The notes beneath the pieces were generated by a model. The model was not told the DNA's origin and did no database searches. It saw only the letters and a program-made list of their open reading frames with translations. DNA of 64,000 nt from Paraspadella gotoi. Its lineage: Eukaryota > Animalia > Chaetognatha. The stretch covers positions 26,624,872 through 26,688,871 of the forward strand of contig CM119267.1 in NCBI GenBank assembly GCA_051294375.1, given 5' to 3'. Below are positions 1 through 64,000 of the stretch, piece after piece. Position 1 is the first letter of the stretch; every line of letters starts with the position of its first letter. Made by a program: the position numbers and the translations under genes.

Positions 1-292
1 TATAGCTTTTTCTAATTTTTGACCCACTTAATGAAGGAATTTTTCAAAAAGAGTTATATTTCTTTTCATCAACTTTTTATGACAAATCCAAATCTGCAAA
101 AAAAATCTTAGAAAACACTGTTTTGAAATTTTAACATTTATTGGTTTAATACTAGTATAAATATGGTCTACTGCGTAAATTGTAAAATTTATTATAAATA
201 TTTTTTTTGCATAAATGTTCATGTATAATGTTGTTCGTTCCTCACTTTTAGATTTTTAATTAAAGTTAAACTGAGGAATTTTACTACGTCTT

Positions 293-500
293 AATCTTCA
301 CCTGTCCTCACATCTGACCACTTTCCTTTACTAAATTCTTTGTTGGAACTCTCCCTCTCTCTCTCTCTTTCTCTCTCTCTCTCAATGTTTGTGAAATAAA
401 TTATTTTTGATTTCAAATGCTGATGAAGGCTTGAGTTGTAAGCCGAAACATGTCCAAAGTTAATAAAAAACTTTGTTGTTCCACAAAAATTTTCGTTTTT
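293..500 (+). mobile_element. Solo 3' end of the hammerhead-bearing Penelope-like family
   Basis: Family motif cacctgtcctcacatctgaccac, (CT)n, then CTGATGA-aggc..agcc-GAAA-catgtc at 420-454 and an AT-rich tail. Confidence 0.75.
420..454 (+). ncRNA. Minimal type I hammerhead ribozyme
   Basis: CTGATGA A GGCTT gagttgt AAGCC GAAA CATG TC; intact core, palindromic stem III ACATGT. Confidence 0.8.
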
Positions 501-749
501 AATTGATTGCAGATTTGAATTCCTCGTCAAAAGTTGATAAAAGAAAATATAAATCATTTTTAAAAATTATTTCATTAATTGGGTTCAAAATTTAAAAAAC
601 TATATTTAATATATAAAAAGTTAATTTTCAGCTTAAAATATAGCTTTTTCTAATTTTAGAATCTTAGAAAAAACTGTTTTGAAATTTTAACATTTATTGG
701 TTTAGTACTAGTATAAATATGGCCTACTGCGTAAATTGTAAAATTTATC

Positions 750-985
750 GCCTCATGTCCACCATCCTTAAGCCAAATCCATTGGATCAGAGGGGGAACA
801 CACCATCCCAGGCGTAGTGTTCCATCCACAGTCCTAACGACTTCCCTCTACGTTGGCAAAGCGAGACCGTCCTAGGGTAACCGCGCCAGTGACTGGAGGC
901 GTCACTGAGGGTCGGAAGCCCCCAAAGCCAACAGTGAGATGCCCCATTCCAATGGGCATCACAGGCAACCCGGCTGTTGCCATAA
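750..985 (+). repeat. Dispersed GC-rich repeat (SINE or LINE 3' end-like)
   Basis: Second copy on the minus strand at about 17328-17510 sharing ctagggtaaccgcgccagtgactg and catcacaggcaacccggctgttgccataa. Confidence 0.7.
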
Positions 986-1171
986 TATAGCTCGTTTTAC
1001 GACCGTCTCAGAAAAGGCTTGGGCGACTGTTTTGAGAATCTGTTGCGCAAAACCAAGCAGAATCAAAAATCCTCGGTCTCTCCGGTGTCCAACTTTAGCA
1101 AGGATCGGGACCATGGACAGGCTTATTTTGTGATGAAAAATTATCCTAATGCCTCACCTCGAGATGCTTAG

Positions 1172-1873
1172 GAAGATCTTTGCCAAACGGATCCCGACAT
1201 TTGTCCTGACGTCTACCAGTTCACTCGGATTTCATCGAACACATTTGACGCATCTTGGAACAATCCGTCCTATTTTGCTGTTACCCTTCTTAGAACCCAA
1301 TATGATTCATTATTGAAGAAAGAAAACTTAGTTCCCATTGTGAGACACGACGCTCGCACGCTGGCCTTCCACTGGCCTCCTTTTAATTTGGTCGATGGAG
1401 ATGAGGCACGAAGGAACGAGAGCCGCCTTGATGAATTAGCGTGGTGGGAGAAGCAAGTCGCCGTCTTTTATTACATCGGGGCCATTAACGTGACTCATCA
1501 ACGCCGCGACTCTTTTCTCACCGAAACCCCGATAACCAGTCCATTTTCGGGAAGCTATGAACCTATGGCAGTTGAAAATTTCCCGCCCTCGGTTGATACG
1601 CTTTTGCTGGTTACCTGGCCTTTGACGACAAGTTCCATCAATTCTGCCAATCTTGAATTTCGGTTCCGTGGACGCGATTTAACGGCTCATCGCGTCTCTG
1701 CGTCGGTTTTAGAGTTTTCGCGGGCAAAGACGGAAAGATTTGACTCGGCGTTTTCTTTAATTGTTTCTTTGAATCCAGAACCAGAAAAAAGAATTCATCG
1801 CATCAATCAATCCATCGTCGCATCAATTTGGATATCCCGAAGAACTCGGAGCATCGTAAACGCAATCAATTAA
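1172..1873 (+). CDS. Probable terminal exon of an unidentified upstream gene (or pseudogene fragment)
   Basis: GC-richer block with a frame open for 234 codons from just after gatgcttAG (1171) to TAA (1873): EDLCQTDPDICPDVYQF...LAFHWPPFNLVDG...WWEKQVAVFYYIG. The same frame is also open 986-1168. No family recognised; a minus-strand reading was tried and gave stops. Confidence 0.4.
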   Translation, partial: EDLCQTDPDICPDVYQFTRISSNTFDASWNNPSYFAVTLLRTQYDSLLKKENLVPIVRHDARTLAFHWPPFNLVDGDEARRNESRLDELAWWEKQVAVFYYIGAINVTHQRRDSFLTETPITSPFSGSYEPMAVENFPPSVDTLLLVTWPLTTSSINSANLEFRFRGRDLTAHRVSASVLEFSRAKTERFDSAFSLIVSLNPEPEKRIHRINQSIVASIWISRRTRSIVNAIN

Positions 1874-2235
1874 AGCCGTCAACCAACAGCTACGTAAGCT
1901 ACGACCCCCTATAACCGGTCCATGGGTGGCTGCAGCTCAGATGAAATTATAATTAACTATTTCAAAAGCTATTCTTGAGCTCAATTGCCATTATTAATTC
2001 CACAATAATTTTACTTTTATTTTTTCGTTGAAAGCCGCGTAAGAAAATTTCGCTTGCTGTATATGTATTTTATATTCTGGCCTTTTGAAAGATGTCGGTA
2101 TGTCTGATTAAAAACCAATTTAGAGTTCCAAATTTAATTATTTAGGTTTTTAGGTATCGAAGTAGCCTTTAAAGGATATTCACTTCTAAGACTTTCCTAA
2201 AAGTTAAAGATTTGTCAATTATAATAAGAGCAAAG

Positions 2236-2911
2236 ATGACTTCGCGGTTTAACCTCTCTCTCTTTACCGCGGTCTGCTTAGCGGCCTATTTCTCCTTCAT
2301 TGCGGATCAGTTGGAGGTCCACGGCGCTTTTGCGTTAAATTCGTCATCCGATTCTTTTATTAGCGCTGCCACCGACGCGTTTGCCTCTTTGAACGCATCT
2401 GAGGAAAACAACGACATCGCAACGAAGCTGAGTAGCACGACCACACCCGGCAACTTAACGCCGACAACGATGACGCCCGGCACCTCAACGCCGACGATGC
2501 CGCCCAGCTCCTCGCCGACGACGCCGCCCGGCTCCTCGCCGACCACGACGCCCGGCAACTGGACTCCGCCCGGCACCTTGATGCCGACGTCGCCCGGCAC
2601 GCCGACGACATCGCCCGGCACAACGACGACGTTGCCCGGCACCTCGATGACGATTCCCGGCACCTCGACGCTGATGACGACGTCGCCCGGCCCCTCGACG
2701 CCGATGACGACGTCGCCCGGCACCTCAATGCCAACAACGCCGCCCGTCACCATGACTCCGTCGACGCCACCTCACCCGCCAATTCTCTCTTTCGTTGTGA
2801 TTCGGGGAAACGAGACGCTGCTGAGAGCGAAACTCGGCGCCAGGATTCGAATCCACGACGATGACGGCAAAGACTTTGTTGTTGATCTTCCCAACAGGAC
2901 CATTGCCACTG
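2236..2911 (+). CDS. LAMP: LAMP exon 1 (signal peptide, mucin-like T/P/S repeats, start of LAMP domain)
   Basis: MTSRFNLSLFTAVCLAAYF...TTPG repeats...NETLLRAKLGARIRI...NRTIATG; donor g|gttggt at 2912 (a same-phase donor a few codons downstream is possible). Confidence 0.85.
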
Positions 2912-5900
2912 GTTGGTCGGGTCAAGGAGAGGAGGACTGGGCGGAGGGGGAAGGAAATTGGATTGTTAATTGGGTTGGCGGCCCGCTTTAGGTGTCTCTT
3001 CTCGTCAAATTTGTTGATATCGTAAATCTCGTTCTCACAGGCTCCACGAATTGGCTTCTCCTCACTTTTGATTCCCACAAATTGATTTTCGTCTTCGTCA
3101 ACGATTCCGTTGAAGTTTCCTACGAAACTTGGAGATTGTATGGGATCACCTTCACCGATCGGAGTGAGTAACTCGGATCATTTATTCTCATGATTGATAC
3201 TAATAAAGTATCGAACTAAAATAAATGTATATCATAATATATAATAATTTAATAATCATCTACTTCTACAAAAGAAGTGAGACGAGCTCTCTCCTGATCC
3301 ACTTTTATCATCGCCCGGACCAACTTGACCTTACGGTCTCCTCGGCCCTATTACTCTGTCCAGTAGAGTGGTGTGAAAATGATAAAATTTTAGAAAATTA
3401 AAATTCTATTTTTTAATTTTATACATTAGTGGGCACCAGTGAGCTATATTTATTAAGGCGTAGTAAAATTTCTAAATTTAACTTTAATTAAAATTCTAAA
3501 AGTGAGGAACGAACAACATTATACTAATGAACATTTATGTAATAAAATAATTTCTAATAAATTTTACAATTTACACAGTAGGCCATATTTATACTAGTAC
3601 TAAACCAATAAATGTTAAAATTTCAAAACAGTTTTTTCTAAGATTTTTTTGCAGATTTGGATTCGTCATAAAAAGTTGGTAAAAAGAAATATAACTCTTT
3701 TTTAAAAATTCCTTCATTAAGTGGGTTAAAAATTAGAAAAATATATTTTGTTTACATTTTATCAAAACAAACAAATTTTCTCTCTTTTATTTTCATATTT
3801 CTTTCTCTCTCTCTTTTTTCTTTTAATTACATGTCTCTCTCCCTCTCTCTTTTTCCTAGTCACTGATTCATAATCATAGGTAGCGGTAGCCGCACTCAAT
3901 GGGGTGAGTCAAAAATTTAGAGTGAGTACATGCTCAAACGAATATTTAGACATTTTTAAGAATACTTTCAATGGACAAAAAATTTCTAATATGGCTCTAT
4001 ACCCTAGTAATTAATTTTTTAATATTTATTTATTGATAAGACAGGTCAAAAAATTTTTTGAGAATTTTTAAATTTTAAGACCAGATTCAGATAGCTCATA
4101 AAAAGTTGTCTACACAAAGTATGATTCTTTTTTAAATATTTTTACGATAAGTGTGTCAAAAATAAGAAAAACTGTAAAAAATCATAATCATCTTTTGATG
4201 ATTTTATCAGTTTTTCTATATTTTCACTTAGAAAACGTAAGAATTTTTAAAAGCTGTAATTATATTTTTTGTTTAACTTTTTATGCTCTATCAGAATCCA
4301 TCAAAAAATTTTAAGATTTAAAAAAAAAATTTTTTGCTCTATATAGTAATATAATATTTTTAATTAGGCGAGTACCCTCAGAAGAAAGCATTTTTGACAA
4401 AAAATATTTTAATACCATAATCTATGGTCATGATAGATTATTTTAACGCTGTATACATTAGCATTTAAATTTCATCGGCTATGGCTATCATAGGGGAAAA
4501 AAACGAGCCTGCAGCTGGCTCTGCAAAGGCTTATTCTTTTTCTCTCTTTTCTCCTGCTGCTTCTGCCTTTTGATTTCTTTCTTTGCAGCTGGCTCTGCAG
4601 GGGCTCTTTCTTTTTCTCTTTTTTTCTGCTGCTTCTGCTGCTGTCTTTTGATTTCTTTCTCTCTCTCTCTCTTTCTCTCTTCTAAAAATTTTTATTATCG
4701 CCATTTATACTCAAATTTACATCTGAGATTTTCGTGGATTTTTTTCGTGGATTATTTTTTTTTTATATTCTTTATTTTTCTCAAATTTAATTTTTTTAGT
4801 ATCGAAATTTGTCATCAATCCAGATTTTTCTTATGCAATTGCGACGATCCTATTGCTTTTAAGATTTTTTTAGTCGGATCTGCTTATCAGCAGATCCCGA
4901 ATCTATAATTCACTTTGTCGGTCCGTCGGTCCGCCCCCTCAATATTGTCGGGCACTCACTTATATCATGTCAGAACATCGAATTATGATAAATTATGCAA
5001 AAAAAAAAGATGTCCGTCCGTCTCTGTCCGTTCGTCCGTCCCACCTTAGCAAATAACACCAATTACTAGTGATTGAATGGATGGATTGGAATGAAATTTT
5101 GTGTGTGGGTAGGGAAGTGAGTGATTGAGCTGGATATGAAATTTTGATGGAATCGTCCGAGTGGAAATGAGTTTAAATGTAAAAAACAAAAAAATATATT
5201 TCACTATTTGAACACCAATTACTCATGAGTGGATAGGGTGATTGACTTTAAATTTTGTATTTGGGTAGAAAGGTGTGTGATTAAACTGGATATGAAGTTT
5301 CGATGGAATCGTCCAAGTGGAAATGAGTTTAAATGGAAAAAACAAAGAACCTGTTTCACTAATTGATTATGCTTCTTTTTCTTTTTATTTTAAATGTAAA
5401 TGCAAGATGTATTAATTAATCATTAATTAATCAGTCAATCAATCAAGTCAATCGTTATCGGCATTATTCTCATCGTCGTCATTGCTTTTGTCCTAGTTAA
5501 TGACAAAGTCCTAAAAACAAACATTTGGGATCAAATTAATTAATTAATTGTCTAATTAATTAATTAACTTGAATTATTTAATTAATAATTAATTAATTAA
5601 TAATTAATTAATTTTCGATAATGATCGTGGGCAGATCCAACATTGTTTGCTCAAACTTGTTAATATATTCTTTTACCGGCCAATGTAGAATGCTGGCAAT
5701 ATTGCTATTGTTAAGATTCAAAAAAATCCGATCATAATTATAGAAAATATTAACCAAAATTTTTGGAAAATCCACCCCTTCTTTGGAAGATTTTCGCCAT
5801 AGAAGATTTTTCCCAAATCTGACTCCCGGTTGAAAACTCTTTTACTTTTAATAAAAATTTCACCAAAATGGACTAATTCACTTTACCATGATCATATCAT

Positions 5901-8900
5901 ATTAAAATAAATAAATAAAATGTAAAGAAAAATTTTGAGAGCCCTTCAGACATATGGCTATCGGATTCCTGAATTTGAATAGGGTAACTTGGAATGTTCA
6001 AAGAATGTCCTTAGAAATAGAAGGTTCTCACTTAAGAAAAGCACGGTTAGTAGAGCTCCCAGAAATACCATGCATTTTTGAAAGTTCCTGATACCTGTAA
6101 AGTTTCTTGTGCCAAATTCAGTGGAGAAAACGAATATCACAATAAAAAATTTCCCTGATGCTCTTGATGATTTTCCACGCCAGTTTTTTCGTCGTACCAC
6201 TTCCGGTTTTAAAAAATAAGGATTTTTGGAAAAAATGAGCTGTTATTCAGCCAGCATACTTAAATTATATCAAAATAAAGTTATTAATAACCTTATTACT
6301 AAATTTTTTGTTGTGGTTTTTAAATAAGGTTAAAAAATTATTATTAAGAAAGACTTCAAATTAGAAATTATTAGTTTTTTTAAGCCAAATCGTCCCTGAC
6401 CAAATTACTTTACAAATTCTAATAAGATTTATAAGAAAATATGATTTGGTTATATAAATAGAACTCTCTAAGGGATTTTAAATATTTAATCCTTAAGCCA
6501 GATATTGTCTTAAGGTTTGCCATGATCACAAAGAAGCAGCGAATTAGATAAAAGGCGCTTTGGCCTTTGTGGCTAGCAAGCCTCCCACTAACCTTAACCC
6601 TAACTCTCTCAACCAAAACCTTAGTCTAGGCCTTTTATTCATTTGCAAGCCTCAAATCTTTATCCCTAGTACAAGCCTTTCTAAGCTCGCTTATAACAAG
6701 ATTAGTATTGTGATATTGCAATTTGGACAGGCTAAGAAAAGGACAGGAAGCTTGGGTTAGGGTTAGGGAAAGTACTGGGAGAGGAATTAAGAATTAAAAC
6801 TTAGCCTATATGGATGGCGGGAAGAGGGATGCCTGAGTTGAGGCTCAGAGGTGAACCTCAGGCTGATGTGAGGGTTGGTGGAGAGGCTCTGGAGTGGATG
6901 CAGGGCTAGGGTTCTGGCATGATAAAACAGGAGGCCTAGGTTAGGGTTAGGGCTAGGAAGTGGCTCTCTGCAGATTTCACCAGCCAGGAAAACTGGTGAG
7001 GGTTGGATCAGGGACCGGTTTGGGGTTAAGGTTGAGCAGGAAGTACTCGAGCGTTAGGTGTTACTAGAAGGATTAGGGGTTTTTTCTCTGGCGCCGGTTC
7101 TCGCGTTCCATTGGTTTGCACCTCCTCGCTGCCCTTCGCTCTCGCCTCAACGTTTTTCGGCTATTCTCTGGGCGCTCCTTTTTTTGGAGGCGGTCATTGA
7201 CGCCCCGCCAGTATCTACATGCGCCATGGCGGTTTCGGAACTCTTCGATCTCGGCGTCGATCGCGGCATTATCTTTGGGGCCTGAGTCTTGTCCAGAGAC
7301 CAGTCGTTCTTCCGGCTTTTCTGTACGGACGTCTAGTGGGGCGCCTTATTGGGCGTTTTTCGGGACTTTTGACGCGTCCCCCAGCCCAGCAGCACTTCAA
7401 CGGAGTCGGCGCAACGTCGGGGCTGGGCCCTGCGGCAGCGCTGAGGCCGTGAGATAAGAAAAATAATTCCGTTCAGAATTTTATATTTTAAATTTGCAAA
7501 CAGGGATTAGGGGTAGGTAAAGTTTTGGGGGTTTAGGGTTAGGCATTAGAGTGATGTAAAAATGATAAAATTTTTGAAAATTAAAATTTAGCATATAAAA
7601 CATGAACGTAAATAGCGGAGGCCGACCGAATTAAAATTTTAATGGGAACAGCATTAAACTAATCCATTATTGGTATTAATTATTGCGTTAAAATATTTTT
7701 TTGCAAAAATGTTCCGAACCATGAGTAATTCGCTAATTAATATTATTATATTGCTATATAATGTCAAAAAATTGTTTTGGATATTTTAAGTTTTTTTAAT
7801 TGATTTTGATAGAGCTTAAAAAGTTAAGCAAAAAATATAATTATATCTTTTATTTGAAATTAAAGACGAAATCTTTTACATCAACAATTTTTATTTTTAA
7901 AGGTGCATACAAGTTTTGGCTTTCATTCAAGCCTTCATCAGTGCTTTGACAATTCACAATTTGATCTTTTTTTAAATTGACTTTGGGAGAGAGAGAGAGA
8001 GAAGAAATGGCCAACAAAGATGTGAGACAGGACAGTGGTGAAATGTGAGGACAGGTTTAAGAGAGAGAGAGAGAGAATGTGAGGGAAAAGAAATTAAATT
8101 TTGTGAGAGAGAGAGAGAGAGAGAGACAGAGAAGCAGAGGTAAACATTTGGTAGGAAAATTACATTAGATAATGTACAACAATAGTAAATTTAATAAATA
8201 AGTAAAAATAATTAAACAAACTAAATGATTTAAATTAATTCAGATTAAAATAAAGTGAATAAAGAAATGAAATTTAGATGAAATGGAAATAAGGATGTTG
8301 AGGGATAGGTAAGTAAAAGAGTAAGTGAAAAATAAGAAAAAGAAAAAGCTCAAAATGAGCTGGCCCCCCTGGGTCAACAATGGGGGATGCTGGCGATGTG
8401 GTCGGATCATTGGTTTGTCATAGGCTGAGAGGCTATTGTGGTGGAGTGCGACATGGACGGGCCAAGTGCAACTCGAATATCTCTCAGGCCTGATAAACCT
8501 GCCAACGGCCCTTGTCTCGCCTGTTGGCGAGGCGGGCGGTGGTCTGTTCTTGCCTGTTTTGCAACGGGAGTTACAGACTCCCTCTCCTCCTGCAACCGTT
8601 TTTTTGGTGGGCGCCCGGTCCGAGGAGAGTCGGACTGGGTTGTTGGAGAGGATGAGGCATCGGACATCCCTTGCGTATCGTATTTTCAGCTTTTTCTTTT
8701 TCTTATTTTTCACTTACTCTTTCACTTACTTATCCCTCAACATCCTTATTTCCATTTAGTCTAAATTTCATTTCTTTATTCACTTTATTTTAATCTGAAT
8801 TAATTTAAATCATTTAGTTTGTTTAAGTCTGTTTACTAAATTTACTATTGTTGTACATTATCTAATGTATTTTCATACCAAATGTTAACCTCTGCTTCTC

Positions 8901-9389
8901 TGTCTCTCTCTCTCTCACTCACAAAATTTAATTTCTTTTCCCTCACATTCTCTCTCTCTATCTCTCTTAAACCTGTCTTCACATTTCACCACTGTCCTGT
9001 CTCACATCTTTGTTGGTCATTTCTTCTCTCTCTCTCTCCCAAAGTCAATTTAAAAAAAGATTAAATTGTGAATTGTCAAAGCACTGATTAAGGCTTGAAT
9101 GAAAGCCGAAACTTGTATGCACCTTTAAAAATAAAAATCGTTGATGTAAAAGATTTCGTCTTTAATTTCAAATAAAAGTTATAATTATATTTTTTGCTTA
9201 ACTTTTTAAGCTCTATCAAAATCAATTAAAAAAACTTAAATTATCCAAAAAAATTTTTGACATTATATAGCAATATAATAATATTAATTAGGGAATTACG
9301 TTATCTAATGTATTTTCATACCAAATGTTAACCTCTGCTTCTCTCTCTCTCTCTCTCATTCACAAAAGTTAATTTCTTTTCCCTCACAT

Positions 9390-9420
<31 letters not shown>

Positions 9421-12375
9421 CCTGTCCTCACATTTCACCACTGTCCTGTCTCATATTTTTGTTGGCCATTTCTTTTCTCTCTCTCTCTCCCAAAGTCAAT
9501 TTAAAAAAGATCAAATTGTGAATTGTCAAAGCACTGATAAAGGCTTGAATGAAAGCCGAAACTTGTATGCACCTTTAAAAATAAAAATGGTTGATGTAAA
9601 AGATTTCATCTTTAATCTCAAATAAAAAAAGATTTAAAATTTTTGATAATTCACTTTTGACTCTCTTAATTGAACCAAGGCTCGGTACCTTAATTTTTAT
9701 GTTAGAGCTTTCTTAAGTATATCATTCTCTTCATTTTTTAAAGGGCTTTCTGAGGATATTAATATTGTTAATATTTTATTAATACTTTGTTTAAAAAAGT
9801 GCTAAAAGTTAAAGAAAAAAAAAATTTAAAATCAGTGAGTTGGAAAATGAAACCCGATTTTACAAGCCAACTTTTTCTACTCATTGTCAAGGCATATCTT
9901 AACCAGGGATGCTGGAGGCGCTAAATTTCGCCCGCCTCCCGAGACCCCCCTCGCCTCCGGTTTTGGTTCGCCTCTCATTTTAAGTACGGATCTGCTTATC
10001 AGCGGATCCGACTCTATTAATCACTTTTCTATAATCCTTTTTTCGTCGTCTGGTCGCCCCTCAATATTGTACCGGGCACAACACTTATTCATGTCAGACA
10101 ACATCGGAATTATTGATAAATTATTGCAAAAAAAATGGATGTCACGTGCCGTCCGTCTGTCACGTCCGTCGTCCGTCCGATCCGTCTTCTCAGGTCCGTC
10201 CCACCTTAAGCAAAAACACCATTACTCGTGATTGGAATGGATGATTTAAATGAAATTTTGTGTGAGGATAGGTAGTAACGTGTGTGGTGATTGACGATAT
10301 GAAGTTTCGATTGGAATCGTCCGAGTGGAACACTGAGTTTTAAATGGAAAAACAAAAAAATATAATTCACATAATTTGAGATACCAATTGCTCATGAGTG
10401 GATGGGCTGATTGACCTGGAAATTTTGTATGTGGGTAGGAAAGTGTGTGATGAACAGGAATCAGAGTTTCGATGGAATAGTTTGAGTGGAAATGAGTTTA
10501 AATGGAAAAAAACAAAAAACTGTTTTACTAAGTTGATTATGCTTCTTTTTCCTTTTATATAAATGTATCTGCAGGATTTTAATGAAATCGAAATAATTAA
10601 TCAGTTGTAATGTACTCAATTAGTAAATAAAGATTAATCAAGTAATTATGCATTAATTAGTTCAATTCAATCCGATCCATATCCCGGGTTTTTTTGCCCA
10701 TTTAGCAACAAAGCGTCCAATAACTCGTGATTGGCTGTTGGATTGGAATTAAATTTGTGTGTGTGGGTACGGATAGGAGGTGGTGGTGTATAAAGCTGGA
10801 TATGATTAATTTTTCGATGGAATCGTGTGAGTGGAAATTTAGTTAAATGGAAAAGAAACATAAGTCGAATTTACTCTAAGTATTCTTTACTTATTTGTTA
10901 ACCAATAAATATCTTCGCAATTTATCATAGATTGGATGGATAGATTGAGTTGAAATTTTTGGTGTTGTGGGTAGGAAAAACGTATGACGAAGCTTGATAT
11001 AAAGTGTCAGTGGAGAACGTACCAAGTTGTGGTAAACGTTTGAGGTTTTAAAATGTGGAAAAGAACTGTATGAGTCACATTTACCTTCGAAGATCTTTTT
11101 ATTTATCTTACGCGCGCAGTGATCAGATTGAGGATGAGATTTGTGAGCCGGGGTATTGAATGTGAAGGTGCAAGATAAGCTAGATATATATGATGAGGTT
11201 GTGACGGAATGCAAGTTTGAAAAATTTATGCAAGTTGAAAAAATGATAGCAAGTTAAAAATCTGTAAAAGCATAAGGTCGTCGCTAATTGCATAAAAAGA
11301 GAGAGAGATGAGAGAGAAAGAAGAGACGTGAGAGAGAGAGAGATGAAGGTGACAAAAAAGAGAGAAAGGAGAGAGAGTGGAGAGAGGAGAGAGAGAAGGA
11401 GACATTAACAATTAAAAAATCTGCTAAAAGACGTCAAGTATCGAGCCAGAGCCCCACTATCATAGAAAATTAGCTGAAAAATAACCGGGAAAAAAAACGG
11501 AATTGAAGCTGATCATGCGATAAACGAATTGTTGATCGTATAGTATTGATGTGAGGTAATACTGATTGATTATGTAATAGTGAATTTATTGATGTAATGG
11601 GGAATCGTGATTATTGATTGCTGATAATCAATTATTGATGCGGATATGTCATTGGTGACTACTGCTGTGATGAATAGTCATTCAGTGAATGGCCGATCGA
11701 TTGTCATTCATTGATGCGATGATTGTCCTTCATTGATGGCGATGATAGTCAATAAAACAAACAATGCGTGTATAGTGAAAGAGAGAGAGATAAGAGGAGA
11801 AGAGAGAGAGAGAGAAGAGACGAGAGAGAAAAAAGAGAGAGAGAGAGAAAGAGACGAGAGACAGAGAGAGAGAGAGAGAAGGAGAAGATATAGGAATAGG
11901 AATCCACGAGAAATCTCCTGGATGAAAATATGGGATTTTGTATTGGAAAAAAGCGGCGGAATAAATGGCAAATAATAAAGGTTTTAGAAAGGAAAAAAAA
12001 TAATCAGAATTTTCCAAAAAACAAACGATCACTGCAAAAGATCGGACAGATAGGGACAGACAACAAAAACACACAGAGAGACAAGGCAGAGAGAGAGAGA
12101 GAAAAAGAGGAGAGAGAGAGAGAGAGAGAGACAGGCCGCTGGCCAGAGAAAAGAGAAAGAGAAAGAGCGATAATATAATAATCTAAAGAGAGAGAAGAGA
12201 GAAGCTCTATATCAGCCCCTTTACCTCGTTAAAGAATCAGCAGTACTTATGGCGGCCGGCACGTAGCCGTGAGCTATTCTCTAACCCAAAGGACCCGGGT
12301 TGCGCCCTGTTCGCGGCATCGATTTTTTACATTAGTGACCCACATTATAGTCTAAAAAATTTTTTGTAAAAAAAA

Positions 12376-12413
<38 letters not shown>

Positions 12414-15400
12414 AAGAAGTGGACTAACGCGGCTGCAGAGCCGGAACTCGTTTTTAGAAGAAGCAGTGACGGGAGAAAAAGAGAGAGAGAGAGAGAGCGA
12501 CATATAGATTAAAACGTTTTTGTTTGAAATAAAACAAAACAAATACCAATATGATATGAAACTGAGAATTTTAAAGAATTGATGATTAGAAGCCATAATA
12601 AAAATTCACTCCCTATGATATCACACTTTCAGAAGCCATGATTGACAAAAAAGCGAGACCGAAAGCTAAAACCGAGCAAAAAACTAGACAGGACGGGCTA
12701 TTTGCCCGCCTGGCTCGATAATAAGAGGATATTTGTTTGTTTTTGATTAAAATGTAAACAAACATTTGAATAACTGTCCTGGCTCATTTTAAGGACATCG
12801 ATATGACAAAGCTGAACATAAATTATAGATTATCATGCTATTAATTAATTAAATTAATTAATTAATCTATAATTATTAATTAAATCTTTAAATTGTTATT
12901 AATCATTAGATTAAATTAATTATCCGTAGGCAGATCCGACACTTGTTTGCTCATTCTTGTTTTAGCCCGGATCGCCTCCACGTTCGCCTCCGCGTTCGCC
13001 TCTTTAACGCCTCGGCGGTTTTGTTTAAAAATTTATTTATAGTTTTTGTATTTGATAATATTTTTTTTAAATTAGATCAATGGATCATGAAAAAACTTTC
13101 AATTTGTATGTTTAAAATATGATAAATATAATGTTTTTTATTTTTTTTAAATGTAAACTTTTTAACTTTTTTTAATCTTTTTAACAAAAAATATATTTTA
13201 AACAATTTTTGCAAGACATTTTGGAGAGAGAGAGAGAGAGAAAAAGAGAGAGATAGAATGAAAAAGAAAAAAAGAAATAGAGAGAGAAAGGGATAAAGCT
13301 CAAAAATATTTAGGAAAAGAATGTATTAGTTGAAAATAAGGACAGGCTGAGAATAAGGACAAGATTTTTCTTATATGACTTTATTTCATTTTTTCTATTC
13401 ACTCTTCATCTTTCTGTCTTAAAAAGAATAGTAAAAATTCTAAATTTAACTTTAATAAAAATCTCTAAAAGTAAAGAAATAAACAACATCATATTATGAA
13501 TATTTATTATATAAAAATTGTGATTAATAATTTTTTGTAGTAAGCAATATTTATGAATAATATTCACCCAAGGGCATAAATTGAGAATGGGGGAAAAAAT
13601 CTGTCCTCACTTCTATACGGTACCGAGACACCCCATAAGAAAATAAAAATAACCCATTTTTGAAACACAAAAAAATTAAAAAGAATAGTGTTTTTAATAC
13701 TACATTGTATAGTGAAGTCAAAAAATTTATGATTCAAGTTTTTTATTATTGAATTTTAAAGTTTTCGCGCTAAATACACCAAAAACACAACGAAACGAAA
13801 GGGAATACCACCTTATGGCTACTAAATCAAAAGTTTTGTTATGAATTTTTTATACAAAAACCATGTCGAAAAACTTAATCAACGACTTTGTCTCATTTTT
13901 ATTTATTCAAGGATTTATAACTTTCTCTTATATCAATCATTATCTACTAAAAGAAAGCTTTAATTTGAACCCATTCTCATAAGCCTACGATTATTTGTTC
14001 TCAAGTTATTAATGAAAATACTCAAATTTATTGTAAAAATGGAACTAACAAACAATTTGATAATTAGTATATGAAAAAGACTTATTCATTTCTTATTTAA
14101 TAAAAACTATAAATGTAACATACTATTGTTTAGATTTAAAGTAAACCTAATTTTTAAATTTTTCTTTAACATAATAACTCAATCAATAACAATGCTTGGT
14201 TTGGAAAACCTTTCTCTCTCTCTTTCTTTTTTCTCTTTTGCTCTTCTTTCCACTCTCCCTCTTTCTTTCAAAAAAATCTGTACAATTTTCATAACTCTGT
14301 TTTTTCTTTTTTTATAGCATAGATTTATCATTCGATGTTTGGATATGCTGGACTTATCGACAAGTTTTGGGGTGGGATTCGATGGACCAAAAAAGTGAAA
14401 TTATAAAGCCAAGATCTGCTAAAAGCAGATCCAGCTAAAAAAAAACTTCTTAAAAGCAAAGAAAAACAAATAAAATAAAATAAAACAGACAAAAGATAAA
14501 GAAAGAAAAAATATTTTAAAATTCATATCATAAGAATGACTTTTGGTTTGCACTGCTGATTAATTATTATTAAACTATTAATTCTTTAATTTAATTCTAT
14601 TGATCAAGTCTTTTTATTGGTCGGTCTGTCTATCTTTTTCTTTTTTCCCTTTACCTTTTTTCATCCTTCTTCCTCTCCATTTCCCTGTGCCCTTATTACA
14701 TAATTCATTTTTGTTTTCAGGCAATGCACTTAGATTGCCAAAATCTGCAGCTATTACAAATGCTAAATAATACTAAAATATATTTAAAAAAAACTTGACA
14801 AGTATATTAGCCATTTTGTCTTTCATATTAATTTAATTTATTTTAATTAAATAAAATACTCTCTCTCCTTCTCCCTTCTTTTTTTCCTTTCTTTTCCTTT
14901 TTTTCTGCCTTTTTTTCAGCCATACCTCTTTTCTTTTTCTATCTCTCTCTGTGTTGAAACTAAGTTCGGAGAAGTGGCGTCTTTGAATTCTAACTGACTG
15001 GGCTAATTCTGCTCATTGAAGACGAAATGAATTCGGGTATAAATGGCGCAGAAGAGACGATGGCGCCGGTCAAGACGCCCTGGAGATGACGACGACAAAG
15101 TCTCGGCAGAACGTCGGCTAAGGCCGAAAGGACGACGATCTACGAAGCCCAGGACTTGACGAAATGTCTGTAGTAAGTCTGTAGTTGCTTGAGCAGATAA
15201 GTCTGTAGCAGTGTAGTTGTAGTCTGTAGAGGCAGAGTCTGTAGTTAGAAGTCCTGGGCAAGGAATAACAAAACATTTAGTACAAACTCAGCAAATATAT
15301 ATAAATTTAAAGTGTCTTTCTTACTTGTTTCTGAAGCCAATATTAACCAAAAAAGAATTGCTTCTCTTCATAGAAAAGTCCACAAAACCAGCGATCACAC

Positions 15401-18400
15401 AAAAAATAAGTTTCCGAGATATCTAAATAAGAGTTTCTAATGCTCTGAAAAAGAACTAAAAACCCAGTGACAACTTTGAGATCTGAAGATGCCACGTGGG
15501 TAGAATTCGATTAGAATCTTAATCGAAATCTATCGAAATCACGGGCACCAATCAGAATCAGCTGTACACTGCCTTCGGAAATCTATACTTAAGTATAAAC
15601 AAAAGAAAGAGCCTAAAGATGTCATTGTGATCGCTAGAATGGAAGCATTTTCGATGCCAGTAACAAAGAACAAAAGAGCATTGGGAGAAAAGATAGAGAA
15701 GCTGGATTTCCTCGTAATATTAAAGATAGTTATTTCGTAACACTCTCTCTCTATATTTTTTTTCTCTCTGTCTCTCTCTATCTCTCTTACTCTCTCTCTC
15801 TCTGGCTTTCTCTCTCTCTTGGTCTCTCTCTCTCTCTTGGTCTCTCTCTCTCTGGCTTTCTCTCTCTCTTGGTCTCTCTCTCTCTGGCTATCTTTCTCTC
15901 TCTTGGTCTCTCTCTCTGGCTATCTTTCTCTCTCTGTCTTGCTCTCTCTCTTGCACTCTCTATTTGCGCGCTCTCTCTGTCCACACTGCTTCCTTCTCTC
16001 CCTCTCTCTTTAAATTATATTTTTTTCATTATCTAGCAATAATTCACATTCATTTTTTGAAAAGTTGTTTTTTCAGTTTTTTTATATTTTTGCTTTATAT
16101 TATTTATATTTTAATATATATACTATTTTTTAAAATTAAAATTCCAAAGTCAGGAGCAAGATAACTTATTTATTAAATGAATGGATAATTGTTATATTGT
16201 TTGTACCAATTTCATGAATTGTTTTTTATAAATAAATTGATAATATAAATTTTAATATAAAAATTAAAACTGTATAAGTTAAAAGGTAATATAAATTAAA
16301 AAAATTACCAATAAAAAAAAATACAAGTTAAAAAAATGAAGCAAGTTAAAAAAAATGAGGCCAGTTAAAAAAAAGATGCAATTTAAAAAATGATACAAGT
16401 TGAAAAATAATGCAAATTAAAAAAATATTACAAATTGAAAAAATGATGTAAGTAAAAAAAATGATGCAAGTTTCAAAAATAATGCTAATTAAAAAAATAA
16501 TGCGAGTTGAAAAATGAAATGAATTAAAAAATGATGCAAATTAAAAAAATAATACAAATTTAAAAAAATATGCAAGTTTAAAAATGAAGCTAGTTTTAAT
16601 TAATAAAATGAATAAATAGAATAGAATTATGAATAAATGATTTAATTAAATATTCATAGGAATAAATTAACTAATTAATTATCTTTTATTTAAAATAAAA
16701 AAGGAATAAATTGAGTGAATGAATGTATTAAAAGAAAAAGATATAAAAATATATGCTTATGTACAACAACTTATTAGATAAAAAAATTATAAACAGAACT
16801 AGAAATATTTTCTTTTTGAATAAAAATATATTAATATAAAACCAATGGCAGCTGATAAACGCTTCATTCTAAATTTGAAAAAAAGAACAATTTTTGGAAC
16901 AATAGAAAGGTTATAATTTGGCAAAAACCTTTTGATTTTCGCCTATAAAAACAAAAGCTCAAGAGGCAAACGCGCAACGTTTTTTGCGCCTCCGCATTCG
17001 CCTCCCTTCTCCCCAATTTTTGTCTGTAGTCCGCTTTCGCCACCTCAAAAAACATGCCCCTCCGCGCGTTTTCACTCCGCCTCCCGGATCGCGTCTGCAT
17101 CTCTGATCTTAACTGATCAATATAAAATTTGAACACATAAATGACTTTTATATTTTCTACTCAACTAATTTTTAAAATCAATGAAATAACCACTGGTTTT
17201 CAAATGACAGCGTATTTCTACCGGCGCTTGTAAAATTGTCACCATAACTGTTAAGGTAGTTAAGTAATAACTTTTTTTACCAATAATAATTTGATCCATT
17301 GTTACTAAGAAGAAGAGAAAATCCCAGCTTATGGCAACAGCCGGGTTGCCTGTGATGTCCATTGGGGGCTTCCAACCCTCAGTGTTGCCTTCAGTCACTG
17401 GCGCGGTTACCCTAGTTGTTAGGACTGTGGATGGAACACAACGCCTGGGATGGTGTGTTACTCTCTGAGCCAATGGTATTGGCTGAATGATAGTGGATGT
17501 GAGGCGACGTGAATATACCGCCACAAGTTTGTGAATGTACAATTTTACCCAAAATGACCAAAACTCATTTTTTGTTTTTCCTTAGATAAAACTGCGACTT
17601 GGTCCGTTCCACCTGGCCCCGGGACTATTTCCGCCCGTGAGGGACACTCCTTCGCCTGCGACGCCGAGCTGAAATTTCGACTTATGGGCAACGGGCTCAA
17701 CGCCACGCTCGAAACCTTTGATCTAAGGGTCATTATCATTCCCTCGTTTATTCTTTGTAACTCTAACTTTTCAATCATTTACCCAGTTCATTATCAATCA
17801 ATTGGCCTATTGAAGAGACAGTAATTATTGTTGTTAGTGACAGAACCGTTCAAAATAAACAGTCCCTGAGCTTTGGATCAGGCTGTAACACCGTGTTACA
17901 GGCGGGTTAAGCGCCCCGTCTCTCTTAACTACTAGGCGATCACAGGGCTAGAACCCCGGACCTTTGGGTTGGGAGGCGAATGACTTGCCTCCTGCACCAA
18001 TGGCAGCTGATGAACGTTTGGTGGATTTTAGTCCACCATACTATTTTGTTTCTACTCAGTGAGTAGAAACAAACCTTTACTATTTCATTCTCAATCACTT
18101 TTATAAGCAGATCCTGACTCTATAATTCACTTTGTCGGTACGTCGGTCCGCCCCCTCAATCTTGTCGGGCATTCACTTATATCATGTCAGAACATCGAAT
18201 TATAATAAATTATGCAAAAAAAAACGATGACCGTCCGTCTGTCTGTCCGTCCGTCCCAACTTAGCAAAAAACACCAATTACTCATCATTGGATGGATGGA
18301 TTGGAATGAAATTTTGTGTGTGGGTAGGGAAGTGTGTGATTGAGCTGGATATGAAATTTCGTTGGAATTGTCAGAGTGGAAATGAGTTTAAATGGAAAAA

Positions 18401-21400
18401 ACAAAAAATATATTACACTATTCGAACACCAATTACTCACGAGTGGATGGGGCGATTGACTTGAGAATTTTTATTGGGTAGAAAAGTGTGTGATTAAACT
18501 GGAAATCAAATTTCGATGGAATCGTTTGAGTGGAAATGAGTTTAAATTGAAAAAGCAAGAACCTGTTTAACTAAATGATTATGCTTCTTTTTCTTTTATT
18601 TTAAATCTAAATGCAAGATGTATTAATTTATCAAATAATTAACCAGTTAATAATCAATTAGTCAATTAAATAATAAATAATTAATTAATCAGCAATTAAT
18701 CAATAAAAACAAACATTTCGGATCAAATAGCCTAATTAATTAAATATTAACTGAATTAATTAATTATTAATTAATTAATTACCGATAATGATTGTCGGAC
18801 GATCCAACATTGTTTGCTCAAACTTGTTTTTACTAATTTTTATTCTAATCAATTTGCTTATTTATTCCTTAGGTTTATCACTTTGCTAAGTTCATTCTCA
18901 ATCATTTTTATTAATTAAATTAAAATAATTAAACTCGGACAGACGCTGGGTTGGCAAAAACTGGGTTTTTGTTTTTTTTTAAATTATAGATAGCATATTA
19001 ATTTTTTTTAAGATACAAATTTTTATATTAATTTCCTTTCTTTTCGTTGTTTTTGCAAATTAGAGAAAGACAAAGTTTATTTGTTTATGTACAACGATTT
19101 TATTTTTACATAGGACATGTTTCGGCTTTAAGTATAAGCCTTCATCAGCGTTTGATTAATCAGACAAATTTTTCTCTTAACATTGAGTCAGAGAGAGAGA
19201 GAGAGAGAGAGTTGAGAGAGAGAGAGAGAACAGAGAGAGAGAGAAAAGAGAAGAGAGAGTAAAGCTTCCAACAAAGGTTGAGATAAGGACAGTGGTCAGA
19301 TGAGGACAGGTGAAGGTAAGGAGAGAGAAGAAGAGGAAAGTGGTTGAAATGTGAATAGTGAAAATTTGAAGAGACAGAGAGAGAAAATATTTACGTTTTT
19401 TGTAATGTACAACAAAGATAAAGAATAATAATTCAATAACAACAAATAATATACTTAATGCTTAAACTAGTAGATTTAACGAGAAATATTTTAACTAGTT
19501 TTTAATTAAGATTGAAATAAGAGAAAGAGAAAGAAGAATGTGTGGTTAGGGATAGCTAAGTTGTAGAATTAGAGAAATAAAGATAAGAAAGAGCTCAAAA
19601 TGAGCCCATGACAAGTCAATGACCCGATCATATCATCAACGTCCTGCTTTTGCCAGGCCGGGGGGGCCAGCTCATTTTGAGCTCTTTCTTTATCTTTATT
19701 TTCTCTAATTCTACACTTAGCTATCCCTAACCACACATTCTTCTTTTCTCTTTCTCTTTATTTCAATCTTAATTAACAAACTAGTTAAAAATATTCTCAG
19801 TTAAATCTACTAGTTTAAGCATTAAGTATATTTATTTGTTATTGAATTATTATTCCTTTATCTTTGTTGTACATTACAAAAAATGTAAATATTTTCTCTC
19901 TCTCTGTCTCTTCAAATTTTCACTATTCACATTTCAACCACTTTCCTCTTCTTCTTCTCTCTCCTTACCTTCACCTGTCCTCAATCTGACCACTGTCCTT
20001 ATCTCAACCTTTGTTGGAAGCTTTATCTCTCTCTCTCTTTTCTCTCTCTCTGTCTCTCTCTCTCTCTCTCTGACTCAATGTTAAGAGAAAAATTTGTCTG
20101 ATTAATCAAACGCTGATGAAGGCTTATACTTAAAGCCGAAACATGTCCTATGTAAAAATAAATCGTTGTACATAAACAAATAAACTTTGTCTTTCTCTAA
20201 GATACAAATTTAAAATATTTATACTTCTTAAGTGATTAATGATAAAAATATATGAAAATATACTGATTATATTTAATAATAGTATTAATTAATTAATATT
20301 TTTTATGGTAAACAATGTAATAAATATAAATATTATATTTTTTGAATAAAACCTGTTATGAAAAAAGTGTATAAACTTAATTTTATTAGAAAATAGTAAT
20401 TAAATACTCAAAATAATTTGATATAAATATGCATCATAAACATTTAAATAAATTACTAATACATTGAAAATTGAAGTACATCTTTAGTACATGTTTTTGC
20501 CGAACTTGTCTTTTGGGCTAAAAATAAATTTTGATGTTTGGATATAATATTTGAGTTAGTAGAAGAAGTTTGAATTTGTTTACAACAACGATATTATTGG
20601 TACAAACTTCTTCTACTAATTCAAACACACCAAAACGAAAGGAAATTCGCGATGCCTAATATTTGAGTTAATAAAATATTAAGGTGTTTAATTAGGCTAA
20701 GATTTTTTCCTGAAGTCAATATATTATTTTCCCGCATTCTCGTTAATTTATTCCTGGTTAGGATACCTTTTCAGAGAATTCTTTAACATGTGACTTATAG
20801 TCAAATATATAATTTTATTGAAGTTTAATTTTTTCTGATAAATAGCTTTAAAAGACCCTAACCTTGTGTTAAATAATAACGAGAGAATAGCAATCATTTT
20901 TAATGTATCGCTCTTTACATAATTTGCGATTCATGATTAGGATTACTTAATATAAGGAAAATGGTACAGAAGCCAGCAACGAAAGTGATACTGATATTAA
21001 ACATGTAAAACATAGGTTTAGGGTTATTTTTTATCACTAAATTATATATTAAGCTTTGTAAAAATGATATATCTTATATGATTTAAATTTTTGCTTCAAC
21101 AATTTAATGTTTCATATTAAGAAATTAAGTAATTTTAAAAAAAAACAAAAAACCCACTTTTTAGTGGGTTTTTTTGGGTTTTTTGGCTGGGTTTTTTGGG
21201 TTTTTTTGGGTGGGTTTTTTAATGCCAACCCTGGACAGACGCCTCATTTTCTCAATGAATTCCCTGCGATTAACTTAAAATCCGCTTCACAGATTCAACC
21301 CTTTATGGAGACGGAGAACGAGTCAGGATTTGGCATCATCGAACGATGCCAACATGACCAGGTCAGACATAAAAACTTAGGATGTTTGATCCACGGACTT

Positions 21401-22940
21401 TTAGGTTTCGTTAATTTTTAGTCTAACATATATTTTTATCTCGCCAGATGGGCTAAAGCCCGTCTTGGGCGAGTTGTGGTTCTTCTTTGTGACCGTCGTC
21501 GTCGTCACGTTTTTTTATAATTGGAAATTGTAAAAGAGTATAACCATAAGAAGTTAAAAATTTAGGTTTGATTTCTCTTCAACAAGGTTTTTTAAATTGT
21601 CATAATTTATATCAATATTCGGATTTGTATGTTTTATTTACAAAACAATTATATCTATTTTTTATATAAAAACAATAACGAATTGCGATTGATTCTTATA
21701 AAATTGTGATATCATAAGAAGCTAAAAATTGAGATATGGCTTCTCATCATCAAGATCTTTAAAATTGTTATGTTTCATATTAATACTCGGATTTGTTTGT
21801 TTTATTTATATTTATAATTACAATTATGTTTTAATTATATGTTTGTTTTTTTTAAATTATATCATTTAAGGAAAAACTTGCCACACTTTCTGGAGGCATT
21901 GGTTCGAATCCCACCACTGCCATCACATTTAAAAAAAAACTCATGGGTTTTTGGATAAAATTAAAACAAGATTTATTCTGGGAATAAAATGGTAATGGTG
22001 AGTCACACGCAGGAGTCCAGATAAATTCTACTGAAATTAAAGAAGCTAGCAAGCAAGAGACATTTTTATAATTCTATTGTTTTTGCAAGCTGATTGGTCG
22101 AATCTGATTCCGCCTTTGACCATTCATGATTCATCGATTCCGATTCTGCGGAGATTGTTCGATCCTTCGATTCAATTTTGCTTTGGGTTAGGTTGATTCT
22201 CCCTCGATGATATGTTGCCCTCTCTCTTTTTTCGTTGCTGCCTCTTATGATTCATCTAAAAATGTGTTCAGCTCTGCAGCGGCTGTCCAGCTTTCTCTCT
22301 CACTCATTGCGTCAATGTATGACTATCATCGCGTCAATGTATAACTATCATCGCGTCACTGTATAACTATCATCGCATCAATGAATGACTGTCATTGCAT
22401 CAATGAAAGACTGTTATCGCATCAATGACTGACTATCATCGTATCAATGAATGACTATCATCGCATCAATGAATTATTATTATCATTTCAATGAATGACT
22501 ATCATCACATCTATAATTGGTTATCATTGTATCAATAATTAGTTATTATTGTATTAATAATTGGTTATTATCGCATCAATAATCATTTGTTATTACATCA
22601 ATAATCAATTACTATTATATCAATAATCAATTACTATTACATCAATAATCAATTATTATTACATTATTAATTTGTTTTCGCATCAATCATTCTTTTTTTT
22701 TTCTTTTTTTTATTAATTTTCTTTGATAATAATGTCTGGCGAGATCACTATACTTTAAGATCTTTTTCATTTTTATTTCTTTTTTCATTTTGTATTTTTA
22801 AATTCATTTCCCCCTTCAAGACTCCAAACACGGTGGTCCCGTTGGCAGTGGGCGCAGCTTTGGCGGCGCTGATCGTCCTTGTGTTGGTGCTGTACCTCAT
22901 TGGGCGCCGCAAGCTGCATCGCGGTTATCAGACGGTTTGA
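2236..22940 (+). CDS. LAMP: LAMP-family lysosome-associated membrane glycoprotein (single LAMP domain plus mucin-like stalk), 5 exons, about 376 aa
   Basis: Exons 2236-2911, 3041-3163, 17586-17728, 21293-21361, 22821-22940 join in frame via GT-AG introns (1131 nt). Signal-peptide-like N-terminus, Thr/Pro/Ser-rich stalk, LAMP-domain motifs GHSFAC, LR-IQPF and ERCQHD, TM helix VVPLAVGAALAALIVLVLVLYLIG, tail RRKLHRGYQTV* (GYxxPhi lysosomal sorting signal). Confidence 0.92.
3041..3163 (+). CDS. LAMP: LAMP exon 2
   Basis: ctcacAG acceptor; STNWLLLTFDSHKLIFVFVNDS...WRLYGITFTDR; donor GTGAGT at 3164. Confidence 0.85.
4871..5661 (+). mobile_element. Helentron-type non-autonomous element (HINE/DINE-1-like), family 1
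   Basis: 5' subTIR gtcggatctgc inside a palindrome, GTCC/GTCT microsatellite, internal ~125-bp tandem units, 3' subTIR gcagatcc(g/a)ac, hairpin gtttg-ct-caaac, T-rich insertion site. Confidence 0.8.
5663..5975 (+). repeat. Dispersed repeat
   Basis: Direct copy at about 36408-36740 (ttttaccggccaatgtagaa...gcccttcagacatatggctatcggattcctgaatt). Confidence 0.75.
7853..9630. mobile_element. Palindromic hammerhead-capped Penelope-like insertion A (three 3' ends)
   Basis: Minus-strand main copy ~8680-7853 with ORF C-terminus 8667-8407; inverted 3' UTR copy from 8687; third copy 9301-9628. Mutated hammerheads at 7907-7941(-), 9084(+), 9534(+). Confidence 0.85.
9981..12961 (+). mobile_element. Composite HINE family 1 element carrying an inverted family 3 HINE
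   Basis: HINE1 5' and 3' ends; internal (GA)n-rich insert from ~11260; collinear with 52298-55070. Confidence 0.75.
14952..15742. mobile_element. Probable solo LTR (BEL/Pao- or Gypsy-like termini)
   Basis: TGTT...AACA termini; flanks ctctg/ctctc (4 of 5 match as TSD); partial inverted copy at about 35858-36280. Confidence 0.55.
15745..16010. repeat. (CT)n-based microsatellite/minisatellite
   Basis: Repeated ctctctctctggct / ctctcttggt units. Confidence 0.85.
16315..16590 (+). repeat. Degenerate 18-19 bp tandem repeat (aaaaaatgatgcaagttg)
   Basis: Same unit as the arrays at 47630-48340 and 61160-61380. Confidence 0.75.
17586..17728 (+). CDS. LAMP: LAMP exon 3
   Basis: ttttccttAG acceptor; KTATWSVPPGPGTISAREGHSFACDAELKFRLMGNGLNATLETFDLR; phase matches exons 2 and 4. 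Confidence 0.88.
17832..18030 (-). mobile_element. tRNA-derived SINE-like element
   Basis: Minus-strand head gccattggtgcaggaggcaagtca...aaggtccggggttctagccc (A-box/B-box-like); second copy on + at about 31410-31601 with the B box partly deleted. Confidence 0.65.
18104..18828 (+). mobile_element. HINE family 1 copy (5' end clipped)
   Basis: Collinear with 4871-5661; ends cattgtttgctcaaacttgtt. Confidence 0.8.
19114..19148 (-). ncRNA. Minimal type I hammerhead ribozyme
   Basis: Reverse complement reads CTGATGA AGGCTT atactta AAGCC GAAA CATGTC. Confidence 0.8.
20113..20147 (+). ncRNA. Minimal type I hammerhead ribozyme (sense to LAMP intron 3)
   Basis: CTGATGA AGGCTT atactta AAGCC GAAA CATGTC. 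Confidence 0.8.
21293..21361 (+). CDS. LAMP: LAMP exon 4
   Basis: ttcacAG acceptor; IQPFMETENESGFGIIERCQHDQ; donor GTCAGA. Confidence 0.88.
21437..22762 (+). mobile_element. HINE family 2 element filling LAMP intron 4
   Basis: subTIRs atctcgccaga / tctggcgagat, partial 5' inverted repeat, (gtc)n tract, internal 22-bp minisatellite (tcatcgcatcaatgaatgacta) at 22305-22690. Confidence 0.7.
22821..22940 (+). CDS. LAMP: LAMP exon 5 (TM helix and GYQTV tail)
   Basis: TPNTVVPLAVGAALAALIVLVLVLYLIGRRKLHRGYQTV*; ttcaAG acceptor. Confidence 0.93.
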   Translation, partial: TPNTVVPLAVGAALAALIVLVLVLYLIGRRKLHRGYQTV

Positions 22941-24348
22941 TCGCCGCAATTATTTTCATTTAAAATATCATCCACTTTTTCTCATTTTGAAGTTCTACTC
23001 TCAAAATTTTGCAAGCGAATCCACGCAATTATACGATAATTTCGTTTTTATTTTAAACTGATCGATCTCAAAATCTTTTTGTGATAAATTAAACTTTATG
23101 ATATTGATATGATATTGCTGCCTTTAGAATTTGTTATTAAGGGGGAACAAAGTAAAAACTAAGAGTTCTGTAATATAAATAACGTTAGAGCATCCCTGTG
23201 GGATGACGAAATTAAAAAAAATTTAAGATTTTATATACAATTAATATTTAATAACACAAAAGCATTTAAAGTTTATCGTATTAATATAAATCATTATTTT
23301 TTTTTTTCAAAATCAGAATTTTTAAAAACGGATTTGGGTAGAGATTGAAAAAATAAATAAAAAATACTTTGCTAACTGATGGGTAGGTCCATCATCTCTA
23401 TCTCTCTATGAGTAAAGTCAAAGGAAAAGTCCAAAAACTAGGCATAAAAAGTATATTCTCTGAGAGGGAGCTCACGAGCTGAAGTAGAACCCAAGACAAC
23501 GAAAATCTCTCTCTTTGCTATCAAAATTTGTCGTCAATCCAAATTTTTCTTATGCGATTGCGACGATCCTTATGCTTTTAAGATTTTTTTTTTTTTTTGA
23601 GACAGTTGAGAAACGAGCACAGGACTCATCCACAAGGAGTGGGTTCGAGGCGCGAAAAGGGCGACACTAACTGATGGGTAGCTGCATCATCTCTATCTCT
23701 CTGAGTAAAGTCAAAGGAAAAGTCCAAAAAATGGGCAAAAAAAGTATATTCCCAAGACAGAAGTAAAATCTCTCTCTTTGCTCCTTCTGCCGTCGCTCGA
23801 TGAGGAGGAAGGGAAAGGGAGGAAAAGAGGCGGAAGAGGAAGAAGAAAAGGTGTCTCGAGCGAGAATGGGGAAGAGAAATGGGGGAATCCAGTGAAATAT
23901 ACTTATCCCTCTATCTGCTTTGCGGAGACAACTTTTTATGGGCTATCTGAATCCGTTCTTAAAAATTTTTTTTTTTTCATTGCCTATGCCTTGATAAATA
24001 TTTAAATGCTTTAATGTTATACTGTGCTTCACTAGTTAAAAAAGTGATAGTAAATATTGATTTAGTATATCATGAACAAATGAATTTTATATTACAGAAC
24101 TCTTAATGATAAAAAGTGATCAATTTTGTCAAATTAATATGACGACGAACTTCATTGTTTTACTTTCGTTAATCGCCTTTAACATTTTGTTTGTTTCCTT
24201 TTAGTTTTTTCTCGTTTTATTCTGTTTTGCGGACTAATGAGTAATGACTACTGATGAGTGATCTTCGATCGTGTATCGACTCCACCCAGAATTCGTCTCC
24301 TCGTCCTTCATGAAAAAAGAGTCTTCTTTGTCGCCGCGCCTTTTAAGG

Positions 24349-25261
24349 ATGAGCTTTTCTCTTCTTCGCCTCGCAGTTTTGGGTCTTTTCCTTCATTTCG
24401 TTTTCTTTTATTCGATTTTCGAAATTTACTTTAGTTCTCCTCTCGTGCAGAATCTCTCACCCATTCCGTCCCAAGGTCAGTTCCGCTTGTTCTTTCCCGT
24501 CCCCGTAAAGAGTCATTCTTTTCTCCTGCTCCCCTCAGCGCCGCCTTTGGCCCGTCGAGTTGTTCTCTTTGTTGCCGATGGACTCCGCGTCGACAAATTC
24601 TTGGAAATAAACAAACGAGGCGAATCTCGGGCGCCGTTCCTTCGCGACGTCATCCTGCGTCGCGGGGCCTGGGGCGTCTCGCACACCCGCGTACCGACCG
24701 AGTCGCGTCCTGGCCACGTCGCTCTCATCGCAGGTCCAAACTAAAAAGATTAGATTATGTAGATTTTCAATCTAGATGAATCTCGATTTTCTCTAGTAAC
24801 TAAGTTCCCCGCCGTTAAAAGGTTTTTACGAGGACGTCGGCGCCGTCGCCAAAGGATGGAAAGAAAACCCAGTGGATTTCGATTCTCTCTTTAACCAAAG
24901 CAGAGAGACGTGGTCGTGGGGAAGTCAGGACATCCTCCCCATATTTGCCAAGGGCTCTACCGGTAATCAACTAATCGATAGAGGAAAAGTATGATTAATT
25001 TTTTTTCAGTCTTGTACCGATTAAAACGGCAAGTGATCTTCTTCAGGTGACCGCGTCCACTTTTCGACCTACCCCTCGTCGTGGCAGGACTTTGACTCCA
25101 GCACTGACGCCTCCCGTCTGGATGCCTGGGTCTTCGATCAGGCATCAACATTCTTTGCCAACGCCTCCCGAGACCGAGATCTTCACGATCGACTTCAAAG
25201 AGATGGAATCGTGGTTTTTCTCCATCTCTTGGGTCTGGACACCAACGGTGAAACATTTGGC

Positions 25262-25321
<60 letters not shown>

Positions 25322-25629
25322 TGTTCTCATTAGTTATTCAAAGATAAATGAGATTTCGGTTTGACCCTAGACCCCTAGTTTGAATTCCCAGGCCACGGGT
25401 CCAAGCCCCATTCAGCTCAATACCTCGCTAACATCGAGTCAGTCGATGCCGGCGTCAAGGACTTCGTCGGCGTCGTCGAGAGGTTTTTCGCTCATGACGG
25501 CGCCACCGCCTTCGTCTTTACCGCCGACCACGGAATGACCGACTGGGGATCCCACGGCGCTGCTGACCCTGAGGAGACTATGACCCCTCTGGTCGCCTGG
25601 GGCTCCGGCATTAGGCGCCCGACTAAGAG
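24349..25629 (+). CDS. PIGN: PIGN exons 1-5 (N-terminal TM and luminal alkaline-phosphatase-like domain)
   Basis: Five exons separated by GT-AG introns of 63, 88, 84 and 144 nt; motifs [29 protein letters not shown]. Confidence 0.95.
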
Positions 25630-28600
25630 GTTTTCTAATTTTTCTCCTTTTTCACTTTGTCGGTCCGTCGGTCCCACCCACAATCTGATCGGTAAGTCTC
25701 TGAGATTATGTCAGAACATCGAATTATGATAAATTTTGCAAAAAAATCGATATCCGTCCGTCTGTCCGTCCCCCTGTCCGTCCCCCCTTAGCTTTGAATG
25801 CTAATTACTGTGGATAGGGCGATTGACTTTAAATTTTGTATGTGGGTACTGGGTAGTAGAGCGTAGTGAAAGTTGCATATGAAAATTCTATAAGTCAATT
25901 ATGAATAATGTACCACTAGTAAATAGTAATTTGAAAAAAAATTATTGTTTTTTTAATTTTCGCATTCGAGTATATTTATCGTCGAAATCGTTTTGCGTTT
26001 GCGACGATCTTGTTACGCTTTTGTGCATAAGTGGCGTTGACGTCGTCATTGTCGTCAGCGTTCCAAATTATAGATCGCCTTTTTTATGATTAAATTTGGG
26101 AATTTATATACAGCTTCTCATCATCGATGTCCTTAAAATTGGGTCAGGACAGTTATTAAATGCTTTGTTTACATTTTATCAAAACAAACAAATTTTTTTT
26201 GTATCCTCTCTCTCTTTTCTCCTTTATATGTAGCTAGCTCTCTCTCTTTTCCCCAGTGCTTATTCATCGGAAATAAAACGAGTCTGCAGTTGGCTCTGCA
26301 GGGGCTCTTTCTTTTTCTCTCTTCTCTTCTGCTGCTGCCTTTTGATTTCTTTCTCTTTGTCTGGCTGCTGCCGCCACTGCTGATTAGTCCGAAAACGATT
26401 TGGCTTTCTCTCTCTCTTTCTTTCTCATCGCATTCGTGCAAGTTATCATTTTGCTATCGCAACATCGGATTTTTTTTATTTTTTTTTTATTTTTTTTTTT
26501 GGAAACTGTAACTGTAATTTTTCTCGGTATTTTATTATTTTTTTAATTGACTATCGCAAAATAGAGTTTTTCTTTCTGTTTATATATTAATTTTCTTTTC
26601 TAAAATTTTTTTTCTCAGGGGCTGCGTCTGCTGATCAGTTTATTTGACAATGACAATTAACAATGAGAAAAAGAAAAACTTTTACATTTTTTTTTCAGAA
26701 ACNNNNNNNNNNAAAAAGAAAAACTTTTTCATTTTTTTTCAGAAACTGTAACTTTAATTTTCCTCGGTACTTTATTATTTTTTTTAATTGACAATCGCAA
26801 AATAGAATTTTTATTTCTGTTTATAAATTAATTATCTTTTCTCAAATTTTCTTATTTTTAGTATCAAAATTTGTCGTCAATCCAGATTTTTCTTATGCGA
26901 TTGCGACGATCTTTATAAATATATATATATTAATTATATAGTACTAAATAGAGAAAACATCGTCTTTTTTCCTGGTGGCTCGATTTCGATAAATTTGGTA
27001 CCGATCGACGTGGAATTACGTCTAGTTGACTGAAATAAAATGTCATTAAAGTCGGTCCACGCGTTCAAAAGTTATGGGCAAAAAACGACGAAAAAATAGC
27101 GCCTTCCGAGGGATCAACTTTCGCTGCTCAACGAGCGAAAAAGTGGTTAACATAAGATTTGAACTACGTAGTTCTAATCTTTAGTCCGACGGAATCGACA
27201 GTAAAGCCGAAATCCTTGTTCCGGGCCAAATAGAAATAAATGAAAAATTATGGAGCTGACTACGGAAAGAAAATGTTGACATAGGAAACAAATTTATAAG
27301 AGAATGAGGAAATATGATTACTGATAAAACTTAAAGAAGTAATTGGATGATAATTTAATACAAATTTGTTTACAATTGGATGACAACGACTCCCGTGTCA
27401 CCCTTTTGATTATTCGCCGCTTTTATCTTCAGTCCTCATTAATAACTAACTTTATTACTTTGCTTTATGCAAGGTATATGTTGCTGCATCAACAACAACA
27501 ACCGCGACAAGGAGGTTGACCTTAACCAAGTCATAACTGACATTTAACCAAGGTCGGGTTACTGAACTTTAACCTACTTTACCTTCTTCCTATTGTTTAT
27601 TGTTTTCCGTTATTTTCTTACTAACCATTTCAATCATTACAAAAAACAACTCTCCAAAAATCACTAAAGTCCGATCCCAAACTTGTGAACTCATCTTGCC
27701 ACATTTTTTACACAAGCTTTTCATGCTTACTTGTGTGAAAAAAAAATATCTCCTCTCAAAACGAATTCAACATGGACGGATTCATTCCCAGACAAAGCAT
27801 TGGACGCGCACACTTCTGCCATGAACTTGCTCGGCGTTGGCGCCACCCGGACTTTTCCAGCCGCCAGCATCACCCCCGGTCCAGTCCAGTGGGATCATTC
27901 GTTGGAACGCCACATGAAACTTGTGGAGAAGTCAGAGAACTTGAACTTAAAAGGCATTCTACCTCACTCTCAAAGCTGTCTAAGATGGTAGACTTGAGAC
28001 TTGCCTTGAGAGGCTGCAGCCAGAATGTTGTTAAATAGGGTGGGGAAAGATAGAGGGAAAGAGGTGGATGGAGAGAGGGGAAATGGAGGATGAGGGGGGA
28101 GGTGACCAGGTCGGCTGGGCCTGGTTCACTCCATCAGAGAACAGACTCACAGGTCACCTTGACGTCCTCAGTTTATTTTTACATTCGCCGACCGGGATTT
28201 TGTGGTTGCTTATTTGTTTTTTGCTTTTATAGAAATCCCATAACGCAAAAATGGAAAAAAGGTTAAACTTTTTATTAAAAATATATTTCAGAAAATAAAT
28301 AGTTGATGAAAATAATTTCAAACTTTTTCTAAATCTTATACACAACGAAAAAGAAAGGATTACAATACAAGATTTCATTTCAAAAACTCTACGAACTACC
28401 AATACACCCTAACTACCCCTATCCACCCCTTAGACCTGACCACCCTTAACCCAATTGCTAACCGTTTAAAAATATCATCAAAATAGCAATTAAAATAAAT
28501 TTAAAACAATTATTCTTGCAAAACTGAAGACAGCGCCGCCTAGAACTCATGCTCGCCAAGTCCGTCCCGCCGCGGCTCGAGGATTGGCTCCCGGCCGGGT

Positions 28601-31600
28601 GAGACGGGGAAGAGTTACTTGGTGGTGGCAGCGAAGCCTTTGGCGTAGTTCGCAGTGATAGTCGGTCTTGACTCTTGGGAAGGCGGTCACGGCGGCGGTC
28701 GTGAGTTGCCCAATAGAGTGGACCACTAAAGAACAAAAAAATTATTTGAATGATCAAACAAGGATCTTTAGACGTGAGATAGTATAATTAACTAGTACAA
28801 AAAATATTTTGTTCATATTGTCTCGGGAACAGTATAGTTCGTAAAGTATAGTATAAAAAAATACAATATATTTGTAGTAACATTCTTATAAAATGAAGAG
28901 GCGGCGGCGCGGAATAATGGAACCAAGATGGCGACGGAGGCGGCGCTGAAGAAAGGTTATATGACAGAGATGGAGGTTTGCTGAAAACACCGGAAAGTGA
29001 TCTCCCGGCGCCGAAAAACGGCGTCGTTGAGCGAGACGAATTCGGGGTCCGAGAAACGAAGAAAAAGACGCTCTTCAACTTCAGAGACAAGATTCGGTGT
29101 TGTCGGGGTCGGAGGCAGCGATACGAATGAGAGAGACGTCAGAGCAAATTCTAAATATAGGAAATTAAATAATCAATTAGTCAATAGTTATCTAATTTAA
29201 TTGGAGAAACATTAGAAGTATTGGGAGACTAGGTGAAGTAAAGTTTGATTTAACAATTTACGATAATAGATTAGACAAACAACAACACGCAACCTTAAAC
29301 GTGAGACGAAGCTCAGGGACTGCTTATATACGATATTTTCACTTACAATTATTGTGTCTCTTCAATGATCTCATTCTATTGCCCAATGCTCATCAATTTT
29401 TTGGTCAACCAAATTATTAACTTCTCGGCTACGATTATATGTTGAATGTCAGTTTTAGAGTGATCATGTAACTACTATTTCAAAAAACTGTTGATGCATT
29501 TTAAACAGAGATAAATTTTAAAACACTTGCAAATCCACCTGTTTCGAAACGGCGAAGAACCCCGTCGTAGACCTCACAGAGAGGGAGACGTCGTCAGGAA
29601 AAAAGCGGTGCTGAAAACCGGGATCGCAGGCGCCGTAATATTTATTTAAATTGTTTATTTACTTGGCGTCTTGTCGATATTTAATTGAGTACTTTATTAA
29701 AATAAAGCATATAGATAGTCAAACAGACAGTCAATAAATACTACTGCTAATTAATAAAAGTAATAATCACTATAAAACAAACAGTTACAATTAATCACGA
29801 AATCAAATCCCGATGACGAGCCGAAAGTCAATACCAAGTGTCCGTTCGCGAGTGATACCAAAAAAATATTGTTGGAGAACTACTGGAAGCTTTTTATGCA
29901 TAAGTTTGTGTTTAATTAATTTACAATTCTATGTTGAATTTTTTATCTAACACAGTAAAATTGGCGAAAAAAGACCATTTTAGACGTGTTCTTGAGTGCA
30001 ATAAATTTTATATTAAACTTTTAAAGAGACATAGAAATAATTGGTAAGCGATTTGTAATGAGCGGGATTCAAGAGTATATTTACAGAAGATATTTGGCAA
30101 ATAAGTAAACGATGACCTCAGAGCATAAACAATATAAACAATATCTTCGACCAAAGTGGCAAAGTGTCTTCCACAACATCATAAGAAATCCCTATTAATG
30201 GTCTAATTAATGACGTATCTGATTTATAGTAATGTTTAAAAAATTTTGAGTAATGATTTTTTATTTATTTTTTTATTTGTAAATTTAAGTTTTCTTTGTG
30301 CATTCGTCTAATAAGGAAACAAGTTAGAGCAAACAATGTCGGATCTGCCTACGATAATTAAGCGGTAATAAGCTAATCAGATGATAAATGACGATAATTC
30401 TTTTAATCTGTGATCATAACAGATCGTACAATACCTAACCAATGGCTGCACAAGTGCACAACTGCACATAGAAAAATTGCAAGCGATTTATATGTATAAC
30501 TATTATAATTTTTTCAACTTTTTTTTAACTTGCAACATTTTTTCAACTAAACTTTATATTCTGCTCAACCACACACTTTCCTACACACACACAAAATTTC
30601 ATCTCATTCTATCCATCTAATTATGAATAATTTGAATAATTATGGGTTAAAATTAGTATAAATATTCAAGAAAATGTGACTTATATATTTCATCAAAATT
30701 TATATCCAGGTTCGTCACACAATTTCCTACAAAATTTCATCTCAATCTATCCATTCAGTTATTAATAATTATGTAATTATGGGTTAAAATTATAAAGAAA
30801 TGCAAAGTTTTTGAATTTGTTACAACAAATTTATTTATAAATATGGACATGTTTTGGCTTACATTTTTGAGCCTTAAAATTAATAAAAAGATTAAAGTAA
30901 AAGTTACTTATGTTTTTCCATTTAAACTTATTTCCACTCGCACGATTCCATGTTCAGCTCTATCAAACACTTTTTTACCCACACACAAAATTTCATTCCA
31001 ATCCAACAATCCAATCACGAGTAATTTGAGTTATTTTATAAGGGGGACGGACAGACATACAAACTTTTTTTTGGAATAATTTATTATAATTTGATGTCCA
31101 GACATGATTTAAGTTAAAGCCCGACAAGATTGAGGGGGCAGACCGACAGACCGACAGTGAATTATATAGTCGGAATTTGCTGATAAGCAGATCTGACTAA
31201 AAATGCTGTCCTGACCATGTTCATGACTGTCTTGAATAAATATTTTATATTATAAGGATTCCCAGTTAACGCTTCATTTAATGGTTAAATAAATTTAAAT
31301 AATTTAAAATAATTAATAAGTAATTAATTTATAATAATTATATTTTTAAAAAGGAGTCGGAGCATTAAAGAAAGGTTTTACATAAGTATATATAAAATTA
31401 ATTGGTAAACTAAAATCCACCAATCGTTCATCAGCGGCCATTAGTGCAGGAGGCAAGTCATTTGCCTCCCAACCCAAAGGTCCGGGGTCGGTGGTCGCCT
31501 TGCAGTTAAGAGGGACGGGGCATTTAACCCGCCTATAACACGGTGTTCCAGCCTGATCTGAAGCTCAGGGACTGTTTATATTGAACGGTTCTGTCACTAA

Positions 31601-33203
31601 CTTTTGTCTCTCTATCTTTCTAGTTAACTTACACTTATTCTTAATTTATTCTGAACCTTAGTTTTACCCAAATATTAATATAACCAAATTAAAAAATAAT
31701 AAAAAATCATATCTGAATTAATTAATTAATTAATTAATTCCTTTAATTTTTTGTTTATGAAAAATTATCCTTTTCTGTTTGTTTTGTTACTTTTCTTTTT
31801 CCATTAATTTTTTAAGAAGACCAAATAACCAACGAGGTTAAAAAACAAAGCAATGTTTAATCCTTTAAATTAAACTCATTCTGACTATATAATTTTTTTT
31901 ATAATCATATAAAAAAATTTGTTGTGAAAAATTAAAAAATTGTTTTGTCTAAAGAAAGTAGTTAAATTTTTTTTTATAAAAAAATAAAATTTAAATTTAA
32001 AAAAATACTCTTTTCGTTGTTTTTTGAGGTATTAGGACAAAAACAGTTTTTATTTGACAACGATTTAATTGACACAATTTAGTCAGACATGTTTCGGCTC
32101 TTTCTTTTAGAGCCTTCATCAGTGCTTTTGACAATCAATATTTAGTCTCTGTTGAAGTAAGTTTTGAGAGAGAGAGAGAGAGAAAAAAATTTCCAACAAA
32201 GATAAGGTAAGGGACAGTGGTCAGATGTGAGGACAGCTGAAGGTAAGGAGAGGGAAGAAGTAAGTCTTTGAAAAATGAAAAAGAGTGAGAGAGAGAGAGA
32301 GAGCAAAGCAAAAATTTAAACAATACATTTAGCAATGTACAACAGAGATAAAGTGCATTAAATAATCTAAATATAAACTGAAATTAAATGTTAACAACAG
32401 AAATAAATAAGTTAGTAGAATAAAGTGAAATTTGAAATAGAAAATAAGTGGTGAGGGATAGATAAGTAAAGAAAAGTGAAAGTAAGTAAAAGAAAGAGCT
32501 CAAAAATGAGGCCTCTCAGCAGGCAATGGACGTCCGATACCTTTCCTGAGCCTGTAGCAACTTGGCGCGACTCTCCTCGCGCTGAGCGTCGCCCAAAACG
32601 ACGGCTACAGGAGGAGGGAGAGGAGTCTGTATCTCCTATAGCAAAACAGGCCAGAACAGGCAACTGCCTGCCTCACCGTCAGGTGAGAGGAGGGCTGTCG
32701 GCAGGCTTATCAGGCCAAAGGGATATACGAGTAGCATTTGGCATTTTCCCAGGCGGATCTCTTCCGGATCCCAGCATGACAAACTCAACATATATACCCT
32801 CGCAACCTATGACAGGCCAATGACCCAACCTTATCGTCAACGTCCTCCATTTGCCGGGGGGGCTAGCTCATTTTTGAGCTCTTTCTTTTACTTACTTTCA
32901 CTTTTCTTTACTTATCTATCCCTCACCACTTATTTTCTATTTCAAATTTCACTTTATTCTACTAACTTATTTATTTCTGTTGTTAACATTTAATTTCAGT
33001 TTATATTTAGATTATTTAATGCACTTTATCTCTGTTGTACATTGCTAAATGTATTGTTTAAATTTTTGCTTTGCTCTCTCTCTCTCTCTCTCACTCTTTT
33101 TCATTTTTCAAAGACTTACTTCTTCCTCTCCTTACCTTCAGCTGTCCTCACATCTGACCACTGTCCCTTACCTTATTCTTTGTTGGAAACTCTCCCTCAA
33201 TTT

Positions 33204-33234
<31 letters not shown>

Positions 33235-36200
33235 TCTCTCAAAACTTACTTCAACAGAGACTAAATATTGATTGTCAAAAGCACTGATGAAGGCTCTAAG
33301 AGAAAGAGCCGAAACATGTCTGACTAAATTGTGTCAATTAAATCGTTGTCAAATAAAACTGTTTTTGTCCTAATAACTTTTATTACAAAAATTTTTAAAA
33401 AAAATTAAGAATGAATAAAAATTTAAAATATTGATTAATTTTATTTAAAGATTTTTTAAAAATGATATTTAAACCATAAAGCCCTTTGAAATAATATAAA
33501 TATAAAAAAAATTATATACTTATACTAGATTTAAAATTATTATAATTAAAAATTAATATATAAATTAATTTTGTTTTTACCAATAAGGGTTAAAGGTAGT
33601 TAAGGTTAAGGTTTTTTAAAAATAAAAAAAATTTAAAAATCTTGTAATAATATTTTTTTATTTATTTTTTTAATCTTTACCCGAATCCGTTTTTAAAAAT
33701 TCTGATTTAAAAAAAAATTTGTATGATTTATAATAATACGATAAATTTTAAATGCTTTTATATTATTAACTATATATAAAATCTGAAATTTTGTTTTAAT
33801 TTCATCCGACAGGGATGCTCTAACATTATTTATGAAATTGGTACAACCAATATAAAAAACTATTCATCCATTTAATATTATATAATATATTATAGAACTT
33901 TTAGTTTTTACTTTATTCCGCTCTAAAGATCAAATATATTTTTTTTTATAATTAAATTTTTATTTCCATTATTATAAAAAAAATTTTGACAACTTTTCCA
34001 AATAAAAAAAAATATTGAAAAGACTGGTTTTATAACGTACCATACCTATAGCAGTATCACCTCGTGGCAACAGCAAGTTCATCTAATTCAGAACTTTGGA
34101 TCTGGCAATAAGCCTAAACCTACAAACTGGTTACCCCATCCATCCTACTTTCTACATGACAACAAGGGACGCATATTGGGATGGTGCATTAATCCACTGA
34201 GCCACTACGATGGAAACAGCTTTAATCTATGATGATAAAAGTATGAAACAATTACCATTCAAATTTTATTGATAATAAACCCATAAACTTTTATAAATCA
34301 TTTATATCAATGGGTCCCCTTAAAAAAAAACTTGCTCTTCGTTTTTCCATAGACCTCTGAAACGTATTAATCTCCAGGAATGCCCCATACAGATATTTGA
34401 TGCTGAATTTGTTTAATTAATATCATATTATAAATATTTAATAATAAGAGACTCATTTAAAATTAATTTGGGCTAAATTTTACTTTCGCCGACCGGAATT
34501 TTGGCGTCTTTTGAAAAATTACTTAAAAATACTTTTTTTAAAAATATTACCGAATTACCCTAACCCTAAACCTTCTAAACCCTAACCACCTTGACCCCCT
34601 CCCTAACCCCGGTCGGCAAAGGTAAAAGTAACCCTTAATTAGTTCTAATCAGATTTTTTGTACCAATCAACTTTAACGGCCTATAACTTTAGAACCCTTT
34701 GCTTAATTTTAATAGGACTTGGACCAATCGCTTCATCTTTCAATAAGCTTTTTTTTATGTTTCTATATCTTGGTGAAATTCAGCCATCCAATATAGGTTT
34801 TCTCGTTGTGAAACAAGTGGCTACTTTTTTTTGCGCCGCAGTGTCGTCGTGACTCCTGGTCAAAACACCACAGTTTTACCAAACATTCAAATTTAAAAAA
34901 AAATAACAATAAATGTACATATTTAACGCGAAATCTATCTTTTCATTATACTTTTCGTAAAAAAAACCCAAAAAATTGGGTGGGAATAATGTTTATAAAC
35001 ACGAAAATCAACAACTCCTCTGATTCGTGAACCGCGGCTCGACGAAGTGCCATGGCTCTCGGATTGACTCCTGCGGTAACGTAAGTTATGCGCGTTCAGG
35101 GCCGTGTAAAGAATCCCAGAGCCAACAAAAGTCAAGGATTTCCTCGTATTTATATTAAAAACACGATTGCTCCACGATTGCTCCACCGGGAAACAAATGA
35201 CAACGCTCAAATTGATCTCTCGGTCAGTTTAAAAGAATTAATTCAGGACGGCGATACGTGGAAAACAAAGCCCAAAAAACCAGTTAATTGGATTGTTAAA
35301 TTAAACAAGCAAGCTTGGTAAAATTTAAAAAAAAATAGATACCCTGTCTTAGATAAGACAAGAGTCTATCTGACTGTGTAACCATACCCATTTATTTAGT
35401 CTATGATAGGAGAACGAGTAAGTTCAAGTTACGGAAGCTAAAACTCCGTAAAACCAGTTCACTTTGGGTCCACCGTAACATATCAAGATGACCGAATATT
35501 TAAATTGCTCCACCGGCACTGGCTTCCCAAGACGACCCGCTTTCGAAATATAACCATGTTTATAATATTTTATTTGGTTTTCTGATGGAAAACTGGGCTT
35601 GACCAAAAAAAAGCATGAAAACTCGGAATCCTGATCCCCGCTCGCCCGAAACGAATGTTTTCTCTATACTAAATACTTATAAAAATTTTAAAATCAAAAT
35701 ACTAAAATTTCAAAATGGGCTTTTCTTAAATTTAATGACAGATTTGAATTCCTCGTTAAAAGTTGATGGAAGAAAATATGAGTAATTTTTTAAAATTTTA
35801 AAAACTAAATTTAATAGATAAACAAGTTTTCAGTTATAAATATTTAGAGAAAAGTTTATATTACGAGGAAATCCAGCTTCTCCACCTTTTCCCAATGCTC
35901 TTTTGTCTTTTTTACTGACGCAAGAATTTTCAGCGATTACAGCGACATCTTTTATTTTAGACTTTTGTTATATATATACTTAAGTACAGATTCCGGGGCA
36001 GATTCTGATTGGTTCATCCGATTTCGATAGATTCTAATTACGATTTATCGATGTGAACTATCAGATCTGTCCATTCTTTCACTTTTAATTCTCTAGAAAT
36101 CTCGGAATCTTTAGTTTTAAAAAACTATTTGGTAATTGCTGGATTGGAGGACCTTTCTGTGAGAGAAGCAACTTTTTGTTACTATTTTGGCTTCAGAAAC

Positions 36201-39200
36201 AAGAAAGATTCTTTAATTTTTATATATATTTGCTGAGTTTGTACTAAATGTTTTATTATCATTTGCCCAGGACTTCCAACTCAACCTCTAAAAATTTGAT
36301 ATTCAAAAATAAAATTTGTTATGAATTATAGTAATTAATTGAATTATCTTTAAATGTTTCTCTGAGGTAGGACTAAGCTCTGACGAAAAAAGCCAGAGGT
36401 TTTTTAAATATATTCTTTTACCGGCCAATGTAGAAAGATGGCAATATTGCTATTGTTAAGTTTCAAAAAAATCCGACCATAAATATTAACCAAAATCTTC
36501 TGAACATCCACCCCTTTGGAAGATTTTCGCCATAGAAGATTTTTCCCGAATCTGACTCCCGGTTGAAAACTCTTAGAATTCCGATCGTTAGCTCCTCTTT
36601 TACTTTTACTTTAAATAAAATTTCACCAAAATGGATCTATCACTTTACCATGATTGTATCATATTAAAATAACTAAATAAAATGTAAAAAAAAATTTTGA
36701 GAGCCCTTCAGACATATGGCTATCGGATTCCTGAATTCGAAGTTTATTGTAAAATTACAAAAAACCTTAAATGCCTTTACATTGTATTGAAGTTAAGGCC
36801 AGGGATCACTCAACCTAAAATTGAAGAAATCTTAATTTACTGTATCTTTATCATTTTCTCACATCTTGTAAGAGGTTTTCTATTAAAAAATAATCGAAAA
36901 CCTTTAAAAATCTACCTAAAATGTTCATAAAAATTTAAACAAATTTTTTTCTTCGGTAAAACTAGATTTTCAAGAGAAAAATATTTTTTTATATGTAAGC
37001 TAAATTTCTACAACCAAATTTTTAACTTAAAACTGATTCTTTACAGTAAGCTCAATTTCTACTTCTTATATTTAATTCTTCCTTTGTACAAGTACATACT
37101 TGGAGTTGTATCACTAATAATTCTAAAAACAAACTACTCTACACATTTTTCAGATGGGTTTTTATGCTTTTATGAGTTTTATGAGTTAAAAAACTTATCA
37201 AATTTATTTCAATTTGACTTTTTACTTTATATAAATGTTTATATCATAAAATAGTTTCCCTATTTTCTAGGGAATTTCTGAAAAAAAAATCAAATTTGAA
37301 TTAAAAAAAATAAAAACAGTAAGCCATTTTTTTAAAACATCGGCGTTGAACAAACTCCATCATCACATCCCGTTCTTGTGTATGTTGTGGTGAATCTTGC
37401 AAAAGTTAATGAGTACAGAATTTAACTTTCTTGACCAAGTGAAGTTAAAAACGAAGAGTTGCAGCTCAAACCACTGGACTCTTCTCGAAGAAAAAAATAT
37501 CTTGGGCAAGAAAGGAAAGGAAGGGGAAATTCTATGAGCGCGTTTTTGGAAAAATGTTTTTCGTTTCAAAAATATCAAGGAATTTATCCCAAAAATCGAT
37601 TAAAATAATCAAATTTTCTATGAAGGAAGGCAAATTTTGAAAGTATCTTTTCATAGAATTGGAGTTCGTGACCTAAAAGTAATCCATGCCAAATTTCATG
37701 AGAAACCGCCTTACCGTTTGGGCTGCAACTCTTCAAATAGGTTTCTTTTATTTTATATTGTACCAAAAAAATCGAAAAAACGATAACGCCTTTGAAAAAA
37801 TAGTAAAGTGAATACATTTTTAGAATCGTCAGGAGCTCTCCTTTCGAAATCCGAGCTCGGTTTTAGCCTAATTATAATTTGAATTGAGTGATCCCGGACC
37901 TTAAGAAATCCCTTTATTTTATTTTAAAAAATTGCGTTGAAAATATTTTCCCGAGAGGACCAGTCCATTTGAATCTGATAGTTTGATGTCAAAATGATGG
38001 CTATTTGACAAGAGAAAAAAAATGCGAGCCCTTCAGATGCAACAGATTCGAAAACTAGCGTTTTTCCATCTTTTTTTTACTGGAATTTTTCTCAGGAGCG
38101 TTTATATTGTTTGGTAGTCAGATTTGAACGAAAATCTCCATTGAAAAAATCTTCCATCTCTAAGAACGACGTCAGCTGCTCCTTAAAAAACAATGCAGTC
38201 AGAATCTCCTCTGTTTAAGCTGTCGTTTGATATCAAAAACTTAAAACTTTTCTGTCCATGTTTGTTTGTCCGTCCTTTTTCCCGTAGAACGCTAGATGTA
38301 GTTCAGTGCGAAATCGCCAAATCGCGACTTAGCCATGACGCCCTCGCCATTTGGCGATTTAGCTGTGAACTAGAACATTATGATCAGATGGGAAAAGTTT
38401 TATGGGCGATGATAGGTTCAAGGTTCATGCTTGGCCTTGGACGCGAAGCGGAGGTTAGGGCTAGGGGAGGGACTTATGTGGGATGCTAGGATAGAAATGA
38501 TTTATATTTTAATTAAAAATTTTAATTTAGACTTTAGAAAAACTTTTTTTATTAAAAAAATATTTGTTAACATATTCATTGTTTGATTATTTCTTTTTTG
38601 TTGTTTAGAGATTACAAAGAAAATTTAATGAATTTGTTAACAATGATAAAACAAAAATTGTTAACAAATTCATTAAATTTTTTTGTTAATATAAATTTTT
38701 TTTTATAAATCTAAAAATGCAATAAACAAGTACAACACAATGATTATTAGGAGAAAAACAATTTTTATTTGTTTTGACAAGGAATTCTTTTATGGCAATG
38801 TTGACAGGACATGTTCGAACTCGTGTATTTTTAGAGTCTTCATCAGTGTCTTGACAATATTCAAGTTTTTCTCTTTAACATTGAGTTTCAGAGAAGAGAG
38901 AGAGAGAAGTGTGTTTCCAACAAAGAATTGAGTAAAGGACAGTGGTCCAGATTGTGAGGACAGGGTGAAGGTAAGAACAGGCAGGAGGTGAGTTTTGGTG
39001 AAATTTGAAATTGAGGAGAATGGAAGAGAAGAGAGAGAGAGAGAGAGAGAAAATCTTTACATTGGACAATGTTACACAATGATAGGGAAAGAGAATAAAT
39101 TATAAACTAAAGATTTTTTAAACTAATAATAACAAATAAATTATCAAGTTGAAACATGTCCAACTATAAATAAAATTCTGTGGCAAACAACAAACTTTGT

Positions 39201-41456
39201 CAATTCTCTAATTAATAAGTAACAACGAAAAAAGAAAAAAGGATTACTTCAATGAATCTTTTAATAAATTCATAACTTTTTGTTCCTTGTGTTTTGTAGA
39301 TTTAGTAGAAAAACAAAACTTCTTGTTAAAACATTATTTTAATTATTTTTTTAAAAAATTATTGTATATTAAAGAAAAGATTATTTTATTTATAACAAAA
39401 TATTTGATATATAGAGTTAAACCAAACTATTACTCTTATCCGTACAAAATTTATATTCAGATATCATTTTTTTAAATTATTTTTTAAATTAAAATTATAC
39501 TTATATTTTGAATATAGATATAATTATATTTATATTAGTATAAGTAATAACATTTTTTTATAGTAATATCCGAATATTATTTAAATGATTTATCTTATAA
39601 CAATTATATTTTGTGATTAAATATTAAAATTAATGCTGTTGAATCATAGAAGTTTTTGGGGGTTTTCAGTTTTGTAAAAAAACATATTAAATTAATTGAT
39701 TAACTTTAAGCTGTGGTAAGTCTCCTCAATGCATTTAAAGATATCAAATATTTTGCATTACCATTAATTAAAATAGGTGATCTTAAAAAAATAATAAATT
39801 ATAATTTATAAAATATTAAAAAAATTTTAAACATTTTAGCTCTTCAACACCCTTGGCTTAAGCTAAAAACTAATATTTTTTTAGATGAATGGTTTTAAAA
39901 ACAGTTTAAATAGGATAAATTAAAATCATTATCAGAATAATTATAACTTGATTAAAGATTATTATATTAAAAAATTAACTAAAAAAGCTAAAAATACAAA
40001 AATGGTGAATTTCCATATTTTGAGAGTCTGTCAACACCCCTGGCTCGGGCGGAAAAAGTTTTTTTTTTAAATAAAACTTTTTGAGTTAAAAAGAGCTTTG
40101 GAAAAAACGGAACAGAATGACACCGAGACTGGTTATCTAATTAGAAACTTTGTCGGATTCAAATGTGTGTCTATGGTTAGGGTTGACGTTAAGTTCATTT
40201 TAGGGTTAATATTAATGTCAATTTTTAAGGTTAGGGGTAGATTGGAATGAAATTTGTGTGTGAGTAGTGGAAAAAGGTGTGATTGAGCTGGATATAAAGT
40301 TATAGATATAAAATTACAAGATTTGTCCGAATGGAAATGATTTGAAATGGAAAAAAACAAAACCCTGTTTCACTATTTGATTATACTTTTTCTTTTTATC
40401 TTAAATATAATTGCAAGTTGCATTAATCACTCAATTAATAAATCAATGAATTTATCAATCAATCGTCTTCGGTGTTATTGTCGTCGTCGTCGTCGCCATC
40501 ATCGTCATTATTGCTTGTCGTGGTCAGTGATTTGACGAAAAGACCTTAAAAATTTTTTTTCTCAAAAAGATCTGAAAAGATAATTAATTAAATAATGAAT
40601 TAGTTAATAAATATTAAATAAATTAGTTTATTAATTAATTAATAATTAATTACCGCTAATGATCGTGGGCAGATCCGGCGTTGTTTGCTCAAACTTGTTT
40701 TATTCATTCTTTTGTCCCAATTTTTTTTCAGGAGCCATTCTCATCTCGGCTTTGAAGAACGGAACTGGGGTTTGTCTAACGTGGAGCGCGTAGATGTTCA
40801 TCAAGCGGATGTTTGCGCGTTAATGGCGGCGCTGATCGGAATTCCTTTTCCGGTCAACTCGCAGGGGATCGTTCCTCTTGAATTCCTAAATGCAAACGGT
40901 GAGGAAATCGAGGAAATCGCTTCTTCCTTCTACAACTACAAATTCTCTTAAAGGTTAAAGAAATAAGTCAAATGAATGAATTAACAAATTAATTCTTCTT
41001 TCAGACGAGACAAAAGCAAAGATCCTCCACAGCAACGCTCGACAAATTGCGATGCAGTTCTCTGCCAAAATGGCGGCCAAGCGCCGATCCGCTTTTCGCC
41101 TTTTCTTCAAAGAGTTCAAACCTTTGGCGGGAAGTCACGCGACCGAGATGTTGTCCGAGGGCCAAAGGCTCATATTTCAGGGAAGGTTAGTTCACGTCCA
41201 GGTTAATCGGCCCATCAGTCCTTTCATGTCTTGTCCCTGCTGTTCGCCAGATTCCTTGAGTCTATCTCCATGTCTCACCAACTTGTCTACTTCGCCCTCG
41301 AAGGGCTTCGCTACTACCACACCTACGACCGCGTCTTTCTCGGCCTTTCAGTCGCTTTGGGTTTCCTCGGCTGGAGCGCCTATGTCATCGTCCTGCTCTT
41401 GCGGCGCCACTCGGGCCTGGTCCCCTCCGCGTCGGAGATCGTCTTCTCTGAAAATG
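24349..41456 (+). CDS. PIGN: GPI ethanolamine phosphate transferase 1 (PIGN/MCD4), first 8 exons (about 485 aa); the gene continues beyond the window
   Basis: Exons 24349-24475, 24539-24733, 24822-24962, 25047-25247, 25392-25629, 40732-40898, 41005-41185, 41251-41456 join in frame. Diagnostic motifs: [117 protein letters not shown]. An in-frame ATG also lies at 24310. Confidence 0.95.
25978..26912 (+). mobile_element. HINE family 3 element (spans a 10-N gap)
   Basis: 5' atcgtcg(c/a)aatcg palindrome, (gtc)n, 3' gcgattgcgacgat. The same 3' end plus cttatgcttttaag hairpin recurs at ~4836, 23553, 46943, 47406; the 5' end recurs at 42110. Confidence 0.7.
30318..31200 (-). mobile_element. HINE family 1 copy
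   Basis: Reverse-complement ends aacaagttagagcaaacaatgtcggatctgcc ... gcagatctgactaa; contains a clipped hammerhead tail at about 30800-30875. Confidence 0.8.
31410..31601 (+). mobile_element. tRNA-derived SINE-like element, second copy
   Basis: Matches the reverse complement of 17832-18030. Confidence 0.65.
32086..32122 (-). ncRNA. Minimal type I hammerhead ribozyme
   Basis: Reverse complement reads ca CTGATGA A GGCTCT aaaagaa AGAGCC GAAA CATGTC tg. Confidence 0.8.
33284..33320 (+). ncRNA. Minimal type I hammerhead ribozyme (sense to PIGN intron 5)
   Basis: ca CTGATGA A GGCTCT aagagaa AGAGCC GAAA CATGTC tg. Confidence 0.8.
36797..37900. mobile_element. TTAA-flanked non-autonomous DNA transposon (GG...CC ends, Kolobok-like)
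   Basis: ttaa-ggccagggatcactcaa ... ttgagtgatcccggacc-ttaa; related ends at 55273-55930. Confidence 0.7.
38370..40175. repeat. Long dispersed repeat, inverted relative to 44198-45570
   Basis: Collinear reverse-complement match (e.g. ttgtcggattcaaatgtgt / acacatttgaatccgacaa; gggatgctaggatagaaatg / catttctatcctagcatccc); interrupted by the Penelope-like insertion at 38748-39235. Confidence 0.8.
38748..39235. mobile_element. Hammerhead-bearing Penelope-like insertion G
   Basis: Minus-strand 3' end with a degenerate hammerhead at 38808-38846, plus a short plus-strand piece starting at gaaacatgtc (39151) with the caacgaaa tail. Confidence 0.7.
40732..41456 (+). CDS. PIGN: PIGN exons 6-8
   Basis: Exons 40732-40898, 41005-41185, 41251-41456 (introns 106 and 65 nt); [43 protein letters not shown]. 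The last donor (41457) is the best guess. Confidence 0.92.
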
Positions 41457-43419
41457 GTAAACCTGGAGATGGGTGTGACGGGGATGGGCGGAAGGCAAAG
41501 TCTAATCTAAGAGCTTCAAAAGCATCAAAAACTATTGGCATGAAAATATACCTTTTATAATCTGATTCATTTATTTAAATAATTTATAGTTTAATTTAGA
41601 TACTCTTTTACAAAAATAATTTGCTAATCAATTAACTTGATTAGCAAATTAGTACAGTACCGGAAACCTAGAATGTCGTAAATTATAAACATTGAGTTGA
41701 ACTTTCTTTTCATTGCATTTTTTGATTTAGAGAGAAATTTCTTTAGTCGGATCTGCTTTCAGCAGATCCCGACTCTATAATTCACTTTGTCGGTCCGTCC
41801 CCTCAATCTTTTCGGGCATTCCCTTAAATCATGTCAGAACATCGAATTATGATAAATTATGCAAAAAAATGTCCGTTCGTCCATCCGTCTGTCCGTCCCA
41901 CCTTAGCAAAATGCTCCAATAACTCGTGATTGGGTGGTTGGACTGGAATGAAATTTTTTGTGTGGGTAGGAAAGAGTGAGATGAAGCTGGATATAAAGTT
42001 TCGGTGGAAACGTGCAAGTGGAAATGAGTTTAAATGAAAAAAATGAGTCACATTTACTTAAATCTTTTTACTTATTTTAACCCATAATTACTCGAATTAA
42101 TCATAATTATCGTCGCAATCGCTTTGCGTTTGCAACGATATTGCTTTGGTTTTGCTCATAAGTGGCGTCGTCGTCGTTGTCGTTGTGGTCGTTAGCGTTC
42201 CAAATTATAGATCGCCTTTTTAGTCGGATCTGCTTATTAGCAGATCCCGACTCTATAACTCACTTTGTCGGTCCGTCGGTCCGCCCCCTCAATATTGTCG
42301 GGCACACATTTATATCATGTCAGGACATCGAATTATGATAAATTATGCAAAAAAAATGATGTCTGTCTGTCTGTCTGTGTCTGTCTGTCCGTCCGTCCGT
42401 CCGTCCCACCTTTACTCCAGGAGAAATAAAAATGTAGGCTTCAGTTTTGGACAAGGCATGCCGGTTGGTTTACTTACAGGTAAGACCCCAAATTAGGATA
42501 TTTTAGGGGGATTTCATTTCTAACTCACTCGTGACGGCTGATTTGAGGTACTTACCCAAAATAGGAAAAAACCGACCTCTCGTAAAATTATAGAACTTTT
42601 TAAGCGTAACATATGCTTTATAATCGCTTGTTACAATTTTCTCAAAAAATTAGGTTCACTATTTGAAAGCTGTAGAATATCTTCAAATTAATCTGTACTG
42701 ATTATATTTTATTTTTTGGTTGGTTAGATGGTCGGTCAGTCTATATTATAGCTTATATTCTTTTATTTATATAATAGAGATGTAATCAGGTAACATTAGT
42801 AACAACCATCACAAAGTATTTATACAAAATGATACTTTTATCTATAATATATCTTTAATCTGACTAATAATTTTTAAAATTAAAATATTTCAATCTAATA
42901 TTATTATTTTTAATAAACAAAATAATAATATTACCATAACTAAAACCAAAAATAATTAAAGATAATAAAATTATATATATTCAAAATCAAAGCACCCTAA
43001 TCCAATGCTGCTACATTTAATCATTGAAACAATAAAATATCTCCAATCAACTCAAATCAATTATTTAAAAACATTACCGAAAAAACAATAATAATAAAAT
43101 ACTTAACTAATAAATAAATATTATTCCGCATCCCAATCTGATTCCTCACTCTCCTCTCTTTATTCTTTTCAACACGTGTTCCCCCAACTTCACCATCTCT
43201 TGGTGTGCGTTCCATTCGCGCACCTCCAAATTACTTGCTCCTACCAGGGTGAGGAATTTGCTATAGACTGGAAGCGAAGTTTCTAGATCCCCTGCCCATT
43301 TTGAATGAAGATGTGGTGATATTTTTTGCATCAATTGCAACCCCCCAAATACGAAGTCCGGATTGGTTATGTCCATCGCTCTCTAATCAAAATTAATTAT
43401 TCTTACAACAAATATAAAA

Positions 43420-44067
43420 ATATTTTTTTTCTTTCATCTAAAGTGATATTATATTAATTTAGGAAAGAAACAAAAATTTCGTTAGTTTAGCAACATTGTT
43501 TTATTACATAATGGACATGTTTCGACTCTTGAATTCGAGTCTTCATCAGCATTTGAAAATTCACAAACTTTTAGTTATTATCAATAACTTTGGAGAAGTG
43601 AAAAAAAGGAGAGAGAGATTTGAGAGAGAGAGAGAAAGAAAGAGAGAGTGTTTCCCTCACCTTTATCTTATCTATCCCTCACAACTTATTCTTCACTTTC
43701 AAATTTCAATTCTCAATTTTTTTACTATTTCAAATGTCCAATTTTCACAAACAATTAAATTTATTAACCTTTGTTACTTATTTTATTTTTTTCTTTTTCT
43801 TTGTTGTACATTGTCTCCCTCTCTCTCTCTCTTTTCACCAAATCTTAAATTTGCTTACTCTTCTTCTTTTCCTTCACTTTCACCTGTCCTCAATTCTGAC
43901 CGACTATCCTTTACCTAATTCATTTCTTCATTTCTTTCTGTCACTCAAATCTCTTTCTCCTTTTTACTCTCTCTCTCTCTTCAAAGTTATTGATAATAAC
44001 TAAAAGTTTGTAAATTTTCAAATGCTGATGAAGACTCGAAGAGTCAAAACACGTCCATTCTGTAATA
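43420..44067. mobile_element. Hammerhead-capped Penelope-like insertion E (right end lost in gap)
   Basis: Short inverted left arm with intact hammerhead 43514-43549(-); plus-strand copy ~43650-44067 with hammerhead 44025-44055 (GAAA changed to AAAA). Confidence 0.85.
43514..43549 (-). ncRNA. Minimal type I hammerhead ribozyme
   Basis: Reverse complement reads tg CTGATGA A GACTC gaattcaa GAGTC GAAA CATGTC ca. Confidence 0.8.
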
Positions 44068-44167
44068 NNNNNNNNNNNNNNNNNNNNNNNNNNNNNNNNN
44101 NNNNNNNNNNNNNNNNNNNNNNNNNNNNNNNNNNNNNNNNNNNNNNNNNNNNNNNNNNNNNNNNNNN
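44068..44167. other. Assembly gap (100 N); a 10-N gap is at 26703-26712
   Basis: N runs in the sequence. Confidence 0.99.
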
Positions 44168-44197
44168 GATCTGGAGTATCTCCACGTGGTGTGAAGA

Positions 44198-46287
44198 GTA
44201 GACACATTTGAATCCGACAAAGTTTTAATTAGATAACCAGTCTGGGTGTCATTCTGTTCGTTTTTCCAAGCTCTTTTTAACTAAAAAAGTTTTATTTAAA
44301 AAAAAAACTTTTTCGCCCGAGCCAAGGGGTGTTAAAGAGTCAAAATATGGAAAATCACCATTTTTTAGTATTTTTTAGCTTTTTCTAGTTAATTTTTTTA
44401 ATATAATAATCTTTAATCAAGTTAATTACTTCTGATAATGATTTTAATTTATCTTATTTAACTGTTTTTAAAACCATTCATTAAAAAAATATTAGTTTTT
44501 AGCTTAAGCCAAGGGTGTTAAAGAGCTAAAATGTTTAAAATTTTTCTTTAATATTTATAAATTATAATTTATTATTTTTTTAAAGATAACCTATTTTAAT
44601 TATGGTAATGAAAATATTTGATATCTTTAAATTCATTGAGGCGATTTACCACAGCTTTAAGTTAATCAATTAATCTAATAATGTTTATTAAAACTGAAAA
44701 CCCCAAAAACTTCTATGATCCAAAGCAATTAATTTTAATTTTTAATCACAAAATATAATTGTTATAAGATAAAATTATTTAAATAATATTCGGATATTAC
44801 TATAAAAAAAGTTTAATTTATACTATATAAATATAATTATATTTATATTATAAATATAAATATAATTTTATTTAAAAAATGATATCTGAATAAAAATTTT
44901 GTACAAAAAAGTAATAGTTTGGTTTAACTCTATATACAAATATTTTGTTATTAAATAAAATAAATTTTCTTTAATATACAATAATTTTTAAAAAAAGAAT
45001 TAATTGTTTTTTACTTTTTTCATTAAATAATTGTTTAACAAAAAGTTTTGTTTTTCTCACTAAATCTAAAAACACAAGGAAAAGAAAGTTATGATTTATA
45101 AAAGATTCATTAAAAATAACTACCTCTTATAGTCCGATTCATATATTTAAATTTATAAATTCATTTAGATATTATTTTACTATATAATAATATTGTTAAT
45201 TAATTTACTTGATTAGTAAATTATTAACAAGTTTAAATTATATTATACATTATACATTGTATTGAACTTGTTTATTGCATTTTTAGATTTAAAAAAAAAT
45301 TTTATGTTAACAAAAAAATTTAATAAATTTGTTAACAATTTTATTTTTATCGTTGTTAACAATTTCATTAAATTTTCTTTGTAGTCTCTAAACGACAAAA
45401 AAGAAATAAATGAATATGTTAACAAATATTTTTTTAATAAAAAAAAGTTTTTCTAAAGTCTAAATTAAAATTTTTAATTAAAATATAAATCATTTCTATC
45501 CTAGCATCCCACGTAAGTCCCTCCCCTAGCCCTAACCTCCGCTTTGCGTCCAAGGCCAAGCATGAACCTTAACCTAATTTTGCTAAAATTGCCATAACGA
45601 GAACATTAGTTTCAGTTCATTAACAAAATTATTATTTTCTATGCGATATCGCATAAAATCTGGATAGTGGATATCATTTGAATAATTATATCTTTGTTGT
45701 AACAATTTCATTATATGATTAAAAAATTTTATGAATTGCTTTGTTTTTAAAATGAATCTTTAAAAAAAAAATTTTTAGAAATAGGTCACAATAGTTTTTA
45801 ATGCTTTTAATTATAAAAAAAGTAATTAACTATATTAATTAACTTAAAAACCATTTAAAATTTTCAAATATTTTTATTATCATGATTAAAATATGTAATC
45901 CTTAAAAAAATAATAAATTATTATTTAAAAATATTAAAAAAAACAATTTAGAAATTTTAGCTCTTTAACACCCCCTGGCTTAAGCCCTAAACCAATATTT
46001 TTTGTGAATGAATGTTTTAAAAATAGTTAAATATGATAATTTAAAAGCATTATCATTAGTAATTAACTTGATTAATAATAATTATATTTAAAAAATTACT
46101 GAAAAAAGCTAAAAAATACTCATAAAAGGTGAAATTCCATATTTTGGCTCTTTAACACCCCTGGCTCGGGCAAAAAAGTTTTTTTTTTTTAAATAAAACT
46201 TTTTTAGTTAAAAAGAGCTTGGAAAAACGAACAGAATGACACCGAGACTGGTTGTTAATTTAAAATATTGTCGGATTCAAATGTTTA
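44198..46287. mobile_element. Long-TIR foldback-type element
   Basis: Roughly 500-bp imperfect inverted termini (acatttgaatccgacaa ... ttgtcggattcaaatgt); terminal fragment also at 63120. Confidence 0.6.
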
Positions 46288-46604
46288 TTAAATATGGCTT
46301 TTATAAAATCTTAATAATTTGAGTTTCTTATACTCTACAATGTTTGCTCCATTTTAATAGCACCTTATAAGCTGCAAAAATCGCCATTTCCGACAAAGAA
46401 GATGAGACTATACAATAAAATGGTTATCATCATCGAATTCTACAGACTTTATTACATTAAAATAGCTATGTTTCTCACTTGATTTGTTATATTTCGTTAT
46501 TTTTCAACGCCCTATTATGCGTCCTTAAAGTAAAACAAAAGTACCTTCAATAATGTTACTCCAGTCTTAGCACTTGCTAAAAATTAAACTCGAAAATAAG
46601 TTAT

Positions 46605-46642
<38 letters not shown>

Positions 46643-46699
46643 CAGAAACTGTAAATTGACAATCGCAAAATAGAATTTTTCTTTCTGTTTATAAATTAA

Positions 46700-47330
46700 T
46701 TTTCTTTTTTTCCCCTTTCTATTCTTTCTTTACTTTCTTTCCTTTCTATTCTTCCTTTCCTTTCTATTCTTTCTTTCCTTTCTATTCTTTCTTTTCTTTA
46801 TATTTTTTTTCTATTCTTTCTTTCCTTTCTTTCCTTTCTATTATTTATTCTTTTCTTCTTTTTCTTTCTGTTTATAAATTATTTTTTTTTTCAAATTTGA
46901 TTTTTTTTAGTATCAAAATTTGTCAATTTAGATTTTTCTTATGCTATTGCGACGATCCTTATGCTTTTAAGATGTTTCCTCTCTATTCTTTCTTTCCTTT
47001 CTATTCTTTCTTTCTTTTCTATTCTTTCTTTCCTTTCAATTCTTTCTTTCCTTTCAATTCTTTCTTTCCTTTCAATTCTTTTTTTCCTTTCAATTCTTTC
47101 TTTTCTTTCTATTCTTTTTTCCTTTCTATACTTTTTTTCCTTTCTATTCTTTCTTTCCTTTTTATTCTTTCTTTCTTTTCTATTCTTTCCTTTCTATTCT
47201 TTCTTTCCTTTCTATTCTTTCTTTTCTTTCTATTCTTTCTTTTCTTTCTATTCTTTCTTTTCTTTTAATTCTTTTTCTTTCCTTTCTATTCTTTCATTAT
47301 ATTTATTCTTTTCTTCTTTTTCTTTCTGTT
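46700..47330. repeat. 18-bp pyrimidine-rich minisatellite (tttctattctttctttcc) within HINE family 3 3' regions
   Basis: Directly visible tandem array in two blocks. Confidence 0.85.
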
Positions 47331-47629
47331 TATAAATTAATTTTATTTTTTCAAATTTGATTTTTTTTAGTATCAAAATTTGTAGTCAATCCTGATTTTT
47401 CTTATACGATTGCGACGATCCTCATGCTTTTAAGATTTTTGCATTAATTATATTAAAGCATGAAAATTTTGTGTGCGGGTAGGAAAGTGTGTGAAAAAGC
47501 TAGATATAAAGTTTTGACGGAATCGTGCCAGTGAAAATGAGTTTAAATGGAAAAAATATAAGTCACATTTACTTGAATCTTTATTATTTATGATTACTAA
47601 TAAATGTATTTAATTAATTAATTAATTAA

Positions 47630-48345
47630 TGTGAAAAAATGATGCAAGTTGGAAAAAATGATGACAAGTTTGAAAAAATGATGGCAAGTTGAAAAATGAT
47701 GCAAGTTGTGAAAAAAATGTGCAAGTTGGTGAAAAATGACAATGCTTGAAAAATGATGCAAGTTGAAAAAATGATGCAAGTTGAAAAAATGATGCAAGTT
47801 GAAAAAATGATGCAAGCATTGAAAAAATGAATGCAAGTTGAAAAGAATGATGCAAAATTATGCAGTTGAAAAATGATTGCAAAAAAATGACTGGCAAAGG
47901 AAAAATGATGCAAGTTGAAAAAATGATGCAAGTTGAAAAAATGATGCCAAGCGTTGAAAAAATGATGCGACAGTTTTGACAAAAAAATTGATGCAAGTTG
48001 AAAAAATGACATGCAAGTTGAAAAAATTGATGCAAGTTGAAAAAATTTGATGCAAGTTGAAAAAATGATGCAAGTTGAAAAAATGATGCAAGTTGAAAAA
48101 TGATGCAATTGAAAAATGATGCAGTGAAAAAAATGATGCAAGTTGAAAAAAATGATGCAAGTTTGAAAAAATGATCAAGTAAAAAAATGCAAGTTGAAAA
48201 AAATGATGCAAGTGAAAAATGATGCAGTTGGAAAAAATGATGCAAGTTGAAAAAATGATGCAAGTTGAAAAAATGATGCAAGTTGAAAAAAATGCATGCA
48301 AAGTTACAAAAATGATGCGAATTGTAAAAATGATGCGAGTGGAAA
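47630..48345 (+). repeat. 18-19 bp tandem array (aaaaaatgatgcaagttg) inside a HINE family 1 3' half
   Basis: Several dozen units followed by the HINE1 3' end gcagatccgacattgtttgctcaaacttgtt at about 48408-48438. Confidence 0.9.
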
Positions 48346-49619
48346 AAAATTTTAAAAAATATTGTGATTTATAATCTGTTTAGCTGATTACCGCTTACTT
48401 ATCGTAGGCAGATCCGACATTGTTTGCTCAAACTTGTTTGTTAACAAGCAACAATTTAAAAAAAAAAAAAGAAACTTTTTATCTCTAAGTCTAAATTAAA
48501 AATTTTTAATTAAAATTTCTACAATGATATCCCGATATCCTAACATCCCACGTAAGCCTCTCCCCTAGCCCTAACCCTAACCCGCGCCTCACGTCTAATA
48601 CCAAGCCTTAACCTTGAAGCTATCATCGCCCATGAGACTTTCCTCGTCCTTACCTTGAGCCTCTCAAGCTGAGTATAACTAAAACGACCTTGCTGATCGT
48701 AATGCTAACTTCTATTTATTCAAATCGAATTACAACTACCTTAAACGTTAAAACTAAACATTAACCCTAAACCTAATTTTATTAAAATTGTTATAACTAG
48801 AACATGAGTTTCAATTCATTAACAAAATTGCCATTTTCTATGCGAGTTAGCCACATATCGCTATGGCAAAATCGCCACAATTTACTAAATAAAGCCGTTT
48901 TCAGTTGCGCCCCCAGTACTCGCGGAGCAACTCTTTTAAGTCACTTTTCGGTCTGTCGGTATGTCTGTCCGTTGGTCTGTCCCACTTACGTTAAAAACAT
49001 TTATAATTTGCCTTTAGTTTGTTGCTCATTTGTTAAAAATCAAATCTAAGCGACTACTAGCGCCGCCTTTTGTTTTTAGTCGGATTTGTATATCAGCAGT
49101 TTCCGACTCTATATTCTATAATTCACTTTGTCAGTCCGTCGGTCCCACCCCTAAATCTTGCGCGGTAAATAATTTTTATCACTTTAGAACATGCAATTAT
49201 CGCTAAAATTATAGCAAAAAAACGATGTCCGTCTGTCTCTGTCTGTCTGAAGACGCGTCGCCACCTTTTCATTAAACTCCAATTACTCGTGATTGGATTG
49301 GATGGATTGGGAAAGTGTATGATTGAGCTGGATATAAAGTTTCGAGGAATCGTGCGAGTGGAAATGAGTTTAAATGGAAGAGAACGTAAGTCACTTTTAT
49401 TTGAATCTTTTTACTAATTTTAATCCATAATTACTCGAATAAATCATAATTGGATGGATAGATTGAGATTAATTTTGTGTGGTGGGGAGGAAAGTGTGTG
49501 ATTGAGCTTGGTATAAAGTTTTGATGGAATCGTGCGAGTGGAACGAGTTTAAATGGAAAGAACGTAAGTCACTTTTATTTAATCTTTTTAATATTTAATC
49601 CATAATTAATCGTATAATC

Positions 49620-49990
49620 TAGAGAAAACAAAGTTTTATTAGTTTCAACGAATTTGTTTTTAGAAACACGACATGTTTCGGCTTTGGTTTTCAAGCCTTC
49701 TTCAGTGTTTTGTGAATTAGACAAAATATGTGCAAAAAGAGAAGTGAGAGAGTGGTGAGAACAGAATAGTGGTCAGAGGTGAGGACAGGTAAGTTGAACA
49801 CAGATTGAGTGAGTTTTTGAAAAGAATGAAAATTTGTTAGAGAGAAAGAGAAGAGAGAGAGAGATAGACTTAACAGGATAAATAAATAATTAAAAATATA
49901 CATTGTTGCAATGTACAACAGTAAATAAATGTTAAAAAAAAAAAAAAAAAAAAAAACTGGAAAAAGATTAGTGAGAATTTTTAACAATTG
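49620..49990 (-). mobile_element. Solo 3' end of the hammerhead-bearing Penelope-like family (H)
   Basis: Intact hammerhead 49670-49705(-): CTGAAGA AGGCTT...AAGCC GAAA CATGTC; family motifs gtgaggacagg and aatgtacaac. Confidence 0.8.
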
Positions 49991-50032
49991 CAAAACGAGT
50001 GAATAAATAATTCAATATGTGTCTAATAGCTA

Positions 50033-52110
50033 CAGTATCGTTTTGAAGAACCTGGAAAAGTCCAGGGAGGCTGTAACTTTTTTGTAAATGCTGGAATCAG
50101 CTGAAAATCGAATACGGGTTAGACCTGAGGGTGGTTTATTCCCATAAGAGTTTGAGCACTTTTTATAAAAAAATAGTGAATGGGCATTTTTTGGACAAAA
50201 AATTAATTTGCATACTATAAAAAAAATATGGTAGTAAATACTCTTATATTATGGTGTGTATAACCGGGAAGGGGTTGCCTAAACAGTGGTAAAAACAAAA
50301 TGATCAATACAGCTTTGTTTAAAACTCATTTGCATATAGTAGCAATATATTTTTTTATAATATTGTATTTTCAGACTTATGATAATTTAAAAAAAATTAT
50401 TCAAATAATAGCTAACTGATACACCAATAACATACATGCATAAAAAGAATATTTGTTATTTTTTTAATCCAAAATTATTTTTCAACAAATTATAAAAATA
50501 TGCATTTTTTTTGAAACAAATGTTTTTTAAAAATAGTAATTTATGCCAACCAATGTCCTTGGTGCACTGATTACAAATATATAATTTTTTTTTAAATACG
50601 ACTACTATATTATGAAATATAACCCTTCAAAAACCTTAAAAATAACAGAAAAACACCTTAATTCAAACTTTAATAAAAACCGTTCCAATGAATATACATC
50701 TTCATACTTTAATACAAATCAAGGAGAACCATCAGTTTATTGTGTGAAAGTTATAGATAACTTCGTTAAGGAATGATGCACAGGAAGGCGAAAAATAGAT
50801 AGTATGAACTATATCAGCTTGTAATTGAATAATATACTCTTGCTTAATTAGGTGGAACAAAGTAAAAACTAAGAGTTCTGTAATATAAATAACGTTAGAG
50901 CATCTCTTGTGGGATGACGAATTGAAAAAAAAAATTAAGATTTATATATAGTAAATATAATATAGAAGCATTTAAAGTTAATCGTATTACTATAAATCAT
51001 GAAATTTTTTTTTCAAAATCAGAATTTTTAAAAGCGGATTCGGGTAGAGATTGAAAAAATAAATAAAAAATATACTACAAGATTTCAAATTTTATTGTTT
51101 TATTGCTTAATATTAACAAAAACTATAAAAATTATGGTAGGACGATGATGATGATTTTAAAGAGTTTTTCCGTTATTTGACCCCACTTATCATCAAAATA
51201 TTGAAAAACGCATTATAATTTGTGTAGAAAAACTTTTTATGGGCTAATCTGAATCGGTTTTCTTAAAAAATAAAAATTTTACTTTGTTCACCTTATTAAG
51301 CAAGAGTACATTATTCATTACAAGCTGATATAGTTCATCCATCTATTTTTCGCCTTCCTGTGCAGTCATTCCTTATCGAAGTTATCATAACTTTCCACCA
51401 ATAAACCTGATGGTTCTCTTGATATGTATTAAAGTATGAGAGATGTAATATCATTGGAACGGTTTTTATTAAAGTTTGAATTAGGGTTTTTCTGTATTTT
51501 TTAGGTTTTTGAAAGGGTTATATTTTCATAATATAGTTGTCTTTTAAAAAAAAATTATATATTTGTAATCAGTGCACCAAGGACAGTTGGTTGGCATAAT
51601 ACTATTTTTAAAAAAACATTTGTTCAAAAAATCATATTTTTATAATTTGTTGAAAATTAATTTGATTAAAAAATAACAAATATTCTATTTTATGCATTGT
51701 ATGTTATGGTTGTAATCAGTTAGCTATTATTTGAAATAATTTTTTTTTTAAATTATCATAAGACTGAAAATACAATATTATAAAAAAATATATTGCTACT
51801 ATATGCAAATGAGTTTAAACAAAGCTGTATTTGATCATTTTGTTTTACCACTGGTTTAGGCAACCCCTCCCGGTTATATCACCAATAATATAAGAGTTTT
51901 ACTACCATATTTTTTTTATAGGTATGCAAAATTATTTTTTTGTCCAAAGAAATGCCATTCACTATTTTTTTTAAAAAGTGGCTCAAACTCTTATGGGGAA
52001 TAAACCACCCTCAGGTCTAACCCGTATTCGATTTTCAGCTGATTTCCAGCATTTACAAAAAAGTTTACAGCCTCCCTGGACTTTCTCAGGTTCTTCAAAA
52101 ACCGATACTG
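50033..52110. mobile_element. Tc1/mariner-like foldback element with ~800-bp inverted arms
   Basis: TA-CAGTATCG...CGATACTG-TA; arms ~50033-50848 and ~51295-52110; centre occupied by a nested element. Confidence 0.85.
50851..51292. mobile_element. Nested short-TIR MITE
   Basis: tta-ggtggaacaaagtaaaa ... ttttactttgttcacc-tta; related copies start at ~23140 (+) and ~33925 (-). Confidence 0.7.
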
Positions 52111-52297
52111 TAAAGAATTTGTGAAATGTGAAGTTGAAAAAATGAAAGAAAAGTTTAGTTTTATTTTTTAATATCGTATTAATCATAATTGTGTGGTAGG
52201 AAAGTGTGTGATTGAGCACACATATAAAGTTTTGATTGAATCGAGGAGTGAAAATGAGTTTGCATAAAAAAACCAAAGTCAAATTAACTTGAATTTT

Positions 52298-53907
52298 TAG
52301 TCGGATCTGCTTATCAGCAGATCCCGACTCTATAACTCACTTTTTATAACTCACTTTTCGGTCCGTCGGTCCGCCCCTCAATATTGTCGGGCACACCTTA
52401 TATCATGTCAGAACATCGAATTATGATAAATTATGCAAAAAAATGATCCGTCCGTCCGTCTGTCTGTCCGTCCGTCCGTCCGTCCGTCCCACCTTAGCAA
52501 AAAACACCAATTACTCGTGATTGGATGGATGGATTTAAATGAAATTTTGTGTGGTGATAGGTAAGTGTGTGATTGAGCTGGATATTAAGTTTCGATGGAA
52601 TCGGTCCGAGTGGAAATGAGTTTAAATGGAAAAAAACAAAAAATAATATTCCACTATTTGAAACACCAATTGCTCATGATGGGATGGGCTGATTGACCTG
52701 GAATTTTGTATGTGGGTAGGAAAGTGTGTGATTGAACAGGAAATCAAGTTTCGATGGAATAGTTTGAGTGGAAATGAGTTAAATGGAAAAAAAACAAAAA
52801 ACCTTTTTACTAATTGATTATGCTTCTTTTTCCTTTTATATTAAATGTATCTGCAGGATGTATTAATAATCAAATAATTAATCAGTTAATTAATCAATTA
52901 GTAATAAATAATCAATAATTAATTAATTAGTCAATCAATCCGTCCATCCGTCCCATCTTAGCAAAAAGCTCCAATAACTCGTGATTGGCTGGTTGGATTG
53001 GAATTAAATTTTGTGTGTGGGTAGGAAAGTGGGTGATAAAGCTGGATATAAAATTTCGATGGAATCGTGTGAGTGGAAATTAGTTTAAATTGTAAAAAAC
53101 ATAAGTCGAATTTTCTAAAATCTTTTTTACTTATTTTAACCAATAAATACTCCAATTAATCATAATTGGATGGATAGATTGAGTTGAAATTTTGTGCTGT
53201 GGTAGGAAAAACGTATGAGACGAAAGCTTGATATAAAGTTCAGTGGAAACGTACCAGTGGAAAATGAGTTTAAATGAAAAAAATATGAGTCACATTTACT
53301 TGAATCTTTTATTTATTTTAACCCATGATAGATTGAGATGAAATTTTGTGAGCGCGTAGGAAAGTGAGTGAAGAAGCTAGATATAAAGTTCGTGACAGGA
53401 ATGCAAGTTGAAAAAATTATGAAAGTTGAAAAATGATGCAAGGTTAAAAAAATCTTAAAAGCATAAAGGATCGTCGTATTATTGCATAAAAGAGAGAGAG
53501 AGAGAGAGAAAGAGAGAGTGAGAGAGAAGAGAGAAGAGTGAGAAGAGAGAGAGAGAAGGAGACATAAAATAAAAAAATCTTAAAAGACTAAGATCGAGCC
53601 AGAGCCCACTATCATAGAAAATTAATGAAAAAAACCGGGAAAAAAACGAAATGAATCATGCGATAACGAATTGTTGAATGTACTAGTAGATTGATTGATG
53701 GTAATACTAATTGATTGATGTAATAGTAATTATTGATGTAAAAGGAATTGATTTTGATTCGATGAAATGCATTATTGATGCGATGATAGTCATTCACTGC
53801 TGTGATGATAGTCATTCAGTGATGCGATGATGTCATTCATTGATGCGATGATTGCATTCATGATGCGATGATGTCAGTAAAAACAAACAAAAATGCGTGT
53901 ATTGAGT

Positions 53908-53946
<39 letters not shown>

Positions 53947-53966
53947 AAAGAGAGAGAGAGAAAGAA

Positions 53967-54012
<46 letters not shown>

Positions 54013-54473
54013 GGAGAGAAAGAATAGAAGAGAATAATCCACGAAAATCTCGGATGAAAATATGGGATTTTGTATTGAAAAAACGGCGCGGAATAAATGG
54101 CAATAATAAAAAGTTTTAGAAGGAAAAAAATAATCAGAATTTTTCAAAAAACAAACGATCACGCCAAAAGATCGACAGATAGGGACAGACACACACACAG
54201 AGAGAACAGAGAGAGAGAGAGAAAAAGAGAGAGAAGAAGAGAGAGAGAGACAGCCGCTGCAGAGAAAAAGAGAAAGAGCGATATATAATAATTAAAAAAG
54301 AGAGAGAGAGAGAGAAGCTCTACAGCCCCTTTACTCGTTAAAAGGAATCAGCAGTACTTATGGCGCCGCACGTAGCGTGAGCTATTCTCTACCCAAGGAC
54401 CCGGTGTTTCGCGCCCTGTTCGCGGCATCGTTTTTACATTAGTGAACCCACATTATATCTAAAAAATTTTTTG

Positions 54474-54517
<44 letters not shown>

Positions 54518-55070
54518 AGAAAGAAGCTGGACAGACGCTGCAAGACCGGAACCTCGTTTTTAGAAGAAGCTAGTGACGAGAGAAAAGAGAGAGAGAGAGA
54601 GAGCGACATACTAATTAAAACGTTTTTTTTTGTAAATAAAACATAAACAAATACCAATTTGATATGACAACATGAGAATTTTAAAGATCTTGATGATTAG
54701 GAAGCCCATATATGAAAATTCAACTCCCATATGATATCACACTTTCAGAAGGCCATGATTGCAAAAAGCGAGACCGAAAGCTAAACCGGAAAAAAATCTA
54801 GACAGGACGGCTTTGCCCGCCTGGCTCGATTAATTAGAGGATATTTGTTTTGTTTTATAAAATTAGAAACAAACATTTATAACTGTCCTGACTCAATTTT
54901 AAGGACACATGCGATGATGACAAGCTGAATATAAATTATAATTATCTATTAATTAATGTAATTTAATTAATCAATATTAATTAATTAATTAATCTATTAA
55001 TTAATTAATTATCAATATTAAATTAATTAATTCTTCGTAGGGCAGTCCGACATTGTTGCTCAAACTTGTT
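52298..55070 (+). mobile_element. Composite HINE family 1 element (second copy)
   Basis: Same internal order as 9981-12961, including the inverted family 3 insert and (GA)n tracts. Confidence 0.8.
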
Positions 55071-55272
55071 TTTATATTAGCTTAACTGATAATGTATTAA
55101 TTAATTGATGCAAGTTGAAAGATTGATGCGAGTTGAAAAAATGATGCAAGTGAAAAAATGATGGCGAGTTATTTTTTACTATAAAATTTATTTATTTTTA
55201 TCTATTTATTCACCGCTGATTACCGCTTAATTATCGTGAGTAGATCCGCTATTGTTTGCTCAAACTTGTTAA

Positions 55273-55930
55273 GGCGGGATCACTCGCCAAAAGTTATAAA
55301 TAGGATAACACAAAGCTAGGATTTGGAAAGTAGAGGTCCCGACAATTCCGAAAATGTATTCGCTTTAATTTTTCTTAAACTTCCGTTGGTCGTTTTTTTT
55401 TCAAATTTTATATTACTTACTAAAATAAGAAAATATCGGAAGAGTGGCAGCCCATACGGCGGAAGCGGATTTGATGAAATTTAACATAATTTTACTTCTG
55501 GTGAAGGTCCCCAATTCTATGAGAGGGAAAAAAAATAATTAAATTTTGGCGTTAAAATCTAAATATCTTGAAAACAAATAACATTTTCCAAAATCCCTCT
55601 CTACATAAACGTTTATATTTTCATCGTTAATTGATCCAATTACATCATAAGAATGACTAGGTTTTAGGTTTTAGGTACACTCAGGTAGCTGATGTTAATT
55701 GAAAAAAAAATTAAAATTCGCATTTAAAAATGACTTTACTGTCTTAAATGAAATTTTTTAAGTTTACCAATAAATAAAATTGCCCGATTTTTGGGTGGCT
55801 TAGTCAAATTTAGCTGAATCTTAGTCAAATTTAGTTTTTTTTATTTGAAACACGAAGGAAAAATACTTCTTTTGCATAAAAACAATTTGTATTGAGCTTT
55901 ATGCAATACTTGTTTGAGTGATCCCAGGCC
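55273..55930. mobile_element. TTAA-flanked non-autonomous DNA transposon
   Basis: ttaa-ggcgggatcactc ... gagtgatcccaggcc-ttaa. Confidence 0.7.
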
Positions 55931-57656
55931 TTAAAGAAATAAGGAAATAAGTAAAAAGAAAAGTAATGCGGCGCAACACCTTGGAATAACCGTTCCTTGT
56001 TTTAATGAATTATTGAAAGTTTGATGTATTTGGTTTTTTAGTCTTATCAGCAGATCCCGACTCTATAATTCACTTTGTCGGTCCGTCGGTCCCCCCCTAA
56101 ATCTTGTTGGGCATTCAAATCATGTCAGAACATCAAATTATGCAAAAAAAAAGATGTCTGTCTGTTAGATCTACCAAAAATCAATAACCACACTAGATCT
56201 CTCTTAACGACTTCTTCTGTTTGGTTTTTTTTTGTCTGCTCTATAAATTGGAACCATAAAAACAAAAAAAGTTGACCGGAATAAAACTCATTTTTGCGGT
56301 GTTTGAACATAATAATTTATAGTCACTTTAAATATAAAATCGATTTTAATCATATATTTTAGATAATTTTAAGATAAATTTTTGATTAGTATCATAATTA
56401 CTATTAATATTTATTTAATAATTTTTATTTTTTTAAATAAAAATATTATTATTATATTGACTAAATTTAATTAAATTTTGCTTTATTAACTTATTAATAG
56501 TAATTTTTTTAATTTGGGCTTACCCTTTACCCTATCTTATATTAAACATGGCCATTCAGCCTGTTCTACTTAAAAGTAATAAATATGCAGGTTATAACAA
56601 AATAATTTTTAATTTTTTATAAAAATTATTTTTTAAATTAATTCTTGAAAATTTAAAAATATTAATTATAAAATAAATAAATCTAAATTAAGGTAAAAAA
56701 GAATCTATAACCTTGAATTATATCAGTATATGAATTTATTTAATCTTAACAGGTCTTTCACTGTTTTAGTCGCTTTCTCTGCTTTTTTGTGGGAAACTCT
56801 TTTGTGCAAATCGTTCAAATTAATTTCCTACCTAAAAGGTTAAACAGGATCTAAAGATAATATTGTCTAAAAATACATGAGATGATTCTCATTTTGATAA
56901 ATATGATGCCTCGCCACTTTCTCTATAACGCGTTCCCTCAGTTATTATTTGACCAGTCTTTTACTGGTCGGCCAACTGTTTTAGCGTTCTTTTATCTGAC
57001 AAAGTTCTTTACACATTTCATTATTAATTTATTTATTCAAAACACTTATTCATGATTTGTTATTACTTATTTGATATTTATATCATTTTAAAATATTTCC
57101 CTTATATTAAAAGCAGCAATGTACATTATTGGGAGATATAAAAAAATAAAGTAATGACTAAATATTTGAGCCTGGTTCAAAGCTTAGGACCTATTCCATT
57201 TCTGCTGAGGGGGCACAAAAGATGGTTAATAATCTTTAGCACACTTAGCGCCTTATCCACACTGGTAAACTCATCTTGTCGAGTGTATTCTGACCTTATT
57301 CCAGGCTCCCAGACTTGCTGAAGATTTCTCCCTTCTCTCTACTGAAAACAGTATAGGGTGGGGGGCATTTAGTCGGGTATTGCATATGTTCACCCCTTCA
57401 GTCTAGAACCGGTAGCTAATTTAGTAATACCATCAGCTCATAGCCATTTTGGGTCCTGGAAAACCCTCAAGCTAGGTTCCAAGCTTGGGAACCATTCAAT
57501 GAAACCATTCCATTGCTGCTGAAGGGGCACAAAAGATGCAGATAGTAGTCTTCAGCCCACTTTGCGCTTCATCCATATATCTTTCTCTCACTAAATATTT
57601 AAAAATTTTTTGTCTTAATCTTATTTTTCTGTACCTCCCAATAATATTCTATTTAT

Positions 57657-58268
57657 TGTGTGAAATCCTTTCTTTCGTTGTGTTTTGTAATGAGAAAGAG
57701 TTTGAAATAGTTTTACAACGATTTATTTTAAACAGTGGACATGTTTCGACTTTGATTCAAGTCTTCATCAGCACTTGTGAATTGACAGACAATTTCAAAT
57801 TACAGGAAATGTGAGAGAGAGAGAGAAGAGAGAGGGAAAGGTTACCAATAAAGATTTTGACAGTGATTAAAGTTGAGGACAGGGTAAGTTTAGACCAGAG
57901 AGAAAGAGAGAGCGACAGATATTGAAAAGAAACTTGGTATGAGAGAGAGAGAGAGAGTGAGAAAGAGAGAGAGAGAGAGACAAAAACAGTGAATCTGGTT
58001 ATATCATACCAAGTTTCTTTTCAATATCTGTCTCTCTCTCTCTCTCTGGTCTAAACTTACCCTGTCCTTAACTTTAACCACTGTCAAAATCTTTGTTGGT
58101 AACCTTTCCCTCTCTATTTTCTCTCTCTCTTTCTCTCTCTCTCTCTCACATTTCCTGTAATTTGAAATTGTCTGTCAATTGACAAGTGCTGATGAAGACT
58201 TGAATCAAAGTCAAAACATGTCCACTGTTAAAAATAAATCGTTATAGAATTATTTTAAACTCTTTCTC
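57657..58268. mobile_element. Palindromic hammerhead-capped Penelope-like insertion F
   Basis: Inverted arms of ~270 bp; hammerheads 57738-57771(-, intact) and 58189-58222(+, AAAA); 13-bp TSD atattctatttat (57644-57656, 58269-58281). Confidence 0.9.
57738..57771 (-). ncRNA. Minimal type I hammerhead ribozyme
   Basis: Reverse complement reads gtg CTGATGA A GACTT gaatca AAGTC GAAA CATGTC cac; stem I gtg/cac. Confidence 0.82.
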
Positions 58269-58579
58269 ATATTCTATTTATATATAGCTTTATATTTATT
58301 ACTTATTAACCTTTATTACTAAGTATTATAAAGGCTTATTTAATAAAACTTAAAAGGTAAGAAAATTAAACTTACTTGCCATGTTTAATATGAGATAGGG
58401 TTATGGTTAAGCCAAATAACAAAAAATTTTACCAATAAATAGGTAAATAAGTAAGTTTAATAAATGTAATCAGTATAATAATAAAGTTATTATTAATAAT
58501 ATTAATAATAATGATAAAATAAATATTAATAATAATTAGAATTATGATAATATTTAAAAATTTGTACTAAAATTATTAA

Positions 58580-59498
58580 CAAAGTTTGATTTTATTTTGC
58601 AACGAATTTTATTAAAATAAGAGCAGATGTTTCGGCTCACAATAACGAGCCTTCATCAGCGCACATGAGTTATGACCTTGAATACACAGTTTTTAGTTAA
58701 AGTAAAAGAGAGAGAGAGAGAGAGAGGGTAAAGGTTTCCAACAAAGAATTGAGTAAGGACAGTGATCAGTGGTGAAGGACAGATTTTTAGAAGTGGCTAG
58801 TTTGAATAAGTTTTGAAAAGAAGTGAAAATTGGTGAGAGAGACAGAGAGAGACAAAATAAATAATAATTACATTTGAGCAATGTACAATATAGATAAAGA
58901 TAAGGAAACTGTTTATATAACAAATTGAAATAAATTAATTTTTGAAATTGAAAAGTTGAAAATTGAAATTGAGAGTTGAAAATTTGAGATTTTAGAGACG
59001 ATAGATAAGTAAAGATTGTAGTGAAATATAAGAATTAAGAAAGAGCTCAAAATGACTGGGCCCCCCCGGTCTTATGAAGGAGAGGTATTGCTGCGGGGCC
59101 GGGTCATTGGCGCGTCATGGGTTGAGAGGATAATGTGATTGATCTCGTGTTGGCTGGGTCAGGTATTGCTCCCCTGAGGAAACAAACCCAAGCCACCCTT
59201 ATATCCCTCTGGCCTGATGCGCCTGCCGGCGGCCCTTTTCTCACCTGACGGTGAGGTGGGCGGGTATCCACTCTTGCCACTTTAGTGACTGGGATGGTGG
59301 AATCCTCTTCATCTTCCTGTAGCCCGTCTTTTACTTTTAACTAAAACACTTGTATAAAGTTCATAACTCATGTGCGCTGATGAAGGCTCGTATTGTGAGC
59401 CGAAACATGTCTGCTCTTATAAAAAAAAATTCGTTGCAAAATAAAATCAACTTTGTTAATCTCTCAAACAACAAAAAAGAAAGGATAATTACCATGAA
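58580..59498. mobile_element. Hammerhead-capped Penelope-like insertion D
   Basis: Minus-strand main copy with ORF C-terminus ~59330-59105; short inverted right arm with intact hammerhead 59377-59411; 15-bp TSD tactaaaattattaa (58565-58579, 59499-59513). Confidence 0.88.
59377..59411 (+). ncRNA. Minimal type I hammerhead ribozyme
   Basis: gcg CTGATGA A GGCTC gtattgt GAGCC GAAA CATGTC tgc. Confidence 0.8.
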
Positions 59499-61044
59499 TA
59501 CTAAAATTATTAAAAATATTAGTTCAAATCGATTTTATCTTAAAAGTTCTTACTAAATTCTTAGGTTCAAACACCGCCAAAAAGGCAATAGTACTCTATC
59601 ATTGAATCGCTCTTGTGAGTTTTATTCGCGGTCGATTTTTTTTTGTTTTATGGTTCCAAAGTATAGAGCAGACAAGAAACTAGAATAAACGCAAGATAGA
59701 AGAAGTCGTTAAGAGACATCTAGTGTGGTTATTGATTTTTGGTTGATCTACTGTCTGTTCGTCCCCCCTTAGCAAAAAATTCCAATTACTCGTGATTGGA
59801 TGGATGTATTGGAATGAAATTTTGTGTGTGGTTAAGAAAGTGTATGATTGAGCTTGATATAAAGTTTCGATGAAATCGATCGAGTGGAAATGAGTTTGAA
59901 TGGAAAAAAAATTAGTCACATTAACTTAAAACTTTTTACTAATTCTAACCCATAATTACTCGAATTAATCACTGGGAAGATGGGTATCTAGCTAAAGGTA
60001 GGTACTAACTGGTCTCTCATCAGGGAAAAGATGTAAGTATGGTAAGGAATATATTGGTAATAGGTAAATAGCTATAAAAAAGGGAACATGGGTACATAAA
60101 AGGGAGAGAAGGGAGAGGGAAGGTTTGCAGACCCCGAGACCGAGAGGAGAAGTTAAGAGAGTGAGTCCGATCTCCAAGACTTTATCCGTGACTCCGGGGA
60201 TGAAGAGGAGGGGACGACGAGGGGAGGAGGAGGCGTTGAGAGGGGGAAGAGAAGGCCCGGGGGAGAGAGAGGTTCTGGCGGTAAGGTGAATCATAATTTT
60301 ATGTGTGATAGGAAAGTGTTTTTGAGCACGATATTTCATTAACTAATTAATTAAGTTAAATAAATGATGCAAATTTGAAAAATGATGCGAGTAAATAATA
60401 AATAATAAATAAATAATTATTTCTACTATAGTTAGCGGTAGCCGACCAAATTCAAATTTTAGTGGGAACAGCATTAAACGAATCTATTATTGGTATTAGT
60501 TATTGTGTTACAAAAATTTTTTTTTAAATGTTCCGAACCATGAGTAATTTGCTAATTAAAATTACTATATTTCTATATAATGTAAAAAAATTTGTTTAGA
60601 TATTTTAAGTTTTTTTAATTGATTCTGATAAAGCTAAAATAATCGGATGATGATGATTTTTTTAGGTTTTTCCCAATTTCGACCCACTTATCATCAGAAT
60701 ATTGAAAAAATAATTATACTTTATGTAGACAACTTTTTATCAGGTTTTAAAAATACAAAATTTAAGAAAAAATTTTTAACATTTCCTATCTATAAATAAA
60801 ATAATAAAAAAATTAGTTGTGCTTCTAGCCATTTTAGAAAATTTTGGTCCTTTGAAAGTTTTCTCAGAAATGTATGAAGTTTCATTTGGGAAGGTTCCCA
60901 AATCAAACTTCTGACCCACCCCATTGACAAAGTTTGGCTCTGCTATAGTAACAGTTCAGTTTATTTATTTATCTGATTACCGCTTAATTTACGTGGGCAG
61001 ATCCGACATTGTTTGCTCAAACTTGTTTATTTTAAATTAGAATT

Positions 61045-61870
61045 AAACAAGTTTGAGCAAACAATGTCGGATCTGCCCACGATAATTAAGCGGTAATAAG
61101 CTAAATAAATAAATAAATATTATAGTAAAGATAATTACAAATAAAGTACAAATTATTTTTTTCACTTGCATCATTTTTTTAACTCGCATCATTTTTTCAA
61201 CATTCATCATTTTTTCAACCTGAATCATTCTTTCAACTTGCATCATTCTTTCAACTTGCATCATTCTTTCAACTTGCATCATTCTTTCAACTTGCATCAT
61301 TCTTTCAACTTGCAACAATCTTTCAATTTGCATCATTTTTTTAACTTGCATAATTTTTCAAATTGCATCATTTTTCACTTAATTAATTAAATAAATAATT
61401 AATTAATAAAAAAATCATAAGTAAGCATAAATAATAAAAATTCAAGTCGACTTGACTTTGGTTTTTTCCATGCAAACTCATTTCCACTCCTCGATTCCAT
61501 CAATCATACACTTTCTTACCCACACACAAAATTTCATCCAATTCTATCCATCCAATTATGAATAAATCGATTAATTATGGATTAAAATTATTAAAAGATT
61601 CAATAAAAGGACTTATTTTTTTTCCATTTAAAACTTATTTCCACTCTCACGATTCCCATCTAAAACATTAATATCCAAGCTCAAATCACAACTTCCTAAC
61701 CACACAACAGTGTGTCATTCCACATCAAAACATCCAATCACAAGGTAATTGGATTTTTGCTAACGGACCGGACGGACAATAGTTTTTTTGTTTTTTTGCA
61801 TAATTATTATAAGTTCGATGTCTGACATTTGAAATTAATTAATGGCCCGACAAGACTGAGGGCAGACTTT
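61045..61870 (-). mobile_element. HINE family 1 copy with 18-bp array (61160-61380)
   Basis: Reverse-complement 3' end at 61045-61080, tail-to-tail with a + copy ending at 61028. Confidence 0.75.
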
Positions 61871-61902
61871 TTGCGTAGTTTAATATTTGGCGATCAATTT
61901 TT

Positions 61903-62600
61903 TAGTCGGATCTGCTTATATTTCCACTTGCGTCCGTTGGTCTGCGACCCCTCAATCTTGTGGCAATAACTTATTCATTCAGAACATCAGAATTATGAAA
62001 ATTGCAAAAAAAAACGATGTGTCCGTCTCTCGCTCCCACCTTCACACCAATAACTCGTGATTGGATGATGGATGGAATGATAATTTTGATGTGTGGTTAA
62101 GGAGTGTGTGATTGAGCTGCATAGAAGTTCGATGGAATCGCCGAGGGGAAATGAATTTAAATGGAAAAACAAAAAAATATATTTCACTATTTGAATACCA
62201 ATTACTCATAGTGGATGGGGCGATTTGACTTGAAATTTTGTATTTGGGTAGAAAAGTACGTGATTAAACTGGAAATCAAGTTTCGATCGAATCGTTTGAG
62301 TCGAAATGAGTTAAAATGGAAAAAACAAAAAACCTTTTTCACTAATTGATTATGCTTCTTTTTCTTTTTATAATAAATGTATATGCAAGATGTATAAATT
62401 AATCAAATAATTAATCAGTTAATTAATCAATTAGTCAATTAATGAATCAATTATTAATTAATCAATCAATTAATCAAAACAAATATTTCAGATCAAGTTA
62501 ATTAATTAATTGACTAATTAACTTGAATTAATTAATTTATTAATTATTTAATTACCGATAATGATCGTGGGCAGATCCGACATTGTTTGCTCAAACTTGT
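61903..62600 (+). mobile_element. HINE family 1 copy
   Basis: tagtcggatctgc ... gcagatccgacattgtttgctcaaacttgtt. Confidence 0.8.
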
Positions 62601-64000
62601 TTTTAACTGAAAAAGATTATAACTTTTCAACCGATAATCCTTTTTAAAAATTTGTTCATCAAAACTCATATCTCTTTATACTATTGGCCACAATTTCTTT
62701 TTTTATTCTTTCACAAACATTAATTAAAATATTTTTTTTGTGTATATTTTCTTTTTCGTTGTGTTTTGAATTTAGGGAAAAAACAAAATTGTCAATATAA
62801 TTCGTTGTAAAAGAATTCAAAAACTTTTTTTTCCCTAAACATTTTTTTTTAATTTAACAAAAAATTTCCAAAACAATGTTTTTTAATAAAATTTTACTTG
62901 GTAAAACATCAACTTAATCTAGAATACGAGGTATGTTACATAGTCAATTTTTTCCACTCTACAAGATAGATTGGGTTTCATTTCTCTAGCAATAAAGCTT
63001 TAAAAAATATTGATCAAAAAGTCCATTTTTTACTATTTTTTGTGATTTTTTCAGAGTTGGCAGCATTTACTGTAAATTTTTTTTCACAAAAATGTTCAAA
63101 ATATTTCTATGATGTATGGTAGACACATTTGAATCCGACAAAGTTTTAATTAGAACATTTAAAGCTCAATCTACTAGCACGGATTCCACCGAACTTCAAT
63201 ATCCAGCTCAATCACATACTTCCTACTCACACCACAAAATTTCATTCCAATCCTCCATTCCAATCATGAGTAATTGGAGATTCATTTGTTCATTGGGGAC
63301 GGATGGTACACGAAGACAGACATGACCTTTTTTTTCGGCAATAATTTTTCATAATTCGATGTTCTGACATGATATAAGTGAATGGCCCGACAATATAGGG
63401 CGGGCGGGGACCGACGGACCGAATTCATTACGAGTCGCGATCTTGCTTGAATAAGCAGATCGACTATTAAGAATATTTAATGTTAATTAAGGGAAATTAA
63501 ACAAATAATAAAAAAGGTTGGTCATGCATCTAAAATACCACAATCCCTATAACGTAATAAGTGAAGGGCAATCGACTCGGAAGTAAAGGAATAAAGAAAG
63601 AGAAAAAAGAGCCTGAAGAACAATAAAGAGTTGAGAATCCCGCAAAGAATTGGAGATTTCCCCAGAAATCCACTTTTCATCCTGAAACTACCACAAAATA
63701 GAAAACACTTTTTAAGTATGACAGGTTAATGTCTGTACCGTAAGATATCGTTCAGACGTTGAAGGAAAGAAACAAGTTGATTAACAAAATAAATACATTA
63801 AAATGTCGTCAATCATAATGAAAAAGTTCGGATTATGCGCGGACTTTTTTCGTGGACGCATTTTCCCGTGATCACTGTGACTATAATTTACGAAATTGTC
63901 ACAGACAAAGATAATTATTCATGAAATAAAGCAGAATAGTTTTTAAAATAGCACGATATTCTTGTAAAAAAAAAATTTATATTGTTATTAAATGAACCGA

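What the first reader, a model, noticed from the sequence alone, without database searches (positions are those of the whole stretch)
293..59498. Family of palindromic insertions capped by outward-facing minimal hammerhead ribozymes (Penelope-like retroelement system)
Seen: 16 CTGANNA-stem II-GAAA-stem III motifs (420+, 7941-, 9084+, 9534+, 19148-, 20113+, 32122-, 33284+, 38846-, 43549-, 44025+, 49705-, 57771-, 58189+, 58659-, 59377+) and 2 fragments (30875-, 39151+). They sit at the outer ends of nine related insertions, six of which are clear inverted repeats with the ribozymes pointing outward. Stem II covaries between insertions (GGCTT/AAGCC, GGCTCT/AGAGCC, GACTC/GAGTC, GACTT/AAGTC) while the core is held. 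Stem III is usually the palindrome ACATGT. Known: minimal type I hammerheads with a palindromic stem III, thought to act as dimers, are characteristic of Penelope-like element pLTRs, which also give inverted 5'-truncated insertions. Inference: an abundant, diversified, recently active PLE or retrozyme-like family, at about one insertion per 7 kb, with no RT or endonuclease in this window.
Basis: partly seen in the sequence, partly recalled or inferred. Interest (0 to 1): 0.88.

Follow-up and report, generated by a model that had tools for sequence, protein, structure and literature searches.

The report
Penelope retroelement ends with hammerhead ribozymes
These mirror-image insertions with hammerhead-shaped motifs at their outer ends are real and are likely the broken-off ends of a Penelope-type jumping gene in a layout already described, and their one-sided tails hint that each cut DNA end would start its own copy of the element's RNA.

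Summary
Confirmed, and mostly ordinary. All 16 hammerhead cores and 2 fragments are where stated (14 strict matches against 0 in 50 shuffles). Stems I and II covary, but only 9 of 16 cores are intact. Four insertions carry a shared ORF C-terminus (three long pieces, dN/dS 0.34-0.54). Four have 13-15-bp target-site duplications. A 30-40-nt tail sits on one arm only in 7 of 7 tailed two-armed insertions. Three further stubs have no ribozyme. This is the published anatomy of endonuclease-bearing Penelope-like elements (PLEs): minimal hammerhead, inverted 5'-truncated pLTR, tail, TSD. No RT or GIY-YIG parent was found in five searches, so the clade is open. Extra hint: no tailed arm passes a conserved hairpin about 50 nt behind the stop codon, while tail-less arms run into the ORF. 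That favours priming from both cut ends over simple fold-back; one insertion (7846-9630) argues for fold-back. The scan noted this layout and reading before in several other genomes. New member of a known kind.

The parts
292..500 (+). E1: single 5'-truncated pLTR arm, hammerhead at 420 (core intact)
7846..8356 (-). E2 main arm (pLTR), hammerhead at 7941 (G12 changed)
8407..8682 (-). E2 ORF C-terminus (91 codons + stop), 5'-truncated
8683..9190 (+). E2 inverted arm starting at the junction hairpin, hammerhead at 9084 (G8 changed)
9191..9299 (.). about 110 nt of host flank (about 7725-7835, itself part of another repeat) duplicated in inverted orientation behind the E2 inverted arm
9297..9630 (+). 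E2 third, shorter arm in tandem, hammerhead at 9534 (G8 changed)
19023..20197 (.). E3: inverted arm with tail (19023-19605, -), last 5 codons + stop of the ORF (19605-19622, +), main arm without tail (to 20197, +); hammerheads 19148- and 20113+, both intact; 14-bp TSD 19009-19022 / 20198-20211
20559..20656 (.). ribozyme-less miniature fold-back of the pLTR 3' end, tail on the right arm only; 14-bp TSD 20545-20558 / 20657-20670
28292..28361 (+). ribozyme-less stub: pLTR 3' end with tail, no TSD seen
   Evidence: E 2.5e-6; 23.8 bits against at most 9.2 in 10 shuffled windows
30790..30875 (-). stub beginning inside the hammerhead (stem II onward)
32010..33375 (.). E4: inverted arm with tail (32010-32510, -), ORF piece, main arm without tail (to 33375, +); hammerheads 32122- and 33284+, both intact; arms 0.8% apart; no TSD seen
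32512..32823 (+). E4 ORF C-terminus (103 codons + stop), basic and Pro/Ser-rich, 5'-truncated; other copies in sequencing runs continue upstream
32865..32880 (+). conserved 6-bp hairpin with an initiator-like TCATTT, about 45-50 nt behind the stop; inner boundary of the inverted arms (also at about 8357-, 19673+, 59054-)
38745..39245 (.). E5: main arm (38745-39150, -, hammerhead 38846, core changed) and a tailed stub of a different subfamily (39151-39245, +); no TSD, about 135 nt of target missing against the paralogous repeat copy
43460..44067 (.). E7: short tail-less arm (-, hammerhead 43549, intact) and long arm (+, hammerhead 44025, G12 changed); right end lost in the N gap 44068-44167
49617..50030 (-). 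E6: single arm, hammerhead 49705 (intact), abutting a long-TIR element at 50031
57657..58268 (.). E8: tailed arm (-, hammerhead 57771, intact) and tail-less arm (+, hammerhead 58189, G12 changed); 13-bp TSD 57644-57656 / 58269-58281
58580..59498 (.). E9: tail-less main arm (-, hammerhead 58659, core changed), ORF C-terminus 59104-59325 (-), short tailed inverted arm (59327-59498, +, hammerhead 59377, intact); 15-bp TSD 58565-58579 / 59499-59513
62745..62839 (.). ribozyme-less miniature fold-back, tail on the left arm only; at best a degenerate TSD

Best explanation
These are likely 5'-truncated insertions of an abundant, many-branched endonuclease-bearing Penelope-like retroelement, each made of its ORF end and/or terminal repeat (pLTR) with a minimal type I hammerhead motif, a head-to-head second arm, a tail on one arm and, in four cases, a 13-15-bp target duplication. 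Shown: the anatomy. Inferred mechanism: the element's endonuclease cuts AT-rich DNA on both strands 13-15 nt apart and both 3' ends prime reverse transcription. One primer starts at the outer site (tail included) of the RNA's 5' pLTR and can run no further than the RNA's 5' end, placed at the initiator-like hairpin. The other starts at the inner site of the 3' pLTR and can run on into the ORF. The two cDNAs are joined head to head, which puts the hammerheads outward. The hammerhead is predicted to cut weakly, as a dimer or with protein help, after GTC/GTA, and is a passenger in the insertions.
For: Homologous ORF end on the strand of the main-arm hammerhead in E2, E4, E9 (50-60% aa identity, stop at the same place, in-frame indels, dN/dS 0.34-0.54) and its last 5 codons in E3. 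Contigs of other copies continue upstream of 32508 (loose ends listed in 3 of 4 runs, agreement 0.95-0.98; by my reading ten more codons without a stop; X5 and X6 look like one data set). TSDs of 14, 13, 15 bp in E3, E8, E9 against at most 11 in 40 cross-insertion controls, and 14 bp at the 20559 stub. Tail on exactly one arm in 7 of 7 tailed two-armed insertions (E3, E4, E5, E8, E9, 20559, 62745), and the ORF is joined to the tail-less arm in 3 of 3. The tail is element sequence: summed contig depth at 32020 is 34,360 against 85 on the unique flank in run X4 (not a copy number). Inverted arms of E2, E3, E4 stop within about 5 nt of one another at the hairpin, and two contig joints in other runs end at 32504 and 32505 with different partners. 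0 of 7 tailed arms pass the hairpin. E4 junction shows 3 nt of overlap (arm to 32510; ORF copies from 32508). Three stubs lack the hammerhead. Literature: the tail is the stretch between two RT start sites, both strands are cut and extended, and the hammerhead is protein-assisted and dispensable in vitro (PMC11167929).
Against: No RT or GIY-YIG domain was seen and no parent was found, so PLE identity rests on anatomy. The last 100+ codons match no Pfam family. TSDs were found in only 3 of 6 large insertions tested; E2, E4 and E5 have none. E2 does not fit: no clear tail on any of its three arms, and its inverted arm carries about 110 nt of inverted host flank, which points to DNA-templated fold-back or read-through. 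The fixed boundary coincides with a palindrome, which PMC3846280 reads as self-priming. No RNA start was mapped; the initiator likeness is a recalled consensus. The two contig joints are weak (sides 25 and 32 nt; one with the letters between unknown). The tail profile was built from five of the tails counted. The reading frame for dN/dS was chosen after seeing the data.
Confidence: 0.75

Rival explanations
1. Same PLE identity, but the inverted arm is made by self-priming: the new strand folds back at the junction hairpin (or an antisense template is used) and is copied on itself, as proposed for Adineta Penelopes.
For: A conserved 6-bp hairpin lies exactly at the inner boundary in E2, E3, E4. 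E2's inverted arm includes about 110 nt of inverted host flank. Palindromes at inverted junctions are read this way in PMC3846280. A GTAAG donor-like motif follows the conserved pLTR core on the antisense strand in 5 of 9 insertions (read), which would fit antisense transcripts.
Against: Fold-back of a tail-less arm cannot create a tail, and fold-back of a tailed arm that ends at the hairpin cannot supply the ORF piece joined to the other arm (E3, E4, E9). E5's two arms are of different subfamilies (47%). E8, E9 and the stubs invert away from the hairpin.
Confidence: 0.17
2. A non-autonomous retrozyme-like or MITE-like family: short non-coding elements with hammerheads, moved in trans, the centre being passenger DNA.
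For: No RT or endonuclease in the window and no protein parent found. Most pieces are non-coding. Animal retrozymes are reported as PLE derivatives (10.64898/2026.07.22.740005).
Against: The centre is a conserved reading frame cut at different points and continued in other copies. Arm lengths differ within and between insertions, unlike terminal inverted repeats. No head-to-tail arrays of units, apart from one partial tandem in E2. TSDs of 13-15 bp.
Confidence: 0.06
3. The hammerheads are active monomeric ribozymes kept by the host to cut its own pre-mRNAs.
For: An intact core (33284+) lies on the sense strand of a 15-kb PIG-N intron.
Against: Helix III is 2 bp with a 2-nt loop and stem I is 1-4 bp. 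None of eight monomer folds forms the hammerhead. 7 of 16 cores carry inactivating-type changes. Similar minimal motifs show no monomer activity in vitro (PMC4209133).
Confidence: 0.02

Closest known systems
Minimal type I hammerheads of metazoan PLEs (Cervera and de la Pena 2014, PMC4209133; parts 1-2 of 4 of the text read)
   Same: [quoted passage not shown]
   Different: Here the two motifs of a pair are about 300-1150 bp apart; stem II is 5-7 bp (7-8 in Schistosoma). No flanked RT ORF was seen here.
EN+ Penelope insertion unit: pLTR, adjacent inverted pLTR, optional 30-40-bp tail, TSD (Adineta Pen2a_Av, PMC3846280, passages and Discussion read; PMC8557442 Fig. 2 legend, sections 6 and 15 read)
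   Same: Head-to-head arms, tail on one end, TSD, palindrome at the inverted junction, initiator-like motif at the pLTR start.
   Different: pLTR about 500 nt with (TC)n runs against about 200 nt; TSD 13-15 bp against 8-10 bp; the tail here shows no consistent start of a reading frame; the ORF ends in 100+ residues with no GIY-YIG match.
Poseidon_Ac of Anolis, in vitro (PMC11167929; parts 1-2 of 4 read)
   Same: AT-rich targets, two element ends a tail apart, A/C-rich stem-loop near the ends (here a 7-bp stem closing over the inner end, weakly supported), hammerhead not needed for insertion.
   Different: There the RT starts lie 111-118 nt into the ORF and the start codon is within the hammerhead; here no such start codon is conserved. 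No biochemistry here.
Naiad (N-terminal EN) PLEs (PMC8557442; passages, sections 6 and 15, supplement search hits seen)
   Same: Inverted/tandem layout and tail; the ORF does not end in GIY-YIG.
   Different: Naiads lack canonical hammerheads (some have the core only) and often target (TA)n; these have full stem II, helix III and covarying stem I, and clear TSDs.
Animal non-LTR retrozymes (10.64898/2026.07.22.740005; part 1 of 5 read)
   Same: Type I hammerhead, link to PLE pLTRs.
   Different: Retrozymes are tandem, non-coding units; these are head-to-head, 5'-truncated and carry an ORF end.

Membership tests
EN+ Penelope-like elements | Telomerase-related PLE reverse transcriptase ORF | tested here: inconclusive
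   Only the last 100+ codons are in the window; five searches found no parent; no whole genome held.
EN+ Penelope-like elements | GIY-YIG endonuclease (C- or N-terminal) | tested here: inconclusive
   No Pfam match in the ORF end or in 150 window frames; the domain may lie upstream. TSDs imply a staggered cut (inference).
EN+ Penelope-like elements | pLTR behind the ORF with a minimal type I hammerhead on the sense strand | tested here: met
EN+ Penelope-like elements | 5'-truncation with an adjacent inverted copy | tested here: met
   Six insertions with both hammerheads plus E5 and two stubs; truncation of the ORF shown.
EN+ Penelope-like elements | 30-40-bp tail on one end | tested here: met
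   7 of 7 tailed two-armed insertions have it on one arm; E2 has none clearly, E7 is cut by a gap.
EN+ Penelope-like elements | Target-site duplication in AT-rich DNA | tested here: met
   3 of 6 large insertions tested (13-15 bp; control maximum 11) and the 20559 stub.
EN+ Penelope-like elements | Full copies in partial tandem (pLTR-ORF-pLTR); intron retention | not testable with these tools
Minimal type I hammerhead ribozyme | Conserved core, stems I-II, palindromic helix III | tested here: met
   9 of 16 intact cores, covariation in stems I and II, ACATGT in 11 of 16.
Minimal type I hammerhead ribozyme | Self-cleavage (dimer or protein-assisted) | not testable with these tools
   Needs an in vitro assay.
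Naiad clade | Absence of a canonical hammerhead | tested here: not met
   Full minimal hammerhead present.
Naiad clade | N-terminal GIY-YIG, CxC, DKA motif, IFD | not testable with these tools
   Parent not recovered.
Non-LTR retrozymes | Non-coding units in head-to-tail tandem, each with a hammerhead | tested here: not met
   Head-to-head layout and ORF end; one partial tandem only (E2).

The most novel reading that the evidence does not exclude
The parent is an undescribed PLE lineage whose protein ends in a long basic tail rather than a GIY-YIG domain yet keeps full hammerheads, and its insertions record that one RNA is copied from both of its terminal repeats at once: the tailed arm from the 5' repeat, running off at a fixed RNA start in the hairpin, the tail-less arm from the 3' repeat into the ORF. 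That would explain the head-to-head layout of PLE insertions in general.
Probability: 0.2. Interest if true: 0.55.

Novelty: new member of a known kind. Interest (0 to 1): 0.3.

Why it matters
As a ribozyme find it is ordinary: thousands of such motifs per animal genome are published. What it adds is a dense natural record of PLE integration. Ten hammerhead-bearing pieces cover 12% of 64 kb, each from a different subfamily, and they share one rule: tail on one arm, ORF on the other, tailed arm never past the hairpin. How PLEs make inverted insertions is still open in the papers read here, and this rule is testable genome-wide and in the existing in vitro system. The ORF end has no relative in the databases searched, so the parent would be a new family worth curating.

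Tried and rejected
Rfam scan: no hammerhead family hit; the miRNA-type hits are the inverted repeats, all below gathering score. Parent search with the three-peptide alignment: none at E<=0.1 among longer proteins, none at E<=0.01 among near lengths, none by tblastn in metagenome contigs. The one hit among 1.84 billion representatives is a spurious tandem-repeat protein. No usable atlas hit. Hammerhead pattern in metagenome contigs: 7 loci, alike only over the 35-39-nt motif, no ORF relative. Empty-site test for E4: flanks mostly uncovered in three of four runs and no bridging joint, so no verdict on polymorphism. No RNA holder listed; no evidence on expression. Start codon in the hammerhead or tail: no frame conserved across subfamilies. 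Stub starts as a mark of ribozyme cleavage: by eye they begin some 5-10 nt behind the predicted site and E5R and 30875 begin before it; inconclusive. My first guess of a nematode host was not supported: no nematode name among the best 120 PIG-N hits, best named hits are molluscs and other animals at 62-67%. Tail-like hit at 13787: no arm or TSD, left out. Sigma-70 scan is not relevant to an animal. Searches for a printed two-primer model of PLE inversion listed no paper that states it; only listings were seen for most hits and subscription journals are not searched. Searches for hammerhead-bearing PLEs in nematodes (one passage of PMC11118728) added nothing. Supplements of PMC4209133, PMC3846280 and PMC11167929 were not opened and may hold closer motifs or junction data.


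Full report
Observation. All 16 cores and the two fragments are at the stated places. A strict test (core, stem II, AC..GT) gives 14 matches against 0 in each of 50 shuffled windows. Six insertions carry a hammerhead on each arm, pointing outward. On the 16-row alignment, two stem II pairs and three stem I pairs change on both sides; 82.8% of cells pair against 75.0% in shuffles and 19-41% in slid controls. The number of covarying pairs is not above shuffles, and the rows are related. Only 9 of 16 cores are intact, helix III is ACATGT in 11 of 16, and contiguous stem I is 1-4 bp in the six cores tested, with a helix III self-duplex of -4.6 kcal/mol. None of eight monomer folds gives the hammerhead. 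Rfam has no hit.

What the insertions are made of. Oriented by the hammerhead, each arm is part of one unit: ORF end, stop, G-run and hairpin, about 400-450 nt of T/C-rich sequence with a conserved 25-nt core and (TC)n runs, hammerhead, AATAAA-like motif, end. E2, E4 and E9 hold a homologous reading frame ending at the same stop, and E3 holds its last five codons. Indels are in frame and dN/dS is 0.34-0.54 (frame chosen after seeing the data). Contigs from sequencing runs show other copies continuing upstream of 32508, so E4 is 5'-truncated. Different insertions are about 45-70% identical, mostly 55-65%, so nearly every one is its own subfamily. Arms within an insertion differ by 0.8% (E4) to 15% (E7, E9) substitutions. 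Ten hammerhead-bearing pieces cover 7,676 bases, 12% of the window.

Ends. E3, E8 and E9 have direct repeats of 14, 13 and 15 bp exactly outside their ends, against at most 11 bp in 40 cross-insertion controls; E2, E4 and E5 have none, and E7 ends in a gap. A 30-40-nt tail stands on one arm only in E3, E4, E5, E8 and E9. A profile of these ends found three more pieces without a hammerhead: 20559-20656 (fold-back, tail right, 14-bp TSD), 28292-28361 (single stub) and 62745-62839 (fold-back, tail left). So the tail is one-sided in 7 of 7 tailed two-armed insertions, and in the 3 of these with ORF sequence the ORF is joined to the tail-less arm. The tail is repeated genome-wide: depth 34,360 at 32020 against 85 on the flank in run X4 (not a copy number).

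Inner junction. The inverted arms of E2, E3 and E4 stop within about 5 nt of each other at a 6-bp hairpin that holds TCATTT. TCATTT fits an initiator consensus recalled from insects, not tested. Two joints in contigs of other runs end at 32504 and 32505 with different partners; both are weak. Shorter tailed arms stop earlier; none of 7 passes the hairpin.

Mechanism. The best reading is an endonuclease-bearing PLE. A staggered cut gives the TSD, and both 3' ends prime (inferred). In Poseidon_Ac both strands are cut and extended, the tail is the stretch between two RT start sites, and the hammerhead is protein-assisted and dispensable (PMC11167929). Here the asymmetry fits one primer on the RNA's 5' pLTR, bounded by the RNA start, and one on the 3' pLTR, free to enter the ORF. 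Simple fold-back cannot give both a tail on one arm and an ORF piece on the other. Against this: E2 has no clear tail and its inverted arm carries about 110 nt of inverted host flank, and PMC3846280 reads junction palindromes as self-priming. E5 joins arms of two subfamilies over a target deletion of about 135 nt against a paralogous repeat, which suggests two RNAs. I put PLE identity at about 0.9 and the two-primer step at about 0.6-0.7 for the tailed cases. Earlier notes of this scan had the two-primer and RNA-start readings on other genomes and named two of the papers; they are leads, not support.

Parent and host. No RT or GIY-YIG domain is in the 150 of 311 frames scanned. The same hammerhead form occurs in 7 metagenome contigs with no other likeness. 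The host is an intron-rich eukaryote, likely an animal; its PIG-N exon is closest to two unnamed proteins (78-79%) and then to molluscs and other animals (62-67%). PIG-N exons map to 24349-25630 and 40730-41437 with contiguous protein positions, so E4, E5 and the stubs at 28292 and 30875 lie in one 15-kb intron, with the intact 33284 core on the sense strand. That fits low monomer activity.

Comparison and verdict. The motif matches the minimal hammerheads of metazoan PLEs, including opposite-strand pairs (PMC4209133). The layout matches inverted pLTR + tail + TSD units (PMC3846280; PMC8557442). It fails the Naiad trait of lacking hammerheads and the retrozyme trait of non-coding tandems. It works like an EN+ PLE; membership lacks the RT and endonuclease test. 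New member of a known kind, interest 0.3.

Noticed in passing
window 50031-52112: Element with about 860-bp terminal inverted repeats (91%), CAGT ends and a TA on each side, abutting E6; Tc1/mariner-like non-autonomous element by recall; a weak Integrase_H2C2 hit below cut-off at 51338-51517.
   Followed up: no
window 24349-41437: PIG-N (GPI ethanolamine phosphate transferase 1) gene with a 15-kb repeat-filled intron between 25630 and 40730.
   Followed up: partly
window 2173-22937: LAMP-like gene: signal-peptide and Thr/Pro-rich frame at 2173-2988 and a Lamp2 transmembrane hit at 22671-22937; E2, E3 and the 20559 stub would lie in its introns (exons not mapped).
   Followed up: no
antisense strand of the pLTR core, e.g. 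49790, 57880, 19310, 32240, 38970: A GTAAG splice-donor-like motif follows the conserved 25-nt pLTR core on the antisense strand in 5 of 9 insertions, and AAAATG stands at the hairpin on that strand; may mark an antisense transcript (read).
   Followed up: no
post-hammerhead region, e.g. 19025-19115: The conserved TCGTTG behind the hammerhead is complementary to CAACGA in the tail, giving a 7-bp stem that would enclose the inner end; weak energy and little covariation.
   Followed up: partly
window 4867-5661, 9978-12963, 18101-18832, 41737-42400, 49073-49619, 52293-55072, 61932-63478: A very abundant unrelated repeat family with internal 155-nt repeats; a 3-kb copy pair at 82% (9977-12963 and 52293-55072).
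   Followed up: no
window 38413-40168 and 44202-45576: Inverted pair of a 1.4-kb repeat; E5 sits in one copy and the other copy serves as the empty site, with about 135 nt extra.
   Followed up: partly
window 60960-61113: 73-bp near-perfect hairpin belonging to a repeat end; gives a sub-threshold mir-87 hit.
   Followed up: no
L005 901-1184 / 3388-3671 and 3037-3394: A metagenome contig with four hammerhead-like hits and its own fold-back around 3037-3394; likely another PLE-type insertion.
   Followed up: no

What the first reader, a model, noticed from the sequence alone, without database searches (positions are those of the whole stretch)
8340..32885. Inversion breakpoint recurs at one hairpin motif, GCTCA(T)4-5GAGC
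Seen: in three sequence-diverged insertions (A at ~8687, B at ~19605, C at ~32510) the inverted arm starts at or within the same gctcattttgagc(tc) hairpin, which follows a G-run about 50 nt after the ORF stop. The main copy is truncated at different points in each. Insertions D, E and F have shorter arms. Inference: the inverted arm is copied from a discrete RNA or cDNA with a fixed 5' boundary (transcription start, RT strong stop or processing site), not from random twin priming.
Basis: partly seen in the sequence, partly recalled or inferred. Interest (0 to 1): 0.7.

Follow-up and report, generated by a model that had tools for sequence, protein, structure and literature searches.

The report
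Penelope mirror arms end at hairpin
These are head-to-head double copies of a ribozyme-bearing jumping gene, likely of the Penelope class, whose shorter mirror copy ends at the same 14-base spot in five of the six junctions where it could, likely because that spot is where the element's RNA starts; the layout is known, but the fixed end offers a test of how these elements build their mirror ends.

Summary
With the hairpin's G as +1, arms A, B and C start at +5, +1 and +2. Two junctions from other genomic copies in public contigs fall at -3 and +8 (one low-depth contig each). F spans a broken hairpin but its arm starts at +370. The copies are 72-82% identical to each other, arms are 97-99.6% identical to their own main copy, and B, E and F have separate 13-15 bp target duplications, so they are independent insertions. 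They are Penelope-like: hammerhead, one-sided 33-38 nt tail, inverted truncated copy; no RT or endonuclease was shown. The hairpin itself is probably incidental (no covariation, broken in F). The invariant parts are a G-run and an initiator-like TCATTT. Best reading (0.5): the arm is a reverse transcript running from the tail to the transcription start, joined by microhomology to a separately primed main copy. Rival (0.3): stalling at the G-run. Palindromes at inverted Penelope junctions are in print (PMC3846280), and this scan reached similar readings in other genomes.

The parts
7855..8681 (-). Insertion A, main copy: ORF C-terminus (stop 8407-8409), G-run 8364-8369, hairpin 8348-8360, U/C-rich UTR, hammerhead near 7908-7941; no tail
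8682..9299 (+). Insertion A, inverted arm starting at +5 of the hairpin; its last 135 nt mirror non-element flank DNA (97% identical)
9297..9650 (+). Third partial copy (A3) in tandem with the arm, starting near +179, 94% identical to both A copies
19009..19022 (+). Target-site duplication of B, left copy (14 bp; right copy 20198-20211)
   Evidence: 1 of 292 random zone pairs reached 14
19023..19605 (-). Insertion B, inverted arm starting at +1 of the hairpin, with hammerhead and 37-nt tail (19023-19059)
19606..20200 (+). Insertion B, main copy: stop 19620-19622, G-run 19660-19666, hairpin 19670-19682, hammerhead from 20113; no tail
32008..32510 (-). Insertion C, inverted arm starting at +2 (to +5 given 3-nt microhomology), with hammerhead and tail; outer tail end not defined
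32511..33375 (+). Insertion C, main copy: 103-codon ORF end (stop 32821-32823), G-run 32856-32862, hairpin 32866-32879, hammerhead from 33284; no tail
38745..39250 (.). Unit G: long no-tail copy (-, from about +102) with a short tail-bearing arm (+, from about 39148) that starts inside the hammerhead and matches its partner only weakly
43446..44068 (.). Unit D: left copy (-, from +324, no tail) and right copy (+, from +30; 3' end lost in an N gap)
57644..58281 (.). Unit E: tail-bearing longer copy (-, from +179), no-tail shorter copy (+, from +224), 13-bp target duplication
58565..59513 (.). Unit F: main copy (-, from -269) with a broken hairpin but intact G7 and TCATTT; tail-bearing arm (+, from +370); 15-bp target duplication. 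The counter-example.
62735..62850 (.). Unit I: tiny head-to-head stub of the element's 3' end, tail on the left copy, both copies downstream of the hammerhead

Best explanation
Each unit is a single insertion of a likely Penelope-like retrotransposon, and its short inverted arm is likely a reverse transcript that ran from the tail back to the RNA's start, predicted to lie at the TCATTT inside the hairpin. Shown: the head-to-head layout, the hammerheads, a one-sided tail, target duplications in B, E and F, the clustered arm ends, and short microhomology at the C junction. Inferred steps: (1) the element's endonuclease cuts both strands of AT-rich DNA with a 13-15 nt stagger; (2) one DNA end primes in the leader (the pseudo-LTR/ORF junction, where the tail is naturally present) and is copied about 500 nt until the template ends at the transcription start, giving a tail-bearing arm with a fixed 5' limit; (3) the other end primes at the RNA's 3' pseudo-LTR, where no tail follows, and is truncated at a variable point, often inside the ORF; (4) the two cDNA 3' ends are joined through 1-6 nt of microhomology with slight trimming. 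Arms that abort early (F, G, I, one copy each of D and E) end downstream. The hairpin marks the site but need not act as a hairpin.
For: Clustering at -3 to +8 in 5 of 6 informative junctions. In B, C and F the tail is on the arm and the extra ORF sequence is on the main copy, so neither copy can have been made from the other. None of 7 tail-bearing copies extends upstream of the motif, against 4 of 12 no-tail copies (p=0.13, not significant). E has the tail on the longer copy, which this model allows. TCA-TTTTGAGC and G6 are invariant in 4 of 4 main copies although F has lost the 5' stem; TCATTT fits the initiator consensus TCAKTY (consensus recalled, from no call). D. virilis Penelope starts transcription inside the 3' UTR/pseudo-LTR at a TATA-less internal promoter (PMC2377424, results and discussion read). 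Anolis Poseidon protein cleaves and extends both target strands and initiates internally, at two sites bounding the tail, on RNA spanning the pLTR-ORF junction (PMC11167929, main text read). Contig loose ends give the normal sequence upstream of C's main copy and imply a 3-nt overlap with the arm end. In C's arm the tail is predicted to close a stem-loop (z=-2.5); in B's arm the same pairing is weak (z=-1.2).
Against: No transcript evidence was obtained. By inspection, none of the 5 junctions shows an unambiguous extra G from copying a cap. The X5/X7 junction appears to run to -3, 7-8 nt past the initiator-like A, and stops exactly before the G-run. TCAKTY is common: 292 matches in the window, about a 3% chance in any 15-nt zone. 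Arm A has no tail and continues 135 nt into flank DNA, so it cannot be a leader copy; it needs a read-through RNA from a 3' pseudo-LTR or a DNA-level fold-back. The two outside junctions are single contigs of depth 4 and 5.9 with sides of 25 and 32 nt, below the tool's own caution levels. In unrelated hammerhead repeat families from metagenome contigs, only 1 of 10 distinct inverted units folds at a recurring upstream palindrome, and in L004/L010, L012 and L025 both copies run past it. No RT or GIY-YIG domain was found.
Confidence: 0.5

Rival explanations
1. Polymerase stall: the RT making the arm runs through about 400 nt of unstructured U/C-rich UTR and stops at the first strong barrier, the G6-7 run (an RNA stem, or a very stable RNA:cDNA hybrid if it trails a first RT and must displace its cDNA); the cDNA end may snap back on the palindrome and be released, then be trimmed.
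For: The UTR has about 0 to -6 kcal/mol per 50 nt up to the hammerhead, and the G-run/hairpin zone is the first stable fold. 12-mer RNA:DNA hybrid energy is about -11 on average in the UTR (minimum -17 to -19) against -27 to -30 at the G-run. GC content steps from 0.21-0.26 to 0.57-0.67. The longest arm (X5/X7) ends right before the G-run.
Against: Main copies pass the same barrier (4 in the window, 2 in contigs). E has the tail on the longer copy, against a trailing RT on one RNA. The G-run stem shows no compensatory change in 4 copies.
Confidence: 0.3
2. Self-priming or DNA-level fold-back: a cDNA or broken DNA end folds back, anneals at the palindrome and copies the main copy, as proposed for rotifer Penelope junction palindromes.
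For: Arm A mirrors 135 nt of flank beyond the element's end, as a fold-back predicts. PMC3846280 reads palindromes at inverted junctions as self-priming (discussion read). L003 folds exactly at a palindrome.
Against: In B, C and F the arm carries a tail that the main copy lacks, so it was not copied from the main copy. The junction is not centred on the palindrome: 58-355 nt of upstream sequence lies between the copies.
Confidence: 0.12
3. Chance plus detection bias: arm starts are really scattered.
For: Only 3 of 8 window units end there (p=0.048 on the loosest null); contigs yielded just two junctions, in a well-conserved stretch.
Against: p=0.002 among the four spanning units, and 2 of 2 outside junctions hit the zone named beforehand.
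Confidence: 0.05
4. A, B and C descend from one pre-formed palindrome.
For: The main copies of A and C start about 6 nt apart; neither has a clean target duplication.
Against: Arm and main are 96.6-99.6% identical within a unit but 72-82% between units; B has a different spacer and its own duplication; the contig junctions have two further spacers.
Confidence: 0.03

Closest known systems
Endonuclease-positive Penelope-like elements with inverted pLTR and tail: Adineta vaga Pen2a, Pen2, Pen3a (PMC3846280; parts 1-4 of 5 read, i.e. the main text)
   Same: Head-to-head inverted pLTR, optional ~31-bp tail on one end, target duplication, palindromes at the pLTR 5' end (18 bp and 38 bp) and at inverted junctions, TATA/Inr-like motifs in the pLTR.
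   Different: There the palindromes lie at the junction and are read as self-priming. Here the palindrome bounds only one copy, a variable 58-355 nt spacer separates the copies, and the tail sits on the bounded arm. Target duplications are longer here (13-15 bp against 8-10). Supplements not seen.
Drosophila virilis Penelope (PMC2377424; results, start of discussion and passages read)
   Same: The transcription start and internal promoter lie in the 3' UTR/pseudo-LTR; tandem copies flanked by inverted repeats; 34-bp tail.
   Different: Its inverted repeats are described as varying in size; no fixed arm end is reported in what I read. No DPE or intron was identified here: no GT[AG]AG splice-donor match on the sense strand of the UTR in A-E, G or H.
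Poseidon of Anolis carolinensis, in vitro (PMC11167929; main text read)
   Same: Hammerhead in the pLTR, AT-rich targets, two RT start sites bounding a tail, both strands cut and extended.
   Different: There the ORF starts at hammerhead stem II; here that frame is not open in B or F (read by eye), so the start codon is not established. The paper does not address where inverted arms end.
LINE-1 twin-priming inversions (recalled; one paper seen only as a search listing)
   Same: Two primers from one cut site, junction microhomology.
   Different: L1 inversions flip a non-overlapping upstream part; here both copies duplicate the same 3' end.

Membership tests
EN+ Penelope-like elements | Single ORF with RT and GIY-YIG endonuclease | tested here: inconclusive
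   Only 72-103 C-terminal codons lie in the window, conserved in frame (56-61% identity). No Pfam hit, no homolog, and one spurious repetitive hit among 1.84 billion proteins.
EN+ Penelope-like elements | Minimal type I hammerhead in the pseudo-LTR | tested here: met
   15 motifs in the window; helix II has 2 of 5 pairs with compensatory changes in 9 copies. Rfam gave no hammerhead hit. Cleavage not tested.
EN+ Penelope-like elements | Inverted 5'-truncated copy adjacent to the 5' end | tested here: met
   Units A-G and I
EN+ Penelope-like elements | 30-40 bp tail on one end only | tested here: met
   37 nt in B, 38 in F, 33 in E; also on one end of C, G and I; absent in A; D unknown
EN+ Penelope-like elements | Target-site duplication in AT-rich DNA | tested here: met
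   3 of 7 units tested: B 14, E 13, F 15 bp. A has a 12-bp candidate; C, D and G have none convincing.
EN+ Penelope-like elements | Partial tandem forming a direct pLTR ahead of a full ORF | not testable with these tools
   No full-length copy in the window; no genome held.
Naiad/Chlamys PLEs | Lack of canonical hammerheads | tested here: not met
   Hammerheads are present; definition from PMC8557442 passages.
Non-LTR retrozymes | Non-coding tandem units, each with a hammerhead | tested here: not met
   Copies are dispersed, inverted and carry an ORF end; definition from bioRxiv 10.64898/2026.07.22.740005, part 1 of 5 read.

The most novel reading that the evidence does not exclude
Penelope-like insertions are built from two cDNAs primed at opposite ends of one transcript: a tail-bearing strong-stop-like leader copy that ends at the transcription start and a variably truncated 3' copy. 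Inverted-arm ends then map the promoter of any PLE family from genomic DNA alone, and the same leader copy, if joined in direct orientation, would regenerate the pseudo-LTR.
Probability: 0.4. Interest if true: 0.65.

Novelty: new member of a known kind. Interest (0 to 1): 0.42.

Why it matters
How Penelope-like elements make their inverted and tandem ends is stated as unresolved in PMC8557442 and PMC2377424 (passages read). This family separates the two copies unusually well: the candidate start is about 420 nt upstream of the hammerhead and 500 nt from the tail, so a fixed end on one copy is visible. It gives a one-experiment test (5' RACE, or an in vitro RT stop map) between a transcription-start boundary and a G-run stall. 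The element class, the layout and junction palindromes are already known, and this scan has noted similar readings in other genomes.

Tried and rejected
No genome is held, so the genome-wide breakpoint plot could not be made. No RNA holder was listed. Laying contigs on C's main copy alone showed no strand-changing joint among 15 of 17 joints shown; contigs collapse inverted repeats, so this is no evidence. In one search, of 8 joints, five were divergence skips inside the arm, one (X6, opposite strands) was an ordinary colinear copy also seen, and two were inversion junctions; X5 and X7 give near-identical figures and were counted once. Viral contigs: 0 matches. The 31 metagenome loci are other hammerhead repeat families; no RT or endonuclease was checked in them, and the part comparing them with the window was cut from view. 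Protein searches for the ORF end failed. My first reading of the ORF end as a GIY-YIG motif was dropped: that frame has stops, while the conserved frame is a different, low-complexity one. The hairpin as a conserved structure: 0 of 12 consensus pairs covary in 4 copies, and folding z-scores were -4.1, -0.6, -1.5 and +0.5 for C, B, A and F. Rfam hits were low-scoring miRNA matches to fold-backs, all below the gathering scores. A ribozyme processing site at the hairpin was rejected: the only ribozyme motif is 397-443 nt downstream. Literature searches found no paper tying inverted-arm ends to the transcription start; none held both 'Penelope' and 'strong-stop' except a Copia paper seen as a listing. 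Subscription papers such as Evgen'ev and Arkhipova 2005 and Arkhipova 2006 are not in the library and may cover it; no supplements were opened.
Full report
Setting. The window is AT-rich animal-like DNA with intron-split host genes: a LAMP-family exon at 22821-22937 and PIG-N exons up to 41557. No whole genome is held. Self-comparison finds a dispersed repeat family of which A, B and C are members.

Anatomy. Read in the sense of the element, a copy has: the end of an ORF, conserved in frame among A, C and F with in-frame indels and ending SQPMTxQ-stop; 42-47 nt later the hairpin, preceded by a G6-7 run; about 400 nt of U/C-rich UTR with CT microsatellites; a minimal hammerhead whose helix II covaries; about 60-70 nt more; and, on some copies, a 33-38 nt tail. 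Units are head-to-head with both 3' ends outward. B, E and F are bounded by 14, 13 and 15 bp direct duplications, reached by 1, 2 and 1 of 292 random zone pairs; C, D and G have none convincing and A has a weak 12-bp candidate. This is the layout described for endonuclease-positive Penelope-like elements (PMC8557442 passages; PMC3846280). The RT and endonuclease were not seen: the ORF end has no family or homolog hit, so membership rests on the non-coding hallmarks.

The observation. Numbering the hairpin's G as +1, arms start at +5 in A (8682; about +11 if one mismatch is excluded), +1 in B (19605) and +2 in C (32510). In F the main copy spans the motif, with a broken 5' stem, and the arm starts at +370. 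D, E, G and I have both copies downstream. So 3 of 8 units, and 3 of the 4 that could, end at the motif; simulated chance is 0.048 and 0.002. To get outside data I laid public contigs on the arm plus spacer of C. Of 8 joints, two are inversion junctions from other copies: one whose arm appears to run to -3, just before the G-run, joined to a main copy starting near -150 (X5 and X7, counted once), and one whose arm starts at +8, in the loop, joined near -85 (X8). Both are single low-depth contigs with short sides, and the microsatellite part of the arm was skipped, so they are support, not a census. With them 5 of 6 fall within 14 nt (p=5e-6 on a uniform null, optimistic).

Independence. Arm and main are 96.6, 98.7 and 99.6% identical within A, B and C, but the units are 72-82% identical to each other. 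Spacers differ, except that A and C start about 6 nt apart. Contig loose ends show the ordinary upstream sequence of C's subfamily and imply a 3-nt overlap at C's junction; F's junction has a 6-nt overlap. A single pre-formed palindrome is therefore unlikely.

What fixes the boundary. The hairpin is weak as a cause: no covariation, unremarkable folding in three of four copies, broken in F. What is invariant in 4 of 4 main copies is the G-run and TCA-TTTTGAGC. Two readings fit. First, a transcription start: TCATTT matches the recalled initiator consensus, A starts exactly at its A and C is compatible with that, and D. virilis Penelope starts transcription in the equivalent 3' UTR/pseudo-LTR (PMC2377424). 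The hexamer is common, though, and one junction overshoots it. Second, a stall: the G-run is the first stable RNA fold and by far the strongest RNA:DNA hybrid after 400 nt of weak sequence.

The tail decides against simple fold-back. In B, C and F the arm has the tail and the main copy has the ORF sequence, so each was copied from a template that the other lacks. Purified Anolis Poseidon protein extends both target strands and starts reverse transcription internally, at two sites bounding the tail, on RNA spanning the pLTR-ORF junction (PMC11167929). On a transcript that starts in the upstream pseudo-LTR, priming there copies only the leader and must stop at the RNA's start, with the tail attached; priming at the 3' pseudo-LTR gives a tail-less copy that can run into the ORF. 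This predicts that tail-bearing copies never pass the motif: 0 of 7 do, against 4 of 12 tail-less copies (p=0.13). It also allows E, where the tail-bearing copy is the longer one, which a trailing-polymerase stall does not easily allow. I give it 0.5 against 0.3 for the stall. A does not fit as a leader copy: its arm has no tail and mirrors 135 nt of flank, so it needs a read-through RNA from a 3' pseudo-LTR or a DNA fold-back. Earlier notes of this scan on other genomes suggested looking for a cap-derived G; I see none unambiguously in 5 junctions.

Comparison set. Thirty-one metagenome loci with the same hammerhead core belong to other families. By my reading, ten distinct inverted units among them have scattered arm ends, and only L003 folds at the recurring upstream palindrome; several are near-symmetric fold-backs. 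They mix families, so they neither confirm nor refute a family-specific start, but they show that a palindrome alone does not fix the end.

Novelty. PMC3846280 already reports palindromes at pLTR 5' ends and at inverted junctions and explains them by self-priming. My eight searches found no paper linking arm ends to the transcription start, but older subscription reviews were not searchable and no supplements were opened. The scan's own notes report similar readings in other genomes; these are unchecked and are not support. Verdict: a real, non-random feature of a new family of a known class, with a modestly new mechanistic clue; interest 0.42.

Noticed in passing
window 2212-2991 and 22821-22940: A Thr/Pro-rich exon and a LAMP-family transmembrane exon (Pfam Lamp2_2nd, E=1e-13); A and B would lie in its introns if these are one gene.
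   Followed up: partly
window 24271-41560: PIG-N-like gene (Pfam PigN E=6e-12, Sulfatase E=3e-5); C and G lie between its exons.
   Followed up: partly
window 59461-59500 and 39210-39250: The tails of F and G both end at ATGAA, and those of E and B end at about the same place, so the ORF may start at the tail end rather than at the hammerhead.
   Followed up: no
window 38745-39250: Unit G's short tail-bearing arm is clearly diverged from its partner, hinting at two different RNA templates in one insertion, or at age.
   Followed up: partly
window 19300-19330, 32225-32255, 38950-38985, 49780-49800, 57875-57895: A conserved UTR box reads as a splice-donor-like AGGTAAG or GGTAAG on the antisense strand in several copies; antisense transcription has been proposed for PLEs.
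   Followed up: no
window 28300-28370, 49625-49960, 288-505: Single-ended pieces of the same family: a tail-only stub (J) and two tail-less fragments (H, Z) without an arm.
   Followed up: partly
window 1-287 / 3455-3746 and 38420-38740 / 45270-45570: Large fold-back structures with arms of about 300 bp, 3.2 and 6.5 kb apart, unrelated to the PLE; Z and G sit at their inner edges.
   Followed up: no
window 6600-7100 and 34555-34610: Degenerate TTAGGG/CCCTAA-rich stretches inside the window.
   Followed up: no
L003, L008, L015, L016, L020, L025, L027, about 55-65 nt upstream of the hammerhead: A recurring GGATCC-centred palindrome in unrelated hammerhead repeat families; L003 folds back exactly on it.
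   Followed up: partly
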